Shown here piece by piece: positions 1 through 64,000 of a stretch of 64,000 nucleotides of DNA. How positions within the stretch are numbered: position 1 is the first letter of the stretch; the number at the start of each line of letters is the position of its first letter. Both the position numbers and the translations under genes were made by a program. The stretch covers positions 2,080 to 66,079 of the forward strand of contig CALUGP010000059.1 in NCBI GenBank assembly GCA_944320195.1, written 5' to 3'. Under the pieces are notes generated by a model. That model saw only the letters and a program-made list of their open reading frames with translations, had not been told where the DNA came from and did not search any database. Origin of the DNA: an uncultured Prevotella sp. (GTDB taxonomy: Bacteria; Bacteroidota; Bacteroidia; Bacteroidales; Bacteroidaceae).

Positions 1-1
1 T

Positions 2-505
2 TACCTCTGTGCGGCGCGTCTGCAGATGGAGCAGGACATGCCCCACTACAGCGACGCCAACATGACGATGCGCCTGAGCTACGGCCGCGTTGGCGGATTC
101 ACGCTCAACGGCTCGCCCTCGGGCTATTACACGACGGCCGAGAGCATCGTCGAGAAGATGGGCTACGGCGACCGCATGCCCGACTATTTCGCCGAGCCGA
201 TAATGCACGAGCTGCTCTCAGCCAAGGACTTCGGCCAGTATCAGGACAAGGCCACGGGCAAGATGCAGCTCTGCTTCCTCACCAACAACGACATCACGGG
301 CGGCAACAGCGGCTCGCCGATGTTCAACGGCAAGGGCGAGCTCATAGGCCTGGCCTTCGACGGCAACTGGGACAGCCTCTCGAGCGACATCTACTTCGAG
401 AAGAACTTGGCCCGCTGCATCGGCGTCGACATACGCTACGTGCTCTACATGATGGACAAGTGGGGCCATGCCGACCGCTTGCTGAAGGAGATAAACGCAA
501 AATGA
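2..505 (+). CDS. S46 family dipeptidyl-peptidase (DPP7/DPP11-like), C-terminal fragment; 5' end outside window
   Basis: Frame open from base 2; catalytic-Ser motif NDITGGNSGSPMFN and GLAFDGNWD block typical of peptidase S46; stop 503-505. Confidence 0.85.
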   Translation, partial: YLCAARLQMEQDMPHYSDANMTMRLSYGRVGGFTLNGSPSGYYTTAESIVEKMGYGDRMPDYFAEPIMHELLSAKDFGQYQDKATGKMQLCFLTNNDITGGNSGSPMFNGKGELIGLAFDGNWDSLSSDIYFEKNLARCIGVDIRYVLYMMDKWGHADRLLKEINAK

Positions 506-550
506 GCCATTTCATCGGCATCAGGCGCGTAACGCTCTGATGCCCAACGA

Positions 551-632
551 CTTTGTAAAAGGCCGCATTTCACCCGATGAAATGCGGCCTTTTGGCGTGT
601 AAAAGACGGTCTTTCGGAAGGCGAAAGGCCGC
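551..632. repeat. family A (REP/BIME-like AAAGGCCG hairpin array), locus A1
   Basis: AAAAGGCCGCATTTCA-cccga-TGAAATGCGGCCTTTT hairpin plus AAAGACGGTCTTT/GAAAGGCCGC units; downstream of the S46 peptidase gene, abutting element E1. Confidence 0.8.
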
Positions 633-1189
633 AAATTGGGATCATCCGCAGTTTAAGTGTATTGGCATTCGTGTCAATAGGGCCTCGAAGGGGGCGAACT
701 ATGCTTGACCGCATGTGTTGCGAAGCGGAACTTGCGGTAGGTATGCCGCCAATAATATACGTGAGTTCGGCACAAGGAATCATCTTTCAAATTATATAAT
801 TTCTTGCCGCCTTGCTTTTCTGCAGCTCGGTGGCAAGTCGTCATTCCGCTGAAAAGCGGAATCCAGAAAGCGGCATAGTGGTTAGCCGCCTTTGTCTTTT
901 CGACTGGATTCCGCTTTTCAGCGGAATGACGACTTGCCACCGACTTGCAAGAAACGGATAAGTGTGACATTACTGTTATGCCGGACTCACGTAATGATAT
1001 CGTCCTCGAAGAGGGCGAATGTCACCCTGCAGTTCGCCCCCTTCGGGGACGGGCTTGTCAGTTTTGACTTGCCGCAAGTTCCGTTCCCTTCGGTCACTCC
1101 ACATGCGGTTAAGCATAGTTCGCCCCCTTCGGGGACTGGATTGACACCTATACGTTATACACCTGAACTGCGGATGAACCGCAAATTGC
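631..1189. mobile_element. family E MITE-like giant hairpin, long variant (E1, about 560 bp), no coding capacity
   Basis: Termini GCAAATTGGGATCATCCGCAG... / ...CTGCGGATGAACCGCAAATTGC. Arms share blocks such as GAAGGGGGCGAACTATGCTTGACCGCATGTG / CACATGCGGTTAAGCATAGTTCGCCCCCTTC. Central inverted pair GGTGGCAAGTCGTCATTCCGCTGAAAAGCGGAATCCAG (about 828-866) / CTGGATTCCGCTTTTCAGCGGAATGACGACTTGCCACC (about 903-940). Confidence 0.65.
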
Positions 1190-1262
1190 AAGGCGGAATG
1201 CCGTCTTCAGCTTTTTAAGAAAACTTTGCACGCCTGGCGGCCGGATTCTCGCGCAAACGGGT

Positions 1263-1270
1263 TATATTTG
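1263..1270 (+). promoter_or_regulatory. Bacteroidetes -7 box (TAnnTTTG)
   Basis: TATATTTG 15 nt upstream of ATG 1285. Confidence 0.45.
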
Positions 1271-1284
1271 CAGAAACAACTTTT

Positions 1285-1713
1285 ATGGTTATGAGAAAGG
1301 TTCTGTTTGCATTGCTGCTGGCCTGCGGAGCGTTGCCGGCCGCGGCGCAGGAGGCGAGGCCGTTCGACGCGACAATCCACGACGACGAGCACAAGATTTA
1401 CATCAAGATGGACTTGTATGACAAGGACATATCCGTGCCCGGGCAGGACGTGCTGGGCAAGGTGGACGGATACATCGGCTCGAAGCAGAGCCGCACCACG
1501 TGGATGATCATCTCCTCGACCCTCATTGACGAGCGCACGGCCGAGCTGGAGGTGGTCAACGACTATGGCAGCGAGGACTTCACGGCAGAGCTGAAGGCCA
1601 ATCACGACGGCACGTACACTTACCGCAAGAAGGACGGCAGCACGCTGAAGTTCGCCGTCAAGGGAAAGTGGCAGAAGATACCGTCAAGGGTGGAGTTCAG
1701 AAAAGAAAAATAA
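1285..1713 (+). CDS. hypothetical secreted protein
   Basis: Signal peptide MRKVLFALLLACGALPAAAQ; TATATTTG box 15 nt upstream; no family recognised; stop abuts a family-D repeat. Confidence 0.6.
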   Translation: MVMRKVLFALLLACGALPAAAQEARPFDATIHDDEHKIYIKMDLYDKDISVPGQDVLGKVDGYIGSKQSRTTWMIISSTLIDERTAELEVVNDYGSEDFTAELKANHDGTYTYRKKDGSTLKFAVKGKWQKIPSRVEFRKEK

Positions 1714-1752
1714 ACACCCACCCCGGCCCTCCCCAAGGGAGGGAGCTTGGCT
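1714..1752 (-). repeat. family D module (hairpin plus G-run motif), G-rich strand is minus
   Basis: ACACCCACCCCGGCCCTCCCCAAGGGAGGGAGCTTGG. Confidence 0.8.
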
Positions 1753-1861
1753 ACCCGCCGGGTGTTTCGACCCGGCATGACAAGGGCAGCGGAAGCAACT
1801 TCCGGCCAATCAGTCGTCAGGCATTACGGCTTCCTCCATTGGGGAGGGTCGGGGCGGGTCT

Positions 1862-2377
1862 TTATCTCTCCAGCCACCTCTGCAGCCCGTGCCTTATCGA
1901 GCGCAGGCCGAACAGCTCGGTGTGTATGTCCTCCGGGGCAATCCACATGCACTCGGCTGCGTCGTCGCCGGCGGCAAGGCCGGTCGTGTCTTCCACCTCG
2001 CAGGCGAAGAACATGTCGAGCGTCTGTATGTCAAGGTCGGAGTAGCGGTAGACGTTCGTCTGGCTGAACAGGTAGCGCGCGGCCTTGACGGCCAGTCCGG
2101 TCTCCTCCATCACCTCGCGCGCCACGGCCTCCTCGGCCGTCTCGCCAACGTCGGCGAAGCCCCCGGGCAGGTCCAGCGTGCCCTTGGCCGGCTCCATCTT
2201 GCGCCGCTCCACGAGCAGCTCGCCCTTGGCGTTGGTAATCAGCGCCACCACGGCTGCCGCCGGGTTCATGAAGTATTCGAAGCCGCAGTTGCGGCATTTC
2301 TTGCTCTTCGGCGAGTCCTGTTCAAAGTGGGAGCTTCCGCACACGGGGCAATATCCGAACTTTCCAATCAGATCCAT
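1862..2377 (-). CDS. NUDIX hydrolase with N-terminal zinc ribbon (NudC-like architecture)
   Basis: CPVCGS...CRNCG zinc ribbon followed by Nudix box GGFADVGETAEEAVAREVMEETGL. Confidence 0.85.
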   Translation of the reverse strand: MDLIGKFGYCPVCGSSHFEQDSPKSKKCRNCGFEYFMNPAAAVVALITNAKGELLVERRKMEPAKGTLDLPGGFADVGETAEEAVAREVMEETGLAVKAARYLFSQTNVYRYSDLDIQTLDMFFACEVEDTTGLAAGDDAAECMWIAPEDIHTELFGLRSIRHGLQRWLER

Positions 2378-2378
2378 G

Positions 2379-2504
2379 AGAATTAAGAATTAAAAATTAA
2401 GAGTTTATTGAATTAAGAATTAAGAGTCAAGAGTTAAGAAAAATACCTTTGAATGCTGTCTGCAAGGCATGTTTTCTTAATTCTTAACTCTTAATTCTTA
2501 ACTT
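2379..2504. repeat. family B word-palindrome, locus B1 (TTAAGAG/TTAAGAA words)
   Basis: Left arm GAATTAAGAATTAAGAGTCAAGAGTTAAGAAAA, loop ..TACCTTTGAATGCTGTCTGCAAGGCATG.., right arm TTTTCTTAATTCTTAACTCTTAATTCTTAAC. Contains the TAA of the 2503 CDS. Confidence 0.85.
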
Positions 2505-3939
2505 ATTCGTCCCACTTGTCCGTGCGGAACGGTATGAGCGGCAGGCCCGCCATGTTGGCGAAGTTGCCAGGGCTGAAGTTCTTGAAGCGGTATCTCACGG
2601 CCACGGGAGCCTTCACCTCGGGGCACGTCAGAGTCACTCCCTTGGCTCCGTCGTATGTGGCCGCGGCCTTGTGGAACACCTTGTCGGCCCCCGCCACTTC
2701 GAATCCTTCTATTCCCTCCATGCGGTTCATGCCGCCGTAGGTGTTGTCCAGCTTCACGTAACACGTGTCATTGCTTATCGTCAGCGACTTGAACGACGGG
2801 CTTTCACACCATATCGACTTCATCCCATACGTCTTGTTGAGCGCCTGCCAGGCCAGTCTCTCGCCCACGGGGCGCTTCTGCGCCGGGTGAATCTGGTTCA
2901 GTTCCCAGGGATATACGCAGTCGTTTGTGCTCACGAAGCCGCTGTTGGGTATTATCCTCGACGCCCTCAGCTGCTGCTCGCGGAGCTTCGCCGACCATGT
3001 GCCGTCGGCGTTTCCGCTCTTGTAAGGCGCTATCTCGACTATGTAGAAGGGAATGTCGCCCAGTCCGAATGCCTGTCTCCACTGCTTGGCCAGCAGCGCA
3101 ACGCGGTCAGAATACTGGTTGCCCGGGTCGCCCACGTTCGAGCATCCCTGGTAGTAGAGGATGCCTTTCACGGTGCAGCGCAGTATCGGGTTGAACGTGC
3201 CGTTGGCCCACAGCATCGGCCTGTGGAAGTCCCACTTGAACTTCTTTACCATCTCAGCCGAGTCAAGCGGCTCGCTCGTGTACTTCTCAAGGTTCTCCCT
3301 CGTCAGCCAGCTCTCCACCCTTGAGCCGCCCTTGTTGGCCATTATCAGGCCTACGGGCACTCCGGTGGCGCGCGTTATGGTCTTTGCGAAGAAGTATCCG
3401 GCGGCGCTCGCGTCACCCACCGTTGCCGGGCAGCACTGTTTCCACTCGCAATCGGCGTCGTCGAGCGGCGTCATGCTCATCACGCCCGGTATCTTCACGA
3501 AGTGTATCAGCGAGTCGGCCCTGGCCCCGGCCACCACGTCGTTGTATCCGTCAACGGGGCAGTTGTCAAAGCCCTTTATGGGCATCTCCATGTTGCTCTG
3601 CCCGGCGCATACCCACACTTCGCCGGCAAGCACGTTCCTTACGGTCACCGCCCCGTCCCCGTCGCCGAAGCTCATGGAGAGCCTGCGGCCGTCGGCCTTG
3701 GGCGATTTCACGGTGAGTTGCCACTTCCCTTGGGCATCGGCCTTGGCCTTGTAGCCGTCGTCGCTCCACGAAACGGCCACGTTGACCGTAGCGCCGGGCG
3801 CAGCCGTGCCCCACAGGCGCACGTCGGAGGCTTGTTGTATTACCATGTTGTCGCCTATTATGTGCGGCAGCCTGACCTTGGCCTGCGCGCCTGCCAGCGA
3901 GGCGGCGAGTGCCGAAAGCATTAAAATTCGTTTATACAT
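2503..3939 (-). CDS. sialate O-acetylesterase family protein (SGNH/DUF303 type)
   Basis: Signal peptide; GEVWVCAGQSNMEMP catalytic block and overall layout of 9-O-acetylesterases. Confidence 0.85.
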   Translation of the reverse strand: MYKRILMLSALAASLAGAQAKVRLPHIIGDNMVIQQASDVRLWGTAAPGATVNVAVSWSDDGYKAKADAQGKWQLTVKSPKADGRRLSMSFGDGDGAVTVRNVLAGEVWVCAGQSNMEMPIKGFDNCPVDGYNDVVAGARADSLIHFVKIPGVMSMTPLDDADCEWKQCCPATVGDASAAGYFFAKTITRATGVPVGLIMANKGGSRVESWLTRENLEKYTSEPLDSAEMVKKFKWDFHRPMLWANGTFNPILRCTVKGILYYQGCSNVGDPGNQYSDRVALLAKQWRQAFGLGDIPFYIVEIAPYKSGNADGTWSAKLREQQLRASRIIPNSGFVSTNDCVYPWELNQIHPAQKRPVGERLAWQALNKTYGMKSIWCESPSFKSLTISNDTCYVKLDNTYGGMNRMEGIEGFEVAGADKVFHKAAATYDGAKGVTLTCPEVKAPVAVRYRFKNFSPGNFANMAGLPLIPFRTDKWDE

Positions 3940-4003
3940 AAAGTCTTAGATTTATAGATTGTTATAATAATCAAATGTCCTGCAATATTACGGAAAAATT
4001 GTC

Positions 4004-4011
4004 TATATTTG
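4004..4011 (+). promoter_or_regulatory. Bacteroidetes -7 box (TAnnTTTG)
   Basis: TATATTTG upstream of the esterase gene (ATG 4093). Confidence 0.45.
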
Positions 4012-4092
4012 CAAAATAAACATTTAATAAATCACAATAAGACAGGCTTTTGCCCGCTATTGAGACAAAACCGTGCAATTACTGAAACAAAA

Positions 4093-4917
4093 ATGAAAGC
4101 GAGAAAGACCATTTTGGCGGCCGTGCTTGCAGCCTTGTGCATGCCCGTGTGCGCCCAGCAGAAGTTTGAGATGAACCTGTGGCCGCAGGGAGCTCCCAAC
4201 TCCAATGGCGACGCGGCCGACTCGGCTAAGGTGTGGGTGTACCTGCCCAAGAAGGAGGCGGCCACGGGGCGCGCCGTCGTCATATGCCCCGGAGGAGGCT
4301 ATTCGCACCTGGCCATGAGCCATGAGGGGCACGACTGGGCGCCGTTCTTCAACAACATGGGCATAGCCGCCGTGGTGTTGAAGTACCGCATGCCGCACGG
4401 CAACCGCGAAGTGCCCGTCAGCGACGCGGAGGAAGCCCTGAGGCTGGTGCGCCGCAACGCGCAGTCGTGGGGCGTTGACGCTCAGGACGTAGGCATAATG
4501 GGGTCCTCGGCGGGCGGCCACTTGGCGTCGACCATAGCCACGCAGGCCACCGGCGACGCCGCGCCTGACTTCCAGATACTCTTCTATCCGGTGATAACGA
4601 TGATGCCAGACATCACCCACAAGGGCTCGCACGACAACTTCCTGGGCCCCGAGGCTAAGAAGAAAGACGAGCACAAGTACAGCAACGACCTGCAGGTGAG
4701 CCGCGTCACGCCGCGCGCCTACATCGCACTGAGCGACGACGACCACGTCGTCCTGCCGGCCAACGGCGTGAACTACTACATCGAGCTGTACCGCCACGAC
4801 GTGCCGGCCACGCTCCACGTCTACCCGTCGGGCGGCCACGGCTGGGGCAACCGCGACTCCTTCATGTTCCACAACGAGATGCAGCTCGACCTGAAGGCAT
4901 GGCTCCGCAGCTTCTGA
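4093..4917 (+). CDS. alpha/beta hydrolase, acetyl/feruloyl esterase-like (Aes/BD-FAE type)
   Basis: Signal peptide MKARKTILAAVLAALCMPVCAQQ at ATG 4093; oxyanion CPGGGY and nucleophile elbow GSSAGGHLA. The longer TTG-4009 version is rejected. Confidence 0.8.
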   Translation: MKARKTILAAVLAALCMPVCAQQKFEMNLWPQGAPNSNGDAADSAKVWVYLPKKEAATGRAVVICPGGGYSHLAMSHEGHDWAPFFNNMGIAAVVLKYRMPHGNREVPVSDAEEALRLVRRNAQSWGVDAQDVGIMGSSAGGHLASTIATQATGDAAPDFQILFYPVITMMPDITHKGSHDNFLGPEAKKKDEHKYSNDLQVSRVTPRAYIALSDDDHVVLPANGVNYYIELYRHDVPATLHVYPSGGHGWGNRDSFMFHNEMQLDLKAWLRSF

Positions 4918-4918
4918 T

Positions 4919-4990
4919 GGTAATTAAGAGTTAAGAATTAAGAATTAAGAAAGCGTGCGCTTCCTGGTTCTTGACTCTTTTTTTTTGCCG
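4919..4990 (+). repeat. family B-derived element, locus B2, terminator-like
   Basis: TAATTAAGAGTTAAGAATTAAGAATTAAGAAAGCG..GGTTCTTGACTCTT followed by T9; immediately after the esterase stop. Confidence 0.7.
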
Positions 4991-5083
4991 CATGTTTTTG
5001 TTAAAATACTGATATTCAGACGGAAAGTTGTCGTTTTTTCGCTATTTCTTTCCGTTTTTCATGCCATGTAACGGGATTTTCGT

Positions 5084-5091
5084 TATATTTG
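5084..5091 (+). promoter_or_regulatory. Bacteroidetes -7 box (TAnnTTTG)
   Basis: TATATTTG 18 nt upstream of ATG 5109. Confidence 0.45.
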
Positions 5092-5108
5092 CCATCGTGT
5101 ACCAAAAA

Positions 5109-6068
5109 ATGTTGACCATGAAGCACTTTCGTCTTGTCTCAGCGTTGTTTTTGTTTCTTTCGGCAATGTCTTTCACTTCGTGCGACGAGGACGGAGACCT
5201 CATCGTGCCGCCGGTGCGCCATGTGTCAGGGGCTGAGTTCGCGCGCCTTGTCGACGGCAAGTCGTGGAAATACGTGGAAAGCCACGAGCTGAACGGCGAC
5301 GGCACGATGCGGAAGGACGGCTATTTCGAGGACCTTATAGGCATAGGCCCCGAGCAATACAGCTTCAGCGGAGATTCCGTCACCACTTACATGTATCTCG
5401 ACGCGTACCCCTTGAAATGTCACAAGGTTGAGAAATACACTTTCCAGGAAGGCACAAACGTCATAAAGGCAGGCCAGGACGACGTGTTCACCGTGGTAAG
5501 CGTAAGCGAGGACCGGCTCTGCATACTGGCCGACAAAGGCTCTGCCGCCGACGGGAAAAGGATGTATGTCTATTCCGTATACCGCGCCATGGCCGCCGGC
5601 GAGCGTCCGTCGCTCAAGGAGTTGTATCCCGTCAATCTCAACACCATCGACGAAGACTATCCATTGTTGCCCGAACAGGAGGACTTGACCGAGGCCGACT
5701 TCACCGCGCTTGCAGTGGGGCGGACGTGGCGGTGCGCCGAGGCGCACGGGCTGTTCGTGACGGGCCGCTATGACAAGGCTGACTTCTTCGCCACTGACAC
5801 GTGGATGAATCCGATAGACTACGAGATAACCGCCGACTCGGTTTACGAAGTGACGCGTCTTGGCGGACGGCCAGAGCCTGTGCGCACGGGCTACGCCTAC
5901 ACGTTCAACGCCAACGGGCGGTACGTCGAGACGCAGGGCGGCACCACGTTCAGCATACTCCGCCTGGCCGGGGACGAGATGCATCTTATACAGCAGAGAT
6001 ACAATACGGCTGGCGGAAGCTCCGCCAGGCTGTACTGCGTTTACCGCCAGGCAGGCTTGGACGAATAA
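5109..6068 (+). CDS. hypothetical lipoprotein
   Basis: Lipobox LSAMSFTSC after MLTMKHFRLVSALFLF; TATATTTG box at 5084-5091; no family recognised. Confidence 0.6.
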   Translation: MLTMKHFRLVSALFLFLSAMSFTSCDEDGDLIVPPVRHVSGAEFARLVDGKSWKYVESHELNGDGTMRKDGYFEDLIGIGPEQYSFSGDSVTTYMYLDAYPLKCHKVEKYTFQEGTNVIKAGQDDVFTVVSVSEDRLCILADKGSAADGKRMYVYSVYRAMAAGERPSLKELYPVNLNTIDEDYPLLPEQEDLTEADFTALAVGRTWRCAEAHGLFVTGRYDKADFFATDTWMNPIDYEITADSVYEVTRLGGRPEPVRTGYAYTFNANGRYVETQGGTTFSILRLAGDEMHLIQQRYNTAGGSSARLYCVYRQAGLDE

Positions 6069-6168
6069 GCCCGATGAGCCTGATAGGCCAAATAAGTCCT
6101 ATGCGCAGATGGCGTAATTGGCAAGGCATACCAAGCTCCATCCCTTCGGGAGGGCTGGGGTGGGTGTC
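6065..6168 (+). repeat. family C (9-bp-period words) plus family D module
   Basis: ATAAGCCCGATGAGCCTGATAGGCCAAATAAGTCC ... CCAAGCTCCATCCCTTCGGGAGGGCTGGGGTGGGTGTC. Confidence 0.8.
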
Positions 6169-6169
6169 T

Positions 6170-6280
6170 CATTTGCCGTCTTTTAGCTCGCCAAAGGCCG
6201 TCTTTTACAGCCCGAAAGGCCGTCTTTTGCAATGCGAAAGACGGCCTTTCGCAAACCCCCTGACAGTGAGCCGTTTAGCA
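6170..6280. repeat. family A array, locus A2 (with flanking GACAGTGAGCCGTTTAGC module)
   Basis: Three AAAGGCCGTCTTT units and one GAAAGACGGCCTTT unit. Confidence 0.8.
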
Positions 6281-6351
6281 GAGGCTCTTAATATTCCTTA
6301 AAAAACGTAAGTTTCGCGACATTATATAAGGTGTATGGCGAAAGTTTTGCT

Positions 6352-6359
6352 TACTTTTG
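6352..6359 (+). promoter_or_regulatory. Bacteroidetes -7 box (TAnnTTTG) for topA
   Basis: TACTTTTG 30 nt upstream of ATG 6389. Confidence 0.45.
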
Positions 6360-6388
6360 CGCCCTGATTAGAAATCCAACAAGACGCT

Positions 6389-8698
6389 ATGCAGAAGAAT
6401 TTGGTAATCGTCGAAAGCCCCGCCAAGGCCAAGACAATAGAAAAGTTTTTAGGCAAGGACTACAAGGTGATGTCCAGCTACGGCCACATACGCGACCTGA
6501 AAAAGAAGGAACTGAGCATCGACACGTCGACATTCCAGCCCGACTACGAGATACCCGAAGAGAAGAGAAAGCTCGTGGCAGAGCTGAGAAGCAGCGCGAA
6601 GAACTCTGAGAAAGTGTGGCTCGCGTCCGATGAAGACCGCGAGGGAGAGGCCATATCATGGCACCTGTGCGAGGTGCTCGGCCTCGACGAGGAGAAGACC
6701 AACCGCATAGTGTTCCACGAGATAACCAAGCCGGCCATACTCGAGGCCATCGAGCATCCGCGCCGTCTTGACATGAACCTGGTCAACGCGCAGCAGGCCC
6801 GCCGCGTGCTCGACCGCCTGGTGGGCTTCAAGCTCTCGCCCGTGCTGTGGCGCAAGGTGAAGCCCGCCCTCTCGGCCGGCCGCGTGCAGAGCGTCGCCGT
6901 AAGGCTCATCGTAGAGCGCGAGCGCGAGATACAGGCCTTCAAGAGCGAGACATACTACCGCGTGAACGCCGTATTCACCGTGCCGGGCGGCGACGGCTCC
7001 ACGGCCGAAGTGAAGGCCGAGCTTGACCGCCGCTTCACCACCCGCGACGAGGTGATGGACTTCCTCGACCGCTGCAAGACGGCCAAGTTCACCGTCTCCA
7101 CCATCGTGAAGAAGCCCATGAGGCGCACCCCCGCGCCGCCGTTCACCACCTCCACCCTGCAGCAGGAGGCCGCCCGCAAGCTCGGCTTCACCGTTTCGCA
7201 GACCATGATGGTGGCCCAGCACCTTTACGAGAACGGACGCATAACCTACATGCGTACCGACTCGGTCAACCTCTCTTCCCTCTGCATCAACTCCAGCAAG
7301 GACGAGATAACCAAGCATTGGGGAGCCGAGTACAGCAAGCCGCGCCAGTTCCACACCCACTCAAAGGGCGCGCAGGAGGCCCACGAGGCCATACGCCCCA
7401 CCTACATGGCCGACACCCAGATAGACGGCACGCAGCAGGAAAAGCGCCTCTATGACCTGATATGGAAGCGCACGGCCGCCAGCCAGATGGCCGACGCGCA
7501 GATAGAGAAGACCACCGTGACCATAAGCATGACCGGAGCCAAGGAGCAGTTCGTGGCAAACGGCGAGGTGGTGAAGTTCGACGGATTCCTCAAGGTCTAC
7601 CGCGAATCGTCCGACGACGACGTCGACGGCCAGGAGGACGCGTCCCATATGCTGCCACTCATGATTGAGGGAGAGCAGCTGCAGCGCGACGAGATCACCG
7701 CCACGCAGCGCTTCACGCAAGGCCCCGTGCGCTATACTGAGGCCAGCCTCGTGCGCAAGCTTGAAGAACTGGGCATCGGCCGACCGTCTACCTACGCCCC
7801 TACGATAAGCACCATACAGCAGCGCGAGTACGTCCAGAAGGGCGACAAGAAGGGCGAGGAGCGCTTCTACAGCGTTGACATACTCGACTCCAACGGCCTC
7901 ACCAACCGCACCAAGAGCGAAATGGCCGGCAGCGAGAAGGGCAAGCTCTTGCCCACCGACATCGGCATCGTGGTCAACGACTTCCTCATGAAATATTTTC
8001 CGGCCATCATGGACTACAACTTCACGGCCAAGGTGGAACAACAGTTTGACACCATAGCCGAGGGAAAAGCCCGGTGGACCGACATGATAGAGCACTTCTA
8101 CGACAAGTTCGAGCCTACCGTTGAAAAGACCATGAACGCCCGCGAGGAGCACAAGGCCGGCGAGCGCGAGCTTGGCAAGGAGCCTAAGACGGGCAAGCCC
8201 GTGTTCGTCAAGATAGGCAGGTTCGGCCCAGTGGTGCAGATCGGAAAGGCCGAGGACAAGGAGAAGCCGCGCTTCGCCCAGCTGCCCGCCGACAAGAGCA
8301 TGGAGACCATCACGCTCGACGAGGCGCTGGAGCTGTTCCGCCTGCCCCGCACCGTGGGCGAATTCGAGGGCACTCCGGTGGTGATCGGCTCGGGACGCTT
8401 CGGCCCTTACGTCATGCACGACCGCAAGTACGTGTCCATACCCAAGGGCGAAGACCCCATGAAACTGACCCTCGACGCCGCCATAGAGCTTATCCTGAAG
8501 AAACGCCAGCAGGAAACGCAACGCCACATAAAGACCTTCGACGACGAGCCAAAGCTTGAGGTGATGAACGGGCGGTATGGCCCTTACCTGTCATACGACG
8601 GCAAGAACTACCGCCTTCCCAAGGCGATGCACGACCGCGCGGCCGAGCTTACCCTTGAAGAGTGCATGGACGTGATAAACAACTCGAAGAAGAAATAG
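6389..8698 (+). CDS. topA: DNA topoisomerase I
   Basis: Toprim start MQKNLVIVESPAKAKTIEKFLG, DEDREGEAISWH, YITYMRTDS active-site Tyr region, C-terminal GRFGPY repeats. Confidence 0.97.
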   Translation: MQKNLVIVESPAKAKTIEKFLGKDYKVMSSYGHIRDLKKKELSIDTSTFQPDYEIPEEKRKLVAELRSSAKNSEKVWLASDEDREGEAISWHLCEVLGLDEEKTNRIVFHEITKPAILEAIEHPRRLDMNLVNAQQARRVLDRLVGFKLSPVLWRKVKPALSAGRVQSVAVRLIVEREREIQAFKSETYYRVNAVFTVPGGDGSTAEVKAELDRRFTTRDEVMDFLDRCKTAKFTVSTIVKKPMRRTPAPPFTTSTLQQEAARKLGFTVSQTMMVAQHLYENGRITYMRTDSVNLSSLCINSSKDEITKHWGAEYSKPRQFHTHSKGAQEAHEAIRPTYMADTQIDGTQQEKRLYDLIWKRTAASQMADAQIEKTTVTISMTGAKEQFVANGEVVKFDGFLKVYRESSDDDVDGQEDASHMLPLMIEGEQLQRDEITATQRFTQGPVRYTEASLVRKLEELGIGRPSTYAPTISTIQQREYVQKGDKKGEERFYSVDILDSNGLTNRTKSEMAGSEKGKLLPTDIGIVVNDFLMKYFPAIMDYNFTAKVEQQFDTIAEGKARWTDMIEHFYDKFEPTVEKTMNAREEHKAGERELGKEPKTGKPVFVKIGRFGPVVQIGKAEDKEKPRFAQLPADKSMETITLDEALELFRLPRTVGEFEGTPVVIGSGRFGPYVMHDRKYVSIPKGEDPMKLTLDAAIELILKKRQQETQRHIKTFDDEPKLEVMNGRYGPYLSYDGKNYRLPKAMHDRAAELTLEECMDVINNSKKK

Positions 8699-8701
8699 CC
8701 C

Positions 8702-9229
8702 GTGAGACGCATAATCATAGTCGGATACATGGGCGCCGGCAAGACCACCGTGGGCAAGGCGCTGGCCAAGGAGACGGGCCTGCAGTTCTATGATCTTGAC
8801 TGGTACATAGAAGGACGCATGCACAAGACTGTGCCGCAGCTCTTCGCCGAGCGTGGCGAGGACGGCTTCCGCCAGGTCGAGAGGACCATGCTCCACGAGG
8901 CGGCGGAGTTCGAGGACGTGATACTAAGCTGCGGAGGAGGCACTCCGTGCTTCTTCGACAACATGGACTACATGAACGCCCAGGGCGACACCGTCTACCT
9001 GAAGGCCTCGCCCGAGGTGCTCTGCGCCCACCTGAGGATGGGCAAGACGCGCCGCCCCCTGCTTGAGGGCAAGACGCCGGAGGAGCTGCTCGGCTTCGTG
9101 ACAGAGCAGCTGGCGCGGCGCGAACAGCACTATCTCGCGGCGCGGCATGTGCTCGACGTAGACCTGCTCGACAACTACGAGAAAATCAAGGTGTCGGTGG
9201 AGAGGCTGCGCTCCATGCTCGGCATATAG
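8702..9229 (+). CDS. aroK: shikimate kinase
   Basis: GTG start; P-loop GYMGAGKTTVGKALA; size and SCGGG motif fit AroK. Confidence 0.9.
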   Translation: MRRIIIVGYMGAGKTTVGKALAKETGLQFYDLDWYIEGRMHKTVPQLFAERGEDGFRQVERTMLHEAAEFEDVILSCGGGTPCFFDNMDYMNAQGDTVYLKASPEVLCAHLRMGKTRRPLLEGKTPEELLGFVTEQLARREQHYLAARHVLDVDLLDNYEKIKVSVERLRSMLGI

Positions 9230-9270
9230 CAGGCCCGCCACGGCTTGTCCGGCCTGCGGCGGCACACCAT

Positions 9271-9363
9271 GTTGCAAAAGGCGGCAAACGGCGTTGCGAA
9301 AGACCGTTTTTCGTCTTGTAAAAGGCCGCCTTTCGCAGGCCAAAATACGGCCTTTTGCAACGC
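9271..9363. repeat. family A array, locus A3
   Basis: GCAAAAGGCGGCAAACGG..GAAAGACCGTTTTT..AAAAGGCCGCCTTTCGCAGGCCAAAATACGGCCTTTTGCAA between aroK and speA. Confidence 0.75.
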
Positions 9364-9463
9364 TGGCGGCACAGCTCGGCCAAGCGCTTGATGTACAGAC
9401 GCTTACGCCGGGGCCATATAAACGAAGGAATAAAACAAGTAAACATAATACAACCACACCTAA

Positions 9464-11356
9464 ATGAAGAAATGGACGATTGAAGACTCTAACGAGCTTT
9501 ACAACATCAGCGGATGGGGAACATCCTATTTCGGCATCAACGAACGCGGCGACATGTATGTGTCTCCGTGCAAGGACAACGTGCAGATAGACCTGCACGA
9601 CGTCATGGACGAGCTGGCCCTGCGCGACGTTACGCCGCCGGTGCTGCTGCGTTTTCCCGACATCCTGGACAACAGAATCGAGAAGACGTGGAGCTGTTTC
9701 AAGAAAGCCTCTGACGAATACGGCTTCAAGGGCGAGAACTTCATCATCTATCCCATCAAGGTCAACCAGATGCAGCCCGTCGTTGAGGAGATTATCAGCC
9801 ACGGACGGAAGTTCAACCTCGGCCTCGAGGCCGGCTCCAAGCCCGAGCTGCACGCCGTCATCGCCGTGCAGTGCCAGAGCGACTCGCTCATTATCTGCAA
9901 CGGATACAAGGACCAGAGCTACATCGAGCTGGCGCTGCTGGCACAGAAGATGGGCAAGAGAATCTTCATCGTGGTGGAGAAACTCAACGAACTCGAGATA
10001 ATAGGCAAGGCCGCCAAGAAGCTGGGCGTGCGCCCAAACCTCGGCATAAGGATAAAGCTGGCCTCGTCGGGCAGCGGCAAGTGGGAGGAGAGCGGCGGCG
10101 ACGCCAGCAAGTTCGGGCTTACAAGCTCTGAGCTGCTCTCGGCACTCGAGATACTCGAAAAGAAGGACATGAAGGACTGCCTGCGCCTGATCCACTTCCA
10201 CATAGGCAGCCAGATCACCAAGATACGCCGCATACAGACCGCCCTGAAGGAGGCTTCGCAGTTCTACATACAGCTCCACAAGATGGGCTACAACGTCGAC
10301 TTCGTTGACTGCGGAGGCGGACTGGGCGTAGACTACGACGGCACGCGCTCGCCAAACAGCGAAAGCTCGGTGAACTATTCGATACAGGAGTACGTCAACG
10401 ACTGCATCTACACCTTCGTAGAAGCTGCCGACCACTACGGCGTGCCGCACCCCAACCTCATCACGGAGAGCGGCCGTTCGCTCTCGGCCCACCACTCGGT
10501 GCTGGTCATCGACGTGCTTGAGACGGCCTCGCTGCCCGAGATGAACGAGGAATACGAGCCTACGGAGAACTCCCACAAGCTGGTGAAGGACCTCTATGAC
10601 ATATGGGACAACCTCAATCCGCGCACCATGCTGGAGGACTGGCACGACGCCGAGCAGATACGCGAGGACGCGCTCGACCTCTTCGAACACGGCATGGTGG
10701 ACCTCAAGACGCGCGCCGAGATTGAGCGGATGTACTGGAGCGTGTGCCGCGAAATCAACTCGATAGCCAAGCGCCAGAAGCATATCCCCGAGGAACTGAA
10801 ACGGCTTGACAAGCTGCTTGCCGACAAATACTTCTGCAACTTCTCGCTCTTCCAGTCGCTGCCCGACGCCTGGGCAATCGACCAGATATTCCCCATCGTG
10901 CCCCTGCAGAGGCTCAACGAGCGCCCGACACGCAGCGCCACGCTGCAAGACATCACTTGCGACAGCGACGGCAAGATAGCCAACTTCGTGACAAACCGCA
11001 ACATCTCGAACATCCTGCCGGTGCATTCGCTGCGCAAGAACGAGCCTTACTATCTGGGCGTGTTCCTCGTGGGAGCGTACCAGGAGATACTGGGCGACAT
11101 GCACAACCTCTTCGGCGACACCAACGCCGCCCACATAACGGTGAAGGACGGCAAGTACCACATCGACCAGATAATCGACGGCGAGACCGTGGAGGAGGTG
11201 CTCGAGTACGTGCAGTACAACCCGAAGAAGCTGGTGCGCCAGCTCGAAGTGTGGGTGGCCAAGAGCGTGAAGCAGGGCAAGATATCGCTCGAGGAGGGCA
11301 AGGAGTTCCTCTCCAACTACCGCTCCGGGCTTTACGGATACACTTATTTGGAATAA
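9464..11356 (+). CDS. speA: biosynthetic arginine decarboxylase
   Basis: 630 aa; MKKWTIEDSNELYNISGWG N-terminus, PLP-fold YPIKVNQ, DCGGGLGVDYDG typical of SpeA. Confidence 0.95.
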   Translation: MKKWTIEDSNELYNISGWGTSYFGINERGDMYVSPCKDNVQIDLHDVMDELALRDVTPPVLLRFPDILDNRIEKTWSCFKKASDEYGFKGENFIIYPIKVNQMQPVVEEIISHGRKFNLGLEAGSKPELHAVIAVQCQSDSLIICNGYKDQSYIELALLAQKMGKRIFIVVEKLNELEIIGKAAKKLGVRPNLGIRIKLASSGSGKWEESGGDASKFGLTSSELLSALEILEKKDMKDCLRLIHFHIGSQITKIRRIQTALKEASQFYIQLHKMGYNVDFVDCGGGLGVDYDGTRSPNSESSVNYSIQEYVNDCIYTFVEAADHYGVPHPNLITESGRSLSAHHSVLVIDVLETASLPEMNEEYEPTENSHKLVKDLYDIWDNLNPRTMLEDWHDAEQIREDALDLFEHGMVDLKTRAEIERMYWSVCREINSIAKRQKHIPEELKRLDKLLADKYFCNFSLFQSLPDAWAIDQIFPIVPLQRLNERPTRSATLQDITCDSDGKIANFVTNRNISNILPVHSLRKNEPYYLGVFLVGAYQEILGDMHNLFGDTNAAHITVKDGKYHIDQIIDGETVEEVLEYVQYNPKKLVRQLEVWVAKSVKQGKISLEEGKEFLSNYRSGLYGYTYLE

Positions 11357-11367
11357 ACATAAGCAAA

Positions 11368-11548
11368 CCTGACACCCACGCCAACCCTCACGAAGGGAGG
11401 AAGCTTAGCAAGCCTTGCCGGTTCCAGCAACGGCTCATTGGCCTTATTTGGCTCATTAGGCCCATTAGGCTAATAAGACTAATAAGGCCAATAAGCCTTA
11501 TTGGTAGTCAAGCTCCCTCCCTTTGGGATGGTTGGGGTGGGTGTCGGG
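11368..11548. repeat. composite D(inverted)-C-D element
   Basis: CCTGACACCCACGCCAACCCTCACGAAGGGAGGAAGCTTAGC (11368-11409), a seven-unit 9-bp tandem array (11432-11505), GTCAAGCTCCCTCCCTTTGGGATGGTTGGGGTGGGTGTCGGG (11507-11548). The two D modules are inverted relative to each other. Confidence 0.8.
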
Positions 11549-11572
11549 TTTGAATGATATAAATTATTTGTC

Positions 11573-12346
11573 ATGAAACATCCCATTACGATAGTGAAAG
11601 TGGGCGGAGCCGTGGTCGAGGACGATGCGCAGCTGGCACGCCTGCTCGACGGTTTCGCCGCGATAGAGGGCCGCAAGGTGCTCGTGCACGGCGGCGGACG
11701 GCGCGCCACGGCCATCGCCTCGCGCCTGGGCATAGAGAGCCGCATGGTGGGCGGACGGCGCGTCACCGACCGCTCGATGCTGGAAGTTGTTACTATGGTC
11801 TACGGCGGGCTGGTCAACAAGAACATCGTGGCGCAGCTGCAGGCGCGCGGAACGGACGCTCTCGGCCTGACCGGGGCCGACATCGACGCCATACGCTCGC
11901 ACAAGCGGCCCGTCAAGGACGTAGACTACGGCTATGTGGGCGACGTGGAGCGCGTGGCGGCCGACAAGCTATCGACGCTCGTAGAGGCCGGCATGACGCC
12001 CGTGCTTGCCCCACTTACGCACGACGGACAGGGCCGCATGCTCAACACCAACGCCGACACCATAGCCGGCGAGACGGCCAAGGCGCTGGCCGAAAGGTAT
12101 GACGTGACGCTCGTCTACTGCTTCGAGAAGAAAGGCGTGCTGGCCAATCCCGACGACGATGGCAGCGTGATACCCGTCATAACGCGCCAGGACTTCGCCC
12201 GGCTCGCCGCCGACGGCACTGTGAGCGGCGGCATGCTGCCCAAGCTGGAAAACGCTTTCAGCGCGATATCGGCCGGCGTGAGCCGAGTAAACATAACCCT
12301 TTCGACGGCCATCGACGGCCGGCACGGCACGATGATTGTGCCATGA
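11573..12346 (+). CDS. argB: acetylglutamate kinase (amino-acid kinase family)
   Basis: VKVGGAVVED..., VLVHGGG, NTNADTIAGE motifs of ArgB. Confidence 0.9.
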   Translation: MKHPITIVKVGGAVVEDDAQLARLLDGFAAIEGRKVLVHGGGRRATAIASRLGIESRMVGGRRVTDRSMLEVVTMVYGGLVNKNIVAQLQARGTDALGLTGADIDAIRSHKRPVKDVDYGYVGDVERVAADKLSTLVEAGMTPVLAPLTHDGQGRMLNTNADTIAGETAKALAERYDVTLVYCFEKKGVLANPDDDGSVIPVITRQDFARLAADGTVSGGMLPKLENAFSAISAGVSRVNITLSTAIDGRHGTMIVP

Positions 12347-12349
12347 GGC

Positions 12350-12464
12350 ATTGCTGTTGACGGCCTTTTGGAAGGCAAAAGGCCGTCAACAGCACGCCAA
12401 AAGGCCGTCTTTTGCAGACCAAAAGACGGCCTTTTGCAAACCCTCTGGCCGTCAGCCACTTAGC
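12350..12464. repeat. family A array, locus A4 (with CCGTCAGCCACTTAGC module)
   Basis: TTGACGGCCTTTTGGAAGGCAAAAGGCCGTCAA hairpin and AAAAGGCCGTCTTTTGCAGACCAAAAGACGGCCTTTT hairpin, directly after the argB stop. Confidence 0.85.
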
Positions 12465-12480
12465 GGCAGGCCACCAGCAG

Positions 12481-12537
12481 CTTATAAGGCTCATTGGCCC
12501 CATTGGCCTAATTGGCTCGATAGGCCAAATAAGCCGC
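12481..12537. repeat. family C minisatellite
   Basis: CTTATAAGGCTCATTGGCCCCATTGGCCTAATTGGCTCGATAGGCCAAATAAGCCGCC. Confidence 0.75.
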
Positions 12538-12624
12538 CAATCTTTAAAAACCGTTAAATAGCGGAATAATCACAAGATTGCTGTAACTTTCACCCCCGTA
12601 AATCGTCATTCAATTAGAGAGCAG

Positions 12625-13137
12625 ATGGAAAATATCAGTTTTCGCAACGACGTGTTGCCCCTGAAGAACGTTCTCTACCGCCTTGCCTTGAGGATAACCC
12701 TGAGCCGCGAGGAGGCCGAGGACATCGTGCAGGACACGCTGATAAAGGTCTGGAACAGGCGCGACGACTGGCATGACATCGACTCCATCGAGGCTTTCAG
12801 CCTCACGGTGTGCCGCAACCTCTCGCTCGACAGGATGAAAAAGGCCGGAGCTGACAACCGGGCGATAGCCGACGGCGAGGACTTCACGGCCGACCCCGAC
12901 CGCAACCCGTTTGAGACGGCGGCGCAAAGGGACAGGGTTGAACAGGTGAGACGCATCATAGACAGTCTGCCCGAGAAGCAAAAGAGCTGTATGCAGCTGC
13001 GCGACTTCGAGGGGAAAAGCTACAAGGAGATAGCCCAAGCGCTCGGGATAACCGAGGAGCAGGTCAAGGTCAACATCTTCCGCGCACGCCAGGCGGTCAA
13101 GCAAAAGTACAACGAAATAGAAGAATATGGACTATAA
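12625..13137 (+). CDS. RNA polymerase ECF sigma-70 factor
   Basis: Region 2 (EDIVQDTLIKVW) and region 4 (SYKEIAQALGITEEQVKVNIFRARQ) signatures. Confidence 0.9.
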   Translation: MENISFRNDVLPLKNVLYRLALRITLSREEAEDIVQDTLIKVWNRRDDWHDIDSIEAFSLTVCRNLSLDRMKKAGADNRAIADGEDFTADPDRNPFETAAQRDRVEQVRRIIDSLPEKQKSCMQLRDFEGKSYKEIAQALGITEEQVKVNIFRARQAVKQKYNEIEEYGL

Positions 13138-13594
13138 ATACATAGAACAACTGCTGGAACGCTACTGGAATTGCGAGACGACGCTCGAGGAAGAGCAGAT
13201 TCTGCGCACGTTCTTCAGCCAGAAGGATGTGCCCGCGAGCCTCGCCAAGTACAGAGGCTTGTTCTGCTACGAACAGGCGGAGACGGCGGCCGACACGCTG
13301 GGCGACGACTTCGACGCGCGCATGGAGGCCTTGGTAGGCGAGCCCGGAATGCTCCGCGCACGCACGATCACCTTCCGCCAGAGGCTCATGCCGCTGTTCA
13401 AGGCAGCCGCGATGGTGGCCATATTCCTTACGCTCGGCAACGCCGCGCAGGTGGCTTTCACCGACGGCGACAAGCCGCAGACTGGCGTGGCGGACTACAG
13501 GCAGGCCGAGGAAGGCCCGTCGGTGGCCATGGGCGACTCGGCCAAGGTGGACACATTGCAGCATGTTCCGGCCACGGCCAACATATTGAAGTAG
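13127..13594 (+). CDS. putative anti-sigma / membrane protein co-transcribed with the ECF sigma
   Basis: Overlaps the sigma gene by 11 nt; single TM segment LMPLFKAAAMVAIFLTLGNAAQVAF. Confidence 0.55.
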   Translation: MDYKYIEQLLERYWNCETTLEEEQILRTFFSQKDVPASLAKYRGLFCYEQAETAADTLGDDFDARMEALVGEPGMLRARTITFRQRLMPLFKAAAMVAIFLTLGNAAQVAFTDGDKPQTGVADYRQAEEGPSVAMGDSAKVDTLQHVPATANILK

Positions 13595-13859
13595 ACAATT
13601 TTCTATGCTTTCTCTATAAAACAGTGTTTAATAAAACAAAAACAACGAAGCTGTGAAGCTTCAATTCTCTCAAATTTTCATAACATACTAACGTGAAGCA
13701 GAGAGCCGCTGTCAAGTGTGACGGCGGCCCTCTTTCTGTTGTGCAGCCAGCCATGGTTTCTCCAAACCCCACTTCCCTCCTTTCCAGGTGGAGTATCCGG
13801 GCATGCGTCCGCAGCCTGTCTTCTGCCCGGGGTGGGGCCGCGGTTTGGCCGCTTTGCCG

Positions 13860-14342
13860 TCAACGGCCGCATTTGCGGCCCTTGTAGTATGTGTCGAAGG
13901 CGTCCTTGGCGTAGCCGTCTTCAAGCACCTGGAACGACATCGCGCTTGCGCCTGCCATCTTCTTGCCTTTGTAATACACTGTGAAATCGTCCATGGCATA
14001 GCCGTGTCCGAGCGTCTTGAACGACATCGCCGTGGCATCCCCGACCTTCTTTCCCTTGTAATAGACGTCGAAGTCGTCCTTGGCGTAGCCGTCGCCGAGC
14101 ACCTTGAACGTCATCGCGCTGGCTCCTTCAATCTTCTTTCCGCCGTATAACACGTCGAAGTCGGTCACGACGTATTTCTTCCTTCCGCGCCGTTTCTTCT
14201 TACTGTGGTGGCTGTTTTCATGCTTGCGTAGGGTCGTTGCGCGCTCGTTTTGCGCCATGCAGTCTTGCGTGAAGGCTCCGGCCGTTGGCGCGGATAGCGC
14301 GAAGGCCAGCGCGGCGGCAAGGATAATGGTTGTTGTTCTCAT
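13860..14342 (-). CDS. DKNYY-repeat secreted protein
   Basis: Signal peptide, basic stretch HSKKKRRGRKK, then four repeats of about 27 aa of type DDFDVYYKGKK(I/V/M)xGAxAMSF(K/Q)xLGxGYAxD. Confidence 0.7.
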   Translation of the reverse strand: MRTTTIILAAALAFALSAPTAGAFTQDCMAQNERATTLRKHENSHHSKKKRRGRKKYVVTDFDVLYGGKKIEGASAMTFKVLGDGYAKDDFDVYYKGKKVGDATAMSFKTLGHGYAMDDFTVYYKGKKMAGASAMSFQVLEDGYAKDAFDTYYKGRKCGR

Positions 14343-14374
14343 GCGTTTGTTTTTATGTTTTCAAGTGTAATGTC

Positions 14375-15334
14375 CTACCATTTCAGCCGTCCGTACTTCT
14401 CCATGCACCACAGCTGCCATGAGTTGAGCGTATTCTGCCACACTACATAGGCGCAGGGGGCTATGGCGACGACGGGGTTCAGGTAGACCATCACGAGCCA
14501 TATGCCCACGCCGGTGTTCTTCTGGCCGAGGCCCTGGCCGCCGTCCACGCTGTCGCCGAAGTGCCGGCCTACGGCCTTGCCTGTGCCGAAGAGCAGCAGC
14601 GTGACCACGGCCGGCACGAGGATCAGCGCCGCCATGGAGAGGCTCGATATGCCGGCTGTGAAGATGTTGTGCAGCGTCATGCCCATCACGATTGACAGGT
14701 TGACGGCCCAGAAGTAGAAGCCAAGGTTGCGGCAGTCCTTTATGGCCTTGGCCATGCGCGGCAGCCAGCGGCGCGTGGCCATGGCGAAGACGAAGGGAAG
14801 GACGAGCACCACGGCGGTGCGCTCGAGTATCGTGGCGAACGACGACATGAAGTCGAGGCCGGCGTGCTTCTCGATCATCGGGAAGAGCAGGGGCACGAGC
14901 AGGGCTGTCACGGCGTTGTCTATGAGCGTGTAGACGGTCATCGAGGCTATGCTGCCTCCCAGTTTCTCGGTCACCACGGCTGCGGCCGAGGCCGTGGGAC
15001 ATATCACGCAGGCGAAGGCTCCCTCGAGGGCGAGGCGCAGCGTGGGGTCGTCCGCGCTCTTGACGGCCACAACCAGCGCGGCGGCCATGGCTATGCGGAT
15101 TACCTGCATCCACACGTGCCACGTGCGCAGGCGAAGGTCGTGCAGGCGTATCTTGCAGAACGTGACGTAGAGCGTCATGAAAATCAGCACCGGCAGGATT
15201 TCGATGAACCACGGCCCTACGGCCTCGCCCACGGGCGCGAGCGGCGGAATCTCGGTGAACAGCAGGTACATGGCCGCGCCGAACACCATGGCGCACGGCA
15301 GCGTCCACTCCTTTATGAACTTTATTATTTCCAT
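14375..15334 (-). CDS. SBF-like / bile acid:Na+ symporter-superfamily transporter (putative)
   Basis: About 9-10 hydrophobic helices starting at MEIIKFIKEWTLPCAMVFGAAMYL (ATG 15334). The upstream extension to 15589 runs through a family-A repeat and is rejected. Confidence 0.65.
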   Translation of the reverse strand: MEIIKFIKEWTLPCAMVFGAAMYLLFTEIPPLAPVGEAVGPWFIEILPVLIFMTLYVTFCKIRLHDLRLRTWHVWMQVIRIAMAAALVVAVKSADDPTLRLALEGAFACVICPTASAAAVVTEKLGGSIASMTVYTLIDNAVTALLVPLLFPMIEKHAGLDFMSSFATILERTAVVLVLPFVFAMATRRWLPRMAKAIKDCRNLGFYFWAVNLSIVMGMTLHNIFTAGISSLSMAALILVPAVVTLLLFGTGKAVGRHFGDSVDGGQGLGQKNTGVGIWLVMVYLNPVVAIAPCAYVVWQNTLNSWQLWCMEKYGRLKW

Positions 15335-15440
15335 CTTGATGGTGTTTGAAAAACTCTGCAAAAGTAAGCATAATATTCCTATTGCGGCCTGCATGGCGGC
15401 TGATATTTGCAAAAACTTTGGCCGCATGCGTAACTGCCTG

Positions 15441-15538
15441 GCGTTGAGCGCATTGCAAAAGGCCGTCTTTCGCAGTGCAAAAGACGGCCTTTCGGCGTGC
15501 GTTTGACGGCCTTTTGCAAGGCGAAAGGCCGTCAATCG
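15441..15538. repeat. family A array, locus A5
   Basis: AAAGGCCGTCTTTcgcagtgcaAAAGACGGCCTTT and TTGACGGCCTTTTgcaaggcGAAAGGCCGTCAA hairpins downstream of the NPP gene. Confidence 0.85.
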
Positions 15539-15549
15539 GAAACTGCCCG

Positions 15550-16731
15550 TCAGCGTGCCAGCAAGTCTTCGGGCACAGAGCCGTCGCACTCAGCCGGCTC
15601 TATGCCAAGCAGGCGGCACAGGGTGGGGTAGACGGCGGTGTTGTCGAACAGCTCGGTTTTCACGTATCCGCGGCGGAAGTCGGGGCCGGCGGCGCGGAAG
15701 AGCACGTTGATTTCGGGCGTATATGGGTCGAAGCCGTGGTTGCCGGGGATAACGCGGTCGTCCTCGCTCACCGTCCAGCCCGCGTCGGGCAGCAGCACTA
15801 TGGGCGCTATGTTGCGGTCGGTGCCATAGTTGAGGTAGGCCGGCACGTCCTCGCGGCGCCACACACGGGCGTGCGGCACGGTCTCAAGAGCCTTCAGAAT
15901 TTGCTTCTCGCGGCCTTTCTTGGGGAAGATAAGGGTGGGCAGGTCAGGCATAATCCGCTCGCACCAGTCGGCCTGCAAATAGTCCGTAAGGCGTATCGTG
16001 CGCTCCGGCGAGGTCTGCGCCATGCCGTGGTCGGACGTTACGATGAAGTTGATGTCGTCTCCGTAGGGCAGCGAGCGCAGGTCGTTGTAGAGCATTCCGA
16101 GCAAACGGTCGAGGCTCTCTACGGCCGCCTTCACCTCCTTCGACGCCGGACCGTAGGAATGTCCGCTGTGGTCGGGCTCGTTGAAGTAAGCCATAACGAG
16201 CTGCGGGCGCTCGCCTTCGGGCAGCTTCATCAGGCGTTCAATCTCGGCGACGCGCTCCGGGAAGGTCAGCAGAGGCCGCCGGGCGTAGTCGTGCCAGTAG
16301 TCGGGGTACTGCCCACGGATAGCCACGTCGGAGCCGGGCCAGTACACCACGCCCGCCTTTACGCCCTGACGCTTGGCGGTAAGCCAGATGGGTTCGCCGC
16401 CGTAGAAGGAGCCGTCCTTGGCCGTCAGCGTGTCGCCGATGCTGTAAGTGCGGCCCGACGCCACGTCATAAAACCTGTTGGCGATGATGCCGTGGTGGTC
16501 GGGCACCAGGCCCGTGGCCAGCGTGTAGTGGTTGGGAAACGTCTTCGACGGGAACGACGGGCGCATCACCGCCCTCACGCCCCTGGCTCCCAGCGAGTCG
16601 AGGAACGGCGTGTCGTACATCTGCGGATAGTCCCAGCGGAAGCCGTCGAGCGACACAATCACCGTGTAATGCCGCCCGGCGTGCGCGAAGAGGGCGGCCA
16701 GGAGGAACAAGATAACAGTAAGTTTTCTCAT
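15550..16731 (-). CDS. ectonucleotide pyrophosphatase/phosphodiesterase (alkaline-phosphatase superfamily)
   Basis: Signal peptide; VSLDGFRWDY, FPSKTFPNHYTLATG, TSDHGM metal and nucleophile motifs of NPP enzymes. Confidence 0.85.
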   Translation of the reverse strand: MRKLTVILFLLAALFAHAGRHYTVIVSLDGFRWDYPQMYDTPFLDSLGARGVRAVMRPSFPSKTFPNHYTLATGLVPDHHGIIANRFYDVASGRTYSIGDTLTAKDGSFYGGEPIWLTAKRQGVKAGVVYWPGSDVAIRGQYPDYWHDYARRPLLTFPERVAEIERLMKLPEGERPQLVMAYFNEPDHSGHSYGPASKEVKAAVESLDRLLGMLYNDLRSLPYGDDINFIVTSDHGMAQTSPERTIRLTDYLQADWCERIMPDLPTLIFPKKGREKQILKALETVPHARVWRREDVPAYLNYGTDRNIAPIVLLPDAGWTVSEDDRVIPGNHGFDPYTPEINVLFRAAGPDFRRGYVKTELFDNTAVYPTLCRLLGIEPAECDGSVPEDLLAR

Positions 16732-16828
16732 TTCTTGATAATGTTTTTAATGCACGTCGCAGGCCTGCAGCATGTCCGTTGCAGCATGCCGTCATGCCGT
16801 CATGGCCGTGCCTTTGTCTGTTTATTAC

Positions 16829-16869
16829 AAAAAGAGGAAATGAATCGAAATAAATCGTTCCATTTCCTC
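16829..16869 (-). terminator. intrinsic terminator candidate downstream of the TonB-dependent receptor
   Basis: On the minus strand GGAGGAAATGGAA-loop-TTCATTTCCTC followed by TTTTTG. Confidence 0.5.
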
Positions 16870-16894
16870 CGATTTGTTCAAAGAAATTTTCTTA

Positions 16895-19800
16895 TCAGTT
16901 GAAGTAGTACTTCACGCCGATCTGCATCTTCCAGCACTGGTCGTAGTTGCGGTTGAACGACCAGGTCTTCGTTGCAACTGGCAGGTCGCCCTTGCTTCCC
17001 CTGAACATCGAGAAGTAAGGAGTGCCGTTGTCTATCCTGTCAACCTGCAGTATTTGGCCGTTGTTGCATGCCGACATGTTCTTCTCCACGCCCCATTTCG
17101 AGTTGAATAGGTTGCCTACGTTCATGATGTCGAGGATGAGTTGCAGCGTGTGGTGCGTGCTGCCTACCTTCAGGTTGAAGTCATGAGTCCAACGGAAGTC
17201 GAAGCGGTGTACCCACGGAGCGTACACAGAGTAAGAGTCGGCGTACTCACCCTTGTGGTTCTTCAGGTAGTCGTCCTGGTTTACGAAGTCCCAGAAGAGC
17301 TGGCGGTCGCTTTCGTTGGTGAAGTTGATTTCGCTGTCGTTCTTCGGAATGTACATCAGGTCGTTGCCGCTGATACCGTCGCCGTTGAGGTCGCCGTAGT
17401 AAGTGTAGCTGTAGCCCGACGGCCTGTAGCCGGTGTAGAACAGCGAGAAGTTGTCGTTGTGGTACTTGTAGCTTGCCGAAGCGATGATGCGGTCAGGGAT
17501 GACATACTCCGAGTTGTGCACGTCGCCGTAGTTCGCTCCGTTGACGGTGAGGTTGCCCTGCCATGTAGAATACGGGTCGTTGCCCGGCATGCCGGATACT
17601 TCCTTCATCACGGTGTGGGTGTATGCGGCCATGAGGTGCAAGTCCTTGACAGGCTCTGCGGTTGCGGTGAAGTTGAGAGTCCAGCCGTGTCCGCGGCTCG
17701 TGTTCGTCAGTACGGATGCTCCGCTGCCCACATATGGCGCGTCGGGGTTGGCCTCGTCCTTTTTCGTCGGGTAGTAGAGGCTCGACGCATCGTAGATGAC
17801 ACGGTTGTCAGCTCCCTTCAAACGGTTTGCGTTGTCGCCCACCGGCTTGAAGTTGTAGTTGTTGATCATCACGTCGTTGATTTTCCTGATGTAGGTGAAC
17901 TCGCCCGTAAGGGTCAGCGGGAACGATACAGGGAACTGGTAGTCAACGGCGATTGACGTCTTCCATACCTGCGGCATCTTGAAGTCGGGGTCAACTCCGG
18001 CAATCTTGCTGGGCAGAGTTCCCTCCTCGGGAGTGATGCTCTCGGGTGCGCCGAGCAGCTCGCGTATCTGGTTTACGTCGGTAACGATACCGCCCTTGAA
18101 CTTGTCAAGCAGTGGGTCGCGGCCTGTAACGAGACCCGTAACGTTCTTGTCATAGCTGGTTACGGCGTTCACCAGGTTCTGCACCATGCCCGAGTTGGTA
18201 GGCATGTTGGTGAAGAACACAAGGGGAAGGCGGCCTGCGAAGAGACCCGTACCGCCGCGCACTTTGAGGCGTTTGTCGTTGAACACGTCCCAAGTGAAGC
18301 CGATACGCGGCGAGATCTGCACGTTGCTGCCCGGCCAGCGGCCAGTGTCGATGTGGCGTCCGCCGAAGTCGAGGTTGTAGATTGCGTTGTTGCGCATCAG
18401 GTCGTCGCTGTCAAACGAGAGCAGATCGAAGCGGATGCCGCCTGTAATCATGAGGTTGGGCAGGGCGTTCCACTCGTCTTGAACGTACCAGCCGTATTGG
18501 TTGAACTTCACCTCGGCTGCCGGGTTGGTCTCTCCGTTGTAGCCGTAGCTCAGGGCAACGGTCTCAGGTGCTGCGCCGTTCAGGAAGTCGTCGAGCGAGC
18601 GGTAGCGGTAATAGCCCGTGCCGTTGCGCATGTAAGAGTTGTTGGCCATCTGGTGCTCGAACTTGAATCCGGCCATGAGCTTATGGTCGCCGAGGTAATA
18701 CGTGAAGTTGTCGTTAAGCGTAAGGATCTTGTTCTGCACGCGGTTGTTGTGTGTGAACAACTCGTATCCGAAGCTCATGTACGGCTCCAGGGTCTGCATG
18801 TTGGTAGATGCGTCGTAGCCGTTCATGATGTCCACGAATGGGAATGGTGAAGAGTCAGAGCCGCGCTTTTCATCAATATTGGTATAGGTGAAGAGCAACT
18901 GGTTTGAGATGTTGTTGCCGAAGCGGCTGTTCAAGTCAGCGGAGATGGTGCTGACAGAGTTGTTCTGCGAGTACATCGAGTTGGAGAAGGCCATCGAGTA
19001 CTGCGAAAAGCGGTTCATGTTGTTAAGACGGAAGCCTGTATCGCTGGAGTTTCCGTTGGTTGAGTTCCACGCCGTGTTCTTGGTGTAGTTGTAACGCACG
19101 GCCAAGTGGTGGTTGTTGTTGATGTTCCAGTCCACGCGTGCAAGGAGCTTGAGGTTGTCCTCGTCGGCCGGGAAGCTGGTGTATGACCCCGGGTCGTATC
19201 CGTATTTGTCGATGAGGAAGTTGCGAACTTTCTCCATGTCGGCTATAGTGGTGCGCGAGATGTAGTTCTCCGGGTCGGCCACTCCGTCCTCAGAGGCGCG
19301 CCAGCGGTTGGCAACGGTCGGTATCTTTGAGTACTCGGCGTTGGCGAAGAAGAAGAGCTTGTCCTTCAGGATGGGGCCGCCGAGGGTGAATCCGTATGTG
19401 GTGTTGCGGTCGGTTCCGCGCTCGCCGAGGTCTTGGTTGGCCACGCGGTTGCCATGCATGTTCTCGTTGTTGTAGTAGATGTAGGCCGTGCCCTTGAACG
19501 TGTTGGTACCCGACTTTGTGACGGCGTTGATTCCTCCGCCGATGAAGTTGGTCTGGCGCACGTCATAGGGAGCTACCACTACCTGCACTTCGTCTATCGC
19601 GTCCATCGAGATAGGGTTGCCTCCGCCGGGCAGACCGTCGTTGAGGCCGAAGTTGTTGTTCAGGTTCGCGCCGTCAAGCGTGAAGTTGGTGGAGCGTCCG
19701 TCGCCGCCGCCCAGGCTCATGCCGTTGGCGTATGGCGATATGCGGGCGATGTCTTCGATGCTGCGGCTGACGGTGGGCAGCACCTGTATCTGCGCGTTGC

Positions 19801-20218
19801 TGATGTTCGTCGTGGCGCCGGTCTTCTCGGCTGCGAACTTAGACGCGCTGCCCACTACTACCACTTCGCCCAGCTCGTTGACGTCCTCTGAGATGGTGGC
19901 GTTGAGGTTGTAGGTCTCGCCGAGGGCGAGGTTGATGCCTGTGTAGTCCTTTTCGGCGTAGCCGATGTAGGTCACTTTCACCGTGTAAGGTCCGCCCACG
20001 CGCATACCCTGTATGGCCCAGCGGCCGTCTACGTTGGTCACGGCGTTGTAGGTTGTACCTGACGGTTCGTGTGTTACCCTGATTGTGGCGCCGATGATGT
20101 CCTCGCCGTCAGTGCCGGTAACCTGTCCGGCCATTGACGAAGTGGTGATCTGTGCGTTCACAACTGCTGCCGTCATGAGCATGACGGCTGCGAGAAATAG
20201 TCGCATTCTTTTTACCAT
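16895..20218 (-). CDS. TonB-dependent outer-membrane receptor with N-terminal carboxypeptidase-regulatory-like domain (no adjacent SusD)
   Basis: 1107 aa; signal peptide, CarboxypepD_reg-like GQVTGTDGEDIIGATIRV..., plug and beta-barrel, terminal aromatic ...KYYFN. Confidence 0.9.
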   Translation of the reverse strand: MVKRMRLFLAAVMLMTAAVVNAQITTSSMAGQVTGTDGEDIIGATIRVTHEPSGTTYNAVTNVDGRWAIQGMRVGGPYTVKVTYIGYAEKDYTGINLALGETYNLNATISEDVNELGEVVVVGSASKFAAEKTGATTNISNAQIQVLPTVSRSIEDIARISPYANGMSLGGGDGRSTNFTLDGANLNNNFGLNDGLPGGGNPISMDAIDEVQVVVAPYDVRQTNFIGGGINAVTKSGTNTFKGTAYIYYNNENMHGNRVANQDLGERGTDRNTTYGFTLGGPILKDKLFFFANAEYSKIPTVANRWRASEDGVADPENYISRTTIADMEKVRNFLIDKYGYDPGSYTSFPADEDNLKLLARVDWNINNNHHLAVRYNYTKNTAWNSTNGNSSDTGFRLNNMNRFSQYSMAFSNSMYSQNNSVSTISADLNSRFGNNISNQLLFTYTNIDEKRGSDSSPFPFVDIMNGYDASTNMQTLEPYMSFGYELFTHNNRVQNKILTLNDNFTYYLGDHKLMAGFKFEHQMANNSYMRNGTGYYRYRSLDDFLNGAAPETVALSYGYNGETNPAAEVKFNQYGWYVQDEWNALPNLMITGGIRFDLLSFDSDDLMRNNAIYNLDFGGRHIDTGRWPGSNVQISPRIGFTWDVFNDKRLKVRGGTGLFAGRLPLVFFTNMPTNSGMVQNLVNAVTSYDKNVTGLVTGRDPLLDKFKGGIVTDVNQIRELLGAPESITPEEGTLPSKIAGVDPDFKMPQVWKTSIAVDYQFPVSFPLTLTGEFTYIRKINDVMINNYNFKPVGDNANRLKGADNRVIYDASSLYYPTKKDEANPDAPYVGSGASVLTNTSRGHGWTLNFTATAEPVKDLHLMAAYTHTVMKEVSGMPGNDPYSTWQGNLTVNGANYGDVHNSEYVIPDRIIASASYKYHNDNFSLFYTGYRPSGYSYTYYGDLNGDGISGNDLMYIPKNDSEINFTNESDRQLFWDFVNQDDYLKNHKGEYADSYSVYAPWVHRFDFRWTHDFNLKVGSTHHTLQLILDIMNVGNLFNSKWGVEKNMSACNNGQILQVDRIDNGTPYFSMFRGSKGDLPVATKTWSFNRNYDQCWKMQIGVKYYFN

Positions 20219-20258
20219 GATGTTTAAATAAATTTGTTTAATACCTTGAAAACTGCCG

Positions 20259-20266
20259 CAAAGATA
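20259..20266 (-). promoter_or_regulatory. Bacteroidetes -7 box for the TonB-dependent receptor
   Basis: Minus-strand TATCTTTG about 40 nt upstream of ATG 20218. Confidence 0.45.
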
Positions 20267-20399
20267 AAAAGAATTTTGTGAACAGATGTTACAAATGCTT
20301 TAAAAGTGGGTAAAAAACGTATTTATATGCGCCTTCACGGGCTGTATTCGGGCGGTTGGCAGGGCGCTGCCCGGGCGGCGGACGGCGGCAGGCGCGTAA

Positions 20400-20529
20400 G
20401 TGGCTGACTGTAAGGGGAATGCTAAAAGGCCGTCTTTCGTCGTGCGAAAGACGGCCTTTTACTGTGCAAAAGATGGCCTTTTGGCTTGCGAAAGACGGTC
20501 TTTCGCAGAGCCGTTTGCGGCCTTTTGCT
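20400..20529. repeat. family A array, locus A6
   Basis: AAAAGGCCGTCTTTCGTCGTGCGAAAGACGGCCTTTT hairpin plus two further units. Confidence 0.85.
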
Positions 20530-20545
20530 GTGGGGCGCGCCGCCG

Positions 20546-21715
20546 TTACTTCAGAAGGGCCTCGATTTCGGCGTCAAGGTCCTTTATCTGTATGTCGCGC
20601 TTCTTCAGCGTATTGTCACGCCCGATGAGGAAGAACGTCGGTATGGACTGTATGTTGTACATCGCGAGGTTGCGCGACTGCAGCCCCTCTCCGTCGCGGA
20701 CGCTTATCCATGGCAGCGCGGCCGTCTGCGTCTTCCAGAAGTGTTCGTCCGGGTCCAGCGATATCTGGTATATCTCCAGGCCGCGGCCGTGGTACTTGTT
20801 GTATATCTCTCGCATCTGCATTATGCGCTTCGTAGAGCCTTCCGAGCCGAACACGTGGAAGTCGAGCATCACCACCTTGCCCTTCAGGTCGGTCAGGCGG
20901 CGCGTCTGTCCCTTGTTGTCCAGCAGCGAGATGTCTATCAGGTCGGCCACGCGCACCTTGCTCGCGTCCACCATCTCGGCCGCTCTCTGGTTCTTCACGA
21001 TGCGGATGTCGCGCATGCCTTGTATCGCGATGTTGTGCAGGTTCTGTCCGCGCACGGCCTTCGGGTGGTAAGTGTCCCAACTTGTGGCCACCGCCGCGAA
21101 GGCCTTTATGTCGTCCTCGTTCTCACGCGGGTTGAATATCAGCATGTTGCCGAGCGTCTGGAACAGTGCGAAATACGACGAGGCGCGCATCGGGGCCTTG
21201 TATATGTAGTTCAGCTTGATGTCCTTCTTGTACGCTTCTATCATCCTTGCGATGCTGTCGTTGGTCTGGTCGAAGCCCAGCGTTGCGTTGCGTTGTACGG
21301 CGATTACGCGCCTCTGGAGGTCTATCTGCTTCAAGGCAAGCTCCTTGATGGTGGCGCATTCGGCCGAGCCTTCAACCGTGTAGCCCGTCGCCATGGCGGG
21401 ATACGAGGCCTTGACGGTGATTGTCTCGGTGGAGTCTACGCTCAGGTTGATTATCTGTCCGGCAATGCGCAGGCGGTAGAATTCGGGCGCTTCGGGCGCT
21501 TTCTCGCTGAAGCTGAAGGCTCCGTCGCCGCCGAGCTTCACCGAGTCTACCGTCACCGGGCCGTCAAGGCTCATGTTCTCAAAGTAAAGCACTGAGTCCT
21601 TGGCCTCGGCTATTTCGCCTTTCACGTTGAATTTCCTGTTGTCGCACGAGCCAAGCGCAATGACGACGGCTGCCGCTACGGCAAAGGTTGATAGTCTGTT
21701 GAATGTGGATTTCAT
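20546..21715 (-). CDS. thioredoxin-fold (TlpA/AhpC-like) lipoprotein with DUF4369-like N-domain; CxxC replaced by SEGS
   Basis: Lipobox ALGSC after MKSTFNRLSTFAVAAAVVI (ATG 21715); GKVVMLDFHVFGSEGST aligns with the GKvvLlDFWASWCGPC of TlpA proteins. Confidence 0.75.
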   Translation of the reverse strand: MKSTFNRLSTFAVAAAVVIALGSCDNRKFNVKGEIAEAKDSVLYFENMSLDGPVTVDSVKLGGDGAFSFSEKAPEAPEFYRLRIAGQIINLSVDSTETITVKASYPAMATGYTVEGSAECATIKELALKQIDLQRRVIAVQRNATLGFDQTNDSIARMIEAYKKDIKLNYIYKAPMRASSYFALFQTLGNMLIFNPRENEDDIKAFAAVATSWDTYHPKAVRGQNLHNIAIQGMRDIRIVKNQRAAEMVDASKVRVADLIDISLLDNKGQTRRLTDLKGKVVMLDFHVFGSEGSTKRIMQMREIYNKYHGRGLEIYQISLDPDEHFWKTQTAALPWISVRDGEGLQSRNLAMYNIQSIPTFFLIGRDNTLKKRDIQIKDLDAEIEALLK

Positions 21716-21744
21716 CTTTATTTGTGTTTTTTTGTTTCCTTGTT

Positions 21745-22131
21745 TTAGCCGGCCAGCGCCTTGGCCAGCTGTGTTCCGGCCGCCGCGGCGAGTATTCCCA
21801 CGGCCACGCTGACACCGATGTATAGGGCCGGGAGCAGCGCGTCGCCGCCCTTGGCGAGGGTGAGCGACTCGTTGGCGAACGTGCTGAACGTTGTGAATCC
21901 GCCGCAGAAGCCCGCGGTGAGCGCCAGCTTCAGGCCGTCCCACTGGCCATCGCCGCCGCCTATTGGCAGGCCGCCGATGAAGCCGATGAGCAGGCATCCG
22001 GCTATGTTTACAGTCATCGTGCCCCACGGGAAAGCCGAAGCCGCCGCGCCTTGTACGGCCTTTGACAGCAGGTAGCGCGCCACGCTGCCAACCGCTCCGC
22101 CTGCGGCTACGAGCAAAATGTTCCTCAACAT
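21745..22131 (-). CDS. crcB: fluoride ion channel CrcB/FluC
   Basis: 128 aa, 4 TM; GGAVGSVARY and GFCGGFTTFSTF signature. Confidence 0.9.
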   Translation of the reverse strand: MLRNILLVAAGGAVGSVARYLLSKAVQGAAASAFPWGTMTVNIAGCLLIGFIGGLPIGGGDGQWDGLKLALTAGFCGGFTTFSTFANESLTLAKGGDALLPALYIGVSVAVGILAAAAGTQLAKALAG

Positions 22132-22194
22132 GTGTGCAAAGGTAATGTAAGTATGGGTAAGAACAAAAAAGATGGAGTTAAAGATAATGAAAGA

Positions 22195-22223
22195 ACGGCG
22201 GCGGCATCGTGTGCCGCCGCCGT
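22195..22223 (-). terminator. intrinsic terminator candidate downstream of pnp
   Basis: ACGGCGGCGGCA-tcgtg-TGCCGCCGCCGT 12-bp GC stem; minus strand continues TCTTTCATTATCTTT. Confidence 0.65.
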
Positions 22224-22246
22224 GGTGTTATTGGCTATTGACTTTG

Positions 22247-24565
22247 TCAGAAGTCGCCGTGGTCAAGGCTGTCGTTGAAGTCGCGCGGCTCTTTCGGCGC
22301 CAGGGGGTCGTGGTATTCGTCACGTCCCGGACGGTGCTCGAAGCGGCGTTGCTCCCTCTCCCTGCGTTCTCCGCGCTCAGGACGGGGGCGGCGCTCGGGC
22401 CTGGGTCGGCGCTCACGCTCTACGTAGCCTTCCGGTTTCGGTATCAGCACGCGGTGAGAGAGCTTGTACTTGCCCGTCTTCGGGTCGATTTCCATGAGCT
22501 TGACGGTTATCTTGTCGCCCTCTTTCAGGCCGGCTTCCTCTACGGTCTCAAGGCGTTTCCAGTCTATTTCAGAGATGTGGAGCAGTCCGTCCTTGCCCGG
22601 CAGAATCTCTACGAAGCAGCCGTAGGGCATGATTGAGCGGATGGTTCCCTCGTAAACCTCGCCCACTTCGGGTATTGCGACGATGGCCTTTATCTTGGCT
22701 ATGGCCTTCTGTATGCTCTCCTTGTTGGGCGCGCTCACCTGGACTTTGCCCACTCCGTCGATTTCGTCGATGGTGATGGTGGCTCCGCTCTCTTCCTGCA
22801 TCTGCTGGATTATCTTTCCTCCGGGGCCTATTACGGCTCCGATGAACTCCTTGGGAATGTCAAACGCCTCGATGCGCGGTACCTGCGGCTTCAGCTCGGC
22901 GCGCGGTTCGCTTATGGTGTCGGTCAGCTTGCCGAGTATGTACTCGCGGCCGGCCTTTGCCTGCATGAGCGCTTTCTCGAGAATGTCGAAGCTCAGGCCG
23001 TCGCACTTGATGTCCATCTGCGTTGCCGTGAGTCCGTCTTTGGTTCCGGTGGTCTTGAAGTCCATGTCGCCGAGGTGGTCCTCGTCGCCGAGGATGTCGC
23101 TAAGCACGGCGTACTTGTCTTCTCCGGGGTTCTTTATCAAGCCCATGGCGATGCCGCTCACGGGCTTCTTCATCGGCACGCCGGCGTCCATGAGGGCCAA
23201 TGTTCCTGCGCAGACGGTGGCCATTGACGACGAGCCGTTGCTCTCGAGTATCTGCGATACGAGGCGTACCGTGTAGGGGAATTCCTCGGGAATCTGGCCT
23301 TTCAGCGCGCGCCAAGCCAAGTGGCCGTGGCCTATCTCGCGGCGGCCTACGCCGCGCTGCGCCTTGGCTTCGCCCGTGCAGAAGGGCGGGAAGTTGTAGT
23401 GCAGCAGGAAACGCTGGTAAGAGCGGTCGAGAACGTCGTCTACGAGCTTCTCGTCGAGCTTCGTTCCGAGTGTGCAGGTGGTGAGGCTCTGCGTCTCGCC
23501 GCGCGTGAAGATGGAGCTTCCGTGGGGCATGGGCAGGGGTGACACCTCGCACCAGATGGGGCGAATCTCGTCGGTCTTGCGGCCGTCGAGACGCTTGCCC
23601 TCGTCGAGGATGCAGCGGCGCATGGCGTCGCGCATCACGTCGTGGTAGTAGCGGTCTACGAGAGCGTACTTCTCCTCAAGCTCCTCTTCGCTGAGGTCGG
23701 TGTGAGCCGAGGCGTAAGCCTCCTCGAAGTCGGCCTTTATCTTGTCGAAAGCTTCTTCGCGGGCCTTCTTGTCGTGGTCGCCGGCCTCGGCTATTGCGTA
23801 GCACTTGTCGTAGGTTTCCTTGCGCAGCTGTTCGCGCAGCTCCTCGTCGTTCACTTCGTGGCAGTACTCGCGCTTCACGTCGGTGCCCAGCTCCTTCATC
23901 AGCTCTTCCTGGAGCACGCACATCGGGCGGATGGCCTCCTGGGCGGTCTTGAGGGCCTGGAGCAGGTCTTGCTCAGACACTTCCTTCATCTCGCCTTCTA
24001 CCATCATGATGTTGTCCTTAGACGCTCCCACCATGATGTCCATGTCGGCTTCCTTCATCTGCTCGAACGTCGGGTCAACGACGTACTCGCCGCCTACGCG
24101 TGCCACGCGCACTTCTGATATCGGGCACTCGAACGGTATGTCAGAGCATGCCAGGGCGCAAGAGGCCGCGAAGCCTGCCAGGGCGTCGGGCTGGTCAACG
24201 CCGTCGGCGGAGAAAAGGATGATGTTTACATAAACCTCGGCGTGGAAGTCTGCCGGGAATAACGGGCGCAAGGCGCGGTCTACAAGACGGCAAGTCAGGA
24301 TCTCGTTGTCGCTTGCCTTGCCTTCGCGCTTCGTGAAGCCGCCGGGGAAACGGCCCGCTGCGGCGTATTGTTCTCTGTACTCAACCTGCAAAGGCATGAA
24401 ATCTGTTCCGGGAACTGCATCTTTTGCGGCACAAACGGTGGCGAGCAATACCGTGTTGCCCATGCGGAGCACGCAGGAGCCGTCAGCCTGTTTTGCCACT
24501 TTCCCGGTTTCAATGCTGATGGTCCTTCCATCAGGCAATGAAACTGTTTTTGTAATTACGTTCAT
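22247..24565 (-). CDS. pnp: polynucleotide phosphorylase with about 65-aa Arg/Glu-rich C-terminal tail
   Basis: Two RNase PH domains, KH ([12 protein letters not shown]) and S1 ([20 protein letters not shown]) domains, then ...[26 protein letters not shown]... Confidence 0.97.
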
Positions 24566-24606
24566 CTAAAAATCGAAAAAATATCTTTTTACATCAAAAA
24601 ATCGTC

Positions 24607-24614
24607 CAAAGGTA
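24607..24614 (-). promoter_or_regulatory. Bacteroidetes -7 box for pnp
   Basis: Minus-strand TACCTTTG 42 nt upstream of ATG 24565. Confidence 0.45.
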
Positions 24615-24780
24615 CTTATTTTTTGCCGAACACAACGATGTTTTGGATTAAATCTGCATTAAATTGTCATTTTTTCACCTTGTGGGCGGGCATTGCCGCG
24701 CCCGGCGCGGCATAAAACCGTGTGCGCCGGCGGCGGTTGTTTCCGCAGCGCAGTGCCGCCAGTGGCGGTGCCGCGTGTAA

Positions 24781-24892
24781 CATGTTGATTGCCAGGCTGT
24801 TATGAAACGCCTCGCAAAAGGCCGTCTTTTAGCTTGTGAAAGACGGCCTTTTGGCGTGCGTTTTGCGGCCTTTTGCAGGGCGAAAGGCCATG
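24781..24892. repeat. family A array, locus A7
   Basis: GCAAAAGGCCGTCTTTTAGCTTGTGAAAGACGGCCTTTTGG hairpin plus GCGGCCTTTTGCAGGGCGAAAGGCC. Confidence 0.85.
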
Positions 24893-24908
24893 TGTTGCTA
24901 TTGCGTTG

Positions 24909-25562
24909 TCATAGATACAGCAGGCTCTCGGGCCCCATGTTGAAGAGCAGGTCGAGTATGCTGAGGTTTGGCAGGAAGCCGTGCTTCGCCTCGTACACCT
25001 GGTAGTAGCGGCGCGGCGAGAACCCAGGGTCGGGCAGGGGATGCTTCGGGCGGATGGCGTCGCGGAAGTCCGCCGTGCCGGCGAGCGCCGGGTCGTCGGC
25101 CGCGATGTACTCCGCCGTGGGGCCTGCGTCGGGCGAAATGCCGATCAATTCGCACATTTTTGCGCATATCTCCATGTTGAAGTCATACAGGAACGTCCAC
25201 CGCCGCTCGAAGAACGGGCGCACGTCGTCGGCGTAAAACTCGAAGAACGGCGACTCGCCGTATGCGCTCGCCAGCGCGTTCCAGTGCAGGTGGCGCCAGT
25301 TGCCGTGGTCGCTTATGCGCACGTCCCTCGTCAGGCACTTTCTTGTTGGCTGCGCATTGGCTGCCTCCGAGCCGTCCGAGCCGCGCTCCACGGGCACCGT
25401 CAGCGCCTGCACTCCGGCCGTTGTGGCTATGAGGCAGCGGTTGCGGTAGGTCTGCTTTATGAAGCTGTCATGGGCTTCTATCTCCACCTTGTCGTACCGG
25501 TGGAGCTTCTGGTACCATTGTATCGGGGCGAAATACGCCGATGAAAGAAGTGCTTGTGACAT
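24909..25562 (-). CDS. WbqC family protein
   Basis: SAYFAPIQWYQKL..., QTYRNRC, ILDLLFNMGPE motifs of the WbqC family. Confidence 0.85.
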   Translation of the reverse strand: MSQALLSSAYFAPIQWYQKLHRYDKVEIEAHDSFIKQTYRNRCLIATTAGVQALTVPVERGSDGSEAANAQPTRKCLTRDVRISDHGNWRHLHWNALASAYGESPFFEFYADDVRPFFERRWTFLYDFNMEICAKMCELIGISPDAGPTAEYIAADDPALAGTADFRDAIRPKHPLPDPGFSPRRYYQVYEAKHGFLPNLSILDLLFNMGPESLLYL

Positions 25563-25566
25563 TTTT

Positions 25567-25660
25567 CAGGAGTTAAAGGAGTTGTTTCCAGAAGTTAAGG
25601 GAGTTAAAGAAGTTGTCGCTCGCTGCGCTCGCCAAGACGTTAAAGACGTATGCTTTGCCG
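25567..25660. repeat. family B half element, locus B3 (GGAGTTAAAG words)
   Basis: AGGAGTTAAAGGAGTTGTTTCCAGAAGTTAAGGGAGTTAAAGAAGTTG; no matching right arm seen; followed by C and D modules. Confidence 0.6.
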
Positions 25661-25672
25661 CCTTGGCGTATC

Positions 25673-25820
25673 TGGCTCATTGGGCCAATCGGGCATATTG
25701 GGCCTGATAAGCCATATAAGCCGAATGAGCCTGATGCGCCCTAAGCTGCCTGCAAGTCATTTGAAGCTCCCTCACCTGGGTCTGGTTGGAGAGGGTGTCT
25801 GGCCGGGTTGGGGTGATTTG
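25673..25820 (+). repeat. family C plus degenerate family D
   Basis: TGGCTCATTGGGCCAATCGGGCATATTGGGCCTGATAAGCCATATAAGCCGAATGAGCCTGATGCGCC ... GAAGCTCCCTCACCTGGG...GGTTGGGGTG. Overlaps the 3' end of the 25772 CDS. Confidence 0.7.
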
Positions 25821-26431
25821 TACAGCCTCGTCATCACCCTCCCTATTATGTGGTTGTCGGGAACGAGCGCGCCCGTCGTGCCGTCCTTGAATCCGTCGGG
25901 GCATGAAGGCGCGAGCCAGTAATAGTCATACTTGAACACGGCGCAGTCTTCCGCCCTGCCGCCAACATGCAGCCTTCCGCCACGGATGTCGGCCTTGCGC
26001 CCCTCATACCTATTATATATGTGGCAGATTAGCCCGATGTTTTCTTTCGTTACGGCCACCGCCTCGCCCCGGTGGGGCAGCGCCAAGGCCGCGCTCCACG
26101 CCCTCACGGTGTCTCCCGGCACGGCGGTGCAGAAGTAAGCCATCGTCTTCCGCCTGTGCACAGGCCGCAGGGTGTCCTCCGGCGAGTTGAAAACCACCAG
26201 CTCGCCGCGCCCCGTCGGTCTTGCCGCCCACCGCGCGTAGCCGAACGTCGCGCCGCCGCCCGTGCGCAGGCCATAGCTCCAACGGTTCACCAGCACACGG
26301 TCGCCGTCGTTGAAGGCGGGGCATAGGGCCGTGCCCCTTACCGTGTACACGGTGAACGCCAAGGCGCGGAAAGCCAACATCAGCAAGATTGTGACCGTCA
26401 GCGCCATCACAAACTTGAGCGCACTCTTCAT
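25772..26431 (-). CDS. signal peptidase I (S26) paralogue, apparently lacking the Ser/Lys dyad
   Basis: N-terminal TM and S26 fold blocks (GDRVLVNRWSYG, VPGDTV, YYWLA...DNHIIGRV). By eye alignment to the adjacent LepB the nucleophile Ser is Ala and the general-base Lys is Tyr. Last 17 codons lie in a family-D repeat. Confidence 0.65.
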   Translation of the reverse strand: MKSALKFVMALTVTILLMLAFRALAFTVYTVRGTALCPAFNDGDRVLVNRWSYGLRTGGGATFGYARWAARPTGRGELVVFNSPEDTLRPVHRRKTMAYFCTAVPGDTVRAWSAALALPHRGEAVAVTKENIGLICHIYNRYEGRKADIRGGRLHVGGRAEDCAVFKYDYYWLAPSCPDGFKDGTTGALVPDNHIIGRVMTRLYKSPQPGQTPSPTRPR

Positions 26432-26436
26432 AGTTT

Positions 26437-26536
26437 TGAGAATTAAGAATTAAGAGTTAAGAATTAAGAAAATATGCTTTGAGTGTTCATTCCTGCAAAG
26501 GTGATTTTCTTAATTCTTAACTCTTCACTCTTCACT
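26437..26536. repeat. family B word-palindrome, locus B4
   Basis: GAGAATTAAGAATTAAGAGTTAAGAATTAAGAAAA / TTTTCTTAATTCTTAACTCTTCACTC arms around ..TATGCTTTGAG...CTGCAAAGGTGA..; between lepB and its paralogue. Confidence 0.85.
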
Positions 26537-27959
26537 TAATATCGTCCACCATCCTGAACAGCCTGCCCCAGCGTATGCCTGAGAAGCCGCCGCGGTCGGG
26601 GTCGCTGCTCCACCAGATGAAGATGGGCTTGCCCACGATGTGGTCTTCGGGCACGAAGCCCCAGTAGCGGCTGTCGGCCGAGTTGTGGCGGTTGTCTCCC
26701 ATCATCCAGTAATAGTCCATCTTGAACGTATATTGGTCGGTCTGCTTGCCGTTGATGAATATCTTTCCGCCGCGCACTTGCAGGTCGTTGCCCTCGTAGA
26801 CGCGGATGGGGCGCTCGTAGACGGCTATGTTCTGCATCGTCAGCCGCACCGACTCGCCCTTTTTCGGTATCCACACGGGGCCGTAGTTGTCGCGCGTCCA
26901 GCCCGTGTTGGCGTTCAGCGGATAGATGTCACCGGTTATGGTGTCGGTGTTCAGGCGTATGCTTGCCACGATGTCCTTGCGCTTCTTCAGTGCGTCGACG
27001 GCCCTGTTGGTCAGCGGCATGTACCCGCCCTGGTTCAGGCTTGTTAGGTCTTCCATGCTTATTCCAAGCTCCTGGAGCATCTCTTCGGGTATGGGCTGCA
27101 GGAGTTTCACGTAATACGTGTACTGCACATTGTCCGGCTCCTTGTTCGGTTTGCCGTCAAGGTAGACTATGCGGTTCTTTATCTGGAGCGTCTGTCCGGG
27201 CAGTCCGACGCACCGCTTGACGTAGTTTTCGCGGCGGTCTACGGGTCGTGTGATTACCTTCCCGTACTCTCCAGGGTTCTCCAGGATGTATTGTCGGCCG
27301 GTGTTGTACACCTTCTGGTACCAGTCATACTGCTCCTGTGGTGTCAGCTTGTCCATCTCGGGCTGGTAGTTGAGCAGCTGCGAGCCGAAGGAGTAGCACA
27401 TCTGGTAGTAGTCGGCGGCCTGGTATTGCTCGTTGCTCACGAGCGTGTCGCCGGCCGGATAGTTGAATACGACGATGTCGTTGAGCTCCACATGGCCGAG
27501 TCCTTTCACGCGGCGGTAGTCCCACTTGGGCCATTCCAGGTACGACTTGCACTTTACTACGGGCAGCGTGTGCTGCGTCAGCGGCATGGTGAGCGGCGTC
27601 TCGGGTATGCGCGGGCCGTAGCTTACCTTGCTAACGAAGAGGTAGTCGCCCGTAAGGAGCGATTTCTCCAGCGACGACGAGGGTATGACGTAGTTCTGGA
27701 AGAAGAACAGGTTGATGAAGTAGACGGCCACGAGGGCGAACACTATGGCGTCCACCCACGACATGATGAAGCGCACGGGCGGCTCTGAGTTCTTCCACCA
27801 CTGCCACTTTATCTTCTTGGTTATGTACACGTCGAAGATGAACGGCACGACTATAAGCCCCAGCCAGCTCTTCACCCAGAGCAGGAAGAGGAGGTAAAGC
27901 ACGAGCACCGTGACGCACTTGGCCCATTGCTTCTTCATGTTAAGGTTTTTCTTTTCCAT
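26532..27959 (-). CDS. lepB: signal peptidase I
   Basis: IPSSSLEKSLLTGDYLFVSKVSYG (Ser box), YVKRCVGLPGQT (Lys box), GDNRHNSADSRYWGFVPEDHIVGKP. Confidence 0.9.
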   Translation of the reverse strand: MEKKNLNMKKQWAKCVTVLVLYLLFLLWVKSWLGLIVVPFIFDVYITKKIKWQWWKNSEPPVRFIMSWVDAIVFALVAVYFINLFFFQNYVIPSSSLEKSLLTGDYLFVSKVSYGPRIPETPLTMPLTQHTLPVVKCKSYLEWPKWDYRRVKGLGHVELNDIVVFNYPAGDTLVSNEQYQAADYYQMCYSFGSQLLNYQPEMDKLTPQEQYDWYQKVYNTGRQYILENPGEYGKVITRPVDRRENYVKRCVGLPGQTLQIKNRIVYLDGKPNKEPDNVQYTYYVKLLQPIPEEMLQELGISMEDLTSLNQGGYMPLTNRAVDALKKRKDIVASIRLNTDTITGDIYPLNANTGWTRDNYGPVWIPKKGESVRLTMQNIAVYERPIRVYEGNDLQVRGGKIFINGKQTDQYTFKMDYYWMMGDNRHNSADSRYWGFVPEDHIVGKPIFIWWSSDPDRGGFSGIRWGRLFRMVDDIK

Positions 27960-27977
27960 GCTGTCCCCTTCTTTATG

Positions 27978-28733
27978 TCAGAACTTGAACATGTCGCCGA
28001 TGGTCAGCAGGCCGCTGTGCTCCTTTGTGTATTCGGCGGCGAGCACCGCGCCGAGGGCGAATCCCTTGCGCGAGTGGGCGTCGTGCGTGATGGTGATGCA
28101 GTCGGCCTCCGAGTCATATTTTATGGTATGTATGCCCGGCACCTCGTCGCGGCGTATGCTGTCTATGGCCAGCTGGTCGGCGGCGCATGCGTCGGTGCCG
28201 GTGAGCGAGCCGTCGGGAGCGAGCAGCGTGCCCTTCACCCACGATGTCTTGCGGTCCAGGCGGTCAACTATCTCTTCGGCCAGGGTGATGGCGGTGCCGC
28301 TCGGAGCGTCGAGCTTGTGTACGTGGTGGGTCTCCTCCATGCGCACGTCATACTGCGGAAAGCCGTTCATTATCTTGGCCAGATAGCGGTTGACGGCCGA
28401 GAATATGGCCACGCCCACGCTGAAGTTTGACGCCCAGAAGAGCGTCTTGCCCTCTTCCTCGCACATGCGGCGCACGTCGTCGCCGTGGTCTTTCATCCAT
28501 CCTGTGGAGCCTGAAACCACCTTCACGCCCTTGGCGAAGGCCTTGAGGTAGTTGCCGTAGGCGGCCGTCGGGCTGGTGAACTCTATGGCCACGTCGGCCG
28601 ATGCGAACTCGGCCGAGTCGAAGTCCTGCTGGTTGTCCACGTCGATTATGCTCACGATTTCATGGCCGCGGCCGCGGGCTATCTGCTCAATCATCTTGCC
28701 CATCTTGCCGTAGCCTATCAATGCTATCTTCAT
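27978..28733 (-). CDS. dapB: 4-hydroxy-tetrahydrodipicolinate reductase
   Basis: MKIALIGYGKMGKMI Rossmann start; EETHHVHKLDAPSGTA signature. Confidence 0.93.
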   Translation of the reverse strand: MKIALIGYGKMGKMIEQIARGRGHEIVSIIDVDNQQDFDSAEFASADVAIEFTSPTAAYGNYLKAFAKGVKVVSGSTGWMKDHGDDVRRMCEEEGKTLFWASNFSVGVAIFSAVNRYLAKIMNGFPQYDVRMEETHHVHKLDAPSGTAITLAEEIVDRLDRKTSWVKGTLLAPDGSLTGTDACAADQLAIDSIRRDEVPGIHTIKYDSEADCITITHDAHSRKGFALGAVLAAEYTKEHSGLLTIGDMFKF

Positions 28734-28756
28734 TTCAAACTGGTTTTAATCTGTGG

Positions 28757-28764
28757 CAAAGGTA
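28757..28764 (-). promoter_or_regulatory. Bacteroidetes -7 box for dapB-lepB operon
   Basis: Minus-strand TACCTTTG 24 nt upstream of ATG 28733. Confidence 0.5.
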
Positions 28765-28900
28765 ATGCAATTTAACGAGACGAGGAAATGAAATATAATA
28801 AAAATAGTGAAGACCCGCCATGCGGCCGTCTTGGAGTGTCCTGCCGGCATGGTTTGCAAGGCTCGTCCGGCCCGGTGTGGCAGGCTTGTATGGCAGGCCT

Positions 28901-29010
28901 GCTAAGTGCCTGATAGCCAGCGCGCTTGCAAAAGGCCGTCTTTCATGTTGCAAAAGACGGCCTTTCAGCGTGCGATTTGCGGCCTTTTGGAACGCGAAAG
29001 GCCGCAAATC
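28901..29010. repeat. family A array, locus A8 (in a divergent promoter region, abutting E2)
   Basis: GCAAAAGGCCGTCTTTCATGTTGCAAAAGACGGCCTTTC hairpin plus GCGGCCTTTTGGAACGCGAAAGGCCGC hairpin. Confidence 0.85.
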
Positions 29011-29297
29011 GGGTTCATCCGCAAGCCTTTTGGGTGGACATGTGGCTCTATTAAATGCGACACATTATTCCATTTACAAATACATCCCGCTATAATCCAG
29101 GCTGTCGGTAACTGTCATTCCGCGCCCCGACGCGGAATCCAGTAAATGCCGCATATGCTGTTTGATGTATAGGATGTTCCCTGGATTCCGCGTCGGGGCG
29201 CGGAATGACAGTTACCGACAGCCTGGATTAAGGTTGGATGTTGTTATTAATAAAACTTATATTTAATCCAAAAGGTTTGCGGATGAACCGCCTTTCG
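29011..29297 (+). mobile_element. family E MITE-like element, short variant (E2, about 285 bp)
   Basis: Termini GGGTTCATCCGCAAGCCTTTTGG / CCAAAAGGTTTGCGGATGAACCGCC. Internal inverted repeat GGTAACTGTCATTCCGCGCCCCGACGCGGAATCC ... GGATTCCGCGTCGGGGCGCGGAATGACAGTTACC. Its reverse complement aligns end to end with 54686-54974. Confidence 0.75.
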
Positions 29298-29419
29298 CAA
29301 GCCGCCCGATGGCATAGCGTGTATTCTCAAGGCGCATTCTGAAACGCGGCGGACGGAAAAAGTTTTGCAAAAAACGTGCACTTATCGTGTGAAAATTTTG
29401 TGAAAAACGAAAATTCGTA

Positions 29420-29427
29420 TACCTTTG
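29420..29427 (+). promoter_or_regulatory. Bacteroidetes -7 box for the PCMD gene trio
   Basis: TACCTTTG 29 nt upstream of ATG 29456. Confidence 0.5.
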
Positions 29428-29455
29428 CACCAATTTCACCATATTAATATATAAG

Positions 29456-30604
29456 ATGAAGATTTACCATCTGCTGCTCGGCGCGGCCTTGTGCTCCACC
29501 GTTACGTCCTGTTTCAAGGACGAACCGCTCAACGCCGAATGCGACATCGAGCAGGCCTACGTGCATATCGACAATCCGACTGACATGTTCTTCGCGGCGA
29601 GCGACACGCTCGTCAACGTGCTTTCAGACGCCGACAACGTGACTTTCCAGATCAAGGAAGGAGCCGACGTGTCGGCCATGGCTCCCGTGTTCAAGATAAC
29701 CGACGGCGCGACGATAAGCCCCGAGAGCGGAAGCGTGCACGACTTTTCCGACGGACGGGCCGTGGTCTACACCGTAACGTCGCAGGACGGGGCGTGGCAG
29801 AGGGCTTACAACGTGTCGTTCAGGGCCGTCTATCCCGTCAACGAATACAACTTCGAGAACTTCCGCCTGTCGTCAAACAACAGGTATTATGAGTGGAGCG
29901 ACCTCTCGTCCACTGGCGACTGGATAGGCAACTGGGCCACGGGCAATCCCGGCTTCGCCATAAGCATGGGCACGGCGAAGCCCGACGAGTTCCCCTCGTC
30001 GCCAGTAAGCGACGGACACAGCGGCTCGGCCGTCAAGCTCGAGACCATGGAGACAGGCCCCCTGGGCGGCCTTGTGCACATGGGCATCGCCGCGGGCAAC
30101 CTCTACATCGGCGAGTTTGACGTCAGCCAGGCTCTCATGGGCACGGCCGGCGCGATGAAGGCGACCAGCTTCGGCCGGCCCTTCGACCAGGAGCCGCTGC
30201 AGTTCACAGGGTGGTACAAGTACAAGTCGGCCGGACAGTGCGTCGACGGCGACTGCAACCCGATACCCGGCACGCATGACAAGGGCGACATCTACGCCGT
30301 GCTTTACCGCAACCACGACGCCTCGGGCAACGCCTTCACGCTGCACGGCGACGACGTGAAGACCAGCCCGCAGATAGTGGCAATGGCCCAAGTGCCCGAA
30401 ATCACAGACACCGACGACTGGACGGAGTTCACCGTCGACTTCGAGTATAGCGGACAGATAGACCGCAACCTGTTGGCAAACCGCGGCTACAGCCTCGCCG
30501 TTGTGTTCACCTCGAGCATCGAGGGAGCCTCTTTCCGCGGAGCTGTCGGCAGCACGCTCCACATCGACGAAGTGAAAATAATCTGCGCAGAAAAAACTGA
30601 ATGA
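29456..30604 (+). CDS. PCMD domain-containing lipoprotein (putative carbohydrate-metabolism domain)
   Basis: Lipobox TVTSC; C-terminal half (GNPGFAI..., GSAVKLET..., GNLYIGEF..., FTGWYKYKS..., DKGDIYAVLY) resembles the PCMD family. Confidence 0.75.
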   Translation: MKIYHLLLGAALCSTVTSCFKDEPLNAECDIEQAYVHIDNPTDMFFAASDTLVNVLSDADNVTFQIKEGADVSAMAPVFKITDGATISPESGSVHDFSDGRAVVYTVTSQDGAWQRAYNVSFRAVYPVNEYNFENFRLSSNNRYYEWSDLSSTGDWIGNWATGNPGFAISMGTAKPDEFPSSPVSDGHSGSAVKLETMETGPLGGLVHMGIAAGNLYIGEFDVSQALMGTAGAMKATSFGRPFDQEPLQFTGWYKYKSAGQCVDGDCNPIPGTHDKGDIYAVLYRNHDASGNAFTLHGDDVKTSPQIVAMAQVPEITDTDDWTEFTVDFEYSGQIDRNLLANRGYSLAVVFTSSIEGASFRGAVGSTLHIDEVKIICAEKTE

Positions 30605-31359
30605 CCATGAAGAAAACCATATTGGCACTGATGTTGGCCGCCATGACGGCCACGCAGGCAGGGGCGTTCCGCCTGTTCGACAACCTCGTCTACAACCTGC
30701 GCTTCGGCTACAGCATAGGAGGCACGGCCCCGATGGGCATGCCCGCCACCATACGCAGCATGGACAAGTACACGCTTACGCCCAGCTTCAACCTCGGCCT
30801 CGGCGTCTATCGCGACATCACCGAGCACTGGGGCGTCACCACCGGACTCTATATCGAGAACAAGGGAATGGACGTGGAGTCCACCGTCAAGAACTATCAC
30901 ATGGCCTTCGTGCGCGGAGGACAGCGCCTGGAGGGCAACTTCACCGGCGGCGTAAGCATCGACGTGGAGCAGTGGATGCTGACCCTGCCCCTCATGGCGA
31001 CCTACGCCGTGAACAAGAACCTGCACGTAAAGCTCGGCCCTTACCTCTCTTATGTGCGCTCGCACAACTTCACAGGCTACGCCTACGGCGGCTACATACG
31101 CGTAGGCGACCCTACGGGAGCCAAGGTGGAAGTGGGCACCGAGGAGGGCAGCCGCGGCACATACGACTTCTCTGACTCGATGCGCTCATGGCAGTTCGGC
31201 ATGCTTGCCGGCGTCGACTGGTACTTCCACCGTCACTGGGGAGTGTTCGCCGACCTCTCGTGGGGCTTCACCGACATCTTCGACGCCGGCTTCGACACCA
31301 TCGAGCAGAACCTCTATCCCGTCTACGGGACAATCGGTATTAGTTACAGAATCAAATAA
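30601..31359 (+). CDS. outer-membrane beta-barrel protein (porin-like, OMP_b-brl_2 type)
   Basis: Signal peptide; alternating amphipathic strands; C-terminal ...GTIGISYRIK. ATG overlaps the upstream TGA (ATGA), suggesting translational coupling. Confidence 0.65.
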   Translation: MTMKKTILALMLAAMTATQAGAFRLFDNLVYNLRFGYSIGGTAPMGMPATIRSMDKYTLTPSFNLGLGVYRDITEHWGVTTGLYIENKGMDVESTVKNYHMAFVRGGQRLEGNFTGGVSIDVEQWMLTLPLMATYAVNKNLHVKLGPYLSYVRSHNFTGYAYGGYIRVGDPTGAKVEVGTEEGSRGTYDFSDSMRSWQFGMLAGVDWYFHRHWGVFADLSWGFTDIFDAGFDTIEQNLYPVYGTIGISYRIK

Positions 31360-31382
31360 CCAATAAAAAAGAAAGGAACAAT

Positions 31383-32333
31383 ATGAAGAAAATCTTTACA
31401 CTAATCGCAGCGGTAGTGTCGGCTATGTCTGTCGGCGCTAAGGACTTTACGGACAATCTGCACTTGACAGTGATGGGTAATGACTTGAATTCTGAATCCA
31501 CAATAACCGTCGACAAGGTTGAGGGTTCGGACGATACATATGACATAACGCTCAACGACTTCTCTTTCGACACTTTTCCGTTGGGTGACATAAAGATAGA
31601 AGGCGTGAAGGGCGAGACTGCTCCAGACGGCATGGTAAGCTTTGAGGAGACCACCACTAGCGTGACTGTCAGCCTCGGCAATGCCTCTGTCACCATCAAC
31701 GAGGGCAGCCGCATGAAGGGCGACAAACTGTATCTTGACATGACGATTGTCGCCTTGGGCGTAATAAATGTCACAGCCGTGTTCGGTGACGACAACTTCC
31801 CGAAGGCTTACACTGACGATTTGACGGTCACTTTCATGGGCGAAGCGTCTGCCCCACAGCCAACAACCATATTTGTAGAGACACAGGCTGACGGCAAGTA
31901 TACGCTTAGTCTCAAGAACTTCAAGTTCGGAACAATGGGCGTAGGCAACGTTGTCCTTACTGATGTGGAAGGCACTGACAATGGCGGAGTGGTCAACTTG
32001 TCAGCCGAACAGACGATAAAGATAACCGAGGGAGACGATCCCGATGTTACTACATGGCTGGGACCGATCCTTGGCGACGTGCCTGTTTCACTTAAAGCGA
32101 AGATGTCTGAAGATAAGTTATACGCTGAAATAACGATCAATATGATGGGTGGTATAAACGTTGTTTTCGGCACTGATGACTTTACTACGGGCATAGACCA
32201 TGTTACAACCACCCCCGACAACGGCGAGGAAGCCATCTACGACCTCAGCGGACGCAGGCTGAACGAGATGCAGAAGGGCATCAACATCGTGCGCAAGGCT
32301 GACGGAACCACCGTCAAGGTGCTGAAGAAATAA
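31383..32333 (+). CDS. tandem calycin/lipocalin-like domain protein with T9SS C-terminal sorting domain
   Basis: Two homologous modules of about 125 aa (DNLHLTVMGN...YDITLNDFSF...KLYLDMTI...INVTAVFG and DDLTVTFMGE...YTLSLKNFKF...KLYAEITI...INVVFG). Tail AIYDLSGRRL...GINIVRKADGTTVKVLKK resembles the Por/T9SS CTD. Confidence 0.65.
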   Translation: MKKIFTLIAAVVSAMSVGAKDFTDNLHLTVMGNDLNSESTITVDKVEGSDDTYDITLNDFSFDTFPLGDIKIEGVKGETAPDGMVSFEETTTSVTVSLGNASVTINEGSRMKGDKLYLDMTIVALGVINVTAVFGDDNFPKAYTDDLTVTFMGEASAPQPTTIFVETQADGKYTLSLKNFKFGTMGVGNVVLTDVEGTDNGGVVNLSAEQTIKITEGDDPDVTTWLGPILGDVPVSLKAKMSEDKLYAEITINMMGGINVVFGTDDFTTGIDHVTTTPDNGEEAIYDLSGRRLNEMQKGINIVRKADGTTVKVLKK

Positions 32334-32360
32334 GGACATACGGATAGAAAGAATATGATA

Positions 32361-32397
32361 AAAATCCCGGACGTGCAGGCCATGTCCGGGATTTTTT
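32361..32397 (+). terminator. intrinsic terminator candidate downstream of the calycin-like/T9SS gene
   Basis: AAAATCCCGGAC-gtgcaggccat-GTCCGGGATTTTTT. Confidence 0.7.
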
Positions 32398-32431
32398 GCG
32401 TATATTTGCATGACGCAAGCCATGCACGATG

Positions 32432-32567
32432 GCATCAGCCGGTTTGCGAAAGGCCGCAAACCGCCTTGCAAAAGGCGGCAAATCGCGCGGTGAAAGGCCG
32501 TCTTTTAAAGGCCAAAAGGCGGCCTTTTGCAGAGTCGCATGCATGTGGCTGATTGTCAAGGGGTTGC
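32432..32567. repeat. family A array, locus A9
   Basis: Units GCGAAAGGCCGCAAACC, GCAAAAGGCGGCAAATC, GAAAGGCCGTCTTTTAAAGGCCAAAAGGCGGCCTTTTGC; TCAGCCGGTTTGC-type module on both sides. Confidence 0.8.
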
Positions 32568-32688
32568 AAAAACGGCTCCGCCTGTCCGCCGTGCGCCGGG
32601 CTTCGGCTCTTTGGCGGATTTGCCGGCGGCAACTTTCATGGCTTGTCTGACTGTTGAACAAGAACTGCTTTAACCTCTGGATGATATT

Positions 32689-34038
32689 ATGGAAGCCCTC
32701 CTACAATACGCATGGAAGCACAAGATGTTCCCCCTGAAGCCGCTCGTGACGACCGACGGACTGGCCGTAGAGGTGATTGACGCGGGCCTGCAGAACCGCG
32801 ATGCGGGGCCCGACTTCTTCAACGCGAAGGTGAAGATAGGCGGCACTGTGTGGATAGGGAACGTCGAGATACACGACAGGTCGTCTTGCTGGCGCGTCCA
32901 CGGGCACGACCGCGACCGCGCCTATGACAACGTGGTGCTGCATGTGGCCGGGGTGGTTGACGCCGACGTCGTCACGAGCGAAGGCCGGCGTGTGCCCCAG
33001 ATGGTGCTTGAGGTGCCCCGGGATGTGGCGGCCAACTATGAGGCTCTGCTCCGCGAGGACCGCTATCCGCCGTGCCGCGCCGTGATACCGGGGCTTGACC
33101 GCCTGACGGTGCATGGCTGGATGAGCCGCCTCGTGGCAGAGCGGCTGGAGCGCAAGACGGCCGGCATAGAGGCAAGGGTGGAGCTGTGTGGCGGCTCGTG
33201 GGAGCAGGCGCTGTTCGTCACGATGGCGCGCACGTATGGCTTCGGCGTGAACGGCGACGCCTTCGAGCGTTGGGCTTCGGGCGGATGGCTGCATGCCGCC
33301 GCCCACCACAGGGACGACTTGTTCCAGGTGGAGGCCCTGTTTCTGGGCCAGGCCGGCCTGCTTGACCCCTCGGCCATGACCGAAAGCCGCCGCGAGGCCG
33401 CCCTGGGCGATGAATATTTCGTGAGGCTGAGGCGCGAATACGAGTATCTTGCCCACAAGTTCGGGCTTACGCCGATGGACGGAGGCGCGTGGAAGTTCCT
33501 GCGAATGCGTCCGCAGAACTTCCCTTACATCCGCCTGTCGCAGCTGGCGGGGCTTTACCATTCGCGCCGGTCCGACCTTAGCAGGCTGGCGGAGTGCGCC
33601 ACGGCCGCCGACATGCGCCGCCTGCTGGCCGCCGAGGCCACGCCTTACTGGCAGGAGCACTACGTCTTCGGCCCGCCAGTGCGCCGCTCCAGGAAGGCTC
33701 TCTCGCCGTCGTCGCTCGACGTGGTGATAATCAACACCGCCCTGCCTGTGCTCTTCGCCTATGGCCGTCACAGGCACGACGAGGCCATGTGCGGCCGCGC
33801 CCTCGACATGATGTCGCAGCTGAAGGCCGAGGACAACAACATCACGCGCCTATGGGCCGAGTGCGGGCTGAAGGCCGAGAACGCCGCCGACAGCCAGGCA
33901 CTGATACAGTTGAAGCGCGAGTATTGCGACAAGAGGGACTGCCTGAAGTGCCGCATCGGGTATGAGTATCTGCGGAAAGATGCCTCTTCGCGGCCTTCCC
34001 AAAGCCCCCTCCCGACCACTCCGGGGGGAGGGGCGTGA
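32689..34038 (+). CDS. DUF2851 family protein
   Basis: MEALLQYAWKHKMF..., NRDAGPDFFNAKVKIGG..WIGNVEIH, C-terminal CxxC typical of DUF2851. Last 13 codons lie in a family-D-like repeat. Confidence 0.85.
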   Translation: MEALLQYAWKHKMFPLKPLVTTDGLAVEVIDAGLQNRDAGPDFFNAKVKIGGTVWIGNVEIHDRSSCWRVHGHDRDRAYDNVVLHVAGVVDADVVTSEGRRVPQMVLEVPRDVAANYEALLREDRYPPCRAVIPGLDRLTVHGWMSRLVAERLERKTAGIEARVELCGGSWEQALFVTMARTYGFGVNGDAFERWASGGWLHAAAHHRDDLFQVEALFLGQAGLLDPSAMTESRREAALGDEYFVRLRREYEYLAHKFGLTPMDGGAWKFLRMRPQNFPYIRLSQLAGLYHSRRSDLSRLAECATAADMRRLLAAEATPYWQEHYVFGPPVRRSRKALSPSSLDVVIINTALPVLFAYGRHRHDEAMCGRALDMMSQLKAEDNNITRLWAECGLKAENAADSQALIQLKREYCDKRDCLKCRIGYEYLRKDASSRPSQSPLPTTPGGGA

Positions 34039-34044
34039 TCAGCC
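33996..34044. repeat. family D-like module (divergent)
   Basis: CCCAAAGCCCCCTCCCGACCACTCCGGGGGGAGGGGCGTGATCAGCC; encodes the last codons of the DUF2851 gene. Confidence 0.55.
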
Positions 34045-34051
34045 ATGACAT

Positions 34052-34180
34052 GAAAGGCGGCAAACGGCGTTGCGAAAGGCCGTCATTTAGGCGGTAAAAG
34101 GCCATCTTTCGCAGGCTGAAAGGCGGTCTTTTGCAATATGGTTTGCATCCTTTTTGTAAGTTGCTGATTGTCAAGAAGTT
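34052..34180. repeat. family A array, locus A10
   Basis: GAAAGGCGGCAAACGG, GCGAAAGGCCGTCATTT, AAAAGGCCATCTTTCGCAGGCTGAAAGGCGGTCTTTTGC; GCTGATTGTCAAG module. Confidence 0.8.
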
Positions 34181-34244
34181 CCATTTTTGACATAATATGG
34201 CAACTGAGATAAGTATACATGATGCACTTGTTAATGCGGCAAGT

Positions 34245-34290
34245 CATTCCAAACTTCCTCCCTTTGATAGGGCTGGGGTGGGTGTCAGGG
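34245..34290 (+). repeat. family D module
   Basis: CAAACTTCCTCCCTTTGATAGGGCTGGGGTGGGTGTCAGGG. Confidence 0.75.
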
Positions 34291-34336
34291 TGTTTCTTTT
34301 CCCCCTTTTTTATTTTGCATTTCGCTTAACTTGCAC

Positions 34337-34344
34337 TATCTTTG
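34337..34344 (+). promoter_or_regulatory. Bacteroidetes -7 box for the thioesterase gene
   Basis: TATCTTTG 9 nt upstream of ATG 34353 (near-leaderless). Confidence 0.45.
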
Positions 34345-34352
34345 CATCCGTT

Positions 34353-34748
34353 ATGGATTATATTTTCACTACGCGGATGCAAGTCCGCGACTACGAGTGC
34401 GACATCGAGGGCATTGTCAACAACGCCAACTACCTGCATTACGCCGAGCACACGCGCCACTTGTTTCTCAAGAAGTGCGGACTAAGCTTCGCCGAGATGC
34501 ACCGCCGCGGCGTGGATGCCGTCGTGGCGAGGATGAACCTGCAGTACAAGACACCGCTGAGATGCGACGACGAGTTCATATCCTGCATCAACCTGAAGAA
34601 AGAAGGACTGCGCTACGTATTCTACCAGGACATCTACCGCGCCGCCGACAACAAGCTCTGCTTCAAGGGAGTGATTGACCTGGTGTGCCTGGTTGACGGC
34701 CGCCTGGCCCACAGCCGAGAGTACGACGAGGCCTTCGGGTTTATATAA
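34353..34748 (+). CDS. acyl-CoA thioesterase (4HBT/YbgC-like hotdog fold)
   Basis: VRDYECDIEGIVNNANYLHYAEHTRH catalytic region; TATCTTTG box at 34337-34344. The upstream extension (34197) crosses a repeat and is rejected. Confidence 0.85.
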   Translation: MDYIFTTRMQVRDYECDIEGIVNNANYLHYAEHTRHLFLKKCGLSFAEMHRRGVDAVVARMNLQYKTPLRCDDEFISCINLKKEGLRYVFYQDIYRAADNKLCFKGVIDLVCLVDGRLAHSREYDEAFGFI

Positions 34749-34941
34749 TTAAGGATTAAGAGTTAGGAATTAAGAAAATATGCCTTGCAAGTTGACATGT
34801 ATGCCATAGCCTAAGCATGCTTTCTTAACTCTTAATTCTTAACTCTTAACTCCTGAAGTGTTGCTTTCTTAACTCTTAATTCTTAACTCTTAACTCATGA
34901 AGTGTTGCTTTCTTAATTCTTAATTCTTAACTCTTAATTCA
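34746..34941. repeat. family B element, locus B5, with one left arm and a triplicated right arm
   Basis: Left TAATTAAGGATTAAGAGTTAGGAATTAAGAAAA. Right-arm copies TTTCTTAACTCTTAATTCTTAACTCTTAACTC at about 34820, 34865 and 34909, separated by (C/A)TGAAGTGTTGC. Confidence 0.85.
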
Positions 34942-36066
34942 ATGGACGAAGTCCTCAACGCGCTTATCCTCTCATCGCTCGACCGCATTCAGCTGGGCAC
35001 GGCCGTGCAGCTGTGCCGCGCGGCGGGCAGCGCGTCGGCCGTGATAGACAACCGGCGCGACGCAAGGAGCATGCTTCCGGCCTGTCCGCAGCGCGTGGCC
35101 GATGCCTTGGCCGGCATCGACAGGATGAGGGGCAGGGCCGAGAGCGAGATTGAATACGCACTGCGCACCGGCGTAAAGATACTCTGCTGGGGCGGCGATG
35201 GCTATCCGCGGCGGCTCGCTTCGTGCGAGGACGCGCCGCTGGTGCTCTTCTTCCGCGGCACGGGCGGGCTTGACAGCCGTCGTGTTGTCAGCATAGTGGG
35301 CACGCGCCGGTGCACCGCCTACGGGCAAGACTGCGTCGGCTCGTTCGTAAGACGGCTGGCCGAGCTGTGCCCGGAGACGCTCGTCGTTAGCGGACTGGCT
35401 TACGGAATAGACATCTGCGCGCACCGCGACGCCCTCGAAGCCGGGCTTGACACAGTGGCCGTATTGGCCCACGGACTGGACAACCTTTACCCTCCGCGCC
35501 ACAAGGACACGGCCGACCGCATGCTCGCCCACGGCGGACTGCTCACCGAACACTTCACCCACACCAACGCCGACAAGCTGAACTTCCTGCGACGCAACCG
35601 CATAGTGGCCGGCCTGGCGGACGTCGTGGTGGTGGCGGAGAGCGCAAGCCACGGCGGCGCTCTTGTCACAGCACGCATCGCCCAGAGCTATAGCCGCGAC
35701 GTGTTCGCCTTTCCCGGCCGCGTGGGCGACGAATATTCTGAGGGCTGCAACAACCTGATACGCGACAACAAGGCCACGCTCATAACCTCGGCCGACGACT
35801 TGGTGCGGGCCATGGGATGGCAGGACGACGCCACGCTTGCCGTCGCCCGGAGGCAGGGAATAGAGCGGACGCTCTTCCCCGAGCTGTCTGTCGAGGAACA
35901 GGCCGTGGCCGACATCCTCCTGAAAGACAACGACTTGCAGATAAACACGCTCTCCGTCAGCACGGGAATGGCCGTTGGCCGCCTGGCCGCCGTGATGTTC
36001 TCGCTCGAGATGAAAGGCCTTGTGAAGTGTCGCGCTGGAGGAGTTTACCATTTAATAAGAAGTTAA
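34942..36066 (+). CDS. dprA: DNA-processing protein DprA
   Basis: Rossmann-like SGLAYGIDICAHRDAL, NFLRRNRIVAGL, GGALVTA motifs plus C-terminal winged-helix domain. Confidence 0.9.
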   Translation: MDEVLNALILSSLDRIQLGTAVQLCRAAGSASAVIDNRRDARSMLPACPQRVADALAGIDRMRGRAESEIEYALRTGVKILCWGGDGYPRRLASCEDAPLVLFFRGTGGLDSRRVVSIVGTRRCTAYGQDCVGSFVRRLAELCPETLVVSGLAYGIDICAHRDALEAGLDTVAVLAHGLDNLYPPRHKDTADRMLAHGGLLTEHFTHTNADKLNFLRRNRIVAGLADVVVVAESASHGGALVTARIAQSYSRDVFAFPGRVGDEYSEGCNNLIRDNKATLITSADDLVRAMGWQDDATLAVARRQGIERTLFPELSVEEQAVADILLKDNDLQINTLSVSTGMAVGRLAAVMFSLEMKGLVKCRAGGVYHLIRS

Positions 36067-36190
36067 AGAATTTACAGAAGTTATAGAAGTTAAAGCCGAA
36101 TGCTTTGTCAAAAGGCACTTGGATATGTTCTTACGACCGGCACGGCATGCGGCTTTAACTTCTATAACTTCAGTAAATTCTCTAAATTCT
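36058..36190. repeat. family B word-palindrome, locus B6 (AGAAGTTAAAG words)
   Basis: GAAGTTAAAGAATTTACAGAAGTTATAGAAGTTAAAGCCGAATGC / GCATGCGGCTTTAACTTCTATAACTTCAGTAAATTCTCTAAATTC. The dprA TAA lies in the left arm. Confidence 0.85.
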
Positions 36191-36205
36191 AAAACAAAAA
36201 AGACA

Positions 36206-37222
36206 ATGAACATTCGCAACATACAGTTTGGGGAACGGCCTCTCTTCCTCGCTCCGATGGAAGACGTGACCGACATCGGCTTCCGCCGCCTGTGCAAGAG
36301 ATACGGAGCGGCCATGGTATATACCGAGTTTGTAAGCGCCGAAGCCCTTGTGCGGTCGGTCAAGAGCACCGTGTCGAAGCTGACGATAAGCGACGACGAG
36401 CGGCCCGTGGGCATCCAGATATACGGGCGCGACGCCGAGTCGATGGCCGAGGCGGCCAAAATCGTGGAGGCGGCCGGCCCTGACTTGATTGACCTTAACT
36501 TCGGTTGTCCGGTGAAGAAGGTGGCCGGCAAGGGCGCCGGGGCAGGCATGCTGCGCGACATTCCGCTGATGCTGAAGATAACGCGGGCCGTGGTTGACGC
36601 GGTGAAAGTGCCCGTAACGGTGAAGACCAGGCTGGGATGGGACGCGCAGAACCTGGTAATCGATGGCCTGGCCGAGCAGCTGCAGGACTGCGGTATAGAG
36701 GCTCTCACCATACACGGACGCACCCGAGCCCAGATGTACACGGGCGATGCGGACTGGACTTTGATTGGAAAGGTGAAGCAGAATCCGCGCATACGCATAC
36801 CGATAATTGGCAACGGCGACATCCGCACGCCTGAGGAGGCCCGGCAGGCGTTCGAGCGTTACGGCGTGGACGCGGTGATGGTGGGTCGCGCCACGTTCGG
36901 ACATCCGTGGCTGTTCAAGGAAATGCGCGACTATCTCGACGGCCGTCCGGAGGACGCGTCGCTGACAATCGACAAGAAGATAGACATCCTCGAGGAGCAG
37001 CTGCGCATCAACGTGGAGCGCATCGACGAGTATCGCGGCATACTGCACACGCGCCGCCACTTGGCGGCCAGCCCTGTGTTCAAGGGCATACCGAACTTCC
37101 GCCAGACGCGCATAGCCATGCTCCGCGCCGAGACGGTGAGTGAACTTACGGGCATATTGGAGCAATGCCGGGAGATGTTGAGCACCCACCCCAGCCCTCC
37201 CGAAGGGAGGGAGCTTGATTAG
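36206..37222 (+). CDS. dusB: tRNA-dihydrouridine synthase
   Basis: LAPMEDVTDIGFRRLC, DLNFGCPVKKV, HGRTR motifs. ATG 36206 is chosen because the longer ORF starts inside a family-B repeat. Last 13 codons lie in a family-D repeat. Confidence 0.9.
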   Translation: MNIRNIQFGERPLFLAPMEDVTDIGFRRLCKRYGAAMVYTEFVSAEALVRSVKSTVSKLTISDDERPVGIQIYGRDAESMAEAAKIVEAAGPDLIDLNFGCPVKKVAGKGAGAGMLRDIPLMLKITRAVVDAVKVPVTVKTRLGWDAQNLVIDGLAEQLQDCGIEALTIHGRTRAQMYTGDADWTLIGKVKQNPRIRIPIIGNGDIRTPEEARQAFERYGVDAVMVGRATFGHPWLFKEMRDYLDGRPEDASLTIDKKIDILEEQLRINVERIDEYRGILHTRRHLAASPVFKGIPNFRQTRIAMLRAETVSELTGILEQCREMLSTHPSPPEGRELD

Positions 37223-37224
37223 CC
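37183..37224 (-). repeat. family D module (encodes the dus C-terminus and stop)
   Basis: CACCCACCCCAGCCCTCCCGAAGGGAGGGAGCTTGATTAGCC. Confidence 0.8.
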
Positions 37225-37301
37225 ATGGCTGTTTGCACGGTGTTTTCCGGTTATCCCATTATTCCCTGTTCTCCCATAACTCCATTAACCCCCATCAATA
37301 A

Positions 37302-38018
37302 ATGACTACCGACTTTCAATCACGCACGCGCCTGCTTGTAGGCGACGATGCCGCAGGGCGGCTTTCAGACATCAGAGTGATAGTTTTCGGCGTTGGCGGC
37401 GTTGGCAGCTGGTGCGTCGAGGGGCTGGTGCGTTCGGGCGTGAGGCGTGTCACCATCGTTGACCCCGACTGCGTTTGCCCCTCGAACGTCAACCGGCAGC
37501 TCATGGCTACGGCCGAGACCGTAGGCCGTGTGAAGGTGGACGCGCTGAAGGAACACCTGCTTACGATAAACCCCGAGGCCGAGATTGACGCGCGCCACAT
37601 GGCCTTCTGCGCCGGCACGGCAGGCCAGTTTGACCTGAATGGGTATGATTATGTCATCGACGCAATAGACAGCTTGCAGGACAAGATGCTGCTCATACGC
37701 GCTGCGTGCGACTCCCGCGCCACGCTGTTCTCGTCGATGGGAGCCGCCCGCAAGCTTGACCCTACGCGCGTCCGGGTGGCCGAGTTCTGGAAGGTACAGG
37801 GCTGTCCGTTGGCCCGTTCGCTGCGGCAGGGCTTCAAGAAGAGCGGCCTGCTGCCATCGCGCAAGTTCCAGTGCGTGTACAGCGACGAGCTGCTCGACAA
37901 TGCCGGAACGTCTCTGGAGCCTCGCGCCAACGGCTCCATGGTGCACATAACGGCCGTGTTCGGCTTCACGTTGGCCGGACTCGTCATAGGCGACGTGGTG
38001 CATAGACACGATTGTTAA
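37302..38018 (+). CDS. tcdA: tRNA threonylcarbamoyladenosine dehydratase (ThiF/E1-like)
   Basis: VIVFGVGGVGSW nucleotide-binding loop, NVNRQ motif; size fits TcdA/CsdL. Confidence 0.85.
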   Translation: MTTDFQSRTRLLVGDDAAGRLSDIRVIVFGVGGVGSWCVEGLVRSGVRRVTIVDPDCVCPSNVNRQLMATAETVGRVKVDALKEHLLTINPEAEIDARHMAFCAGTAGQFDLNGYDYVIDAIDSLQDKMLLIRAACDSRATLFSSMGAARKLDPTRVRVAEFWKVQGCPLARSLRQGFKKSGLLPSRKFQCVYSDELLDNAGTSLEPRANGSMVHITAVFGFTLAGLVIGDVVHRHDC

Positions 38019-38056
38019 TTCTTAACTCTTAATTCTTAACTTTTAACTCTTAATTC
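38014..38056. repeat. family B single arm, locus B7
   Basis: GTTAATTCTTAACTCTTAATTCTTAACTTTTAACTCTTAATTC, containing the tcdA TAA. Confidence 0.75.
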
Positions 38057-38142
38057 AAAAGGTCGTCTTTCGCACGATGAAAGACGGCCTTTTGCGTTGC
38101 GATTTGCGCCCTTTTGGCGTGTAAAAGGCCGTCTTTTGAAAG
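38056..38142. repeat. family A array, locus A11
   Basis: AAAAGGTCGTCTTTCGCACGATGAAAGACGGCCTTTT hairpin plus further units, between convergent tcdA and the M16 peptidase gene. Confidence 0.85.
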
Positions 38143-38187
38143 CCGTTGTGTAATGTGTTGAAAACCAGGATGTTGTCAATGCGGCAT

Positions 38188-38229
38188 GAAAAAGCCCCCT
38201 TGCGGCTGATAGTGTGCCGCAAGGGGGCT
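38188..38229 (-). terminator. intrinsic terminator candidate downstream of the M16 peptidase gene
   Basis: AGCCCCCTTGCGGC-tgatagtgt-GCCGCAAGGGGGCT; the minus strand is followed by TTTTT. Confidence 0.7.
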
Positions 38230-38255
38230 TGCTTATGGTCAACTAACGTTGGCTG

Positions 38256-41090
38256 TTATTTCTTCTCCGCCTCGGGCAGCATCACCACTTTGACGCTGTT
38301 GCCGCCTGCGAAAATCACGTCTTTCATGAACTTGGCCACCTTCTCGGGTGTCAGAGCGTTGATTACGTCTTTGTATTTAGTAACGGTGTCAACGCCGTAC
38401 TCGTCCAAGTCGTTGATTGCACTGACCCAATAGCTGTTGGTCTTGGCGTTCTCGTCGGCGCGCTTCAGCATCAGCTCCTTTACCTTGGCGAGCTTCTCCG
38501 CGTCAACGGTAGTAGCCATCTTGTGGGCCTCGTCGTTCATTATCTTCAATGCCACGTCACACATCTCGGGCTTCATCGGGCATACGCCGATTATCGCGTT
38601 GAACGGCGTGTCGCCTCCGAGGTCGACAAATCCGGCTGCGCCCGTAGAGTAAGCCGCGCTAGCATCCTCGCGGATTGCCTTCAGGTAAACCATGTCGAGA
38701 ATCTGTCCTGCAGCGTCGGCAGCCACCGCGTTTTCGAGAGAATAGGGCACGTTGAGGTTGTACCAGTAGATGTAAGAGTTGGCCTTGGGCGTCTCCATCT
38801 TGCGAGTGAACTTGTTTTCAATGTTGCCCTTGGCGTAGCTTGACACGGGCTTCCACTCCTCCTTCACGCCGTTTGCAGGCAGCGAGGCTATGTATTGCTC
38901 GATGAGCGGACGTATGGCGGCCTCGTCGAAGTTGCCCACGAAGGTGAAGGTGTAGTCGCCGGCGTTGGCCGTGCGCTCCTTGGCAATCTGTAGAATGCGG
39001 TCGTAGTTGGCGTTCTTCAGGTCTTCAATCTTCAGCGACTCGAAGCGTGGGTTGTGGCTGTACAGTGTGGCGCGGAGCGAGTCAGAGAAAGCCTTTTCAG
39101 GCGACAGACCCTGGTTCTTGAGGCTGGTTTCGAGGATGTTCATCAGCTGGCCGTAGCTCTTCTCGTCCTTCTTGATGTCTGTGAAGTAGAGATATGTCAG
39201 CTGGAACAGCGTCTCCAGATCTTTCGGCGTAGACCTTCCACTAGCTCCTTCGTGCAGGTTGGAGAGCGTGAGGTTCACGTTTGCCTGCTTACCGGCGAGC
39301 GCCTTCTCAAGCTCCGTGCTGCTGAAGTTGCCCAGTCCGCTTGATGCTATCACGGCGTCATACAGCTTCGCGTTCGACATGTCGCTCTCAGGCAGCAGTG
39401 ACGAGCCGCCTTTTGACGATGCGCTCATGATGATTTCGTCATCCTTGAAGTCTGTCTTCTTCAGAAATACGCGTGCGCCGTTTGAAAGGGTAAGCTCCTT
39501 GTAGCCCAGCGCGGCGTTCTCCTTCTCGCTCACGATGCTGCCTTTCTTGGGCAGTTCCTTGATGAGCGGCTCGTTCTTCACGTTGTCAACCCATGCCGTG
39601 AGCTGCTCTCCGTGAACGGCGTCGATGGCCGCCTTGACGGCCTCAGGAGTGGGATAGACCGCTCCTTCCTTCTCGTTGTATACGGCGTAGACGACAAGAT
39701 TGGTGTCGGTAACGCTGACAAGCTCCTTTATTGTCTCGTTGGCAAGCTCGACGGGAAGCATCGGCGCAATCTGCTGCATGGTCTGGTATTGGTCTGCGAT
39801 GGAAGGAATAGGCTCGTTGCTGAGGAAGTGATCGCGGTACTGATCGCCCCAGAAGCTGTTTTCCTGCTTGTCGCGGTTGGTGTAGATTTTCTCCAGCCAG
39901 CTCATGTATTCGTCCTTTGCACGGACGTATTCGGTAGCGGTGTAGCCGAACTTGGCGGCGCGCATGACCTCGCGCATCGCCGCCTTGATGGCCTCTTCGG
40001 TCTTTCCCGGCTTGGGAACGCAGATTAGCGAGAACGCGTCTTTCGTCTTTGAGTAGATGTATTCGCCGTCCTGGACGAGTGCCTGGACGAACGGGCAGTC
40101 GGGGTTTTGCGCTATTTCGCCGAGTCGCGCGTTGAGCATTTGCGTGCAAAGGCTGACGGCATACTGCTGGAGAAGGTAGATCATGTTGCCCTTCAGGCTG
40201 TCGGGCACGGCGTCGTGCTTGAACATTATCTGTACCACGTCTACCTGCTGTTCCTTGTCTTTGTCGACGATGATGATTGCCTCGTTGTTGTCGGGCACGG
40301 GTTCGTCAACCACCGGAACGGCGTTCTCTGGCATTTTTATGGAGCTGAACATCTCTTTTATCTTCTGCTCGGTGCGGTTCACGTCAACGTCGCCCACCAC
40401 GATGATGGCCTGGTTGTCGGGTCTGTACCACTTGTGGTAGTACGCACGCAGGGCCTCGGGCTTGAAGTTGTCGATTACGGACATAAGTCCGATGGGCATG
40501 CGCTTGCCGTACTTGCTGCCGGGATACAGCTTCTCGAGGTTGCGCTCCATCATTCTCTGGCCGGCGGAAGAGCGCAGGCGCCACTCTTCGTGTATCACTC
40601 CGCGCTCCTTGTCAATCTCCTTGGCGTCGAGCGTGAGGCCGTTTGACCAGTCCTTGAGTATGAGCAGGCAGGAGTCCAGCGACGCGATGTTGGCCGAAGG
40701 CACGTTGCACACGCGGTAGACGGTCTGGTCTACGGCGGTGTAAGCGTTCAGGTCGGAGCCGAACTCCACGCCTATTGAGCGCAGGTATTCGATGAGGCGG
40801 TCGCCCGGGTAGTTGTCAGAGCCGTTGAAGGCCATGTGCTCCAGGAAGTGAGCCAGTCCGCGCTGGTCTTCCTCCTCCTGTATGGAGCCTACGCGCTGGG
40901 CGATGTAGAAGTTGACACGGTGTTCCGGATAACCGTTATGGCGGATGTAATATGTAAGGCCGTTAGGCAGTTTGCCAATCCTTACGGCGCTGTCCACGGG
41001 GATTGGGGGCAGCTGCATTCCTTGCGCCATAACAGCCGCTGCGCTTGTGACGAATAGCACTGCGGCGACGAAAAGATGTTTTAATTTCAT
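38256..41090 (-). CDS. M16 family zinc peptidase (insulinase/PqqL-like, two-unit)
   Basis: Signal peptide; inverted zincin motif HFLEHMAFNGS; 944 aa four-domain layout. Confidence 0.9.
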   Translation of the reverse strand: MKLKHLFVAAVLFVTSAAAVMAQGMQLPPIPVDSAVRIGKLPNGLTYYIRHNGYPEHRVNFYIAQRVGSIQEEEDQRGLAHFLEHMAFNGSDNYPGDRLIEYLRSIGVEFGSDLNAYTAVDQTVYRVCNVPSANIASLDSCLLILKDWSNGLTLDAKEIDKERGVIHEEWRLRSSAGQRMMERNLEKLYPGSKYGKRMPIGLMSVIDNFKPEALRAYYHKWYRPDNQAIIVVGDVDVNRTEQKIKEMFSSIKMPENAVPVVDEPVPDNNEAIIIVDKDKEQQVDVVQIMFKHDAVPDSLKGNMIYLLQQYAVSLCTQMLNARLGEIAQNPDCPFVQALVQDGEYIYSKTKDAFSLICVPKPGKTEEAIKAAMREVMRAAKFGYTATEYVRAKDEYMSWLEKIYTNRDKQENSFWGDQYRDHFLSNEPIPSIADQYQTMQQIAPMLPVELANETIKELVSVTDTNLVVYAVYNEKEGAVYPTPEAVKAAIDAVHGEQLTAWVDNVKNEPLIKELPKKGSIVSEKENAALGYKELTLSNGARVFLKKTDFKDDEIIMSASSKGGSSLLPESDMSNAKLYDAVIASSGLGNFSSTELEKALAGKQANVNLTLSNLHEGASGRSTPKDLETLFQLTYLYFTDIKKDEKSYGQLMNILETSLKNQGLSPEKAFSDSLRATLYSHNPRFESLKIEDLKNANYDRILQIAKERTANAGDYTFTFVGNFDEAAIRPLIEQYIASLPANGVKEEWKPVSSYAKGNIENKFTRKMETPKANSYIYWYNLNVPYSLENAVAADAAGQILDMVYLKAIREDASAAYSTGAAGFVDLGGDTPFNAIIGVCPMKPEMCDVALKIMNDEAHKMATTVDAEKLAKVKELMLKRADENAKTNSYWVSAINDLDEYGVDTVTKYKDVINALTPEKVAKFMKDVIFAGGNSVKVVMLPEAEKK

Positions 41091-41114
41091 AAAAGTTTGA
41101 TTTTAAAAGGTGTA

Positions 41115-41122
41115 CAAATATA
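41115..41122 (-). promoter_or_regulatory. Bacteroidetes -7 box for the M16 peptidase gene
   Basis: Minus-strand TATATTTG 25 nt upstream of ATG 41090. Confidence 0.5.
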
Positions 41123-41227
41123 GTTTTTTCCGTGGTCAACGGTGTTGACCTTATCTTAAAATTAATGTTTTTTATACTTTTTGCAGACGCAAACGGGGGT
41201 TCTGCCTGCAATCTGTAAGAAGGCGGC

Positions 41228-41440
41228 TTACGGCTCGTCGCTGTATTCAAGTATGTCGCCTGGCTGGCATTCCAGTTCGCGGCATATTGCTTCGAGCGTG
41301 GAGAAGCGCACGGCCTTGGCCTTGCCCGTCTTCAGTATGGACAGGTTCGCCTGTGTCAGGCCTACGCGCTCGGCCAGCTCGGAGAGCGAGATCTTGCGGC
41401 GCGCCATCACCACGTCGAGGTTGACTATTATTTTTCCCAT
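41228..41440 (-). CDS. XRE-family helix-turn-helix transcriptional regulator (YozG-like)
   Basis: 70 aa; ISLSELAERVGLTQANLSILKTGK HTH; sits immediately downstream of the DUF2975 gene, as is usual for this pair. Confidence 0.85.
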   Translation of the reverse strand: MGKIIVNLDVVMARRKISLSELAERVGLTQANLSILKTGKAKAVRFSTLEAICRELECQPGDILEYSDEP

Positions 41441-41475
41441 ATCGTGAAAGGTAAAAAAGTAAGCTTGGGTGGGGC

Positions 41476-42123
41476 TTATATCGTCAGTTCCTGTTCTTCT
41501 TTCATCCTCAGCCCTATGGCGAACGCCTCGGCCACCACCACGGCGAAGAGGCCGAAGATGACGCTTGTGATGTAGGCGGCCGAGCCGTAATCAACCACGT
41601 AGCCCGTCAGGCTGAACGACTGCTGGGCCAGATACGTGTCGTAGCAGCCGTCGGCCGTGGCTATGGCTCCCGTCGCCACGAGGCACCATCCCACGACGCG
41701 CAGCAGCGTGATGTTGCGCCGTGTGAAGATGGCGTTCCTGTTTACGTTGCGCACGAAGAGGATGAAGGCCGCAAGGGCTGCCACCGCCGCCGCGCCGTAG
41801 AGCAGCGTGTAGAGCAGGCGGAACACGGCTGTGCCCAGCCCGAGGCTGTCGTCCAGGGGGACGATCAGCTGCGTGGGCCAGGCCGTCAGCTGCCTGAATG
41901 TGGCCTTGTCGGTTATCGTCACGGCGGTGGCTTCGTCCATTTCGGCCGGCAGCAGCGTGATGTGGCTGAAGTTGCTTGGCGTTGTCTCCGTGACCGAACG
42001 TTCCTCCATGCCGTGCTTCATGCCGGCCGAGAAGCCCGTGAGAAACGTGTTCGACATGGACGCCAGGTGGCAGGCTATCACCACGAAGATGAGCGTGCAG
42101 AAAAGGTTGAGTCTCTTTTTCAT
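41476..42123 (-). CDS. DUF2975 family membrane protein
   Basis: 4-5 TM helices; genetic pairing with the small XRE regulator. Confidence 0.7.
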   Translation of the reverse strand: MKKRLNLFCTLIFVVIACHLASMSNTFLTGFSAGMKHGMEERSVTETTPSNFSHITLLPAEMDEATAVTITDKATFRQLTAWPTQLIVPLDDSLGLGTAVFRLLYTLLYGAAAVAALAAFILFVRNVNRNAIFTRRNITLLRVVGWCLVATGAIATADGCYDTYLAQQSFSLTGYVVDYGSAAYITSVIFGLFAVVVAEAFAIGLRMKEEQELTI

Positions 42124-42234
42124 TGTTGTTCCGGTTTTTGTTCCGCCAAGGCCAGCCGCCTTGTCATGGCGGGCGTCTGGCCTTGGGCGAGTTGTTTTGT
42201 TAGAGAGTGTGTTATCGAATATTGATTATTATTT

Positions 42235-42247
42235 ATCGTTTTTCGAT
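42235..42247. promoter_or_regulatory. candidate operator half 1 for the XRE regulator (ATCGTTTTTCGAT)
   Basis: 13-bp site preceded by TATTT. Its reverse complement occurs at 42301-42313. The pair brackets a TATCTTTG box at 42251-42258 (minus strand). Confidence 0.35.
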
Positions 42248-42300
42248 ATGCAAAGATATGGACAATATCTGTATGTTCCAAACTTTTTCAATAAATATTT

Positions 42301-42313
42301 ATCGAAAAACGAT
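42301..42313. promoter_or_regulatory. candidate operator half 2 (ATCGAAAAACGAT)
   Basis: Exact reverse complement of 42235-42247, also preceded by TATTT; centres 66 bp apart. Confidence 0.35.
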
Positions 42314-42345
42314 AATTTAACTTCCGTTTGCATATTGGCGGTGCT

Positions 42346-42456
42346 GCGAAAGGCCGTCTTTTGCGTTGCGAAAGGCCATGAATCGCGTTGCAAAAGGCCG
42401 TCTTTTGCACGCCAAAAGACTGCCTTTTGCAACGCGTTGAGCATCAGCCAGTTAGG
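42346..42456. repeat. family A array, locus A12 (divergent region)
   Basis: GCGTTGCAAAAGGCCGTCTTTTGCACGCCAAAAGACTGCCTTTTGCAACGC long hairpin plus two units; GCATCAGCCAGTTAGG module. Confidence 0.85.
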
Positions 42457-42529
42457 TTCATAAGGCTCGTCGGGCTTGACAAGTTTAATAGGCCAATGAG
42501 CCGAATGTGCCTGATAAGTCCGATAATGC
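42457..42529. repeat. family C minisatellite
   Basis: TTCATAAGGCTCGTCGGGCTTGACAAGTTTAATAGGCCAATGAGCCGAATGTGCCTGATAAGTCCGATAATGC. Confidence 0.7.
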
Positions 42530-42689
42530 AGGTAAACGGCGGTCCGCGCTGCTGCGGCGACAGGTGAAAAAATGCAAATATGGAGCGTTGCGGGTTTTAC
42601 TTTCGGCGGTTTTCGGGGTCTATATGATAAAGAGCGCGTCGGCAGACGCGGCGTTTCTATAGATGTAAAACCTAAAAATCCATACTGTT

Positions 42690-42911
42690 ATGAAATCATT
42701 GACTACGGTGAAGACTGCAGTGGCGGCCATGTGCATGTCGCTGCTTTTCGGCTCGTGCGTTGTCCACAGGCACTATGACGGGCCGCCGCATCACAGGAAA
42801 CACAAGAAGCACAAGAAGCCGAAGCCGCCACGCCGTCCGCACCACCGCGCCTTCGTGGACGGCTGTCATACCGGCGGAACGTATTACGCGGCCGCGTGGT
42901 ATTCGGCTTGA
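42690..42911 (+). CDS. small His/Lys/Pro-rich putative lipoprotein
   Basis: Lipobox SLLFGSC; mature part HRHYDGPPHHRKHKKHKKPKPPRRPHHR...; followed by a 26-bp hairpin; no homologue recognised. Confidence 0.4.
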   Translation: MKSLTTVKTAVAAMCMSLLFGSCVVHRHYDGPPHHRKHKKHKKPKPPRRPHHRAFVDGCHTGGTYYAAAWYSA

Positions 42912-42937
42912 GCCGGCCTGTAAGAGGCGGACAATAC

Positions 42938-43006
42938 GCATACGGGCGGACAAGAGGACTTGCTTTTTCCGTGGAACAAGGCAAGTCCTCTTGTCCGCCC
43001 GTATGC
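42938..43006. terminator. 26-bp perfect hairpin between convergent genes (bidirectional terminator candidate)
   Basis: GCATACGGGCGGACAAGAGGACTTGC - 17-nt loop - GCAAGTCCTCTTGTCCGCCCGTATGC. Shares CATACGGGCGGAC with the infB terminator. Confidence 0.6.
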
Positions 43007-43060
43007 TTGCAGCCTGCAGCTTAATGTGAAATCAGGCATGGGCAAACATCCTGACCATTG

Positions 43061-44206
43061 TTACTTGACAGCCGCGAACGCTCGCTTGAGCCGCAGGATG
43101 AAGTCGTCGGCCATCGCCTTGGTGAACGTAAGCGGCGGCAGCAGGCGCAGGATGTTGGTCGAGGCGCAGCCCGTGAAGCAGTGCTCGTCGTAGACGAGGC
43201 GGCTGCGCAGCTCCTTGTGCGGCATGTCGAGGTCTATGCCAATCATGAGTCCCCGGCCGCGCACGTCGGCGATGTGCTTCTCTTCCGCCTGCAATTCCTT
43301 CAGCCGCGCCATGAGATAGTCGCCAGTCTCGCGCGCGTTGTCCACCAGCCGCTCGTCCTCCATCACGTCGAGCACGGCCAGCGCGGCTGCGCACGCCATG
43401 TGGTTGCCGCCGAAGGTGGTGCCCAGTTGGCCGTATTCGGGCTTGAAGTCGGGCGAGATGAGCACGGCTCCCATGGGGAATCCGTTGCCTATTCCCTTCG
43501 CAACGGTGATAAGGTCGGGCCTGATGCCGAGCCACTGGTGGGCGAAGAACCGGCCCGAGCGGCCGTAGCCGCACTGTATCTCGTCGCACACCAGCACCGC
43601 GCCGTGCCGCTTGCAGGCCTCTTGCAGGCCCTGCGCAAACTCTTCCGTGGCCAGCTTTATGCCGCCCACTCCCTGTATGCACTCTATGATGCAGGCGCAT
43701 ACGTCGCCCTTGCTCAGCTCCGCCTCCCATGCCGCGAGGTCGTTCAGGGGCAGGTAAGTCACGTGCCCGTTGGCGTTGATGGGCGCTATTATCTTGGCGT
43801 TGTCGGTAGCCTCGACGGCCAGCGACGTGCGTCCGTGGAATGCCTTTGCGGCCGACAGCACACGTGTGCGCCCCGTCTTGAACGACGCCAGCTTCAATGC
43901 GTTCTCGTTGGCCTCGGCCCCGCTGTTTATAAGGAACAGCTGATAGTCCTCGTATCCGCACGCCTTGCCCAGGCGTTCGGCCACCCGGCGTTGCAACATG
44001 TTTATCACCGAGTTGCTGTAAAAGCCGAGAGCGTTAAGCTGTTCGGTCATCTTCTCTACGTAGTGCGGATGGCAATGGCCTATGCTTATGACGGCGTGGC
44101 CGCCGTAAAGGTCCAGATATTCCTGCCCCTTGTCGTCCCAGACGGAGCAGCCGCGACCTTTGACAATATTTATGTCAAATAACGGATATACGTCAAACAA
44201 TTCCAT
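43061..44206 (-). CDS. argD: acetyl/succinyl-ornithine aminotransferase (class III PLP)
   Basis: LDLYGGHAVISIGH, DEIQCGYGRSGRFF, TVAKGIGNGFP (PLP Lys) motifs. Confidence 0.9.
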   Translation of the reverse strand: MELFDVYPLFDINIVKGRGCSVWDDKGQEYLDLYGGHAVISIGHCHPHYVEKMTEQLNALGFYSNSVINMLQRRVAERLGKACGYEDYQLFLINSGAEANENALKLASFKTGRTRVLSAAKAFHGRTSLAVEATDNAKIIAPINANGHVTYLPLNDLAAWEAELSKGDVCACIIECIQGVGGIKLATEEFAQGLQEACKRHGAVLVCDEIQCGYGRSGRFFAHQWLGIRPDLITVAKGIGNGFPMGAVLISPDFKPEYGQLGTTFGGNHMACAAALAVLDVMEDERLVDNARETGDYLMARLKELQAEEKHIADVRGRGLMIGIDLDMPHKELRSRLVYDEHCFTGCASTNILRLLPPLTFTKAMADDFILRLKRAFAAVK

Positions 44207-44210
44207 TTTG

Positions 44211-44306
44211 TCAGATTAAGATTTTGAAAACTATATATATCGCACCGCCAATCAGCGTCCCGGCAACGAAGGCATTGGCAAAGACTTGCCTGTCAAACTT
44301 TTTCAT
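44211..44306 (-). CDS. possible 31-aa membrane micro-protein between argC and argD
   Basis: My own translation: MKKFDRQVFANAFVAGTLIGGAIYIVFKILI*. ATG 44306, TGA 44211-44213, one hydrophobic helix. Below the ORF-track cutoff and has no other support. Confidence 0.25.
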   Translation of the reverse strand: MKKFDRQVFANAFVAGTLIGGAIYIVFKILI

Positions 44307-44320
44307 TTTATGCACCGATG

Positions 44321-45286
44321 TCAGAAGGCTGACGGCTTTAGTTTGAGTCCGGAGGTCTCTTCCACTCCGAACATGATGTTCATGTTTTCGACGGCTTGTC
44401 CTACGGCGCCCTTCAAAAGGTTGTCAATACAGGAGGTTATGAGCAGCTTGTCGCCGAACTTTTCGCAGTGAACGAGGCACTTGTTGGTGTTGACGGCCTG
44501 CTTCATGTCTATCGGCTTGTCCACGTAGTGGGTGAAAGGCTCGTCATTGTAGAAGGCTTTGTAGCCTTCTGTTATCTGCTCGATGCTTGCCTCGGTGCGC
44601 ACCACCGCGGTGGCGAAGATGCCCCGGGCGAAGTTGCCACGGTAGGGAATGAAGTCTATCTGGCCTACGGGCGCGCCATGGGTCTGCTCCAGGCTCTGGC
44701 GGATTTCGGGCACATGCTGGTGAGTGAAGGGCTTGTATATGCTCATGTTGTCCGTGCGCCACGAGAAGTGAGTAGTCGCTCCGGGCTTCTGTCCGGCTCC
44801 GGTGCTGCCCGTTATGGCGTTGACGGAGACGTCTTCGGCGAGCAGTCCCATCTTCGCGGCGGGCAAGAGTCCCAGCTGTATGCACGTGGCGAAGCATCCG
44901 GGGTTGGCCACATGCATGGCCGAAGCAATCTTCGCGCGGTTGATTTCGGGCAGGCCGTAGACGAAGTCGTTGCCTTCGGCCTTGAGGCGGAAGTCTTGCG
45001 CCAGGTCGATTATCTTGACATTGCCGGGCACATGGTGCTCCGACAGGAACTGACGGCTCTTGCCGTGGCCGAAGCAGAAGAACAGGACGTCTACCTCGCC
45101 GAGCGGCATTGCGTCGGTGAAGCGCAGCTCCGTGTCGCCGTAGAGCCCCTCGTGAACGTCGGCCACGGGGTTGCCGGCGTTGCTCTCGCTGTTTGCGAAT
45201 ACTATTTCCGCCTGCGGATGGTTGAGCAGAAGGCGGATAAGCTCGCCGCCGGTGTAGCCCGCGGCTCCTAAGATTCCAATTTTCAT
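44321..45286 (-). CDS. argC: N-acetyl-gamma-glutamyl-phosphate reductase
   Basis: MKIGILGAAGYTGGELIRLL start (ATG 45286); active-site ANPGCFATC. The longer ORF (45379) crosses a family-D repeat. Confidence 0.93.
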   Translation of the reverse strand: MKIGILGAAGYTGGELIRLLLNHPQAEIVFANSESNAGNPVADVHEGLYGDTELRFTDAMPLGEVDVLFFCFGHGKSRQFLSEHHVPGNVKIIDLAQDFRLKAEGNDFVYGLPEINRAKIASAMHVANPGCFATCIQLGLLPAAKMGLLAEDVSVNAITGSTGAGQKPGATTHFSWRTDNMSIYKPFTHQHVPEIRQSLEQTHGAPVGQIDFIPYRGNFARGIFATAVVRTEASIEQITEGYKAFYNDEPFTHYVDKPIDMKQAVNTNKCLVHCEKFGDKLLITSCIDNLLKGAVGQAVENMNIMFGVEETSGLKLKPSAF

Positions 45287-45292
45287 AAGACC

Positions 45293-45335
45293 TTGACACC
45301 CACCCCGGCCCTCCCCAAGGGAGGGGGCTTGAATG
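45293..45335 (-). repeat. family D module between the pspC-like gene and argC
   Basis: TTGACACCCACCCCGGCCCTCCCCAAGGGAGGGGGCTTGAATGG. Confidence 0.8.
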
Positions 45336-45379
45336 GCCGTGGCGGGTATTTTTATTTGTTGTTTATTATAATGTGTCAA

Positions 45380-45562
45380 TCAATAAGCCTTCGGCGCAAG
45401 AATCCATAACAGTATGTAGGCCAGAAATCCTGTGCCGTATCCGAACACAAGAAAGGCGAACGCGATGCGTACAAGCAGCGGGTCGATGTTGAAATACTCG
45501 GCTATGCCGCCGCAGACACCGCCTATTATCCTGTCGGTGGAGGAACGGTAAAACCTTCTCAT
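45380..45562 (-). CDS. PspC domain-containing small membrane protein
   Basis: MRRFYRSSTDRIIGGVCGGIAEYFNIDPLLVRIAF... is the PspC N-terminal signature. Alternative ATG at 45604. Confidence 0.75.
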   Translation of the reverse strand: MRRFYRSSTDRIIGGVCGGIAEYFNIDPLLVRIAFAFLVFGYGTGFLAYILLWILAPKAY

Positions 45563-45617
45563 GTCATATGTTTCTGATTTTAATGTAACTGATGTGTCGG
45601 GCATGGCCGTCCGCCTG

Positions 45618-45733
45618 TTTTGCGAAAGGCCGTCTTTTGTCTTGTGAAAGGCCGCCTTTCGTGTCCTAAAAGGCGGTCTTTTGCAACCTGAAAGGCGGCT
45701 TTTTACAAAGTGCTTGATTGTCAGCGGTTTAGC
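45618..45733. repeat. family A array, locus A13 (inside the arg gene string)
   Basis: GCGAAAGGCCGTCTTTTGTCTTGTGAAAGGCCGCCTTTCG, AAAAGGCGGTCTTTTGCAACCTGAAAGGCGGCTTTTT; TTGATTGTCAGCGGTTTAGC module. Confidence 0.8.
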
Positions 45734-45736
45734 AGG

Positions 45737-45872
45737 CACATTCGGCTTATATGGCTTATTGGGTCTAATTGGCCTGATAAGCGCGGTGAGCCGAATATGC
45801 CAAGGCTGTGAACCAACCGGCAAAAGCATACCAAGCCCTCTCCCTTCTGGATGGTTGGGGTGGGTGTCGGGG
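45737..45872 (+). repeat. family C plus family D
   Basis: CACATTCGGCTTATATGGCTTATTGGGTCTAATTGGCCTGATAAGCGCGGTGAGCCGAATATGCC ... CCAAGCCCTCTCCCTTCTGGATGGTTGGGGTGGGTGTCGGGG. Confidence 0.8.
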
Positions 45873-45885
45873 TAAGGATTGTCTA

Positions 45886-47091
45886 TTACCGCTGCTCGTC
45901 TTCGTGTATTCCGTAGTACACGCGGAGCGGCGTGGAGAGCACCTTGATGAATCCCTTTGCCTCCTCGGCCGTCCAGCCGTGCTGCATCTCGCCGTATTCC
46001 CCGAGCTTGGACTTGAGCAAATCGTCGGGCGAGTCAACGCCCACGCACTCGAATCCCAGGGGCCGTAGCTTCAGTATGGCCGTGCCGTTTACGTTGCGCT
46101 GGCTGCTCGTAAGCATGGCTTCGATGTCGGGCATGACGGGTTCCAGGTACTGGCTTTCGTGCAGGAACATGCCATACCAGTTTGCAACCTGGTCCTTCCA
46201 GTACTGCTGCCACTTGCTCAGCGTGTACTTCTCAAGCATGCGGTGAGCCTCGATGATGAGCTTCGGGGCGGCGGCCTCGAAGCCCACGCGGCCCTTTATG
46301 CCGATGATGGTGTCGCCCACGTTGCAGTCGCGGCCTATGCCGTAGGCCGCGCCCAGCTCCTCGATCTTCTGTATCGCGGCCACCTTGTCGTCATACTTCA
46401 CGCCGTCCACGGCCACGATCTCGCCCTTGCAGAACTCTATGCGCAGCTCGCTCTCGTCCTGGCGGGTGACGTGCTTGAGGTAAGCTTCCTCCGGAAGGCC
46501 CTCGGCCGAGTCGAGAAGCTCGCCGCCGCAGATGCTCGTTCCCCAGATGCCCACGTTGTAAGAGTATTTCAGTTTGGCGAAGTCTGCCGTGAATCCGTGC
46601 GCGTTCAGGTAGTCAACTTCTTCCTTCCTTGACAATGCCTTGTCGCGTGTCAGTGTGATGATTTCCACTCCCGGTGCCATTACGAGGAACGTCATGTCGA
46701 AGCGTATCTGGTCGTTGCCGGCGCCGGTGGAGCCGTGCGCAATGGCGTCTGCGCCTATCTGCTTGGCGTAGCGGGCTATGGCTATGGCCTGGAATATGCG
46801 TTCCGACGACACGGATATGGGGTAACAGTTGTTGCGGAGCACGTTGCCGAATATCATGTACTTGAGGCTTTTCTCGTAGTATTCATGCGTTACGTCGAGC
46901 GTTACGTACTCCTTCGCGCCCAGCTTGTAGGCGTTTTCCTCGTTCTTCTTCAGCTGCTCGTCGCTGAATCCGCCGGTGTTGGCGCATGCGGCGTGGACCT
47001 CGTAGCCCATGTCGTGCGACAGTTTCATCACCGTGTAAGACGTGTCAAGCCCTCCCGAGAAGGCGACAACCACTTTCTTCTTGTCTGGCAT
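45886..47091 (-). CDS. argG: argininosuccinate synthase
   Basis: VVVAFSGGLDTS ATP-PPase motif; 401 aa. Confidence 0.95.
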   Translation of the reverse strand: MPDKKKVVVAFSGGLDTSYTVMKLSHDMGYEVHAACANTGGFSDEQLKKNEENAYKLGAKEYVTLDVTHEYYEKSLKYMIFGNVLRNNCYPISVSSERIFQAIAIARYAKQIGADAIAHGSTGAGNDQIRFDMTFLVMAPGVEIITLTRDKALSRKEEVDYLNAHGFTADFAKLKYSYNVGIWGTSICGGELLDSAEGLPEEAYLKHVTRQDESELRIEFCKGEIVAVDGVKYDDKVAAIQKIEELGAAYGIGRDCNVGDTIIGIKGRVGFEAAAPKLIIEAHRMLEKYTLSKWQQYWKDQVANWYGMFLHESQYLEPVMPDIEAMLTSSQRNVNGTAILKLRPLGFECVGVDSPDDLLKSKLGEYGEMQHGWTAEEAKGFIKVLSTPLRVYYGIHEDEQR

Positions 47092-47115
47092 AATCGTTTG
47101 TTTTTATTGTTTTTT

Positions 47116-47250
47116 TGAGGAGTAAAGCAACAAGGATGAATGCGGCGGATAAGCCCAATGAGCCGAATGAGCCTGGTGCGCCCTTGGAAACACTGGCTGC
47201 AAGGCGTTTTTACTTACTCCTTCACTCCTTTCTCCTTCTCTCCTTACCTT
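47116..47250. repeat. family B-like palindrome, locus B8 (GGAGTAAAG words) with a family-C insert (47143-47187)
   Basis: TGAGGAGTAAAGCAA ... TTTTTACTTACTCCTTCACTCCTTTCTCC; loop holds GCGGATAAGCCCAATGAGCCGAATGAGCCTGGTGCGCCC. Confidence 0.65.
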
Positions 47251-47860
47251 ATTTCCTAATCCTTTTCATCACCTCCTCGGGCAGCTCTATCGGCGTAGGT
47301 TCGCCCTGGTGGACGGCCGGGTCGTAAAGCATGCCGGTGCAGATGCAGTACTTGCGGCCCGTGCGTTTCAGCACGTCAACGTTGATGCAGCCCTCGCATC
47401 CGCGCCAGAAGGCCTCGTCGTCGGTAAGGTCGGCGAACGTCACGGGCACGTATCCCAGCTGGGTGTTCATCTTCATCACGGCCGAGCCGCTTGTAAGGCT
47501 GAATATCTTGGCCTCTGGCCAGCGCGTGCGTGCCAGGGTGAAGGTCATGTCCTTGATGCGCTTCGACACGCCGAGGCCGCGGAAGTCGGGGTGGACGATA
47601 AGTCCTGATGTGGTGACGTAGTGCTTGTTTCCCCACGTCTCGATGTAGCTGAAGCCGGCGAAGCGTTCGCCTGAGAGTGCTATCACGGCCTTGTTCTCCT
47701 TCATTTTGGTGGCCAGGTATTCGTGTGTTCGCTTGGCGATGCCCGTTCCGCGCACCTTTGCGGCGGCCGCCATTGTCTCAAGAATGGTGTCGACGTACTT
47801 CTCGTGTGAGGCGTCGGCCACCAATACTTTTATCTCTTCCATTTTCTTGTTCTTTTCCAA
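47249..47860 (-). CDS. GNAT N-acyltransferase of the arg operon (candidate glutamate N-acyltransferase)
   Basis: GNAT core IVHPDFRGLGVSKRI; conserved position between argR and argG. Confidence 0.8.
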   Translation of the reverse strand: MEKNKKMEEIKVLVADASHEKYVDTILETMAAAAKVRGTGIAKRTHEYLATKMKENKAVIALSGERFAGFSYIETWGNKHYVTTSGLIVHPDFRGLGVSKRIKDMTFTLARTRWPEAKIFSLTSGSAVMKMNTQLGYVPVTFADLTDDEAFWRGCEGCINVDVLKRTGRKYCICTGMLYDPAVHQGEPTPIELPEEVMKRIRK

Positions 47861-47867
47861 TATGGTC

Positions 47868-47960
47868 GTATAAGCCCGATATGCCCAATGAGCCTGATAC
47901 GCCTTGGGTGCTGATGGTAATCAAGCTCCCTCCCTTTGGGAGGGTTGGGGTGGGTGTTAG
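47868..47960 (+). repeat. family C plus family D between argR and the GNAT gene
   Basis: GTATAAGCCCGATATGCCCAATGAGCCTGATACGCC ... TCAAGCTCCCTCCCTTTGGGAGGGTTGGGGTGGGTGTTAGC. Confidence 0.8.
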
Positions 47961-47978
47961 CTGTCTTTTGGTGGGTGT

Positions 47979-48455
47979 CTACTTGATGTCCGGTATTACG
48001 CTTCGCAGCTCTTCAACCACTTCGGTGTGCGTCGCGCCGTCCTTGATTACTATGAATATCGTGTCGTCTCCGGCTATCGTGCCGAGTATCTGCTCTATTC
48101 CGCCGTTGTCGATGTTGTACGCCAGGCTGCTGGCATAGCCCGGGCGGGTCTTTATCACGCCCATGTTGCCCGAGAAGTTGATTGCCATGAAGCCCGACGT
48201 GAGCAGCATCTCGGCGGCGCGCTTGGGGCTGGCCACGCGCTTGTACATCGTCTCGTTGGGCAGCACGTAGAAGTATTTGCCGCCGAGGCTTGTGGCTTTT
48301 GCCACCTTGAGCTGCTTCATGTCGCGGCTCAGTGTGGCCTGCGTGACGTTGTATCCTTCCTTTGCGAGAGCCTTGAGCACGTCGTCCTGGCAGCACAGTT
48401 CCTGGCTGGATATGAGCATGCGCAGTGTTTGCAGACGGCTGTTCTTTGATTTCAT
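47979..48455 (-). CDS. argR: arginine repressor
   Basis: Winged-helix QDDVLKALAKEGYNVTQATLSRDMKQL and C-terminal GTIAGDDTIFIV arginine-binding motif; ATG 48455. Confidence 0.88.
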   Translation of the reverse strand: MKSKNSRLQTLRMLISSQELCCQDDVLKALAKEGYNVTQATLSRDMKQLKVAKATSLGGKYFYVLPNETMYKRVASPKRAAEMLLTSGFMAINFSGNMGVIKTRPGYASSLAYNIDNGGIEQILGTIAGDDTIFIVIKDGATHTEVVEELRSVIPDIK

Positions 48456-48483
48456 TTTCTGTATATTTATGCAATTCCGGATG

Positions 48484-48491
48484 CAAAGATA
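48484..48491 (-). promoter_or_regulatory. Bacteroidetes -7 box for argR / arg operon
   Basis: Minus-strand TATCTTTG 29 nt upstream of ATG 48455. Confidence 0.5.
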
Positions 48492-48505
48492 TGTATATTT
48501 ATTCA
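48492..48505 (-). promoter_or_regulatory. candidate ARG box (ArgR operator) overlapping the arg promoter
   Basis: Minus strand reads TGAATAAATATACA, one mismatch from the TGAAT-N4-ATTCA core of the classical ARG box; directly upstream of the -7 box. Confidence 0.4.
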
Positions 48506-48553
48506 AAAAGGCAAGAAAATATGCAACTTTCTGCATATTTTCTTGCCTTTTTG
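48504..48553 (-). terminator. 22-bp perfect inverted repeat downstream of the BI-1/YccA gene and upstream of argR
   Basis: CAAAAAGGCAAGAAAATATGCA-actttc-TGCATATTTTCTTGCCTTTTTG with A/T tracts on both sides. Confidence 0.6.
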
Positions 48554-48590
48554 AAGGAGTTGAAGAAGCTTCTTTAACTTCCGGAAATAA

Positions 48591-49310
48591 TTACTCCCTG
48601 TTCCCTCCGAATATGCGGAGCAGGTAGAGGAACAGGTTGATGAAGTCGAGATAGAGGGCGAGCGAGCCCATCAGGGCTATCTTCTGCGCGCCTTCGCTCA
48701 CGTCGTCGGCCTCTACGAGCATCATCTTTATCTTCTGTGTGTCATACGCCGTGAGGCCGGTGAAGATGAGCACGCCTATGTAGCTGACGATGAGGCTGAA
48801 GCCTCCGCTCTTTATAAGGAACGCGTTGACGAGGGTGGCGATGATGAGTCCGATGAGCGCCATGAACAGTATGCGCCCAAGCGCCGACAGGTCCTTCTTT
48901 ATGAACATGCCCACGAGCGACATGGCGGCGAACGTTCCGGCGGTGATGAAGAACACCGAGGCTATCGACTGCATGGTGTATGCAAGGAATATTATCGACA
49001 GCGTGGCGCCGTTGAGCACCGAATAGACTACGAATATCACGGTGGCCGTGGCCAGGGAGAGGCGGTCGATGCGCGCCGAGACGTACCACACCATGGCCAC
49101 TTCGGCTATGAGCAGGCCCCACATCAGCATCCTGTTGGTGGCGATTGCCGTCATTATGCCGGGGCTGGCGGCCACGGCGTAGGCCGTGAAGCCCGTTATG
49201 GCCAGCGCCAGCGCCATCCATACGTACACCTTGCGCATAAGGGCGGGAAGGGCCACGGAGGCCGTCTGTTCTTTCTCGCGTATCAGTTCATACAGTCTGT
49301 CTTCGTTCAT
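48591..49310 (-). CDS. Bax inhibitor-1/YccA family membrane protein
   Basis: 7 TM; ...GLTAYDTQK...ALMGSLALYLDFINLFLYLLRIFG signature; ATG 49310. Confidence 0.88.
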   Translation of the reverse strand: MNEDRLYELIREKEQTASVALPALMRKVYVWMALALAITGFTAYAVAASPGIMTAIATNRMLMWGLLIAEVAMVWYVSARIDRLSLATATVIFVVYSVLNGATLSIIFLAYTMQSIASVFFITAGTFAAMSLVGMFIKKDLSALGRILFMALIGLIIATLVNAFLIKSGGFSLIVSYIGVLIFTGLTAYDTQKIKMMLVEADDVSEGAQKIALMGSLALYLDFINLFLYLLRIFGGNRE

Positions 49311-49517
49311 AATCTTCTTGTTTTTTGTTAAGTTCCGTTTTGTTGAGTGTTTGCGCCGGGGCGGCGTGCCCCGGCCGTATCGGCTGCAAACATACGTAAA
49401 AAAAACGACAAACGCTTTTCTTTTAATAAATTTCATTGAATATTCACATTTCTTCTTCGTCCGCACGGGTGCTTCGCGCGCCGTCTCCGCGGACGCTTCC
49501 GGGCCTGCTGCGTAACG

Positions 49518-49617
49518 GTCTGGCACTCAGCGCGTTGCAAAAGGCCGTCTTTCAGTCTGCAAAAGACGGCCTTTTGCAACGCGTTTTGCGGCCTTTTGGA
49601 ATGCAAAAGGCCGTGAA
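49518..49617. repeat. family A array, locus A14 (divergent region)
   Basis: Perfect 21-bp stem 49532-49552 / 49562-49582 (GCGTTGCAAAAGGCCGTCTTT ... AAAGACGGCCTTTTGCAACGC) with a 9-nt loop, plus a second short hairpin. Confidence 0.9.
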
Positions 49618-49725
49618 ACGCATTCCGCCCCGTGGCTCGGCGGCAGTCAGGCCGCCGCGGCGGGCAAAGGTTTTACATTTTTAATAAAAAGCGGAAAAAT
49701 ATTTGCACGTATGCGATTTTATTAC

Positions 49726-49733
49726 TACCTTTG
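49726..49733 (+). promoter_or_regulatory. Bacteroidetes -7 box for rimP-nusA-infB
   Basis: TACCTTTG 62 nt upstream of ATG 49795. Confidence 0.45.
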
Positions 49734-49794
49734 CAGCGTTCAGAGGAATGAGGGGCTTCCAGAAAGCTCCTCATTTTATTTTAAATACCCTTTT

Positions 49795-50262
49795 ATGATA
49801 GACAAGAACGTTGTTAGAAGTTTAGTTGAAGAATGGCTGAAGGACAAGGAGTATTTCCTGGTCGACGTCGAAATCAGCCCCGATGACAAGATTGTGGTAG
49901 AGATAGACCACGCCGACGGAGTGTGGATTGAAGACTGTGTGCAGCTGAGCCGTTACATAGAAGACCACCTGAGCCGCGACGAGGAGGACTACGAGCTTGA
50001 GGTGGGCAGCGCCGGCCTGGGCCAGCCCTTCAAGGTTCCGCAGCAGTACGAGAACTTCGTGGGCAAGGACGTCGAGGTGCTCGACGCCGCCGGCAAGAAG
50101 CACCGCGGCACGCTCAAGGCCGTCGACGGCCGCATGTTCACCGTCACCGTGCAGGAAAAGGTGAAGAAGGAAGGAGCCAAGCGCCCTGTCATTGAAGACG
50201 TGGACAAGACGTTCTCGATGGACGAAGTGAAGTACACCAAGTACCTGATAAGCTTTAAATAG
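49795..50262 (+). CDS. rimP: ribosome maturation factor RimP
   Basis: Position upstream of nusA; LEVGSAGLGQPFK motif; ATG 49795. Confidence 0.88.
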   Translation: MIDKNVVRSLVEEWLKDKEYFLVDVEISPDDKIVVEIDHADGVWIEDCVQLSRYIEDHLSRDEEDYELEVGSAGLGQPFKVPQQYENFVGKDVEVLDAAGKKHRGTLKAVDGRMFTVTVQEKVKKEGAKRPVIEDVDKTFSMDEVKYTKYLISFK

Positions 50263-50362
50263 AAGGAGAGACGGTGAGTGACGAGGCGCCGGGGAACGTT
50301 CCAGATCCTCTCAGTTCTCCCGGTTATCCCGATTTCTCATTAGGAAAAAACAATAAAAACAT

Positions 50363-51625
50363 ATGGCAACAAGAAAGAGTGGTGAAGACACCGTGAGCAT
50401 GGTGGACACCTTTAAGGAATTCAAAGACACGAAGAACATCGACCGCACCACGCTGATGAGCGTCCTGGAAGAGAGTTTCCGCAACGTCATCGCCAAGATA
50501 TTCGGCAGCGACGAGAACTTCGACGTCATCGTGAACCCCGACAAGGGCGACTTCGAAATCTACCGCAACCGCATCGTCGTGGCCGACGGCGAGGTGAAAG
50601 ACGAGAACAAGGAAATATCGCTTACCGACGCGCTGAAGATAGAACCCGACTACGAGGTGGGCGAGGAAGTCAGCGAGAAGGTCGATTTCAGTAAGTTCGG
50701 CCGCCGCGCCATACTCAACCTGCGCCAGACACTGGCCTCGAAAATACTCGAGCTTGAGCACGACAGCCTCTACAACAAGTACAAGGATCGCGTGGGCCAG
50801 GTAATCAGCGCCGAGGTCTACCAGGTGTGGAAGCGCGAAGTTCTGCTCGTGGACGACGAGAACAACGAGCTCATCCTGCCGAAGTCAGAGCAGATACCCC
50901 ACGACGTCTACCGCAAGGGCGAGACCGTGCGCGCCGTCATCAAGGAAGTGAACAACGAGAACAACAACCCCAAGATAATCCTCTCGCGCACGAGCAACAT
51001 GTTCCTCGAACGCCTGCTCGAGGCCGAAGTGCCCGAGATCGCAGACGGACTCATCACCATACGCCGCATCGCACGCATGCCCGGCGAGCGCGCCAAGATA
51101 GCCGTCGAGAGCTATGACGACCGCATAGACCCCGTAGGAGCGTGCGTCGGAGTGAAGGGAAGCCGCGTCCACGGCATCGTTCGCGAACTCTGCAACGAGA
51201 ACATCGACGTGGTGAACTACACCGCAAACATAAAGCTCTTCATACAGCGCGCGCTCAGTCCGGCCAAGATATCAAGCATCAACGTCGACGAGGAAAACAA
51301 GAAAGCGGAGGTGTATCTCCGTCCGGAGGAAGTATCCCTCGCCATCGGCCGCGGCGGAATGAACATCAAGCTGGCCAGCATGCTTACCGAATACACCATC
51401 GACGTGTTCCGCGAACTTGACGAGAGCGAAGTCGACGAGGACATCTACCTCGACGAATTCTCAGACGAAATAGACCAGTGGATCATCGACGCCATCAAAG
51501 GCATCGGCCTCGACACCGCCAAGGCCGTGCTCAACGCTCCGCGCGAGATGCTCGTCGAGAAGGCCGACCTCGAGGAAGAGACCGTCGACAACGTGCTGAA
51601 AGTGCTTAGGGCGGAGTTTGAATAA
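50363..51625 (+). CDS. nusA: transcription termination/antitermination factor NusA
   Basis: S1 and two KH domains (ARMPGERAKIAV, VGACVGVKGSRV, AIGRGGMNIKLA). Confidence 0.96.
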   Translation: MATRKSGEDTVSMVDTFKEFKDTKNIDRTTLMSVLEESFRNVIAKIFGSDENFDVIVNPDKGDFEIYRNRIVVADGEVKDENKEISLTDALKIEPDYEVGEEVSEKVDFSKFGRRAILNLRQTLASKILELEHDSLYNKYKDRVGQVISAEVYQVWKREVLLVDDENNELILPKSEQIPHDVYRKGETVRAVIKEVNNENNNPKIILSRTSNMFLERLLEAEVPEIADGLITIRRIARMPGERAKIAVESYDDRIDPVGACVGVKGSRVHGIVRELCNENIDVVNYTANIKLFIQRALSPAKISSINVDEENKKAEVYLRPEEVSLAIGRGGMNIKLASMLTEYTIDVFRELDESEVDEDIYLDEFSDEIDQWIIDAIKGIGLDTAKAVLNAPREMLVEKADLEEETVDNVLKVLRAEFE

Positions 51626-51768
51626 TTCATAATTCATAATTCATAATTCATAATTGGCTGCGCATCAGCAAAAACTGGAATATGTGTTTAGTCAGTTATG
51701 AATTATGGAATTGAATATCGGTCAAGCCAATGGGAGTTATGAATTATGAATTATGAATTGTGAATTGA
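51621..51768. repeat. family B word-palindrome, locus B9 (AATTCATA words) between nusA and infB
   Basis: AATAATTCATAATTCATAATTCATAATTCATAATTGG ... GAGTTATGAATTATGAATTATGAATTGTGAATTG. The nusA TAA lies in the left arm. Confidence 0.85.
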
Positions 51769-51775
51769 AAAGAGT

Positions 51776-54616
51776 ATGAGTATCAGATTAAATAAAGCAA
51801 TCCGTGAATTGAATATAGGACTTCAAACGGCAGTTGAATTCCTGAAAAAGAAAAGTGACCTTGGCGAAGTGAGGGACGACCTGAGCTTCAAGCTCAACGA
51901 TGCCCAGTACAACGCCTTGGTGGAAGAGTTCAAGTCGGACAAGGAGGTGAGGAAAAAGGCCGAGGAGCTCTTCCCGAAACACCAGAAAGAGAAGAAACGC
52001 TCCGAAGGCGGAGCAAAGTCTGCCGGCGTGGCGAAGCCTTCTTCGCCGCAGAAATACACCGTGCTTGGCAAGATAGACCTTGACAGCATAGGCAAGAAGC
52101 CGTCTCATGCCGTGCGGAACGAGTCACCGCAGGGCCAGGGGGGCGGCAAGCCGGCCGACAAGCAGAAGCCGGCCGAGCCGGCGAATGCCGCAGAACCGCC
52201 GCAGAAACCGGTCCAGAAGCCGGCCGCAGGACAGGAGCGTCCGGCCGTGAAGGAGCATGCGGCGCCTCAGGAGGCGTCAGCCACCGTGAAGAAAGAAGAC
52301 AAGCAGCCGGCCGACAAGCCCGTTGCCGAGGCGCGGCCGGTTGACGGCAAGCCTGCGGAAGAGCGCAAGGAGCATGCCGCCCAGGCTGCCGCAGCAGGCG
52401 AGGACAGCAAGATTTTCACTCTGAAAAGCGAGAAGAAGCTTGCCCCGAAGGTGAACGTGTTGGGCAAGATTGACCTCGACTCGCTCAACCAAAGCACGCG
52501 TCCTAAGAAGAAATCCAAGGAAGAGCGCCGCAAGGAGCGTGAGGAGAAGGCTGCCCAGAACAGGCCCGACGGCAAGAAGAAGCGTTCGCGCATAACGAAG
52601 GAACGCGTCAACATAGACCAGGCCGTGAAGCAGAACGGCCAGGGAAGCGCTCCAAGCGAGAAGGGCAGCGCGAAGAAGAAGAACCGCAAGCGGGGCCACA
52701 AGCCGCTTGAAGTGAACGAGGAAGACGTCGCACGCCAGGTAAAGGAGACTCTTGCAAGGCTGACGAGCAAGGGCCAGAACAAGAAGGGCGCCAAGTACCG
52801 TAAGGAGAAGCGCGAGGCCGTTCAGGAGCATCTGAAGGAGCAGCGCGCCGAGGCCAAGGCCGAGAGCAAGATCCTGAAGCTGACCGAGTTTGTTACCGTC
52901 AGCGAGCTGGCAAGCATGATGAACGTTTCCGTGAACCAGGTTATAGGGACTTGCATGAGCGTTGGCATCATGGTGTCGATAAACCAACGCCTTGACGCGG
53001 AGACCATAAACCTCGTTGCCGAGGAGTTCGGCTTCAAGACGGAGTATGTCAGCGCCGAGGTGTCTGAGGCCATAACGGAGGAGCCCGACGACGAGAACGA
53101 CCTCGTGCCGCGCGCTCCCATCGTCACCGTGATGGGCCATGTGGACCACGGAAAGACGTCTTTGCTCGACTATATCCGCAAGTCTAACGTCATAGCCGGC
53201 GAGGCCGGAGGCATAACCCAGCATATCGGAGCGTACAACGTGACGCTGGCCGACGGCCGCAAGATAACCTTCCTCGACACGCCGGGCCACGAGGCGTTCA
53301 CCGCCATGCGTGCCCGCGGAGCGCAGGTTACCGACATCGCAATCATCATCATCGCCGCGGACGACAGCGTGATGCCGACCACGCGCGAGGCCATTGCCCA
53401 CGCGCAGGCGGCCAACGTGCCGATGGTGTTCGCCATAAACAAGATTGACAAGCCGGGAGCCAACCCCGACAAGATACGTGAGGACCTGGCCAACATGAAC
53501 CTGCTGGTGGAGGACTGGGGCGGAAAGTACCAGTGCCAGGAAATCAGCGCGAAGAAGGGCATAGGCGTGGACGACCTGCTTGAGAAGGTGCTTCTCGAGG
53601 CGGAGATGCTCGACCTGAAGGCGAACCCCAACCGCAAGGCCACGGGCAGCATAATAGAGTCGTCCCTGGACAAGGGCCGCGGATATGTGTCGACGGTGCT
53701 TGTAAGCAACGGAACGCTGCACGTTGGCGACGTGGTGATTGCCGGAACGCACTATGGCAAGATAAAGGCCATGTTCAACGAGCGCAACCAGCGCATCGAG
53801 AAGGCCGGTCCGGCCGAGCCTGCCATCATCCTGGGACTCAACGGAGCGCCCACGGCGGGCGACTCGTTCCACATCCTCGAGACCGAGCAGGAGGCGCGAG
53901 AGATAGCCAACAAGCGCCTGCAACTGCAGCGCGAGCAGGGCTTGCGCACGCAGAAGCGACTGACGCTGAGCGACATCAGCCACCGCATAGCCCTCGGCTC
54001 GTTCAAGGAGCTGAACATCGTCGTGAAGGGTGACACCGACGGCAGCATCGAGGCCCTGAGCGACTCGTTCATCAAGCTGTCTACGGAGAAGATCAAGGTG
54101 AACGTGATATACAAGGCCGTAGGCCAGATATCAGAGAGCGACGTGTCGCTGGCCGACGCTTCAGACGCCATCATCGTGGGCTTCCAGGTGCGCCCGTCGG
54201 CCGCCGCCCGCAAGCTGGCAGAGCAGGAAGGTGTCGAGATCAACACTTACTCCGTGATTTACGACGCGATAGAAGATGTCAAGTCGGCCATGGAGGGAAT
54301 GCTCGACAAGGTGGTCAAGGAGGTTGTCACCGGACAGGTGGAGGTGCGCGAGGTCTACCACATATCGAAGGTGGGCACCGTGGCCGGAGCCTACGTCACC
54401 GAGGGCAAGGTGCACCGCACGGACAAGGCGCGCGTCGTGCGCGACGGCATCGTTGTGCACACGGGCGAGATAAACGCCCTCAAGCGCTTCAAGGACGACG
54501 TGAAGGAGGTGGGCGTGAACTTCGAGTGCGGCATCAGCCTGGTCAACTTCAACGACATACAGGTTGGCGACATACTCGAGACGTTCACCGAGATCGAGGT
54601 GAAGCAGAAGCTTTGA
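51776..54616 (+). CDS. infB: translation initiation factor IF-2
   Basis: G-domain [28 protein letters not shown]; low-complexity K/E/P/A-rich N-terminal region. Confidence 0.97.
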
Positions 54617-54643
54617 CGGCCCGCGCGGGGGCTGTAGCCATAC

Positions 54644-54686
54644 GGGCGGACGGGGACTTGGCTCCCTGTCCGCCTTTCTTGTTTTT
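54644..54686 (+). terminator. intrinsic terminator candidate downstream of infB
   Basis: GGCGGACGGGGA-cttggc-TCCCTGTCCGCC (one G-U pair) followed by TTTCTTGTTTTT. Confidence 0.7.
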
Positions 54687-54974
54687 GCGAAAGGGATTCA
54701 TCCGCAAACCTTTTGGATTAAACATAAGTTCTATTAATGACACCATCCAACCTTAATCCAGGCAGTCGGTAACTGTCATTCCGCGCCTTGACGTGGAATC
54801 CGGAGAACATCCTATACATCAAACAGCATATGCTGTATTTACTGGATTCCGCGTCGGAGCGCGGAATGACAGTTACTGACCACCTGGATTATGGCAGGAT
54901 GTATTTGTAAATGAAATAATGTGTCACATTTAATAGAGCCGTATGTCCATCCGAGAGGTTTGCGGATGAACTGC
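54686..54974 (-). mobile_element. family E MITE-like element, short variant (E3), inverted copy of E2
   Basis: GGGATTCATCCGCAAACCTTTTGGATTAAAC...GGTAACTGTCATTCCGCGCC...GGAATGACAGTTAC...GAGGTTTGCGGATGAACTGC. By eye, roughly nine in ten positions are identical to the reverse complement of E2. Confidence 0.75.
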
Positions 54975-55062
54975 GGAAGGCCGCAAAACGCCGTGCGAAA
55001 GGCCGTCAATCGCAACGTAAAAGGCCGTCTTTCACACGCTGAAAGACGGCCTTTTGCAATTG
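54975..55062. repeat. family A array, locus A15 (abutting E3)
   Basis: GGAAGGCCGCAAAACG, GCGAAAGGCCGTCAATCG, AAAAGGCCGTCTTTCACACGCTGAAAGACGGCCTTTT hairpin. Confidence 0.85.
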
Positions 55063-55078
55063 GCTGTGCCACAGGCTG

Positions 55079-55993
55079 TTACGCGCCTGGCTGCAGATGT
55101 GCCCGCATGGAGGCTATTTTCTCGCTGAGATACCGCCTGAAGCCGTCTCCGCCCAGCACCCGTATGTCGTCGTAAAGGCCGAGCACGAAGCGCCCTATGC
55201 CGGCGTAGCTGCACACATCGAGGCGCAGGCGGTGGCGTCCGCCGCCGTCGGGCACGACGTGGGGCATGGCCTGGGGATACTCCTCGCGCAGTATGTTGTA
55301 AGACAAGGGGCCGAGCGTGATGTCTACGGGCAGCAGCGCCTCGCCGCTGAACATGAACACGTCGGTGAACATCTGGCGGTGCTTGTCCTCGTGCTCCCAC
55401 TCTGTCTCGAGCATCTCCACGCCCTGCATGCGGCTTATCTTGAACGTCTTGTTCATGCCGCTGGACGGCTCGTAGCAGCGCGCCTCGTTGTTGTTGTTCA
55501 TCAGCAGGAACGGTTCAACGAAGCGGTCGCGCACGGTCTGGCTGTGGGGCGAGGCGTAGCCGCGCAGCACTACCTGGCGGCGCAGCTTTATCGCGTCGTA
55601 GAGCACACCGATGCTGCGCACCGCGTGCTCTCGCAGCTGTTCGTCGGCCAGTATGTCGAAGTCGTAGAAATTCTCCAGTTTCCTTTTCAGCCCGGCTATC
55701 AGGGCGTTGCCGTGCTCGGCCTTGTCGAGCATGCGGCGCAGCAGCACCGCCTCTTCCTCGGTGAAGGATATGCGGCTTACCAGGTGGCTGAAGAAGGGCG
55801 ACGAGCGGTCTATCGTGTGGTAGGCGCCGTGCTTCTGCACCTTGAAGCCGCAGTCGCGGAAGAACTCCAGGTAGTAGTAAAGGTTGCGGCGGGATATCCC
55901 CACCTTGTCGCAGAGTTCGTTTACGGTGTATCTGTGGTTCTCGGCGAGCAGCAACAGCAGGTGGAGCTCGCGCTCAAGTTTGTCGTGGCGCAC
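55079..55993 (-). CDS. HTH + WYL-like domain transcriptional regulator (YafY-like)
   Basis: N-terminal HTH YTVNELCDKVGISRRNLYYYLEFF; central VVLRGYASPHSQTVRDRFVEPFLLM... resembles a WYL domain. Confidence 0.65.
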   Translation of the reverse strand: MRHDKLERELHLLLLLAENHRYTVNELCDKVGISRRNLYYYLEFFRDCGFKVQKHGAYHTIDRSSPFFSHLVSRISFTEEEAVLLRRMLDKAEHGNALIAGLKRKLENFYDFDILADEQLREHAVRSIGVLYDAIKLRRQVVLRGYASPHSQTVRDRFVEPFLLMNNNNEARCYEPSSGMNKTFKISRMQGVEMLETEWEHEDKHRQMFTDVFMFSGEALLPVDITLGPLSYNILREEYPQAMPHVVPDGGGRHRLRLDVCSYAGIGRFVLGLYDDIRVLGGDGFRRYLSEKIASMRAHLQPGA

Positions 55994-55997
55994 TTCT

Positions 55998-56138
55998 GTT
56001 AAGTTAAGAGTTAAGAATTAAGAGTTAAGAAAAACGCTATTACTAATTAAGAATTAAGAGTTAAGAATTAAGAAAAATACCACATGTGCAAGGTGCAAAG
56101 CATTCTTTCTTAATCCTTAACTCTTAATTCTTAACTCA
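55998..56138. repeat. family B element, locus B10 (duplicated left arm)
   Basis: Two left arms GTTAAGAGTTAAGAATTAAGAGTTAAGAAAAA and AATTAAGAATTAAGAGTTAAGAATTAAGAAAAA, loop ..GTGCAAAGCATTC.., right arm TTTCTTAATCCTTAACTCTTAATTCTTAACTC. Confidence 0.85.
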
Positions 56139-56711
56139 CAAAAGCCTGAAGCTTTTGCGGTGATACGGCGTGGGGCCATACTTTTTTATCGCCTCGCGGT
56201 GGGCGCGTGTGGGGTAGCCCTTGTTCTCGGTCCAGCCGTACTGGGGGAATTCCCCGGCCAGCCTGTCCATGTAGTCGTCGCGGTAAGTCTTGGCGAGGAT
56301 GCTCGCCGCCGCGATCGAGAGATATTTGCCGTCGCCCTTGACTACGGTGGAGTAGGGGATGAAGCGGTATGGCTTGAAGCGGTTGCCGTCAACGATGATG
56401 GCCTCGGGGCGCACCTTCAGCTGGTCAAGTGCGCGGTGCATGGCCAGTATGCTGGCGTTGAGGATGTTTATCTCGTCAATCTCTTCTGGTGTCACCACGC
56501 CCACGGCCCAGGCCAGGGCGTCGCGCTCTATCTCGCGTCGCAGCTCGTAACGCCGCTTGGCCGAGAGCTGTTTTGAGTCGTTGAGGCCGTCGTTTACATA
56601 GTCTTCGGGCAGTATGACCGCCGCGGCGAATACGCTGCCGGCAAGGCATCCGCGCCCCGCCTCGTCGCATCCGGCCTCGATGAGGCCCGGGTTCATGTGG
56701 CTTTTAAGCAT
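56136..56711 (-). CDS. rnhB: ribonuclease HII
   Basis: [14 protein letters not shown] catalytic DEDD start; DSKQLS motif. Confidence 0.93.
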
Positions 56712-56765
56712 GGTTTTGTCATTATTTAACTAAAAACGCGGCATGAGTGAACTTATTGTGCACAA

Positions 56766-57098
56766 ATGCATGTTTATTTTGCAGGCAGAAACGAAACTGT
56801 AAAATATACGCATATGGAAAAGCAAATATCATTAGGCGCAAACGAGAATGTGTTTGGAAAGTGTGCTGAGGCTGTGAGAAGGATATGCCGTTGTGCCGGT
56901 ATGCCGCAACGGATGTTACGCAACTACTACTCAAAGGTGCTCGGCGAGAACGTCGGCGAAGCCCGTGCGCGGGCCATGACCGAAGCCCAGGCGGCCTTCT
57001 TCGCCGTGACCCTGCCGGTGGATTATCCCCTGGCGCTCAGGTTTGTGGTGTGCGCGTGGTTCGTGGTGGCGTTGAGGAAGTTAAGAGTTAAGGGTTAA
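56766..57098 (+). CDS. hypothetical protein (weak call)
   Basis: ORF only; possible start also at Met17 (56814). One hydrophobic C-terminal segment; last codons and the TAA lie in a family-B repeat arm. Confidence 0.3.
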   Translation: MHVYFAGRNETVKYTHMEKQISLGANENVFGKCAEAVRRICRCAGMPQRMLRNYYSKVLGENVGEARARAMTEAQAAFFAVTLPVDYPLALRFVVCAWFVVALRKLRVKG

Positions 57099-57201
57099 GA
57101 ATTAAGAGTTAAGAGTTAAGAAAATATGACTTGAAGTACAATATTGCCGACAAAGCATATTTTCTTAACTCTTAATTCTTAACTCTTAACTCTTAATTTT
57201 T
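57076..57201. repeat. family B word-palindrome, locus B11 (downstream of sufS)
   Basis: GAAGTTAAGAGTTAAGGGTTAAGAATTAAGAGTTAAGAGTTAAGAAAA / TTTTCTTAACTCTTAATTCTTAACTCTTAACTCTTAATT. Confidence 0.85.
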
Positions 57202-57202
57202 A

Positions 57203-58417
57203 TCAGAACATCCTGCTGACGCGCTTCACTCCGTCCGCAAGCGTGTCGATTTCCTCCTTCGTGTTGTAGAGGGCGAACGAGGCGCGCACCGTGCCCTGTA
57301 TTCCGAGGCGCAGCATGAGGGGCTGGGCGCAGTGGTGGCCCGTGCGCACGGCTATGCCAAGGCGGTCGAGCAGCGTGCCCATGTCGAGGTGGTGGATGTC
57401 GCCCACAAGGAACGAAACCACGGCATCCTTGCGTGCCGACGTGCCGAATACGCGCAGCCCGTCAACCTCGGCGAGCCGCCGCATGGCGTAGCGTGTAAGC
57501 TCCTGTTCGTGCATCTGGATGTTGTCCATGCCTATGGCTGTGATGTAGTCAATGGCCTTTGCCAAGCCGTGGGTGGCCACGTAGTCGGGTGTGCCGGCCT
57601 CGAACTTGAACGGCAGACGCTCGAACACTGTTTTCTCGAAGCTCACACTCTCAATCATCTCTCCCCCGCCCTGGTAAGGCGGCAGGCGGTCGAGCCAGTC
57701 TTCCTTGCCGTAAAGCACGCCTACGCCAGTAGGACCGTACATCTTGTGGCCGCTGAAGGCGAAGAAGTCGCAGTCCATCGCCTGCACGTCCACTGCGAAG
57801 TGGGGCGCGCTCTGTGCGCCGTCAACCATCACTGGCACGCCGTGTTCATGAGCTATACGTATGATTTCGTCCACCGGGTTGACCGTGCCGAGCACGTTGC
57901 TGACGTGCGTCACGCTGACGATTTTCGTCTTGTCGGTGAACAGCTTTTCGTATTCGTCGAGCCTCAGCTCGCCTTCGTCGGTCATCGGGATTACCCGTAT
58001 TGATATGCCGCGCTTGGCCGCCTGTAGTTGCCATGGCACGATGTTTGAGTGGTGTTCCATGACCGAGACAATCACTTCGTCGCCCTCCCGCATGAATTCG
58101 TCGCAGAAGGAAGACGCCACGAGGTTGAGGCTCTCGGTTGTTCCGCGGGTGAATATGATTTCGCTTGTCGCCCTTGCGTTGATGAACTGCCTTACCTTCT
58201 CGCGCGCTCCCTCGTGCAGGTCGGTGGCCTGTTGCGACAGGTAATGCACTCCGCGATGCACGTTGGCGTTGACGTTGTAGTATTCTTCGGTGATGGCTTC
58301 GACCACAGGGCGCGGCTTTTGGGTGGTCGCCGCGTTGTCCAAGTATACCAATGGCCGGTCGTAAACCTTGCGGCCGAGGATTGGGAAGTCGTTGCGTATT
58401 TGGTTGATGTCGAACAT
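57203..58417 (-). CDS. sufS: cysteine desulfurase SufS
   Basis: FSGHKMYGPTG (PLP Lys) and RTGHHCAQPL (active-site Cys) motifs. Confidence 0.93.
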   Translation of the reverse strand: MFDINQIRNDFPILGRKVYDRPLVYLDNAATTQKPRPVVEAITEEYYNVNANVHRGVHYLSQQATDLHEGAREKVRQFINARATSEIIFTRGTTESLNLVASSFCDEFMREGDEVIVSVMEHHSNIVPWQLQAAKRGISIRVIPMTDEGELRLDEYEKLFTDKTKIVSVTHVSNVLGTVNPVDEIIRIAHEHGVPVMVDGAQSAPHFAVDVQAMDCDFFAFSGHKMYGPTGVGVLYGKEDWLDRLPPYQGGGEMIESVSFEKTVFERLPFKFEAGTPDYVATHGLAKAIDYITAIGMDNIQMHEQELTRYAMRRLAEVDGLRVFGTSARKDAVVSFLVGDIHHLDMGTLLDRLGIAVRTGHHCAQPLMLRLGIQGTVRASFALYNTKEEIDTLADGVKRVSRMF

Positions 58418-58430
58418 GATATTTCTTTTT

Positions 58431-58618
58431 TAGGAGTTAAAGGAATTAAGGAAGTCAAAGGAGTTAAAGACGAATGTTTTATTTCAGGGAGTTAAGGAGT
58501 TATGTAGTTAAGGAGTTAAGACAAATGTTTTGTTTCAGGGAGCTAAGACTACGCTTTATTTAATTTGTCTGCAAAGCATTTGTCTTAACTCCTTAACTAC
58601 ATAACTCCTTAACTACTA
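58431..58618. repeat. family B word-palindrome, locus B12 (GGAGTTAAG words) between sufD and sufS
   Basis: About 38-bp near-perfect inverted repeat GAGTTAAGGAGTTATGTAGTTAAGGAGTTAAGACAAATG (about 58489-58526) / CATTTGTCTTAACTCCTTAACTACATAACTCCTTAACT (about 58577-58614), plus an extra partial left arm. Confidence 0.85.
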
Positions 58619-58627
58619 AAATAAAAA

Positions 58628-59974
58628 TCATCTGCACAGCTTGCATCCCTCGCATTTGTTCAGCTCTCCGCGGAAGCGTTTCTCCACGAGATAGTGCAAG
58701 CGGTCGCGCAGGGGGTCGAGCTTTATGCCGTCGATTACCTCGTTTATGAAAGCGAACTCAAGCAGGAGCTTGGCCTCCTTGAGCGGTATGCCGCGTTGGC
58801 GCATGTAGAACAGGGCCGCGTCGTTGAGCTGGCCTACGGTGCTTCCGTGGGCGCACTTCACGTCGTCGGCGTATATTTCGAGCATCGGTTGCGTGTACAT
58901 GCGGGCTTCCTTGGTTGCGCAGAGGTTCTGGTTGGTCTCCTGCGAAACGGTCTGCTGCGCACCGTGGCGCACCAGCACGCGGCCGGCGAACGCGCCAACG
59001 GCGTTGCCGTCAAGCACGTATTTGTACAGTTCGCGGCTCGTGCAGCGGCCTACGCGGTGGTCGATGAGCGTGTTGTTGTCAACGTGCTGGTGCTTGTCGG
59101 CTATCACGCAGCCGTAAAGGTCGCACTCGGCACCCTCCCCGGCGAACACAAGGTCGGTGCGGTTGCGCGTCACCCCGTTGTGAAGCGTGATGACATTGTG
59201 GCTCACGCGGCTGTCCCTCTGTTGCTCAATGAACACGTTGCTCACGCGGACGTTCTTCACGTGGGTCTCTTCCAGGCAGTAAAGGTCTAACGAGGCGTTG
59301 TCACCGACGTATGCCTCAATCACCTGGGTGGCGAGGAAACGGCGGTCGTCGGCGGCATGGTCGCAGAAGAGCAGCTTGATTTCGGCGCGTTCCTCGACTA
59401 CTATCAACACGCGGCGGTTGACCATCAGGTCAACGTCGGAGCGCAGGATGTTGATCACCTGCACGGCCCTGTCCACCACGACGCCCTTCGGCACGTACAC
59501 CAGCAGCCCGTCTTGCGCCAGCATCGTGTTGAGAGCCGTGATGCCGTCGTCGGCCGTCTTGGCCAGCTTGGCGTAATGCTTGGCCACGAAGTCTGGGTGT
59601 TCGGCGGCGTATTTGGCCAGCGAACCCACTACGACTCCTTCTGGCAGAAGGTGGTTTTTGGGCAGGGCTTTGTCGTAAAAGCCGTCGTTCAACACGAAAT
59701 AGAGCGACGTGCTGAGGTTGGGAACGTCGCAGCGGAACGCCTCATACGGGTCTACCGGTATTTCCAAGCGGTTGAGGTTAAGCCCGTAGTCAGGTTCAAA
59801 CAACGCCGGGATGTCCGTGTATTTATACCTCTCGACCTTCTTCGTGGGGAAGCCGAGGCGGCGGAAGTCGCTGAAAGCGGCGTCGCGCACGGCGTTCATC
59901 GGCTCCGCGCTGTGCGACATTAGCATGTCGCGGCACTGCCCATAGAGGTCGATATATTGTTTTTCGCTTTGCAT
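58628..59974 (-). CDS. sufD: Fe-S cluster assembly protein SufD
   Basis: Operon position; C-terminal PMLEIYADDVKCAHGSTVGQLD...FYMRQRGI SufB/D signature. Confidence 0.9.
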   Translation of the reverse strand: MQSEKQYIDLYGQCRDMLMSHSAEPMNAVRDAAFSDFRRLGFPTKKVERYKYTDIPALFEPDYGLNLNRLEIPVDPYEAFRCDVPNLSTSLYFVLNDGFYDKALPKNHLLPEGVVVGSLAKYAAEHPDFVAKHYAKLAKTADDGITALNTMLAQDGLLVYVPKGVVVDRAVQVINILRSDVDLMVNRRVLIVVEERAEIKLLFCDHAADDRRFLATQVIEAYVGDNASLDLYCLEETHVKNVRVSNVFIEQQRDSRVSHNVITLHNGVTRNRTDLVFAGEGAECDLYGCVIADKHQHVDNNTLIDHRVGRCTSRELYKYVLDGNAVGAFAGRVLVRHGAQQTVSQETNQNLCATKEARMYTQPMLEIYADDVKCAHGSTVGQLNDAALFYMRQRGIPLKEAKLLLEFAFINEVIDGIKLDPLRDRLHYLVEKRFRGELNKCEGCKLCR

Positions 59975-59988
59975 GTTTTTTATGTTTA

Positions 59989-60167
59989 TATAGAAGTTAA
60001 AGAATTTAGAGAAGTTATAGAAGTTAAAGCCAAATGCTTCCTCGGATGATTGGCGATAAGCCGAACAAGCCTAATCAGACCTATTAGGCAAATAAGATAA
60101 CTCGATATTAAAGCCTGCAAGGCATTTGGCTTTAACTTCTATAACTTCTCTAAATTCTTTAACTTCC
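59989..60167. repeat. family B word-palindrome, locus B13 (AGAAGTTAAAG words) between sufC and sufD, with a family-C insert (60051-60098)
   Basis: About 45-bp arms AGAAGTTAAAGAATTTAGAGAAGTTATAGAAGTTAAAGCCAAATGC / GCATTTGGCTTTAACTTCTATAACTTCTCTAAATTCTTTAACTTC. Same subfamily as B6. Confidence 0.9.
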
Positions 60168-60176
60168 AACAATTCT

Positions 60177-60929
60177 TCATTCTCCCACTTCCTCCTTAAT
60201 CCAGTCGTAGCCGCGTTTTTCGATTTCTTTCGACAGCTCCGGCCCGGCGGTCTTCACAATGCGGCCCTTGTAGAGCACGTGGATTATGTCGGGCTTGATG
60301 ATGTCGAGCAGGCGTTCGTAGTGCGTGATGACAATGCAGCTCGACTCCGGCGTACGCAGCTTGTTGACGCCTTCGGCCACGATGCGCAGCGCGTCAACGT
60401 CAAGACCCGAGTCGGTCTCGTCGAGGATGCTCAGCTTCGGCTCGAGCATCGCCATCTGGAAAATCTCGTTGCGCTTCTTTTCGCCGCCGCTGAAGCCTTC
60501 GTTCACCGAGCGGCTTGACAGTTTGCTGTCAAGCTCGACGATTTTCCTCTTCTCACGCATGAGCTTCAGGAAGTCGGCCGCGTTGAGCGGTTCTTTGCCC
60601 TCATACTTGCGTTTCTCGTTGACGGCGGCACGCATGAAGTTGGTCATCGACACCCCGGGGATTTCCACCGGGTATTGGAACGAGAGGAAAAGTCCCTCGT
60701 GCGCCCTGTCCTCGGGCTTCATGGCGAGCAGGTCTTTGCCGTTGAACGTAACCTCGCCTTCGGTCACCTCGTACAGCGGGTTGCCTACAAGCACCGCGCT
60801 CAGCGTACTCTTTCCCGAGCCGTTGGGCCCCATTATGGCGTGCGTCTCGCCGTCTTTTATTGTAAGGTTGATGCCCTTCAATATCTCCTTGTCGCCGATT
60901 TTGGCGTGTAAGTTCCTTATCTCTAACAT
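60177..60929 (-). CDS. sufC: Fe-S cluster assembly ATPase SufC
   Basis: Walker A GPNGSGKST, ABC signature FSGGEKKRNE, Walker B LSILDETDSGLD; ATG 60929. Confidence 0.95.
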   Translation of the reverse strand: MLEIRNLHAKIGDKEILKGINLTIKDGETHAIMGPNGSGKSTLSAVLVGNPLYEVTEGEVTFNGKDLLAMKPEDRAHEGLFLSFQYPVEIPGVSMTNFMRAAVNEKRKYEGKEPLNAADFLKLMREKRKIVELDSKLSSRSVNEGFSGGEKKRNEIFQMAMLEPKLSILDETDSGLDVDALRIVAEGVNKLRTPESSCIVITHYERLLDIIKPDIIHVLYKGRIVKTAGPELSKEIEKRGYDWIKEEVGE

Positions 60930-60935
60930 TTTATT

Positions 60936-61085
60936 TAATTCATAATTGGCTTTCGCCGAACTTCGTTTCACAATTCATAATACATAATCGGGCTGCGCCT
61001 TGTCAATTCATAACCCATAATGCGTAATCCATAATAATAATGGCGTATGCCCAATTATGAATTGTGAATTATGAATTATGAATTA
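60936..61085. repeat. family B word-palindrome, locus B14 (AATTCATA words) between sufB and sufC
   Basis: TTAATTCATAATTGG...CAATTCATAA...ATTCATAACCCATAA... / CCAATTATGAATTGTGAATTATGAATTATGAATTAA. Same subfamily as B9. Confidence 0.8.
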
Positions 61086-61090
61086 AAGAT

Positions 61091-62551
61091 TTACCCTACT
61101 GTCCCCTCCAGCGACACGCTGAGCAGCTTCTGAGCCTCAACGGCGAACTCCATGGGCAGCTTGTTAAGCACTTCCTTGGCGTATCCGTTGACGATGAGGC
61201 CCACGGCTTGCTCGGTCGGTATGCCGCGCTGGTTGCAGTAGAAGAGCTGTTCCTCGCTGATTTTGCTGGTCGTAGCCTCATGCTCAACTATGGCCGAGTC
61301 GTTGTGTATGTCCATGTAGGGGAACGTGTGCGCGCCGCAGTCTGAGCCGAGCAGCAGCGAGTCGCACGACGAATAGTTGCGGGCATTGTCGGCATTAGGC
61401 GACACGCGCACCAGTCCTCGGTACGAGTTCTGGCTGTGCCCGGCGCTGATACCCTTGCTTATGATGGTACTCTTGGTGTTCTTTCCCAAGTGAATCATCT
61501 TCGTTCCGGTGTCAGCTTCCTGATAATTGTTGGTCACTGCCACGGAATAAAACTCCGCCACCGAGTTGTCTCCGCGCAATATGCACGACGGATACTTCCA
61601 TGTTATTGCCGACCCCGTCTCTACCTGCGTCCACGAGAGCTTCGAGTTATTGCCCCGCAGGTCGCCGCGCTTGGTCACGAGATTCAGCACACCGCCTCGC
61701 CCGTGCTCGTCGCCGGGATACCAGTTCTGCACCGTTGAGTATTTCACTTCGGCGTTGTCTTTCACTATTATCTCGACGATGGCGGCATGAAGCTGGTTCT
61801 CGTCGCGCATCGGAGCGGTGCATCCTTCAAGGTAAGACACGTAGCTGTCGTCCTCGGCGATGATGAGCGTACGCTCGAACTGCCCCGTATTCCTCGCGTT
61901 TATGCGGAAATACGAACTGAGCTCCATCGGACTACGCACGCCCTTGGGTATGTAGACGAACGAGCCGTCGCTGAAAACGGCGCTGTTAAGCGCGGCGAAG
62001 AAATTGTCACGGTACGGCACAACACTGCCCAAATACTCACGCACGAGGTCGGGATGCTGCTTCACCGCGTCGCCTATCGAGCAGAATATGATACCCTTCT
62101 CGGCCAGTTTCTCCTTATACGTAGTCTTCACCGACACCGAGTCCATTATCGCGTCGACGGCCGTCTGACCGCTCAGCGCGAGGCGTTCCTCGAGCGGAAT
62201 GCCCAGCTTGTCAAACGTTTTCATCAGCTCAGGGTCAATCTCCTTCTTGCCCTCGTCCTTCTTCTTGGCCATAGGGTCGGCATAGTAAGATATTGCCTGG
62301 TAGTCGATGTCGGGCACGTTGACGTGCCCCCACGTCGGCTGCTCCAGCGTCTGCCAGTAGTTGAAGGCCTTAAGGCGGAAGTCGAGCAGCCACTCCGGCT
62401 CACCTTTCTTTGCCGAGATGAGACGCACCACGTCCTCGTTAAGTCCTACGTCGATTATGTCCGTATGCACGTCGGTAGTAAAGCCGAACTCGTATTTCTG
62501 CTCGGCCACCTGGCGCACAAACTCGTTCTGGTTGTTGTTTACTGTCTCCAT
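61091..62551 (-). CDS. sufB: Fe-S cluster assembly scaffold SufB
   Basis: [13 protein letters not shown]... start (ATG 62551); conserved C-terminal [21 protein letters not shown]. Confidence 0.95.
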
Positions 62552-62605
62552 TCTTGTAAAACCAATAGTCGCCGGGCTTTGCCGGGACACATTTCTGCAA
62601 GTTTG

Positions 62606-62613
62606 CAAAGATA
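62606..62613 (-). promoter_or_regulatory. Bacteroidetes -7 box for sufBCDS
   Basis: Minus-strand TATCTTTG 55 nt upstream of ATG 62551. Confidence 0.5.
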
Positions 62614-62685
62614 AGCAATAATGGATGCACAAGCAAAATTTTACATATAAAAAAACAAAACATGTGTGGCCGTATGCCCTGTTGC

Positions 62686-62822
62686 AGCCTGTCAGCATGT
62701 ATGCCGAATTTCAAAAGGCCGTAAATCGCAATGCGAAAGGCCGTCGATTACAACGCAAAAGGCCGTGTTTCACGATGCGAAACACGGCCTTTTGCGAACA
62801 TGCTGATTGTCAGCGGTTTGCG
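62686..62822. repeat. family A array, locus A16 (flanking module overlaps the stop codon of the 62810 CDS)
   Basis: CAAAAGGCCGTAAATCG, GCGAAAGGCCGTCGATT, AAAAGGCCGTGTTTCACGATGCGAAACACGGCCTTTT hairpin, CTGATTGTCAGCGGTTTGCG module. Confidence 0.85.
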
Positions 62823-64000
62823 GGCGTGGCATTTCCCTCCTTCAGGTTGTCGATGAAGAGCAGCAGGCGGTTGGTTATGTTGACGTCGCTCACGCCGCTG
62901 TCGAAGTCGAGCGAGAGTATGTTCATGTCGGGGAAGAAGGCCTTGATCTTCTTCTCCACGCCCTTGGACACTATGTGGTTGGCTATGCATCCGAAGGGCT
63001 GCAGGCTCACCACGCTGCGCACTCCCTGCCTGGCGCACGACATTATCTCGGCCGGCAGCAGCCATCCCTCGCCGAACTGTGCGCTCAGCGTTATCACCTT
63101 GCGCGCCTCCTCGGCCTCGGCGAAGATGTCGGCGAACGGCGTGAAGCGGCTGAACGCCGCCGCGGCGCGGTTCACGCGGTCAATGTGCTTCCTTATGCGC
63201 CTGTACGCCAGTGTGTAGGCGAAGTCCGCCACTGACCGACGGCGCAGGTGGGCGGCCTCGTCGGCGCGCCTGTTCACGAAGCTCTGCATGAAGAAGTCGA
63301 GCAGCAGCGGGGGCACAATCTCCACTCCTTGGGATATGAGCCAGTCGGTGACGCTTTTCTGGGCGAAGGGGTTGAACTTGAGGAATATCTCGCCGACGAC
63401 GCACACCTTGGGGCACTCCGTGTCGCGGCAGATGCGGTTGAACTCGGCGGCGGCCATGCCGAGATAGCTTACCAGGTCGTCGTGCCGCCCCTCGACGATG
63501 AGGCTCTCGCCGGCCTCGAGGTAGAGGTCGCGCAGCCGCGCCGCCTGTCCTGGCTGCTTCTCGCGCACCACCGAGGCGTAATAGAACTTGGATATGCAGT
63601 CGCTGTAAAGCACGGCATACAGCGCTATGGGCAGCATCTTCATCCAGTTTACGCGGAAACCGGGCTGCCTGTTGCCCATGGAGCCGCCGAAGGTGAACGC
63701 CACAACGGGCACTTCGGCGTAGCCGGCGTCCACCAGCGCCTTCTTGATAAGCTGCACGTAGCTGCTCGCGCGGCACTGTCCGCCCGTCTGGGTCATGGCC
63801 ACGGCCGTCTTCGCCGGGTCGTACTTGCCGCTCTTGAAGGCCTTTATTATGTCGCCAACGATGAGCGTCGCCGGGTAGCAAACCTCGTTGTTGGCGTATC
63901 TCAGGCCCCATTCGCACGACTCGGTGTCGCTCAGCGGCAGGTTGTCCACGTCGTAGCCGGCCACACGCATGATGGCCGGTATGAGCGGGGAGATGAACGG
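62810..64000 (-). CDS. acyl-CoA dehydratase activase-related / 2-hydroxyacyl-CoA dehydratase family protein, C-terminal part (5' end outside window)
   Basis: NNEVCYPATLIVGDII..., QTGGQCRASSY..., LQPFGCIANHIV blocks resemble the C-terminal region of large BadF/BcrA-activase fusion proteins. Frame open to the window end. Confidence 0.7.
   Translation of the reverse strand, partial: PFISPLIPAIMRVAGYDVDNLPLSDTESCEWGLRYANNEVCYPATLIVGDIIKAFKSGKYDPAKTAVAMTQTGGQCRASSYVQLIKKALVDAGYAEVPVVAFTFGGSMGNRQPGFRVNWMKMLPIALYAVLYSDCISKFYYASVVREKQPGQAARLRDLYLEAGESLIVEGRHDDLVSYLGMAAAEFNRICRDTECPKVCVVGEIFLKFNPFAQKSVTDWLISQGVEIVPPLLLDFFMQSFVNRRADEAAHLRRRSVADFAYTLAYRRIRKHIDRVNRAAAAFSRFTPFADIFAEAEEARKVITLSAQFGEGWLLPAEIMSCARQGVRSVVSLQPFGCIANHIVSKGVEKKIKAFFPDMNILSLDFDSGVSDVNITNRLLLFIDNLKEGNATPANR

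Follow-up and report, generated by a model that had tools for sequence, protein, structure and literature searches.

An intergenic repeat of Prevotellaceae resembling REP/BIME elements: four phased units and a palindromic tail box

The 64,000-nucleotide stretch of DNA analyzed here (the window) comes from a chicken-gut Prevotellaceae bacterium and carries a short repeat, family A, at a density of about one copy per 4 kb. Is this repeat a terminator, a mobile element, or an intergenic element kept in place for another reason? A search for AAAGGCCGTCTTT with at most one mismatch gave 38 matches in the window against 0.04 expected, a number reached in 0 of 100 shuffles. All 38 matches were intergenic and were spread over 16 loci, the same 16 at which a sequence-only reading had placed family A.

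Each copy occupies 110–125 bp between genes and consists of four 22-bp units in strict phase, together with a palindromic tail box. The unit is a 22-bp quasi-palindrome, TTGCAAAAG-GCCGT-CTTTTGCAA, and the starts of the 13-mer blocks are exactly 22 bp apart regardless of block orientation. Two to four half-sites per locus had been described; instead, 15 of the 16 loci showed four blocks at this phase (the fourth block of the 6171 locus is degenerate), and the locus at 20425 had five. The locus is an oriented module with the tail on one side of the unit array. The two tail-side units make up a symmetric T hairpin (A4-GGCCGTC-T3 / A3-GACGGCC-T4), and 128 of 164 T hairpins had two in-phase units on exactly one side. 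The tail box (consensus YTGAnTRTCAR-N3-GTTAC; fuller form GCAAC-N3-TTGAT-N-ATCAA-N3-GTTRC) is present in most copies and is the module of about 20 nt already reported to accompany the arrays. It was found in 92 of 141 copies, at an offset of +9/+10 in 76 and +21 in 15, and an exact WATCARNNNNTTR match stood at a fixed offset in 48 of 141 copies, against a background of 0.5%.

The elements of the window are listed below; pairing is given as paired positions out of 13, and family E is a MITE family found beside some copies.

Element 1, 530..636, minus strand: blocks at 558, 580, 602, and 624; tail box 530-547 (TTGGGCATCAGAGCGTTA on the minus strand); tail-side hairpin a variant, AAAGGCCGCATTT/AAATGCGGCCTTT, 13/13; a family-E-like end adjoins block 4 at 637.
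Element 2, 6171..6277, plus strand: blocks at 6171 (degenerate), 6193, 6215, and 6237; T hairpin 6215/6237 13/13; tail-like box 6260-6277.
Element 3, 9277..9355, plus strand, decayed: blocks at 9277, 9299, 9321, and 9343; pair 9321/9343 11/13; tail uncertain, weak match at 9388-9405.
Element 4, 12356..12462, plus strand: both hairpins perfect (12356/12378, 12400/12422); tail box 12445-12462; located between argB and a sigma-70-family gene.
Element 5, 15431..15536, minus strand: T hairpin 15458/15480 13/13, distal pair 12/13; tail 15431-15448; orthologs in both L036 and L047; marks the left edge of a 5-kb segment missing from L047.
Element 6, 20397..20525, minus strand: five blocks, 20425 to 20513; T hairpin 20425/20447 13/13; tail-like box about 20397-20414; some strains have a different four-unit element and a GDPD gene at this site; not present in M. 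massiliensis (L036).
Element 7, 24778..24895, minus strand: T hairpin 24817/24839 13/13; tail 24778-24795, containing an exact WATCAANNNNTTR match; 79-bp unit array the same in 9/10 strains, with one substitution in L116; 1-bp deletion in the flank in L122.
Element 8, 28903..29009, minus strand: both hairpins perfect; tail 28903-28920; between divergent genes; family-E MITE 29010-29296 adjoins block 4; left boundary of a 5-kb segment missing from L054.
Element 9, 32449..32566, plus strand: T pair 32493/32515 12/13; tail 32549-32566; exactly one 22-bp unit missing in strain L116.
Element 10, 34053..34181, plus strand, decayed: best pair 10/13; tail 34164-34181; right boundary of the segment missing from L054.
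Element 11, 38058..38136, minus strand: T pair 12/13, the mismatch being T at 38063 (C in most strains); no tail; flanked by an AT-rich TTAACTCTTAATTC repeat.
Element 12, 42349..42454, plus strand: T pair 42393/42415 12/13; tail 42437-42454; between divergent genes; tail and T arms conserved in the L029 ortholog, whose unit 1 is changed at 5/13 positions.
Element 13, 45625..45731, plus strand: GGCCGCC/GGCGGTC-type blocks; tail 45714-45731; inside the arg gene string (argG, element, PspC-like, argC, aminotransferase); not present in L029; crossed by metatranscriptome contigs.
Element 14, 49513..49618, minus strand, the best example: stem extending to 21 bp (49532-49552/49562-49582); distal pair 11/13; tail 49513-49530; between divergent Bax1-I-family and rimP genes; loops of both hairpins reverse-complemented in some strains.
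Element 15, 54976..55081, plus strand: T hairpin 55020/55042 13/13; tail 55064-55081; family-E MITE 54680-54972 adjoins block 1; ortholog in L087.
Element 16, 62714..62820, plus strand: T hairpin AAAGGCCGTGTTT/AAACACGGCCTTT, doubly changed, 13/13; tail 62803-62820, overlapping the stop codon (62810-62812) of the 62810-63970 gene.

The tail-side pair was fully paired at 10 of the 16 window loci and reached at least 12/13 at 14. The distal pair reached at least 11/13 at only four, and clade-wide at least 12/13 in 24 of 141 copies. Only a minority of loci fit the proposed arrangement of one long and one short hairpin; a distal hairpin forms in only about a quarter of copies. The 21-bp stem of element 14 is exact, as had been reported, and the element folds at a dG of −62 kcal/mol (z −10). 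Folding of four well-preserved copies on both strands gave −52 to −72 kcal/mol (z −6 to −10), and the decayed 45625 copy gave −35.5 kcal/mol (z −3.4).

It had been argued that stem variants usually change both halves, so that pairing is maintained. In the window this was overstated: only CACGGCC (62758/62780) and GCATTT (558/580) are doubly changed, and GGTCGT, GGCCAT, and GGCGGC are single, unpaired changes. Clade-wide, 20 non-consensus hairpins were perfect and 23 had one mismatch. Strains differ by inversion of the whole loop and by homogenization of the arms. Template switching leaves this signature and has been described in print as giving rise to loop inversions and to compensatory changes in a single step (PMC8794818), so "compensatory" changes can arise without selection, and the double changes that do exist are weakened as evidence for it. 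The T arms matched the clade consensus at 26/26 positions in eight of the 16 window copies, which were sampled independently of the search pattern, and two further perfect T hairpins with variant cores (558, 62758) bring the total to 10 of 16. By simple arithmetic, about 1.5% of T arms would still be perfect after neutral decay to about 15% divergence, against the 8/16 observed. Outside the window, T-hairpin perfection is inflated because loci there were fetched with a perfect-hairpin pattern. Ectopic conversion could homogenize the T arms without any function.

Family A was confined to one Prevotellaceae clade, comprising Marseilla and "Prevotella" CAG:924/CAG:1058-like species, in at least 20 genomes. 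More than 105 matching stretches were obtained, nearly all labelled Prevotella, Marseilla, or Prevotellaceae, and one a "Bacteroidales bacterium" MAG. There were no matches in the phage and plasmid collections IMG/VR, PLSDB, and INPHARED, and the family was not found in Rfam or in the published literature. We regard it as a previously undescribed repeat that resembles the REP/BIME of E. coli. Syntenic comparison with relatives showed orthologous copies retained at the same sites between species at about 85–90% identity, with some copies missing (L029, L036); judged from these sequences, the copies are shown to be old and to have passed down vertically, each at its fixed place between genes. 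Both the T-arm sequence and the 22-bp phase are stable, against turnover in the loops, the spacers, and the distal units. Change takes the form of loop inversion with arm homogenization, loss of exact 22-bp units, and replacement of units by other family variants, as in the ortholog of the 42349 copy. Arrays at synteny breakpoints numbered 18/31 against 9.0 expected, an approximately twofold enrichment that is confounded because array-holding gaps are longer and lie at operon boundaries. Two 5-kb window segments bounded by A elements are missing in relatives (L047 and L054, respectively), and a GDPD gene is present or absent by strain at the 20425 site.

It is structurally plausible that A elements act as bidirectional intrinsic terminators, and they might be nothing else, their similarity resulting from selection for an optimal hairpin with no mobile or DNA-level role. 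The T hairpin is a palindrome of A-tract, GC core, and T-tract that is the same on either strand and folds very stably. At least one gene lies upstream of 13 of the 16 window copies, as had been noted, other canonical terminators show no excess in the window, and for copies whose tail side points to a 3′ end, the median distance to the stop codon is 11–20 bp. However, the 122 classified copies fell into four context classes of 43, 29, 26, and 24, and 26 of them (21%) lie between divergent gene starts; the three divergent contexts described in the window (28931, 42349, and 49540) were confirmed. An array is present in 42% of divergent, 40% of convergent, and 26% of tandem gaps, so the copies are not simply terminators, in agreement with the earlier claim. 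Orientation relative to transcription is not fixed (43 vs. 29), and overall neither orientation nor gene context departs far from random. The element within the arg gene string, also correctly described, is crossed by transcript contigs (assembled metatranscriptome contigs, which break at repeats). The tail box and two extra phased units are superfluous for termination, and exact identity of the 13-mer in at least 20 species exceeds the structural requirement. We consider it unlikely that these copies are plain terminators. A short, exactly conserved, clade-specific, and very abundant motif in inverted pairs could also be a DNA uptake sequence for natural transformation. Neisseria uptake sequences (DUS) form terminator-like pairs, often inverted ones in terminators, and the window has a dprA gene, although dprA is nearly universal in bacteria. 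We give this very little credence: all 38 copies are outside genes, the motif is confined to the four-unit module with its tail, a restriction left unexplained by uptake, the copies keep their position instead of scattering, and we know of no uptake specificity in Bacteroidota.

Mobilization by a RAYT had been suggested from the likeness to REP elements, together with the correct remark that the window holds no transposase gene. The copies would then be REPIN-like non-autonomous elements moved by a single-copy RAYT (IS200/IS605-type Y1 HUH) encoded elsewhere, which would recognize the T hairpin or the tail box. Inverted short palindromic units that are intergenic, clade-specific, and high in copy number are indeed typical of REP and REPIN. 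The ends of IS200/IS605 elements (IS608) carry guide and cleavage motifs, which the conserved small box with its fixed ...GTTAC beside the hairpin recalls. CGTC-type REPs without an adjacent transposase are already known, Bacteroidetes included (PMC3733652). However, no Y1 transposase or RAYT was found among six-frame ORFs in about 0.9 Mb around about 180 copies in 20 or more genomes (about 1% of their sequence), in a phmmer search with a single distant seed, E. coli RayT, whose best E-value was 1.8; mobilization by RAYT is thus not supported. The hairpin foot lacks the GTAG or CGTC tag of the catalogued REP superfamilies, and the outer bases of the small tail palindrome showed no covariation. 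There was no insertion or excision polymorphism at seven sites across 7–10 strains, and between-species comparison gave no clean empty site. We view a RAYT origin as possible but doubtful. Family A could otherwise consist of classical MITEs mobilized by a DDE transposase, or form the terminal portion of something larger, for example family E. Its size of about 110–125 bp and its copy number would fit, and the two families are physically linked, since in many species E ends join A units at a constant register; the A-like sequences reported at E ends are real. But E adjoins only about 10–15% of A copies, unit 1 and the tail box are not mutual inverted repeats, neither a target-site duplication nor an empty site was seen at A copies, and no recurrent, multi-copy transposase family was found in the sampled surroundings. 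An origin as a MITE is very unlikely.

The parallel with E. coli REP/BIME (IHF-site BIME-1/RIB/RIP) stood up well. Both are abundant, modular sets of short extragenic imperfect palindromes whose clustered units alternate in orientation with linkers of fixed length, and both A and BIME-1/RIB/RIP have an accessory box matching the IHF consensus. Both occur at 3′ ends and in non-terminator contexts, and are associated with rearrangements and insertion of other mobile elements. Family A differs in belonging to another phylum, Bacteroidota, in lacking the GTAG tag, and in having four units in strict 22-bp phase, whereas E. coli BIME arrays are variable. Its box is itself palindromic and is placed beyond the unit array instead of between two REPs, and no RAYT was found for A.

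Other systems share some of these features. The CGTC-tagged REP superfamily occurs in Bacteroidetes without a dedicated transposase (Di Nocera et al., 2013, PMC3733652), and its members have 8–9 bp stems with outer A/T, loops of 4–5 nt, and mostly head-to-head dimers (PMC3733652). The A unit resembles them in its 9-bp TTGCAAAAG stem, its GCCGT loop, and its dimers. However, CGTC is inside the unit core in A and not an unpaired end tag, the CCA tail is lacking, four phased units and a tail box are present, and covariation is between units, not within a unit. As in the REPIN-RAYT systems of Pseudomonas and E. coli, two inverted REP-like units make a long hairpin, and the elements are clade-specific, long-persisting, and vertically inherited; A has extra units and a tail, with no detected RAYT or 5′ tetranucleotide tag. 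Neisseria NIME (dRS3/RS) and Correia elements are likewise intergenic short-repeat arrays at rearrangement sites and targets for mobile DNA, and those of the Correia type contain an IHF site and are capable of termination. Their sequences are unrelated to A, NIME arrays are of variable length, and Correia elements, unlike A, have terminal inverted repeats and a TA duplication. The BrickBuilt MITE of Porphyromonas gingivalis is also from Bacteroidales and intergenic, with units of about 22–23 nt and distinct flanking parts; it is built of 1 to about 23 bricks of 23 nt in direct tandem, where A has its four units in inverted pairs; its leader and tail regions reach up to about 300 nt and end in inverted repeats, where A has a short tail; and there are only 19 copies per genome, where A occurs about once per 4 kb (PMC4596501).

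We favor, with a probability of roughly 0.55, the explanation that family A represents a composite, BIME-like intergenic repeat specific to one Prevotellaceae lineage, probably under constraint at the DNA level. The primary constraint probably acts on DNA because orientation and context are near random, occupancy is as high in divergent as in convergent gaps, and the 22-bp phase corresponds to about two turns of the helix. By analogy with REP/BIME, a sequence- or structure-specific protein, HU/IHF-like or another dimer, may bind the element, and/or its units may form cruciforms; the two tail-side units would make a symmetric hairpin or cruciform. The likeness of the tail box to the IHF consensus is a resemblance; IHF in its canonical form belongs to proteobacteria, and the symmetric box suits a homodimer rather than IHF. 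Where it is transcribed, the T hairpin could in addition serve as an intrinsic terminator in either direction, or as a block to 3′ exonucleases.

Family A, the set of intergenic repeat modules in the window, is recognized by the 13-mer AAAGGCCGTCTTT, which gave 38 matches (at most one mismatch) in the 64 kb against 0.04 expected from dinucleotide-preserving shuffles. None of the 38 lay inside a called gene, and they fell at the 16 loci already picked out in the sequence-only reading. A looser 8-mer search of the window returned the same 16 intergenic clusters, with genic matches scattered at chance level. The family makes up about 3% of the window, with roughly one copy per 4 kb. The window has Bacteroidota-like genes (a Dpp7-like peptidase, ArgR, rimP-nusA-infB, TonB-dependent receptors) and a GC content of 53-60%; a tRNA scan found no tRNAs in it, and the sequencing runs that contain the region are chicken-gut and manure metagenomes.

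Orienting 141 copies, drawn from the window as well as from fetched loci, by the side carrying further in-phase units gave one consensus module. Its 5' part consists of unit 1, 9 nt, unit 2 (often AAAGGCCGTCAAT or AAAGGCCATGAAT), TGCAcGCTA, AAAGGCCGTCTTT and a 9-nt loop; the loop is followed by AAAGACGGCCTTT, TGCAAcgc, YTGAnTRTCAR, N3 and GTTAC. We call the hairpin of the two units adjoining the tail the T hairpin, its halves the T arms, and the other two units the distal pair. The starts of neighbouring 13-mers are exactly 22 bp apart in the same and in opposite orientation alike, two in-phase units stand on exactly one side of 128 of the 164 T hairpins, and 15 of the 16 window loci have four blocks, the remaining one having five. 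The spacer consensus between blocks is TGCAnGCTA, and the hairpin is flanked by conserved GCAnGCTA (5') and TGCAA (3'). Each 22-bp unit is a near-palindrome by itself (TTGCAAAAG GCCGT CTTTTGCAA), and its orientation is set only by the central 7 bp (GGCCGTC or GACGGCC). REP elements are short (20-40 bp), extragenic, high-copy imperfect palindromes, a description that fits the 22-bp units and their 38 intergenic core matches in the 64 kb; the alternation of units with fixed linkers that marks a BIME is seen in the usual patterns + - - + and + + + -.

The tail box is present in 92 of the 141 copies, at +9/+10 in 76 and at +21 in 15. With the TGCAAC behind unit 4 it forms an imperfect 27-bp palindrome, GCAAC-N3-TTGAT-N-ATCAA-N3-GTTRC. 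Covariation was looked for in the outer bases of the small tail palindrome and was absent, so the idea of the tail as a selected RNA or ssDNA hairpin was dropped. An exact match to WATCARNNNNTTR, which we take to be the E. coli IHF consensus, occurs at a fixed offset in 48 of the 141 copies (background, 0.5% per 60 nt); as consensus resemblance alone, it is a lead towards putative IHF-like binding. Directly behind the tail box of several A elements stand short repeats of the GGCTTATAAGGCTCATTGGCC, GGCCAATGAGCCGAAT and CCTGATAAG type, probably another repeat family:

Window 11481-11502: short repeats of this type
Window 12465-12500: short repeats of this type
Window 42455-42530: short repeats of this type
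Window 45732-45800: short repeats of this type

Four well-preserved modules folded at -52 to -72 kcal/mol (z -6 to -10) on either strand, and the decayed 45625 copy (copies are named by block start) at -35.5 kcal/mol (z -3.4). One long and one short hairpin had been proposed for each locus. The T hairpin is strong: in the window, where loci were not chosen by the search pattern as the fetched loci were, its arms pair at 13/13 positions in 10 of the 16 loci and at 12/13 or more in 14. The distal pair forms a hairpin in a minority only (at least 11/13 in 4 of the 16 window loci); over the whole clade a mean of 8.87 of its 13 positions form Watson-Crick pairs, against 8.40 with shuffled partners, and the distal units are inverted in 38 copies, direct in 17 and neither in 86. 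Perfect hairpins changed in both arms (GGCCACC/GGTGGCC, TGCCGTC, CATGGCC, CACGGCC) number 20 in all, against 23 single-mismatch pairs; counting core variants genome by genome told nothing, since the consensus hairpin had been used to fetch the loci. The split in a PWM test of loop orientation (80 against 29) was set aside as evidence, since a non-hairpin control spacer split similarly (81 against 21).

The rimP site (copy 49540) holds the same A element in seven strains of the window species. In some of these both hairpins carry their loop as the reverse complement (CAGTCTGCA against TGCAGACTG; GGAATGC against GCATTCC), and an imperfect arm pair of these strains has turned perfect. Template switching during replication yields loop inversions and one-step "compensatory" changes (PMC8794818), and the differences at the rimP site match this published footprint. 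Paired stem variants alone, such as the doubly changed hairpins, therefore do not show selection for pairing. The rimP-nusA spacer is 21 bp longer in one strain (L001 3552-3674, against window 50262-50363). Ten further strains were compared across six other sites, and the differences were point changes, the deletion of exactly one 22-bp unit (L116 at 32449), and two haplotypes at the 20425 site, one of five units without a gene, the other pairing a GDPD (glycerophosphodiester phosphodiesterase) gene with a different A element of four units. Among these strains and sites, no A element showed a clean insertion or excision. The haplotypes at the 20425 site were read from the following stretches (L numbers denote compared loci from related species or strains):

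Window 20219-20545: 20425 site, between the TlpA-like and TonB-dependent receptor genes
L113, L115, L117, L120 and L122, about 18190-19500: the same site, between the same genes

Between species, orthologous A copies are kept at 42349 (L029), 15458 (L036 and L047), 12356 (L047), 49540 (L064), 54976 (L087) and 28931 (L054), and are absent from the 20425 site in L036 and the 45625 site in L029. The T arms and the 22-bp phase are exactly conserved in copies older than speciation, and the loops and distal units turn over freely. In the 42349 orthologs the flanks, tail and T arms are conserved and unit 1 differs at 5 of 13 positions, both versions being ordinary variants of the family; this suggests that the difference arose by ectopic conversion. 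No clean empty site was found between species. Sites lacking the A element differ over the entire intergenic region, and this leaves no definable target site.

Family A also lies where gene content changes. Two segments of the window are bounded by A elements, and in the related species of L047 and L054 a single A element stands in place of each:

Window 15537-20424, about 5 kb: A elements at both ends; phosphodiesterase and TonB-dependent receptor
Window 29010-34052, about 5 kb: A elements at both ends; PCMD/DUF5018, OMP beta-barrel, calycin-like and DUF2851 genes

Over all locus pairs, gaps with A arrays hold 18 of the 31 intergenic synteny breakpoints; the expectation for gaps drawn at random within the same locus is 9.0, and the comparison is confounded by gap length and operon position. 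The arrays are also joined by family E, palindromic MITE-like elements with A-like ends:

Window 29010-29296: family-E palindromic MITE, ends GGTTCATCCGCAA...
Window 54680-54972: family-E palindromic MITE, ends GGTTCATCCGCAA...
Window 637 to about 890: variant family-E MITE
Window 1168-1185: solitary family-E end

The register of these elements at A-array edges is fixed: one end is separated by 2-5 nt from the unit-1 13-mer block, and the other is fused to the first 6-8 nt of an A block (AAAGGC|GG, ATTGAC|GG, ATTTGC|GG); such junctions were seen in L007, L010, L013, L016, L019, L021, L041, L065, L069, L086, L095 and L110. This register suggests that A units are targets of family E, or that the two have a terminal recognition sequence in common; REP-targeting insertion sequences exist in Proteobacteria. 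An AT-rich repeat family (TTAACTCTTAATTC / AACTTCTTTAAC), often in hairpins or tandem runs, adjoins A elements as well, and occupies the same intergenic slots in relatives where A is missing:

Window 38010-38057: AT-rich repeats
L036 360-490: AT-rich repeats
L054 490-1240: AT-rich repeats
L080 about 6176-6280: AT-rich repeats
L028 about 5050-5210: AT-rich repeats

A scan of one genome per species for the hairpin pattern AAAGGCCGTCTTT-N9-AAAGACGGCCTTT gave more than 105 stretches. Among the matches listed, all were labelled Prevotella, Marseilla or Prevotellaceae except one "Bacteroidales bacterium" MAG; they include Marseilla massiliensis An824, Ca. Prevotella stercoripullorum, Prevotella sp. 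CAG:924 and CAG:1058, and the UMGS1285, UMGS1360 and UMGS1733 assemblies. The fetched stretches did not include the window's own genome, and parts of the window are syntenic with relatives of 83-90% identity. Family A is common to at least 20 gut Prevotellaceae species from chicken and human. The hairpin pattern had no match in IMG/VR viral contigs, nor the whole element in PLSDB (plasmids) or INPHARED (phages).

In 122 copies the flanking genes could be classified by the end they turn towards the module; given as unit-1 side/tail side, these ends were 5'/3' in 43, 3'/5' in 29, 5'/5' in 26 and 3'/3' in 24. Among gaps of 30 bp or more, 42% of the divergent, 40% of the convergent and 26% of the tandem ones hold an array; shorter gaps hold none. 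Terminator positions are thus not the only places where family A occurs, and transcription does not fix how its copies are oriented. The distance from the tail to the stop codon of the facing gene is variable, the stop sometimes lying within the tail. A generic terminator scan is blind to A hairpins because it allows loops of up to 8 nt and theirs is 9 nt; other canonical terminators showed no excess over shuffled sequence in the window, where a few GC-rich terminator-like hairpins unrelated to A were seen (54644-54675, 22195-22223, 13705-13728). Metatranscriptome contigs span the 45625 copy within the arg gene string; this RNA material consists of assembled contigs, which break at repeats and have no readable 3' ends. 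At the same place, a 149-aa ORF (window 45380-45829, minus strand) is over-called: the PspC domain is its last 58 residues only, and its N-terminal part reads through the A element.

In architecture, the closest analogue of family A would be the E. coli BIME, especially its IHF-site-bearing form. The whole window had no Rfam match at the gathering score, a relaxed Rfam search of one locus gave only generic hairpin matches below threshold, the 13-mer AAAGGCCGTCTTT was not found in the literature searched, and a literature search for Prevotella or Bacteroidales REP-like elements gave nothing specific. The GTAG-type REP superfamily is defined by a conserved unpaired GTAG tetranucleotide at one hairpin foot (PMC3733652); the A hairpin has no such tag at its foot, where GCAnGCTA (5') and TGCAA (3') stand. 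CGTC REPs occur in Bacteroidetes without a dedicated transposase (PMC3733652). They have a terminal unpaired CGTC, an 8-9 bp stem, a 4-5 nt loop and a CCA tail; the palindrome dimensions within an A unit fit, but the CGTC of family A belongs to the unit core, and no CCA tail is present. The BrickBuilt MITE of P. gingivalis has a variable number of direct tandem 23-nt repeats and a long leader and tail with inverted-repeat ends (PMC4596501), whereas in family A the unit number is fixed at four, the units form inverted pairs and the tail is short.

Taken together, the conserved T arms and phase, the turnover of loops and distal units, the indifference to gene context and orientation, the palindromic box at a fixed distance and the association with breakpoints and family E are judged to fit best a BIME-like element constrained mainly as DNA, by putative protein binding and/or cruciform formation. 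Once transcribed, the module would also act as a bidirectional hairpin, and the elements would change through template switching, unit slippage and conversion (probability about 0.55). That the copies are REPINs driven by a RAYT, the parallel drawn in the sequence-only reading, we consider rather unlikely. The window annotation bears out that reading's statement that no transposase gene is present, and phmmer with E. coli RayT (from NC_000913.3) found no match in 8,395 six-frame ORFs (about 0.9 Mb, about 1% of the genomes concerned); when the 676 proteins called near copies were clustered, only housekeeping paralogues emerged (ABC ATPases, MATE transporters, AraC regulators, glycosidases and similar).

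Three further explanations are judged to fit less well than the BIME-like one. Plain terminators would agree with the intrinsic-terminator structure, a GC-rich stem and U-tract, that the fold gives on both strands; yet 21% of copies lie between divergent starts and the family is not limited to terminator positions, and we hold this account to be improbable. A MITE moved by a DDE transposase should have terminal inverted repeats and a target-site duplication, but the unit-1 and tail ends of family A are not inverted copies of each other, and neither such a duplication nor a clean empty site was seen in species or strain comparisons; we regard this account as very improbable. DNA uptake sequences (DUS/USS) are over-represented genome-wide, including inside genes, and are preferentially taken up by competent cells. 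Family A shares the abundance, but none of its 38 copies is genic and the 13-mer occurs only within the composite module, and we give this explanation hardly any credence.

REP/BIME-type repeats are well studied in Proteobacteria and, to our knowledge, barely described in Bacteroidota, the dominant phylum of gut microbiomes. Family A flags sites of difference in gene order and content, both between species and between strains. It also breaks short-read assemblies: metatranscriptome and metagenome contigs end at its copies, and the quality of MAGs from this clade is therefore affected. The loop flips between strains are a natural case of template switching that mimics compensatory evolution, and call for caution in covariation-based RNA structure calls. 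The rigid geometry (four units, 22-bp phase, palindromic tail) gives a search for a binding protein or enzyme in the cultured M. massiliensis An824 a well-defined starting point. As a speculation that we hold to be distinctly unlikely, the phase-locked arrays and tail box might be the recognition platform of a putative sequence-specific DNA-binding or recombination system of the clade's own, organizing the chromosome or transcription units and making the arrays preferred joints for the exchange of gene segments and landing pads for family-E MITEs; on this view family A, served by a protein partner of its own, would correspond in Bacteroidota to REP/BIME and would not be a decayed transposon.

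Follow-up and report, generated by a model that had tools for sequence, protein, structure and literature searches.

The question raised by this stretch of DNA, a window of 64 kb from a high-GC gut Prevotella near 'Ca. P. stercoripullorum', is why long and rapidly evolving hairpin repeats occupy so many of the short gaps between presumably co-transcribed genes, and what these repeats (family B) are. Judged by sequence, they appear to be the AT-rich members of a Prevotella superfamily of foldback-type palindromic repeats, with arms made of heptameric (7-9 nt) words. The reading we favour, which is tentative and falls a little short of probable, is that they are non-autonomous foldback repeats of heptameric simple-sequence words that would act as REP-like intercistronic RNA hairpins.

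The initial annotation had described fourteen loci with one arm-loop-arm architecture. A repeat search, TRF and a separate inverted-repeat scan recovered such palindromes at the places it gave, and 16 inverted repeats with arms of at least 25 nt were present in the window, against none in each of ten local-composition shuffles. The number of loci had to be qualified: ten are clear palindromes with tandem-word arms of about 29-56 nt, forming stems of about 30-56 bp, while B3 and B8 are degenerate or chimeric and B7 and 4922-4951 are single-arm arrays. Family B totals 1,928 nt; its share is 3.0% of the whole window and 19% of the intergenic DNA alone. RNAfold gave very stable folds for the clear palindromes (z-scores of -5 to -16) and only -1 to -2 for B3 and B8. 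Half, nested and chimeric copies are common among the elements, which are the following.

B1, 2379..2505, minus strand: TTAAGAR palindrome, arms 2413-2442/2472-2501, sense energy -43.2, z -7.9; junction from a SASA-esterase gene (2503-3939) to a NUDIX gene (1862-2377), additional word copies adjoining the downstream gene start.
4922..4986, plus strand: single purine-type TTAAGAR array (TRF) directly 3' of a stop codon; after the array itself (4922-4951) come a short partner of degenerate sequence (TTCTTGACTCTT) and a T-run.
B3, 25563..25790, minus strand: degenerate chimera, z -1.8, families D4, D6 and D11; one side has GGAGTTAAAG-type words, the centre a 9-mer array, and the other side the core with a GC-rich 'D-type' arm.
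B2, 26439..26536, minus strand: TTAAGAR palindrome, arms 26445-26481/26496-26532, z -8.4, occupying the whole 100-nt junction of two signal-peptidase genes.
B4/5, 34745..34941, plus strand: TTAAGAR dialect, junction from a thioesterase gene to dprA, family D7; a single purine arm on the 5' side (34747-34777) faces three pyrimidine copies on the 3' side (44-nt unit x2.8, 34818-34941), the paired arms being 34747-34777/34909-34939, with two extra 3' arms.
B6, 36057..36195, plus strand: GAAGTTAAAG-dialect palindrome, arms 36058-36103/36145-36190, z -10.7, families D12 and D20; dprA ends within the 5' arm (stop codon 36064-36066). B6 and B13 are sister copies, with two compensatory double changes between them on direct sequence reading.
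B7, 38015..38056, plus strand: single pyrimidine-type array beginning in the stop of a ThiF-family gene, in a convergent gap, followed by 'family C' hairpins.
B8, 47118..47250, minus strand: degenerate GGAGTAAAG-dialect element with core and 9-mer loop, sense z -2.3, in the arg gene cluster between a GNAT gene and argG.
B9, 51622..51767, plus strand: AATTCAT-dialect palindrome, arms 51624-51653/51737-51766, sense energy -51.5, z -8.7, occupying the nusA-infB junction; its first word includes the nusA stop codon.
B10, 56002..56137, minus strand: TTAAGAR palindrome, arms 56036-56075/56106-56145, sense z -9.0; junction from rnhB to a 304-aa gene, where a further copy of the arm lies downstream, towards the sense 3' end.
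B11, 57079..57202, no strand assigned: TTAAGAR palindrome, arms 57082-57133/57151-57202, z -10 to -12, between the convergent sufS and a 94-aa ORF whose stop (57096-57098) is inside the arm.
B12, 58432..58627, minus strand: GGAGTTAAG-dialect palindrome, arms 58477-58532/58572-58627 (56 nt, 88%), z -11, in the sufD-sufS junction; towards the sense 3' end, arm and core are present in further copies (28-nt unit).
B13, 59992..60177, minus strand: GAAGTTAAAG dialect with a perfect 45-bp stem (59993-60037/60122-60166, 100%), z -15.8, in the sufC-sufD junction; 9-mer words in the loop.
B14, 60940..61085, minus strand: AATTCAT dialect, arms 61005-61035/61054-61084, sense z -7.4, in the sufB-sufC junction; more words at 60944-60990.

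The description of a multi-copy family in which word dialects are interchangeable on one architecture held up. The supposed AATTCATA 8-mer is in fact the 7-mer AATTCAT (TRF period 7), and the 'family C' placed in the loops of B8 and B13 is a 9-nt array, GGCYNATNN, found in the loops of B3, B8 and B13. Stop codons cannot be kept as the unifying property of the words. Where the words are 7 or 8 nt long they do recur in three frames and on both strands, but with 9-nt words one frame is missed in B6 and B8, and kindred dialects elsewhere (GCAGACAA, GGGAGGG arms, GGAATTT) have few stops or none. Their place is taken by an apical core, ATG[CT][CT]TTG or in full (A)AATG[CT][CT]TTG(CAG), which is shared by the arm dialects, the GC-rich family included, and occurs in 29 of 78 palindromes versus about 2 expected. 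TTGCAG lies on the 5' side in 8/8 cases in this genome; L132, L140 and L143 have it the other way round, and the GC-rich family is split 3 vs 2.

The placement of the elements is tight. They run from the upstream stop codon (at or over it) to 2-21 nt before the next start, and the observation that an element adjoins or includes the upstream stop was borne out. Stops at 34746, 36064, 38016, 51623 and 57096 lie within the first word or arm as annotated; the one at 2503, also ascribed to an arm, belongs to the gene itself and precedes the B1 arm by 1 nt, and one orthologue has TGA there. The stop at 26532, assigned to an arm edge, is a TGA in a degenerate word. Elements are found in 12 of 39 gaps between co-oriented genes, in 2 of 6 between convergent genes and in 0 of 5 between divergent genes, and are enriched at operon-internal versus terminal stops (12/27 vs 3/24, p = 0.016). 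The proposed position between co-oriented genes is one of junctions without promoter: the Bacteroidetes -7 box (TAnnTTTG) precedes the next gene in 0/12 B junctions versus 12/26 other gaps of at least 90 nt (Fisher p = 0.007). That the hosts are essential operons is true of suf, nusA-infB and arg, but other hosts are ordinary neighbour genes, and no gene-specific association was found among the host genes examined. In the more distant Prevotella L125 and L126 the sufC-sufD junction is 3 nt; ancestral junctions were tiny.

Transcription terminators or attenuators within gene clusters, the latter among the roles first suggested, would be in line with the canonical terminator hairpin and T-run that the related species L123 has at the B11 site, with the short hairpin and nine T at the end of the array 4922-4986, and with TTTTT after B11 on one strand. 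Both roles are nevertheless unlikely because in most elements the stem is not followed by a U-tract, and the AU-rich stems of 30-56 bp do not resemble intrinsic terminators. Moreover, the elements part obligatorily co-expressed genes (sufBCDS, nusA-infB, ribosomal proteins), the next of which often has no promoter of its own, so that efficient termination would be lethal or wasteful; we regard this explanation as very improbable.

If the elements are instead intercistronic RNA hairpins, they would be co-transcribed in operon mRNAs and fold into long AU-rich structures at whose base the stop codon would meet the following start codon, in which case an insertion of 100-200 nt would leave an originally tight junction undisturbed. 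Ribosomes would be halted in every frame by the element, and the hairpin could be both a barrier to 3' exonucleases and a substrate of RNase III, by which cistrons would be segmented and stabilised, as with REP/BIME, ERIC and phage T7. In the early mRNA of T7, and in operons with RNase III hairpins, long hairpins likewise stand exactly between cistrons, and the predicted family B stems of at least 20 bp would suit RNase III as the T7 sites do; those sites are unique conserved sequences with internal loops, whereas family B consists of repeat families. Transcribed REP hairpins stabilise the upstream mRNA and may disturb translation termination near a stop codon. REP/BIME/REPIN of Proteobacteria share with family B their abundance as extragenic palindromes between co-transcribed or convergent genes, the variation of their arms and clusters, but REPs are 20-40 nt, GC-rich and without tandem words, and have a 5' GTAG and a cognate RAYT transposase, neither of which was seen in family B.

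Several features are asymmetric with respect to transcription. In 15 junctions vs 1 the sense strand (3' side) holds more Y-type than R-type words, and this is so for genes of both strands in one replichore; the surplus pyrimidine words, left unpaired, might form the leader of the downstream cistron. The sense-strand fold is the more stable one in 18 Prevotella elements vs 6 (p = 0.02), and G.U pairs number 115 in the sense fold vs 71, an excess which could reflect transcription-associated C-to-T deamination and not selection. A sense-strand stability bias was looked for in Chloroflexia hairpins and none was found. Single TTAAGAR arrays by stop codons are mostly purine-sense (30:3 in Bacteroidota, 19:4 in other phyla, 27:12 in viral contigs), while ahead of start codons their orientation is mixed (8 vs 12).

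Such biases could also mean that the arrays, not the hairpin, are functional, as heptamer platforms for a single-strand RNA-binding protein (S1, cold-shock, RRM); this we consider improbable. The protein would tune downstream initiation or upstream termination and recycling, with the other arm as a regulatory anti-sequence. The strong sense bias of single arrays by stop codons in several phyla, the excess of unpaired Y-words directly before start codons, and the phage junctions, where one array reaches from stop to start, all agree with it, as do the S1 or Csp binding proposed for TAACTGA repeats (PMC4679880) and the translational effects of Nostoc heptamers (bioRxiv 10.1101/2022.06.06.494920). 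On the other hand, words vary so widely by locus and lineage (TTAAGAR, AATTCAT, GAAGTTAAAG, GCAGACAA, GGGAGGG) that one sequence-specific reader is unlikely, and both orientations occur before starts.

The statement that family B belongs to no described class stands in so far as an Rfam search matched no family and a literature search found no paper describing the elements, but their arms are long-known heptameric simple-sequence repeats with look-alikes in other phyla. Such repeats include cyanobacterial STRR and the LSSR that Mrazek reportedly described in 2007. Family B resembles them in its tandem 7-nt intergenic units by start and stop codons, in its scatter across the same phyla, and in copy number and sequence that change fast between relatives. 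It differs in that arrays are systematically paired as long inverted arms round a loop, have a conserved non-repetitive core, fill promoter-less operon junctions, and form dispersed families in which arm, core and loop are copied as one. Published heptamers include TAACTGA in Beggiatoaceae, Cyanobacteria and Bacteroidetes (PMC4679880) and GGGAATC/GGGGATT in Xanthomonas and Nostoc, with occasional inverted pairs in Xanthomonas (PMC4692102). Paired arms, core, co-copied families and promoter-less junctions are not described in the heptamer literature searched.

Comparison among relatives, where presence/absence variation and replacement were both seen, shows how the elements change. L147 and L148, and likewise L150 and L151, differ by one-word indels; this gain and loss of single words indicates slippage. 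Arm irregularities are mirrored in both arms, and L143 has a mirrored 26-nt layer (insertion). What keeps the arms complementary may be chiefly a process acting on the DNA, either template switching or arm-to-arm conversion, and not selection alone; template switching can maintain complementarity without RNA function. At B1 the 5' arm (31/31) and core plus loop (28-29/29) are identical across lineages in which four-fold sites are only 63-66% identical (p < 1e-4). Here the core and loop are inverted in the orthologues L132 and L143 (identity 28/29 and 29/29 when re-inverted), and a second inversion separates L128 from L135, which are 98% identical; the inversion breakpoints fall in the homologous arms. 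That the B1 loop is the same in both orientations is better explained by a constraint at the DNA level or independent of orientation, or by homogenisation from other copies, than by a requirement on the RNA loop sequence.

DNA-level devices, either mini invertible switches or protein-binding or cruciform sites with a recognised core, would explain these two loop inversions, one of them between strains about 2% apart, the preservation of the B1 core and loop in both orientations and that of the core across arm dialects. Nucleoid, gyrase or recombination proteins are candidates, compare BIMEs. Bacteroidales genomes are also rich in invertons, in which inverted repeats surround a segment found in both orientations between strains. 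Invertons, however, have a segment of 150-300 bp, a promoter and a dedicated recombinase, whereas family B flips about 30 nt, with arms far exceeding the loop in length. At 17-40 nt the loops fall short of what known invertases need for synapsis, contain no promoter (no -33/-7 pair) and have no linked recombinase gene; breakpoints in homologous arms are expected of template switching or homologous exchange and mark no specific site, and the transcription-related asymmetries are left unexplained. We give such devices little credence.

A possible, though not likely, explanation is that the elements are purely selfish or neutral DNA, MITE-like foldback repeats or self-expanding palindromes without a host role, whose copies proliferate and persist at gene ends only because such sites tolerate a compact hairpin that has stop codons in every frame. 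The multi-copy families differ from genome to genome, their loops being lineage-specific, and one junction carries four different unrelated families in related species or is empty; its occupant is replaced over species-level time. No conservation between species is seen in the loops at the suf junctions, and L149 has no sufD-sufS element, so no single copy is indispensable. The frequency of half, nested and chimeric copies, the lack of gene-specific association, the arrays in more than 91 viral contigs and an automated census that finds very many 'MITEs' in Bacteroidota and Prevotella phages (PMC11602168) point the same way. Bacterial MITEs (Correia/NEMIS, ERIC/IRU, RUP, BOX) are similarly non-coding and multi-copy, measure 80-230 nt, are bounded by terminal inverted repeats and are richer in AT than the genome; they insert at gene ends and can supply stops. 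For Correia and ERIC, co-transcription and cleavage by RNase III are known. The inverted repeats of family B, in contrast, are tandem arrays spanning nearly the whole element, its loops, and not flanks alone, vary, and neither defined termini nor a related IS was found. The earlier suggestion of selfish elements targeting stop codons is possible, yet no target-site duplication was visible at the copies examined, no transposase or recombinase was found in the window or beside those copies, and no long gene-carrying parent element was seen. Moreover, larger promoter-bearing gaps, expected to be safer targets, are avoided, neutral DNA would not be expected to show the transcription-directed asymmetries or the strong conservation of B1, and filling ribosomal-protein operon junctions is unusual for parasites.

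The same array-hairpin architecture is present in Chloroflexia, Planctomycetota, Patescibacteria and others. The favoured reading, intercistronic RNA hairpins, draws also on a Chloroflexia S10/spc ribosomal-protein operon. About 10 of its 12 junctions carry analogous hairpins, which lie 2-4 nt past the stop and just ahead of the Shine-Dalgarno, suggesting that they are tolerated in the most highly expressed operons. The foldback (FB) elements of Drosophila and other eukaryotes have comparable long inverted tandem-repeat arms, variable in number and loop, with concerted arms; these are kilobase-sized, some of them gene-carrying, and the likeness is one of architecture only, without homology.

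Three independent scans (a repeat search, TRF and an inverted-repeat scan) recovered the tandem-word palindromes which the initial annotation had grouped as family B (B1-B14) at the positions it had listed, and they can be taken as real. Inverted repeats with arms of at least 25 nt number sixteen in the window and zero in each of ten shuffles preserving local composition. The clean word-arm palindromes (n = 10) have arms of 29-56 nt, complementarity of 81-100% and loops of 17-131 nt; B3 and B8 are degenerate, and B7 and 4922-4951 are single arrays. Arm GC is 13-30%, that of the window 57%. Within every element TRF finds periods of 7, 8 or 9 at 3-16 copies, and RNAfold predicts stable folding, with energies 5-16 SD below shuffled sequence. 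Together the elements make up 1,928 nt, or 3.0% of the window; of the intergenic DNA their share is 19%. Some details of the first description had to be amended. The AATTCATA unit, reported as an 8-mer, is a 7-mer; stop codons in all frames are a property of the 7- and 8-nt dialects (a dialect being a type of word), and the 9-nt dialect misses one frame in B6 and B8; most of the stop codons listed as taken from arms do lie within the first word or arm, the exception being the stop at 2503, a codon that belongs to the gene itself and lies immediately beyond the arm. The repeat said to be hosted by the loops of B8 and B13 is found there and also in B3, and is itself a 9-nt array, GGCYNATNN.

An assembly artefact is ruled out, because independent metagenome assemblies of different samples contain identical DNA: L001 and L002 are 100% identical to the window across 12.8 and 7.9 kb. 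A locus on a 1.09-Mb contig (L131) is 99.0% identical across 8.5 kb, and orthologous copies of the elements in many assemblies also speak against an artefact. The SufD protein of the window shares 96% identity with SufD of 'Candidatus Prevotella stercoripullorum' and 85% with SufD of P. pectinovora. The window genes are ordinary housekeeping genes, including topA, aroK, speA, the arg cluster, lepB, dapB, dprA, dus, rimP-nusA-infB, rnhB and sufBCDS, and the 45 genes scanned contain no Y1_Tnp or other transposase domain and no recombinase gene.

Read in the sense of the genes, the stop codon is followed by a 5' arm of words, the core (A)AATG[CT][CT]TTG, often with CAG(R)C after it, and the loop, which in some elements is a small palindrome of 9-mers. 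After the loop come the core complement (GCATTT), the 3' arm, often with one to three extra unpaired copies of itself, and an A-rich stretch, the next start codon lying 2-21 nt past the last word. The core is the only sequence common to all dialects (TTAAGAR, GAAGTTAAAG, GGAGTTAAG, GTAGTTAAAG and GCAGACAA), and is present also in palindromes with 9-mer arms and in the GC-rich GGGAGGG/CACCCAC palindromes of the 'D' family. It stands at the stem top in 29 of 78 palindromes of Prevotella loci, a partly core-selected sample, against about two expected, and in nine of eleven AT-rich elements within the window alone. A palindrome with the purine arm first reads identically on both strands, and arm order is therefore a chirality and not an orientation; the purine arm comes first in 16/16 TTAAGAR pairs of Bacteroidota and the pyrimidine arm in 7/7 pairs from a Chloroflexia contig. 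A link between arm order and the use of Shine-Dalgarno sequences is unsupported, other phyla being mixed.

Other roles for the core were considered. A fixed orientation relative to transcription is not a rule, since the TTGCAG side is the 5' side in 8/8 elements of this genome and the reverse holds in the relatives L132, L140 and L143; in the D family the two orientations stand at three to two. The core resembles the local extended -7 promoter box TAnnTTTGCA, but it has AT for TA, or a 3-nt spacer, and no -33 TTTG, and was rejected as a promoter. In B1, B3, B4, B6 and B10-B13 the core starts with ATG in an A-rich context like that of genuine Prevotella start sites (for example B13, 60113-60127, minus strand), opening reading frames of 5-29 codons whose products would start with M-[PLT]-C-[RKQ]-[QL] and whose stop lies in the 3' arm, rich in such codons; three of the nine nucleotides of the C-R-Q codons differ between B11 and B12. 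With their variable length and sequence, the absence of the ATG from B2 and B8, and a signal inseparable from the stem constraint, these frames are probably incidental to that constraint.

The gaps were classed with a gene map derived from ORF length and GC3. B elements are present in 12 of the 39 gaps between co-oriented genes, in two of six convergent gaps and in none of five divergent gaps, and the occupied gaps are almost wholly filled. The Bacteroidetes -7 box (TAnnTTTG) precedes the next gene in 0/12 B junctions against 12/26 other gaps of at least 90 nt (p = 0.007). As these junctions carry no promoter motif, the elements appear to lie inside transcription units. They are enriched at operon-internal stops (12/27) relative to operon-terminal ones (3/24; p = 0.016), and they change the C-termini and stop codons of adjacent genes. 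Long promoter-bearing gaps have GGCCGTCTTT hairpins instead, and almost never B elements. Intrinsic terminators are short GC-rich stems with a U-tract, whereas B stems are AU-rich and 30-56 bp long, and a T-run follows the stem only at 4978-4986 and to one side of B11. B11 lies downstream of sufS, where one species has a canonical terminator hairpin; a terminator role, or the attenuator role raised in the initial annotation, is nevertheless disfavoured by the missing T-runs, and we regard it as very improbable.

For comparison the suf region was fetched from ten other lineages whose SufD is 85-97% identical to that of the window. Identity at four-fold sites is 0.49-0.73, and these are therefore different species and not strains.

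Occupants of two suf junctions in the window and its relatives (L-numbers are fetched loci)
sufC-sufD, two most distant lineages: 3 nt
sufC-sufD, one lineage: single AATTCAT array, 45 nt
sufC-sufD, remaining lineages: differing word palindromes, 92-202 nt
sufD-sufS, window: GGAGTTAAG palindrome
sufD-sufS, L147 and L148: GAAGTTAAAG palindrome
sufD-sufS, L149: empty, 15-nt gap
sufD-sufS, L150: GC-rich D-type palindrome
sufD-sufS, L151 and L122: GTAGTTAAAG palindrome

The sufD-sufS element is thus absent from L149 and replaced by other families in L147/148, L150, L151 and L122, which is the presence/absence variation looked for. Comparison of empty or short junctions (L149, L125, L126, L123) with filled ones (window, L147, L150, L151) gave no visible target-site duplication, because the whole gap differs; a TAA or TTAA duplication, if any, would be hidden by the words themselves. 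Near-identical relatives differ by a single word in one arm (L147 and L148 by 9 nt, L150 and L151 by 7 nt), which is a slippage signature. The B1 locus, at the SASA-esterase/NUDIX junction, behaves in another way: it is kept in lineages with only 63-66% four-fold-site identity in the adjoining gene, its 5' arm being identical at 31/31 positions and its core and loop at 28/29 and 29/29 (p < 1e-4). Part of the copies must therefore be under strong constraint, or be homogenised by other copies, and the rest turn over. Several relatives (L122, 8306-9037; L123, 8442-9146; L147, 2311-3036) have one gene more between sufB and sufC, coding for 234-244 aa and without a Pfam match, which is absent from the window lineage.

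The two arms change together. In B12 and B13 they mirror each other even at irregular words, two double (compensatory) changes distinguish B6 from its sister copy B13, 24 kb away, and the B1 orthologue of L143 has an extra 26-nt layer of non-word sequence (CTGAAAGTCAGCGTTAAGCTGATTAA) mirror-imaged in both arms, so that one arm must have been copied onto the other. Loops are also inverted. The core and loop of B1 (2443-2471 in the window) are reverse-complemented in L132 and L143 with respect to the window, L131 and L142, and at another locus the 30-nt loop of L128 (1075-1134) is exactly inverted with respect to L135 (1426-1485) and L144, which are 98% identical overall. The breakpoints fall within the arms, a position more in keeping with template switching, or with an exchange between the inverted arms, than with the specific site of a recombinase. 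Given such dynamics, arm complementarity is not by itself evidence of an RNA function.

The elements resemble invertons in that the segment between the B1 inverted repeats is found in both orientations among strains; they differ in having loops of 17-40 nt (up to about 130 nt), no -33/-7 promoter pair and no nearby recombinase in the window. That they serve as DNA-level switches or protein sites appears improbable to us; the flipped loops and the conserved core speak for it. Inverted-repeat-based tools will call such flipped sites of about 30 nt 'invertons'.

The likeness to MITEs is that B elements are short, non-coding and multi-copy, with terminal inverted repeats; the difference is the lack of a visible target-site duplication. 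A search of the window, about 0.4 Mb of related loci and the DNA between distant arm pairs found no autonomous IS with B-element termini and no gene-carrying parent element either, as the distant inverted arrays of L074 merely flank ordinary genes. Nothing in the phage and plasmid collections matched B13 by blastn. Purely selfish or neutral DNA would account for the turnover; against it stand the conservation of B1, the avoidance of the larger promoter-bearing gaps and the strand asymmetries described below, and we consider this explanation rather unlikely. REP sequences and REPINs are GC-rich imperfect palindromes of 20-40 nt with a conserved 5' GTAG-type tetranucleotide and a cognate RAYT (Y1 HUH transposase). 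The exclusion of this class is supported, as B arms are 29-56 nt long, contain 13-30% GC in tandem words and have no conserved terminal tetranucleotide. CRISPR arrays consist of direct repeats of 24-48 nt with unique spacers of about equal length between them, and the B repeats, being inverted with units of 7-9 nt and no spacers, are likewise not CRISPR. No Rfam annotation exists for the family: the whole window gave zero matches at the gathering threshold, and E-value searches nothing beyond sub-threshold resemblances to miRNA precursor hairpins of eukaryotes and viruses, with no bacterial family.

Several signals follow the direction of transcription. On the sense strand, pyrimidine (Y-type, CTTA) words exceed purine (R-type, TAAG) words in 15 co-oriented junctions, with the reverse in one, corresponding to about ten independent loci; this is not a replication effect, because it is valid for genes on both strands of one replichore. 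Of the two strands, the sense strand gives the more stable RNA fold in 18 Prevotella elements and the less stable one in six (p = 0.02), and G.U pairs number 115 in the sense-strand fold against 71; transcription-associated deamination could be an alternative source of this. Where a single TTAAGAR array adjoins a stop codon, the sense strand is the purine one in 30 cases against three in Bacteroidota (p = 1e-6), 19 against four in other phyla and 27 against 12 in viral contigs. Avoidance of Rho was rejected as the reason for this bias, since the AATTCAT dialect has its C-containing, G-free strand in sense after stops. TAACTGA repeats beside start codons are described in Beggiatoaceae, Cyanobacteria and five Bacteroidetes, with binding of S1, Csp or CsrA suggested (PMC4679880). 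Arrays acting as platforms for an RNA-binding protein would agree with that suggestion and with the sense bias of single arrays; we give this explanation only a small chance.

The reading towards which we tentatively lean has two layers. At the DNA level the elements are foldback-type repeats, non-autonomous and made up of heptameric simple-sequence repeats; slippage, copying from arm to arm and inversion of the loop remodel them, and the occupants of a junction are exchanged or replaced. At the RNA level they would form intercistronic hairpins within operon transcripts. A hairpin may be the sole type of 100-200-nt insertion which keeps the stop codon spatially adjacent to the next start, and TTAA-containing words would stop any ribosome in any frame; the two properties would explain why such insertions are tolerated or favoured in junctions originally of 3-50 nt, even in ribosomal-protein operons. 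Judging from what is established for REP, ERIC, Correia and phage T7 sites, RNase III should cut stems of such length (30-56 bp), and the stems should also act as barriers to 3' exonucleases. The surplus unpaired pyrimidine words just 5' of the starts would then be the leader of the next cistron, as their position suggests.

An exact-pattern scan for three TTAAGAR words, with one genome per species, detected such arrays in at least 119 genome loci of many phyla and in at least 91 viral contigs besides. Among the matches listed are many Bacteroidales, Cyanobacteria, Ignavibacteria, Saprospiraceae, Chitinophagaceae, Beggiatoaceae, Treponema, Planctomycetota, Verrucomicrobiota, Acidobacteriota, Patescibacteria and one Chloroflexia MAG. 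Period-7 word-arm palindromes are present in 31 of 126 loci. In the Chloroflexia MAG (L030; DASVQO010000194.1, 693-6844) hairpins occupy 9-10 of the 12 junctions of the ribosomal-protein (S10/spc) operon, ordered L22-S3-L16-L29-S17-L14-L24-L5-S14-S8-L6-L18; they start 2-4 nt past the stop codon, end just 5' of the Shine-Dalgarno sequence, and use the words AATTCTT, ATTTAGG, GGAATTT, AGTGGTT and ATTTCGA with related loops. A low-GC Bacteroidales MAG (L118) has six such elements in 8 kb with a conserved loop of its own, TGGCTTACRCAC. Families are thus particular to each lineage, and within a family arm, core and loop are copied as one. In four IMG/VR viral contigs (L158, L175, L183 and L189) TTAAGAA heptamers alternate with GCCCTTATTCATTAGCATT units in a compound array, representing one locus.

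Heptameric SSRs/STRRs are defined by head-to-tail units of 7 nt (5-11 nt) in non-coding DNA, in runs longer than expected by chance; B elements, with their periods of 7-9 and slippage-type copy variation, belong to them. We know of no established function for bacterial heptameric repeats after more than 30 years. In many bacterial genomes no other long simple-sequence repeats are as over-represented as heptamers, and polymerase slippage has been proposed as their origin (Mrazek 2007, as cited in PMC4679880). GGGAATC and GGGGATT repeats, with an occasional inverted pair, have been studied in Xanthomonas and Nostoc in a paper remarking that detailed literature on heptameric repeats is non-existent (PMC4692102), and a 2022 preprint calls their role 'not very well worked out' (bioRxiv 10.1101/2022.06.06.494920). 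An automated census reports very many 'MITEs', without description, in Bacteroidota and Prevotella phages (PMC11602168). Searches by topic and by repeat string found no description of palindromic heptamer-array elements, their core or the junction rule in the searchable literature. Heptameric repeats as building blocks, and extragenic palindromic, MITE-like repeats as a general kind, are thus already known; apparently new with respect to that literature are the systematic hairpin pairing with a common core, the confinement to promoter-less junctions, the asymmetries following transcription, and loop flipping together with recurrence across phyla.

A wider and quite unlikely possibility is that paired heptamer arrays are a general operon 'punctuation' across phyla, that is, stop-to-start hairpins which are maintained and remodelled, are read by the expression machinery or a heptamer-binding factor, and set cistron output. 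If this were true, the flipping loop and core would make some Prevotella elements miniature switches, and the heptameric repeats known since 1990 would at last have a function. The Prevotella clade is an unusually ordered case, with paired arrays, core, chirality, promoter-less junctions, asymmetries tied to transcription and strain-level flips and slips, and offers good experimental handles on the old question of what bacterial heptamer repeats are for. Experiments are possible in cultured carriers such as Marseilla massiliensis An824 and Xylanibacter caecicola PCHR, which have TTAAGAR palindromes in L078 and L045. The organisms affected belong to a dominant gut genus, and elements amounting to about 3% of the DNA and a fifth of the intergenic DNA will confound inverton and MITE finders, terminator predictors and short-read assembly.

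Other repeats are present in the window. A repeat with a 22-nt unit, AAAGGCCGTCTTTTGCA, is very abundant, occurring in 17 of the 50 gaps in direct and inverted copies which form GGCCGTCTTT/AAAGACGGCC hairpins. The gaps in question are convergent ones or long ones that bear a promoter, and a B element is almost never present in the same gap. The string GCCGTCT, which is part of the Neisseria DNA-uptake sequence, occurs within the repeat, and dprA is present in the window; the repeat could be a terminator or REP-like family or an uptake signal. A long GC-rich palindrome (...ATCCAGGCTGTCGGTAACTGTCATTCCGCGCC...GGAATCC) has three copies with arms of 50-71 nt, all in long gaps. The D family consists of GC-rich palindromes with arms GACACCCACCCC..CCCTCCC-GAA-GGGAGGG and has the ATGCCTTGC core and the 9-mer loop arrays in common with family B; in the relatives L149-L151 its elements occupy suf junctions where B elements sit elsewhere. 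The GGCYNATNN arrays make up inner layers, palindromic in their turn, of both B and D elements, and in other strains their words form palindrome arms of their own (L132, 5520-5765; L143, 5518-5583; L149, 1222-1314).

Further repeats of the window
AAAGGCCGTCTTTTGCA repeat, examples: 553-639, 6163-6276, 9269-9382, 12348-12461, 15420-15548, 20373-20528, 24779-24907, 28893-29021, 32419-32554, 38053-38161, 42341-42454, 45617-45730, 49491-49630, 54968-55081, 62706-62795
ATCCAGGCTGTCGGTAACTGTCATTCCGCGCC palindrome (Rfam: only sub-threshold miRNA-like matches): 816-954, 29072-29251, 54744-54901
D family, full copies: 1705-1870, 11364-11552
D family, half copies: 6120-6168, 34238-34286, 37183-37224, 45297-45338, 45820-45868, 47910-47958
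GGCYNATNN arrays: 11423-11504, 12470-12541, 25656-25751, 42464-42536, 45735-45803, 47132-47184, 60051-60096

Within coding sequence, an in-frame 87-nt tandem repeat (13878-14163; 3.3 copies, 73% matches) lies in a DKNYY-family gene on the minus strand (13860-14342).

Follow-up and report, generated by a model that had tools for sequence, protein, structure and literature searches.

Long AT-rich palindromes fill the spacers of a Prevotella sufBCDS operon and are probably dispersed, expression-transparent repeats

The sufBCDS operon of an uncultured Prevotella sp. carries a long palindrome in each of its three intercistronic spacers and a fourth 3' of sufS, as an earlier note on this DNA had described. 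We consider these palindromes to be, probably, dispersed and lineage-specific repeats of the MITE/REP type which are transparent to expression, with sufBCDS read as one transcript through the hairpins. Polycistronic read-through, possibly followed by RNase III processing, is the reading best supported by the sequence, and the elements themselves appear to be fast-evolving, junk-like dispersed insertions lacking promoter or terminator signals. Intercistronic palindromes resembling REPs, BIMEs or MITEs are known, and the suf elements are a new variant of them. The arrangement is not specific to suf, as the same families occupy most of the intergenic gaps of the window (the whole stretch of 64,000 nucleotides analysed here).

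A profile search of the window's proteins placed each of the four products above its NCBIfam cut-off (Table 1). The homologues of SufB, SufC, SufD and SufS lie on the minus strand in the order sufBCDS, which identifies a SUF Fe-S cluster assembly operon, and this order is kept in 90 related loci. The true start of sufB is the ATG at 62551, the listed open reading frame to 62698 being over-extended; the NF008773 match covers the long frame only from residue 54 onward, and SufB is annotated at 485 aa in relatives. The operon presumably encodes an essential Fe-S assembly machine, in which SufB, SufC and SufD act as a complex. The gaps between sufB and sufC, sufC and sufD, and sufD and sufS (58418-58627) measure 161, 202 and 210 nt, respectively, and each consists almost entirely of one hairpin.

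Table 1. Features of the suf region and paralogous elements elsewhere in the window.
Feature	Position	Strand	Description
dprA-dusB paralogue	36058-36195	.	dprA-dusB spacer; same dialect as the sufC-sufD element
nusA-infB paralogue	51624-51766	.	nusA-infB spacer; AATTCAT-unit, related to the sufB-sufC element
110-aa ORF	56766-57098	+	convergent with sufS
Post-sufS palindrome	57078-57202	.	GTTAAGA-unit; between sufS and the convergent ORF
sufS	57203-58417	-	404 aa; TIGR01979, 587 bits (cut-off 475)
Relic single arm in sufD-sufS gap	58431-58476	.	right arm of an older GGAGTTAAAG-unit palindrome
sufD-sufS palindrome	58477-58627	.	complete, GGAGTTAA-unit
sufD	58628-59974	-	448 aa; TIGR01981, 242 bits (cut-off 222)
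sufC-sufD spacer	59975-60176	.	AGAAGTTAA-unit palindrome
sufC	60177-60929	-	250 aa; TIGR01978, 367 bits (cut-off 213); true start ATG 60929
sufB-sufC spacer	60930-61090	.	composite palindrome, AATTCAT-unit family
sufB	61091-62551	-	486 aa; NF008773, 867 bits (cut-off 717)
Bacteroidetes-type promoter	62606-62637	-	TTTG-N20-TATCTTTG; the sufB ATG lies about 55 nt downstream
'Family A' hairpin	62754-62796	-	GC-rich, GCAAAAGGCCGTGTTTC...GAAACACGGCCTTTTGC; 18-nt arms, 100% complementary; 3' T-run

The longest perfect stem was found between sufC and sufD, where two arms of 45 nt (59993-60037 and 60122-60166) are 100% complementary and enclose a loop of 84 nt. Between sufD and sufS the arms (58477-58532 and 58572-58627) extend over 56 nt at 88% complementarity, with a mismatch-free core of about 38 bp, and the post-sufS arms (57082-57133 and 57151-57202) over 52 nt at 87%; a T-run follows this last element on the plus strand only. 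In the composite sufB-sufC palindrome an inverted-repeat search returned arms of 31 nt with 81% complementarity (61005-61035 and 61054-61084) together with outer arms (60967-60988 and 61061-61082), and the base of the hairpin lies 3 nt past the sufB stop codon and 4 nt ahead of the sufC ATG. The sense-strand RNA of each element was folded and compared with 200 dinucleotide shuffles. Predicted energies of -49.8 (z -5.9), -89.3 (z -13.1), -73.2 (z -12.0) and -50.2 kcal/mol (z -10.7) were obtained for the sufB-sufC, sufC-sufD, sufD-sufS and post-sufS elements, respectively, and none of the 200 shuffles folded equally well in any of the four cases.

The arms are built of tandem, AT-rich units of 7-9 nt (GTTAAGA, GGAGTTAA, AGAAGTTAA and AATTCAT), and the modules seen comprise TTAA-type units, GGCYNATTR 9-mers and AGCGAGCGA 9-mers. 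Three of the four palindromes have the inner motif AAATGCYTTG in common. Although all four had been assigned to a single family, the sufB-sufC palindrome has a different inner motif (AATTGGGC...) and belongs to a separate AATTCAT family. The array of 9-mers within the sufC-sufD loop, previously taken for a nested insert, is present, but the loops of other copies contain it too, and it may be a regular module. Likewise, the hairpin between sufD and sufS is real, but the C-rich, G-poor stretch immediately upstream of the sufS ATG that had been counted as part of it is the relic arm of Table 1, predicted to be unpaired. The older element to which this arm belonged is complete in the related loci L081 and L084; in the window, L082 and L087 the newer hairpin stands in place of its other arm and loop. 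A search of the 64 kb against Rfam gave no match at the gathering score, only sub-threshold generic miRNA-precursor hairpins.

Strong inverted repeats of several families are held by about 24 of the window's 46 intergenic gaps. The earlier note had pointed to nusA-infB and dprA-dusB as further examples, and both do contain paralogous copies; other Prevotella have no more than 18-94 nt between nusA and infB. An identical order of four units is found in the sufC-sufD element, the dprA-dusB copy and the sufB-sufC gap of L084. Furthermore, gut metagenomes contain the core of the sufC-sufD dialect, AGAAGTTATAGAAGTTAAAGCCRAATGC, in 14 or more different contexts. Most of these place it after a stop codon and ahead of the following ATG, and about nine lie between co-directional open reading frames. 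Solo direct arrays of the units, seen only in Prevotella-like phage contigs, also stand between stop codon and ATG. Being small, non-coding and present in multiple dispersed copies with terminal inverted repeats, the elements conform in these respects to the definition of a MITE. No consistent direct repeat was found at the ends of the paralogues or in comparisons of filled with empty sites, the 'empty' sites being diverged or collapsed remnants, and the loci examined yielded no RAYT or other cognate transposase and no candidate for an autonomous insertion sequence with matching terminal inverted repeats.

Comparison of the suf gap lengths with those of relatives, which the earlier note had proposed, revealed that the window's gaps are expanded. 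Across 85-91 Prevotellaceae suf loci the sufC-sufD gap has a median of 17 nt (at most 50 nt in 62 of 91) and the sufD-sufS gap one of 46 nt, with 18 nt in L003. In close relatives these sites have a different family, a collapsed remnant or no element. An unrelated GC-rich palindrome family is found instead between sufC and sufD in L002 and between sufD and sufS in L004 and L006, and other dialects or other families occupy the post-sufS site; at the sufB-sufC site L002 carries a homologous element. One arm of the sufD-sufS element is 17 nt shorter in L083 and L086, and the number of units in one post-sufS arm differs among L081, L082, L084 and L087. Within one species, S. copri MSK.21.95 has a full element of 135 nt where sister strains are left with a remnant collapsed to 36 nt or a gap of 11 nt. 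Long inverted repeats number 0.1-0.7 per kb in the window's clade, as against about zero in most other Prevotella loci. These comparisons show the palindromes to be insertions into, or expansions within, originally short intercistronic spacers, and show a fast turnover in which units are gained or lost in a single arm, one arm is corrected against the other, other families take an element's place and elements collapse to remnants.

Such turnover bears on whether the palindromes are themselves selected, for instance as RNase III punctuation, as mRNA stabilisers setting stoichiometry or as arrays for nucleoid- or RNA-binding proteins, a possibility that we regard as doubtful. Changes do preserve complementarity, with both sufC-sufD arms altered together in L083 and L086 and five of 45 pairs changed on both sides, a level matched by at most two of 500 shuffles and by none of the slid controls. 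However, template-switch 'quasipalindrome correction' can change both arms without selection. The precise placement between stop and start codons, shared by the phage arrays, might also suggest a function, yet it is expected of any tolerated insertion into a spacer of 10-40 nt. Moreover, folding energy has no strand bias (the sense strand was more stable in 46 gaps and the antisense in 31) and C.A on the sense RNA is the most frequent mismatch between the arms, so nothing here points to selection acting on the suf mRNA. Analogies can be drawn with REP stabilisers, Correia elements and TAACTGA arrays upstream of starts (PMC4679880), but in relatives the elements can be replaced by unrelated families or be missing altogether, which argues against a selected role.

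Among known systems, the REP/BIME repeats of enterobacteria (e.g. malE-malF) are similarly high-copy, extragenic and hairpin-forming, and often lie within operons or at 3' ends. They, too, are tolerated by the transcription units that contain them, and they can block the progress of 3' exonucleases. REPs, which RAYT transposases mobilise, are imperfect palindromes 20-40 nt long and carry GTAG or CGTC as a tag (PMC3733652). The Prevotella elements, in contrast, have arms of 30-56 nt made of tandem 7-9-mers (31-56 nt in suf) within whole elements of 120-200 nt (125-200 nt in suf), and are AT-rich in a genome of 57% GC. They have no conserved GTAG/CGTC tag: GTAG turns up solely in variant forms of certain units (GTAGTTAA) and is absent from the GTTAAGA, AGAAGTTAA and AATTCAT dialects. 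With MITEs such as BrickBuilt and the Neisseria Correia elements they share a non-coding, dispersed, intergenic and lineage-restricted character and long terminal inverted repeats, and with BrickBuilt (PMC4596501) also tandem repeats and an origin in Bacteroidales. There is no sequence similarity to either, and BrickBuilt has a 23-nt internal minisatellite between small inverted-repeat ends, whereas here the tandem units form the arms. Correia hairpins in mRNAs are RNase III substrates. Arrays of TAACTGA in Beggiatoaceae, Cyanobacteria and some Bacteroidetes (PMC4679880), like the cyanobacterial STRR, are intergenic, sporadic and lineage-specific tandem 7-nt units that usually end a few nucleotides upstream of starts, and the 3'-arm units TAACTCT, TAACTCC and TAACTTC have TAACT in common with them. 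Nearly all of those arrays are direct repeats in one orientation, however, while the Prevotella units, with periods of 7-9 nt, occur as inverted pairs forming long hairpins, in several dialects and with a conserved inner motif.

It could be that 'tandem-unit palindromes' are a distinct, undescribed class in Prevotellaceae which specifically colonises intercistronic spacers, maintains its hairpin by copying one arm from the other and is used by the host as RNA punctuation, although we hold this to be rather doubtful. Were it true, sites for RNase III or exonuclease barriers would split the sufBCDS and nusA-infB transcripts into segments of different stability, and the stem would hold stop and start codons together for coupled translation.

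The suf palindromes resemble intrinsic terminators in being stable stem-loops directly after stop codons, but they lack the GC-rich stem, short loop and U-tract of a terminator: loops are 17-84 nt long and none of the three internal hairpins is followed by a U-tract in the suf direction. Among the relatives, 28 of 30 palindrome-bearing suf gaps are without a T-rich tail and two have one. Conversely, family A hairpins (GGCCGTC stems, runs of A and T) fit the terminator pattern and precede six of the six consensus promoters in the window, the AT-rich family doing neither; the one upstream of sufB is terminator-like and would mark the end of the upstream transcription unit. The special antitermination that the note had thought might be implied is not needed, because the hairpins are without U-tracts in the suf direction. 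It is unlikely, in our view, that the hairpins work as partial terminators, as attenuators or as entry points for Rho and so impose graded polarity (B > C > D > S) on the operon or make its expression conditional. In favour of this, stem stability is high (-50 to -89 kcal/mol), the untranslated spacers reach 161-210 nt and the C-rich relic arm could resemble a Rho loading site. Furthermore, a hairpin of high stability can make RNA polymerase pause or terminate even where no canonical U-tract follows, and termination rules are less firmly established in Bacteroidetes than in E. coli. Against this stand the missing U-tracts, the presumed essentiality of an operon whose SufB, SufC and SufD function as a complex, and the same elements inside nusA-infB and dprA-dusB; presence or absence among close relatives also speaks against a built-in regulatory role.

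A further alternative, and quite an unlikely one, is that each palindrome provides an outward promoter, so that sufB, sufC, sufD and sufS are separate transcription units. In Porphyromonas gingivalis, the BrickBuilt MITE acts as a promoter in both directions (PMC4596501). The inner motif, as (A)TATGCTTTG or ATACCTTTG, is similar to the -7 box of Bacteroidetes, TAnnTTTG, and the sufB-sufC gap contains a sigma-70-like TTGACA-18-TATTAT (61006-60977). The latter is an E. coli consensus and probably not the host's; the primary sigma factor of Bacteroidetes does not use it. When the Bacteroidetes-type pattern TTTG-N17-23-TAnnTTTG was searched for, six matches were found in the window against 0.68 expected from shuffled sequence, all of them upstream of genes, and the operon's only consensus promoter is that preceding sufB. 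Neither the full pattern nor a sense-strand TAnnTTTG is present in any of the three suf gaps, and the arms have no TTTG to act as a -33 element. With gene calls from a crude in-house predictor, the -7 box was present in 0 of 12 palindrome gaps, totalling about 3.3 kb, and in 13 of 22 other gaps (Fisher p = 6e-4). Of the two outcomes considered in the earlier note, a promoter for each gene is thus unsupported and read-through is favoured.

An assembly or misjoin artefact of low-complexity sequence, raised earlier as a possible refutation, can be practically discounted, with nothing in its favour and against it the arm variants, which grade consistently from G:C via a T.C mismatch to T:A, the recurrence of the sufC-sufD and sufD-sufS elements with few substitutions in at least ten independent assemblies from different samples (carrier contigs built with hifiasm (HiFi), Canu, SPAdes/metaSPAdes and MEGAHIT) and related elements in the cultured isolates Xylanibacter rarus 109, S. 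copri MSK.21.95 and P. merdae.

Under the preferred reading, that of transparent dispersed repeats, the palindromes would persist in an essential operon through the lack of a Bacteroidetes promoter box and a terminator U-tract. Stop codon and stem are separated by a median of 8 nt, and stem and ATG by one of 16.5 nt. By looping out the insert, the hairpin may bring the stop codon and the A-rich leader with its ATG to within about 10-25 nt of each other at the base of the stem, a distance that appears to match the ancestral spacing; initiation in the phylum Bacteroidetes proceeds without a Shine-Dalgarno sequence. Given this signal-free transparency and the spacing at the stem base, the one promoter that precedes sufB would most likely drive transcription of sufBCDS through each of the three hairpins. 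Processing into monocistronic units, e.g. by RNase III acting on the perfect stems of 38-45 bp, is plausible. Speculatively, cleavage of this kind, or a barrier to 3' exonucleases, could yield cistron segments of differing stability.

Prevotella/Segatella are dominant, poorly tractable gut bacteria, and intergenic DNA saturated with hairpins even in essential operons affects operon and terminator prediction, short-read assembly and the quality of metagenome-assembled genomes; it also matters for typing strains and for designing expression constructs. The layout of the window suggests a genome rule, in which GC-rich hairpins end transcription units and promoters come next, and AT-rich tandem-unit palindromes lie inside the units. 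Strain pairs with and without the element are in culture (S. copri MSK.21.95 and other S. copri), and these provide a natural experiment on what a perfect mRNA stem of 40 bp does to transcription, processing and translational coupling.

The products of sufB, sufC, sufD and sufS, all encoded on the minus strand, score above the curated NCBIfam cut-offs. The true start codons of sufB and sufC are ATGs, the listed sufB ORF of 535 aa being over-extended. An inverted repeat makes up most of every suf spacer, with arms built of 7-9-nt units in tandem, and a further palindrome lies directly 3' of sufS. The folds had z values between -5.9 and -13.1, and no shuffled sequence out of 200 was as stable. 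The inverted repeats and the folds together confirmed the claim of the earlier note that a long palindrome fills each sufBCDS gap, with three corrections. The sufD-sufS feature consists of one complete hairpin plus a relic arm, the remaining right arm of an older palindrome; the sufB-sufC palindrome stands, but is assigned to a separate AATTCAT family; and the 'nested family-C insert' of sufC-sufD is a 9-mer array, seen again in the loops of other copies. An Rfam scan of the whole window gave no match at the gathering threshold, and an E-value scan of the suf region returned only sub-threshold, miRNA-like hairpin matches.

Two ORFs border on these repeats. A conserved plus-strand ORF (93-110 aa) without a family match converges on sufS and terminates within the post-sufS palindrome; a T-run (TTTTTAT) follows that hairpin only on the plus strand, the strand of this ORF. 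In the same-species contigs L083 and L086 and in many other Prevotella, L001 among them, an extra ORF of 242 aa with a signal-peptide-like N-terminus and no Pfam match lies between sufB and sufC, where the window has the palindrome alone.

Coordinates of the features discussed (window positions unless a related suf locus or contig, L-number, is named)
Feature	Position	Length and properties
sufB-sufC spacer	60930-61090	161 nt; arms 31 nt, 81% complementarity, plus outer arms; sense RNA -49.8 kcal/mol
sufC-sufD spacer	59975-60176	202 nt; arms 45 nt, 100% complementarity; sense RNA -89.3 kcal/mol
sufD-sufS spacer	58418-58627	210 nt; arms 56 nt, 88% complementarity; sense RNA -73.2 kcal/mol
Complete sufD-sufS hairpin	58477-58627	
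Relic arm in sufD-sufS	58431-58476	
Palindrome directly 3' of sufS		arms 52 nt, 87% complementarity; sense RNA -50.2 kcal/mol
sufB true start	62551	ATG
sufC true start	60929	ATG
ORF converging on sufS	56766-57098	plus strand
Extra sufB-sufC ORF	L083/L086 3163-4046; L001 4159-5045	242 aa
Divergent sufB cassette	61051-62557	
Match to OZ006992.1	58037-60635	2.6 kb
Promoter match 5' of sufB	62637-62606	
GC-rich hairpin with T-run	62796-62754	
Sigma-70-like match	61006-60977	minus strand
GC-rich 22-nt-period hairpins	62712-62796; 42345-42408; 49526-49588; 6175-6254; 15449-15523; others	
Triplicated GTTAAGA-unit right arm	34818-34941	44-nt period
Solo arms	38011-38056; 4922-4951	
GTCATTCCGC...GCGGAATGAC palindromes	816-954; 29072-29251; 54744-54901	arms 50-70 nt
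CACCCACCCC..CCCTCCC/GGGAGGG palindromes	1705-1870; 11361-11555	
Stand-alone GGCYNATTR palindromes	11432-11497; 12492-12530	
AGCGAGYGATAGCGAGCGA module	25615-25640; L084 4000-4030; L097, L109, L115	18 nt
Solo (A/G)TTAAGA arrays, phage-like contigs	L092 ~2169; L093 ~2582; L095 ~2392	
Tandem repeat	13878-14163	87-nt unit, 3.3 copies, 73% identity
ORF holding the tandem repeat	13860-14342	minus strand

The suf palindromes are dispersed, fast-evolving, lineage-specific repeats inserted into once-short intercistronic spacers. Among Prevotellaceae suf loci, 62 of 91 have a sufC-sufD gap no longer than 50 nt, the median being 17 nt, and the sufD-sufS gap has a median of 46 nt (across 85-91 loci); the sufB-sufC gap is more variable, with an extra gene in 20 of 85 loci and more than 450 nt in 20 of 85. 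The window's clade has 0.1-0.7 long inverted repeats per kb, against approximately none in most other Prevotella loci. In the closest species the same gap holds an unrelated GC-rich palindrome (L002 at sufC-sufD; L004 and L006 at sufD-sufS), another dialect (a palindrome subfamily named by its tandem arm unit) or nearly nothing, the sufD-sufS gap of L003 being 18 nt.

Turnover was also evident among strains with identical SufD protein, compared at sufD-sufS, post-sufS and sufC-sufD. At sufD-sufS, L081 and L084 carry the older palindrome complete, the window, L082 and L087 have the newer palindrome in place of the left arm and loop of the older element, and L083 and L086 have the newer form with one arm 17 nt shorter. 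In the post-sufS element only one of the arms varies among strains in its number of units, and in the sufC-sufD element of L083 and L086 two outer units are swapped on both arms, with complementarity still perfect. Segatella copri MSK.21.95 has a full sufD-sufS palindrome of 135 nt; its sister strains, with flanks 98-100% identical, have a collapsed remnant of 36 nt (TTAAAGGAGTTAAG/TTCTTAAAA), and in one S. copri strain the spacer is 11 nt.

Four distinct units recur in the same order in the sufC-sufD copy, the dprA-dusB copy and the sufB-sufC copy of L084. In metagenomes the core AGAAGTTATAGAAGTTAAAGCCRAATGC was found in 25 stretches, whose flanks define at least 14 distinct contexts; in about nine of these the core sits between two successive ORFs of the same orientation. 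When the flanks of all long inverted repeats were searched by BLAST against all loci and inspected, no convincing target-site duplication or precise empty site emerged, candidate 'empty' sites being diverged or still containing unit remnants, and no partner IS was found in the loci examined. The elements look modular, since a GC-rich module of 18 nt made of two 9-mers (AGCGAGYGATAGCGAGCGA) splits the right arm of several AGAAGTTAA-dialect copies at unrelated loci and arrays of the 9-mer GGCYNATTR occur both in loops and as stand-alone palindromes. Phage-like IMG/VR contigs of 50-54% GC, Prevotella-like, carry solo (A/G)TTAAGA arrays that fit precisely into the space from a stop codon to the following ATG, and one of these contigs also has a 9-mer loop and a second arm that is degenerate. 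Scanning viral contigs for GTTAAGA arrays yielded no autonomous element; the matches, in a few Prevotella-like contigs, were all solo arrays or a degenerate element.

Maintenance of the hairpins was examined by aligning the sufC-sufD dialect in six alleles and two paralogues. Changes on both sides were seen in 5 of 45 arm pairs (8 cells), a level matched by at most 2 of 500 shuffles and by none of the slid controls, and a strain series runs from G:C through a T.C mismatch to T:A. Such changes could reflect selection for pairing or, equally, template-switch correction of quasipalindromes. Across 77 unique suf gaps there was no clear strand bias in folding energy (sense more stable in 46, antisense in 31), and C.A, read on the sense RNA, is the mismatch most often seen as an arm polymorphism in the alignment, so that nothing singles out the suf mRNA as the target of selection.

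The Bacteroidetes promoter pattern TTTG-N17-23-TAnnTTTG has six matches in the window against 0.68 expected, all upstream of a gene; one is found 55 nt 5' of the corrected sufB start, downstream of a GC-rich hairpin that carries a T-run, and none lies in the suf gaps. Among non-convergent gaps of at least 100 nt, with genes called by a rough in-house predictor, the -7 box alone was present in 0 of 12 gaps with AT-rich palindromes versus 13 of 22 without (Fisher p = 6e-4; p = 0.003 under a stricter count). In the sense direction no U-tract follows the internal suf hairpins, and of 30 suf gaps with palindromes in relatives, 28 lack one as well. The median distance from stop codon to stem is 8 nt; from the stem to the following ATG it is 16.5 nt, taken up by an A-rich leader.

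With these signals absent from the gaps, and with a stem that would loop out the insert and return the stop-to-start distance to roughly the ancestral one, we infer that sufBCDS is most likely still a single transcript from the promoter 5' of sufB. The palindromes may be tolerated because they carry no promoter or terminator signals. Of the two alternatives first proposed, the sequence thus favours read-through and processing, and there is no need to invoke special antitermination; more speculatively, perfect RNA stems of 38-45 bp could be RNase III substrates or exonuclease barriers, giving processed segments. The other alternative, that each suf gene has acquired its own promoter, finds no support, the promoter pattern being absent from the gaps and the -7 box from all 12. 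The sufB-sufC palindrome holds a sigma-70-like TTGACA-18-TATTAT (11 of 12 positions), an E. coli-type consensus that is probably irrelevant in Bacteroidetes.

GC-rich hairpins with a 22-nt period (CAAAAGGCCGTC...GACGGCCTTTTG, CGTC within), bordered by A and T runs, form a separate group. A GC-rich hairpin, mostly of this family, stands upstream of each of the six consensus promoters, and the family probably represents bidirectional terminators at unit boundaries. The T-tail contrast between GC-rich and AT-rich hairpins is blurred, as hairpins of the GC-rich family have their A and T runs merged into the extended arms.

The possibility of an assembly artefact is excluded: at least 10 assemblies made independently (hifiasm, Canu, metaSPAdes, MEGAHIT) contain the sufC-sufD and sufD-sufS palindromes, differing by a few substitutions only, and cultured isolates carry related elements (Xylanibacter rarus 109, S. 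copri MSK.21.95, Prevotella merdae). The best reference-genome match, OZ006992.1, a hifiasm MAG chromosome of an uncultured Prevotella, reaches 99-100% identity only over 2.6 kb, with approximately 85% in the flanks. L083 and L086 belong to the window's species (99% identity upstream of sufB, 96% from sufC to rnhB), yet their sufB allele is 88% identical, the sole divergent cassette, with breakpoints in repeat-filled gaps on both sides. The same two contigs also have the extra 242-aa ORF. By these alignments the suf locus is a recombination mosaic.

The palindromes are not confined to suf. A strong inverted repeat lies in about half of the window's intergenic gaps and belongs to one of several families: TTAA-unit, AATTCAT-unit, GC-rich hairpins with a 22-nt period (GGCCGTC), CATTCCGC..GCGGAATG and CCCTCCC..GGGAGGG. 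As had been proposed, nusA-infB and dprA-dusB are likewise separated by palindromes. A suf-specific regulatory RNA was rejected, the same families occurring in unrelated operons and being missing in relatives, and SD/anti-SD mimicry through GGAG units was rejected since it fits one dialect only.

Other repeats were seen in the window. One GTTAAGA-unit palindrome has its right arm in triplicate (96% identity among copies), the array stopping 1-2 nt short of the dprA ATG, and solo arms occur at two further sites. Long palindromes also come in a family containing GTCATTCCGC...GCGGAATGAC and in the CACCCACCCC..CCCTCCC/GGGAGGG family; the latter also fills suf gaps in L002, L004 and L006. A tandem repeat lies within a minus-strand ORF.

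Among known systems the nearest are intra-operonic REP/BIME elements, MITEs (for example Correia and, in Bacteroidales, BrickBuilt; PMC4596501) and arrays of heptamers in intergenic DNA, for example TAACTGA (PMC4679880) and the cyanobacterial STRR. The suf palindromes differ from REP in size and terminal tag, match MITEs incompletely, with no target-site duplication or partner IS at the copies compared, and fall outside terminators, promoters and every Rfam family. PINSR of P. intermedia is a different repeat, 188 bp and non-palindromic (PMC4755523). No published description of the elements was found, an anonymous entry in the supplements of a prokaryotic MITE census (PMC11602168) being left aside. 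The cultured S. copri strains offer an attractive natural experiment on the palindromes.
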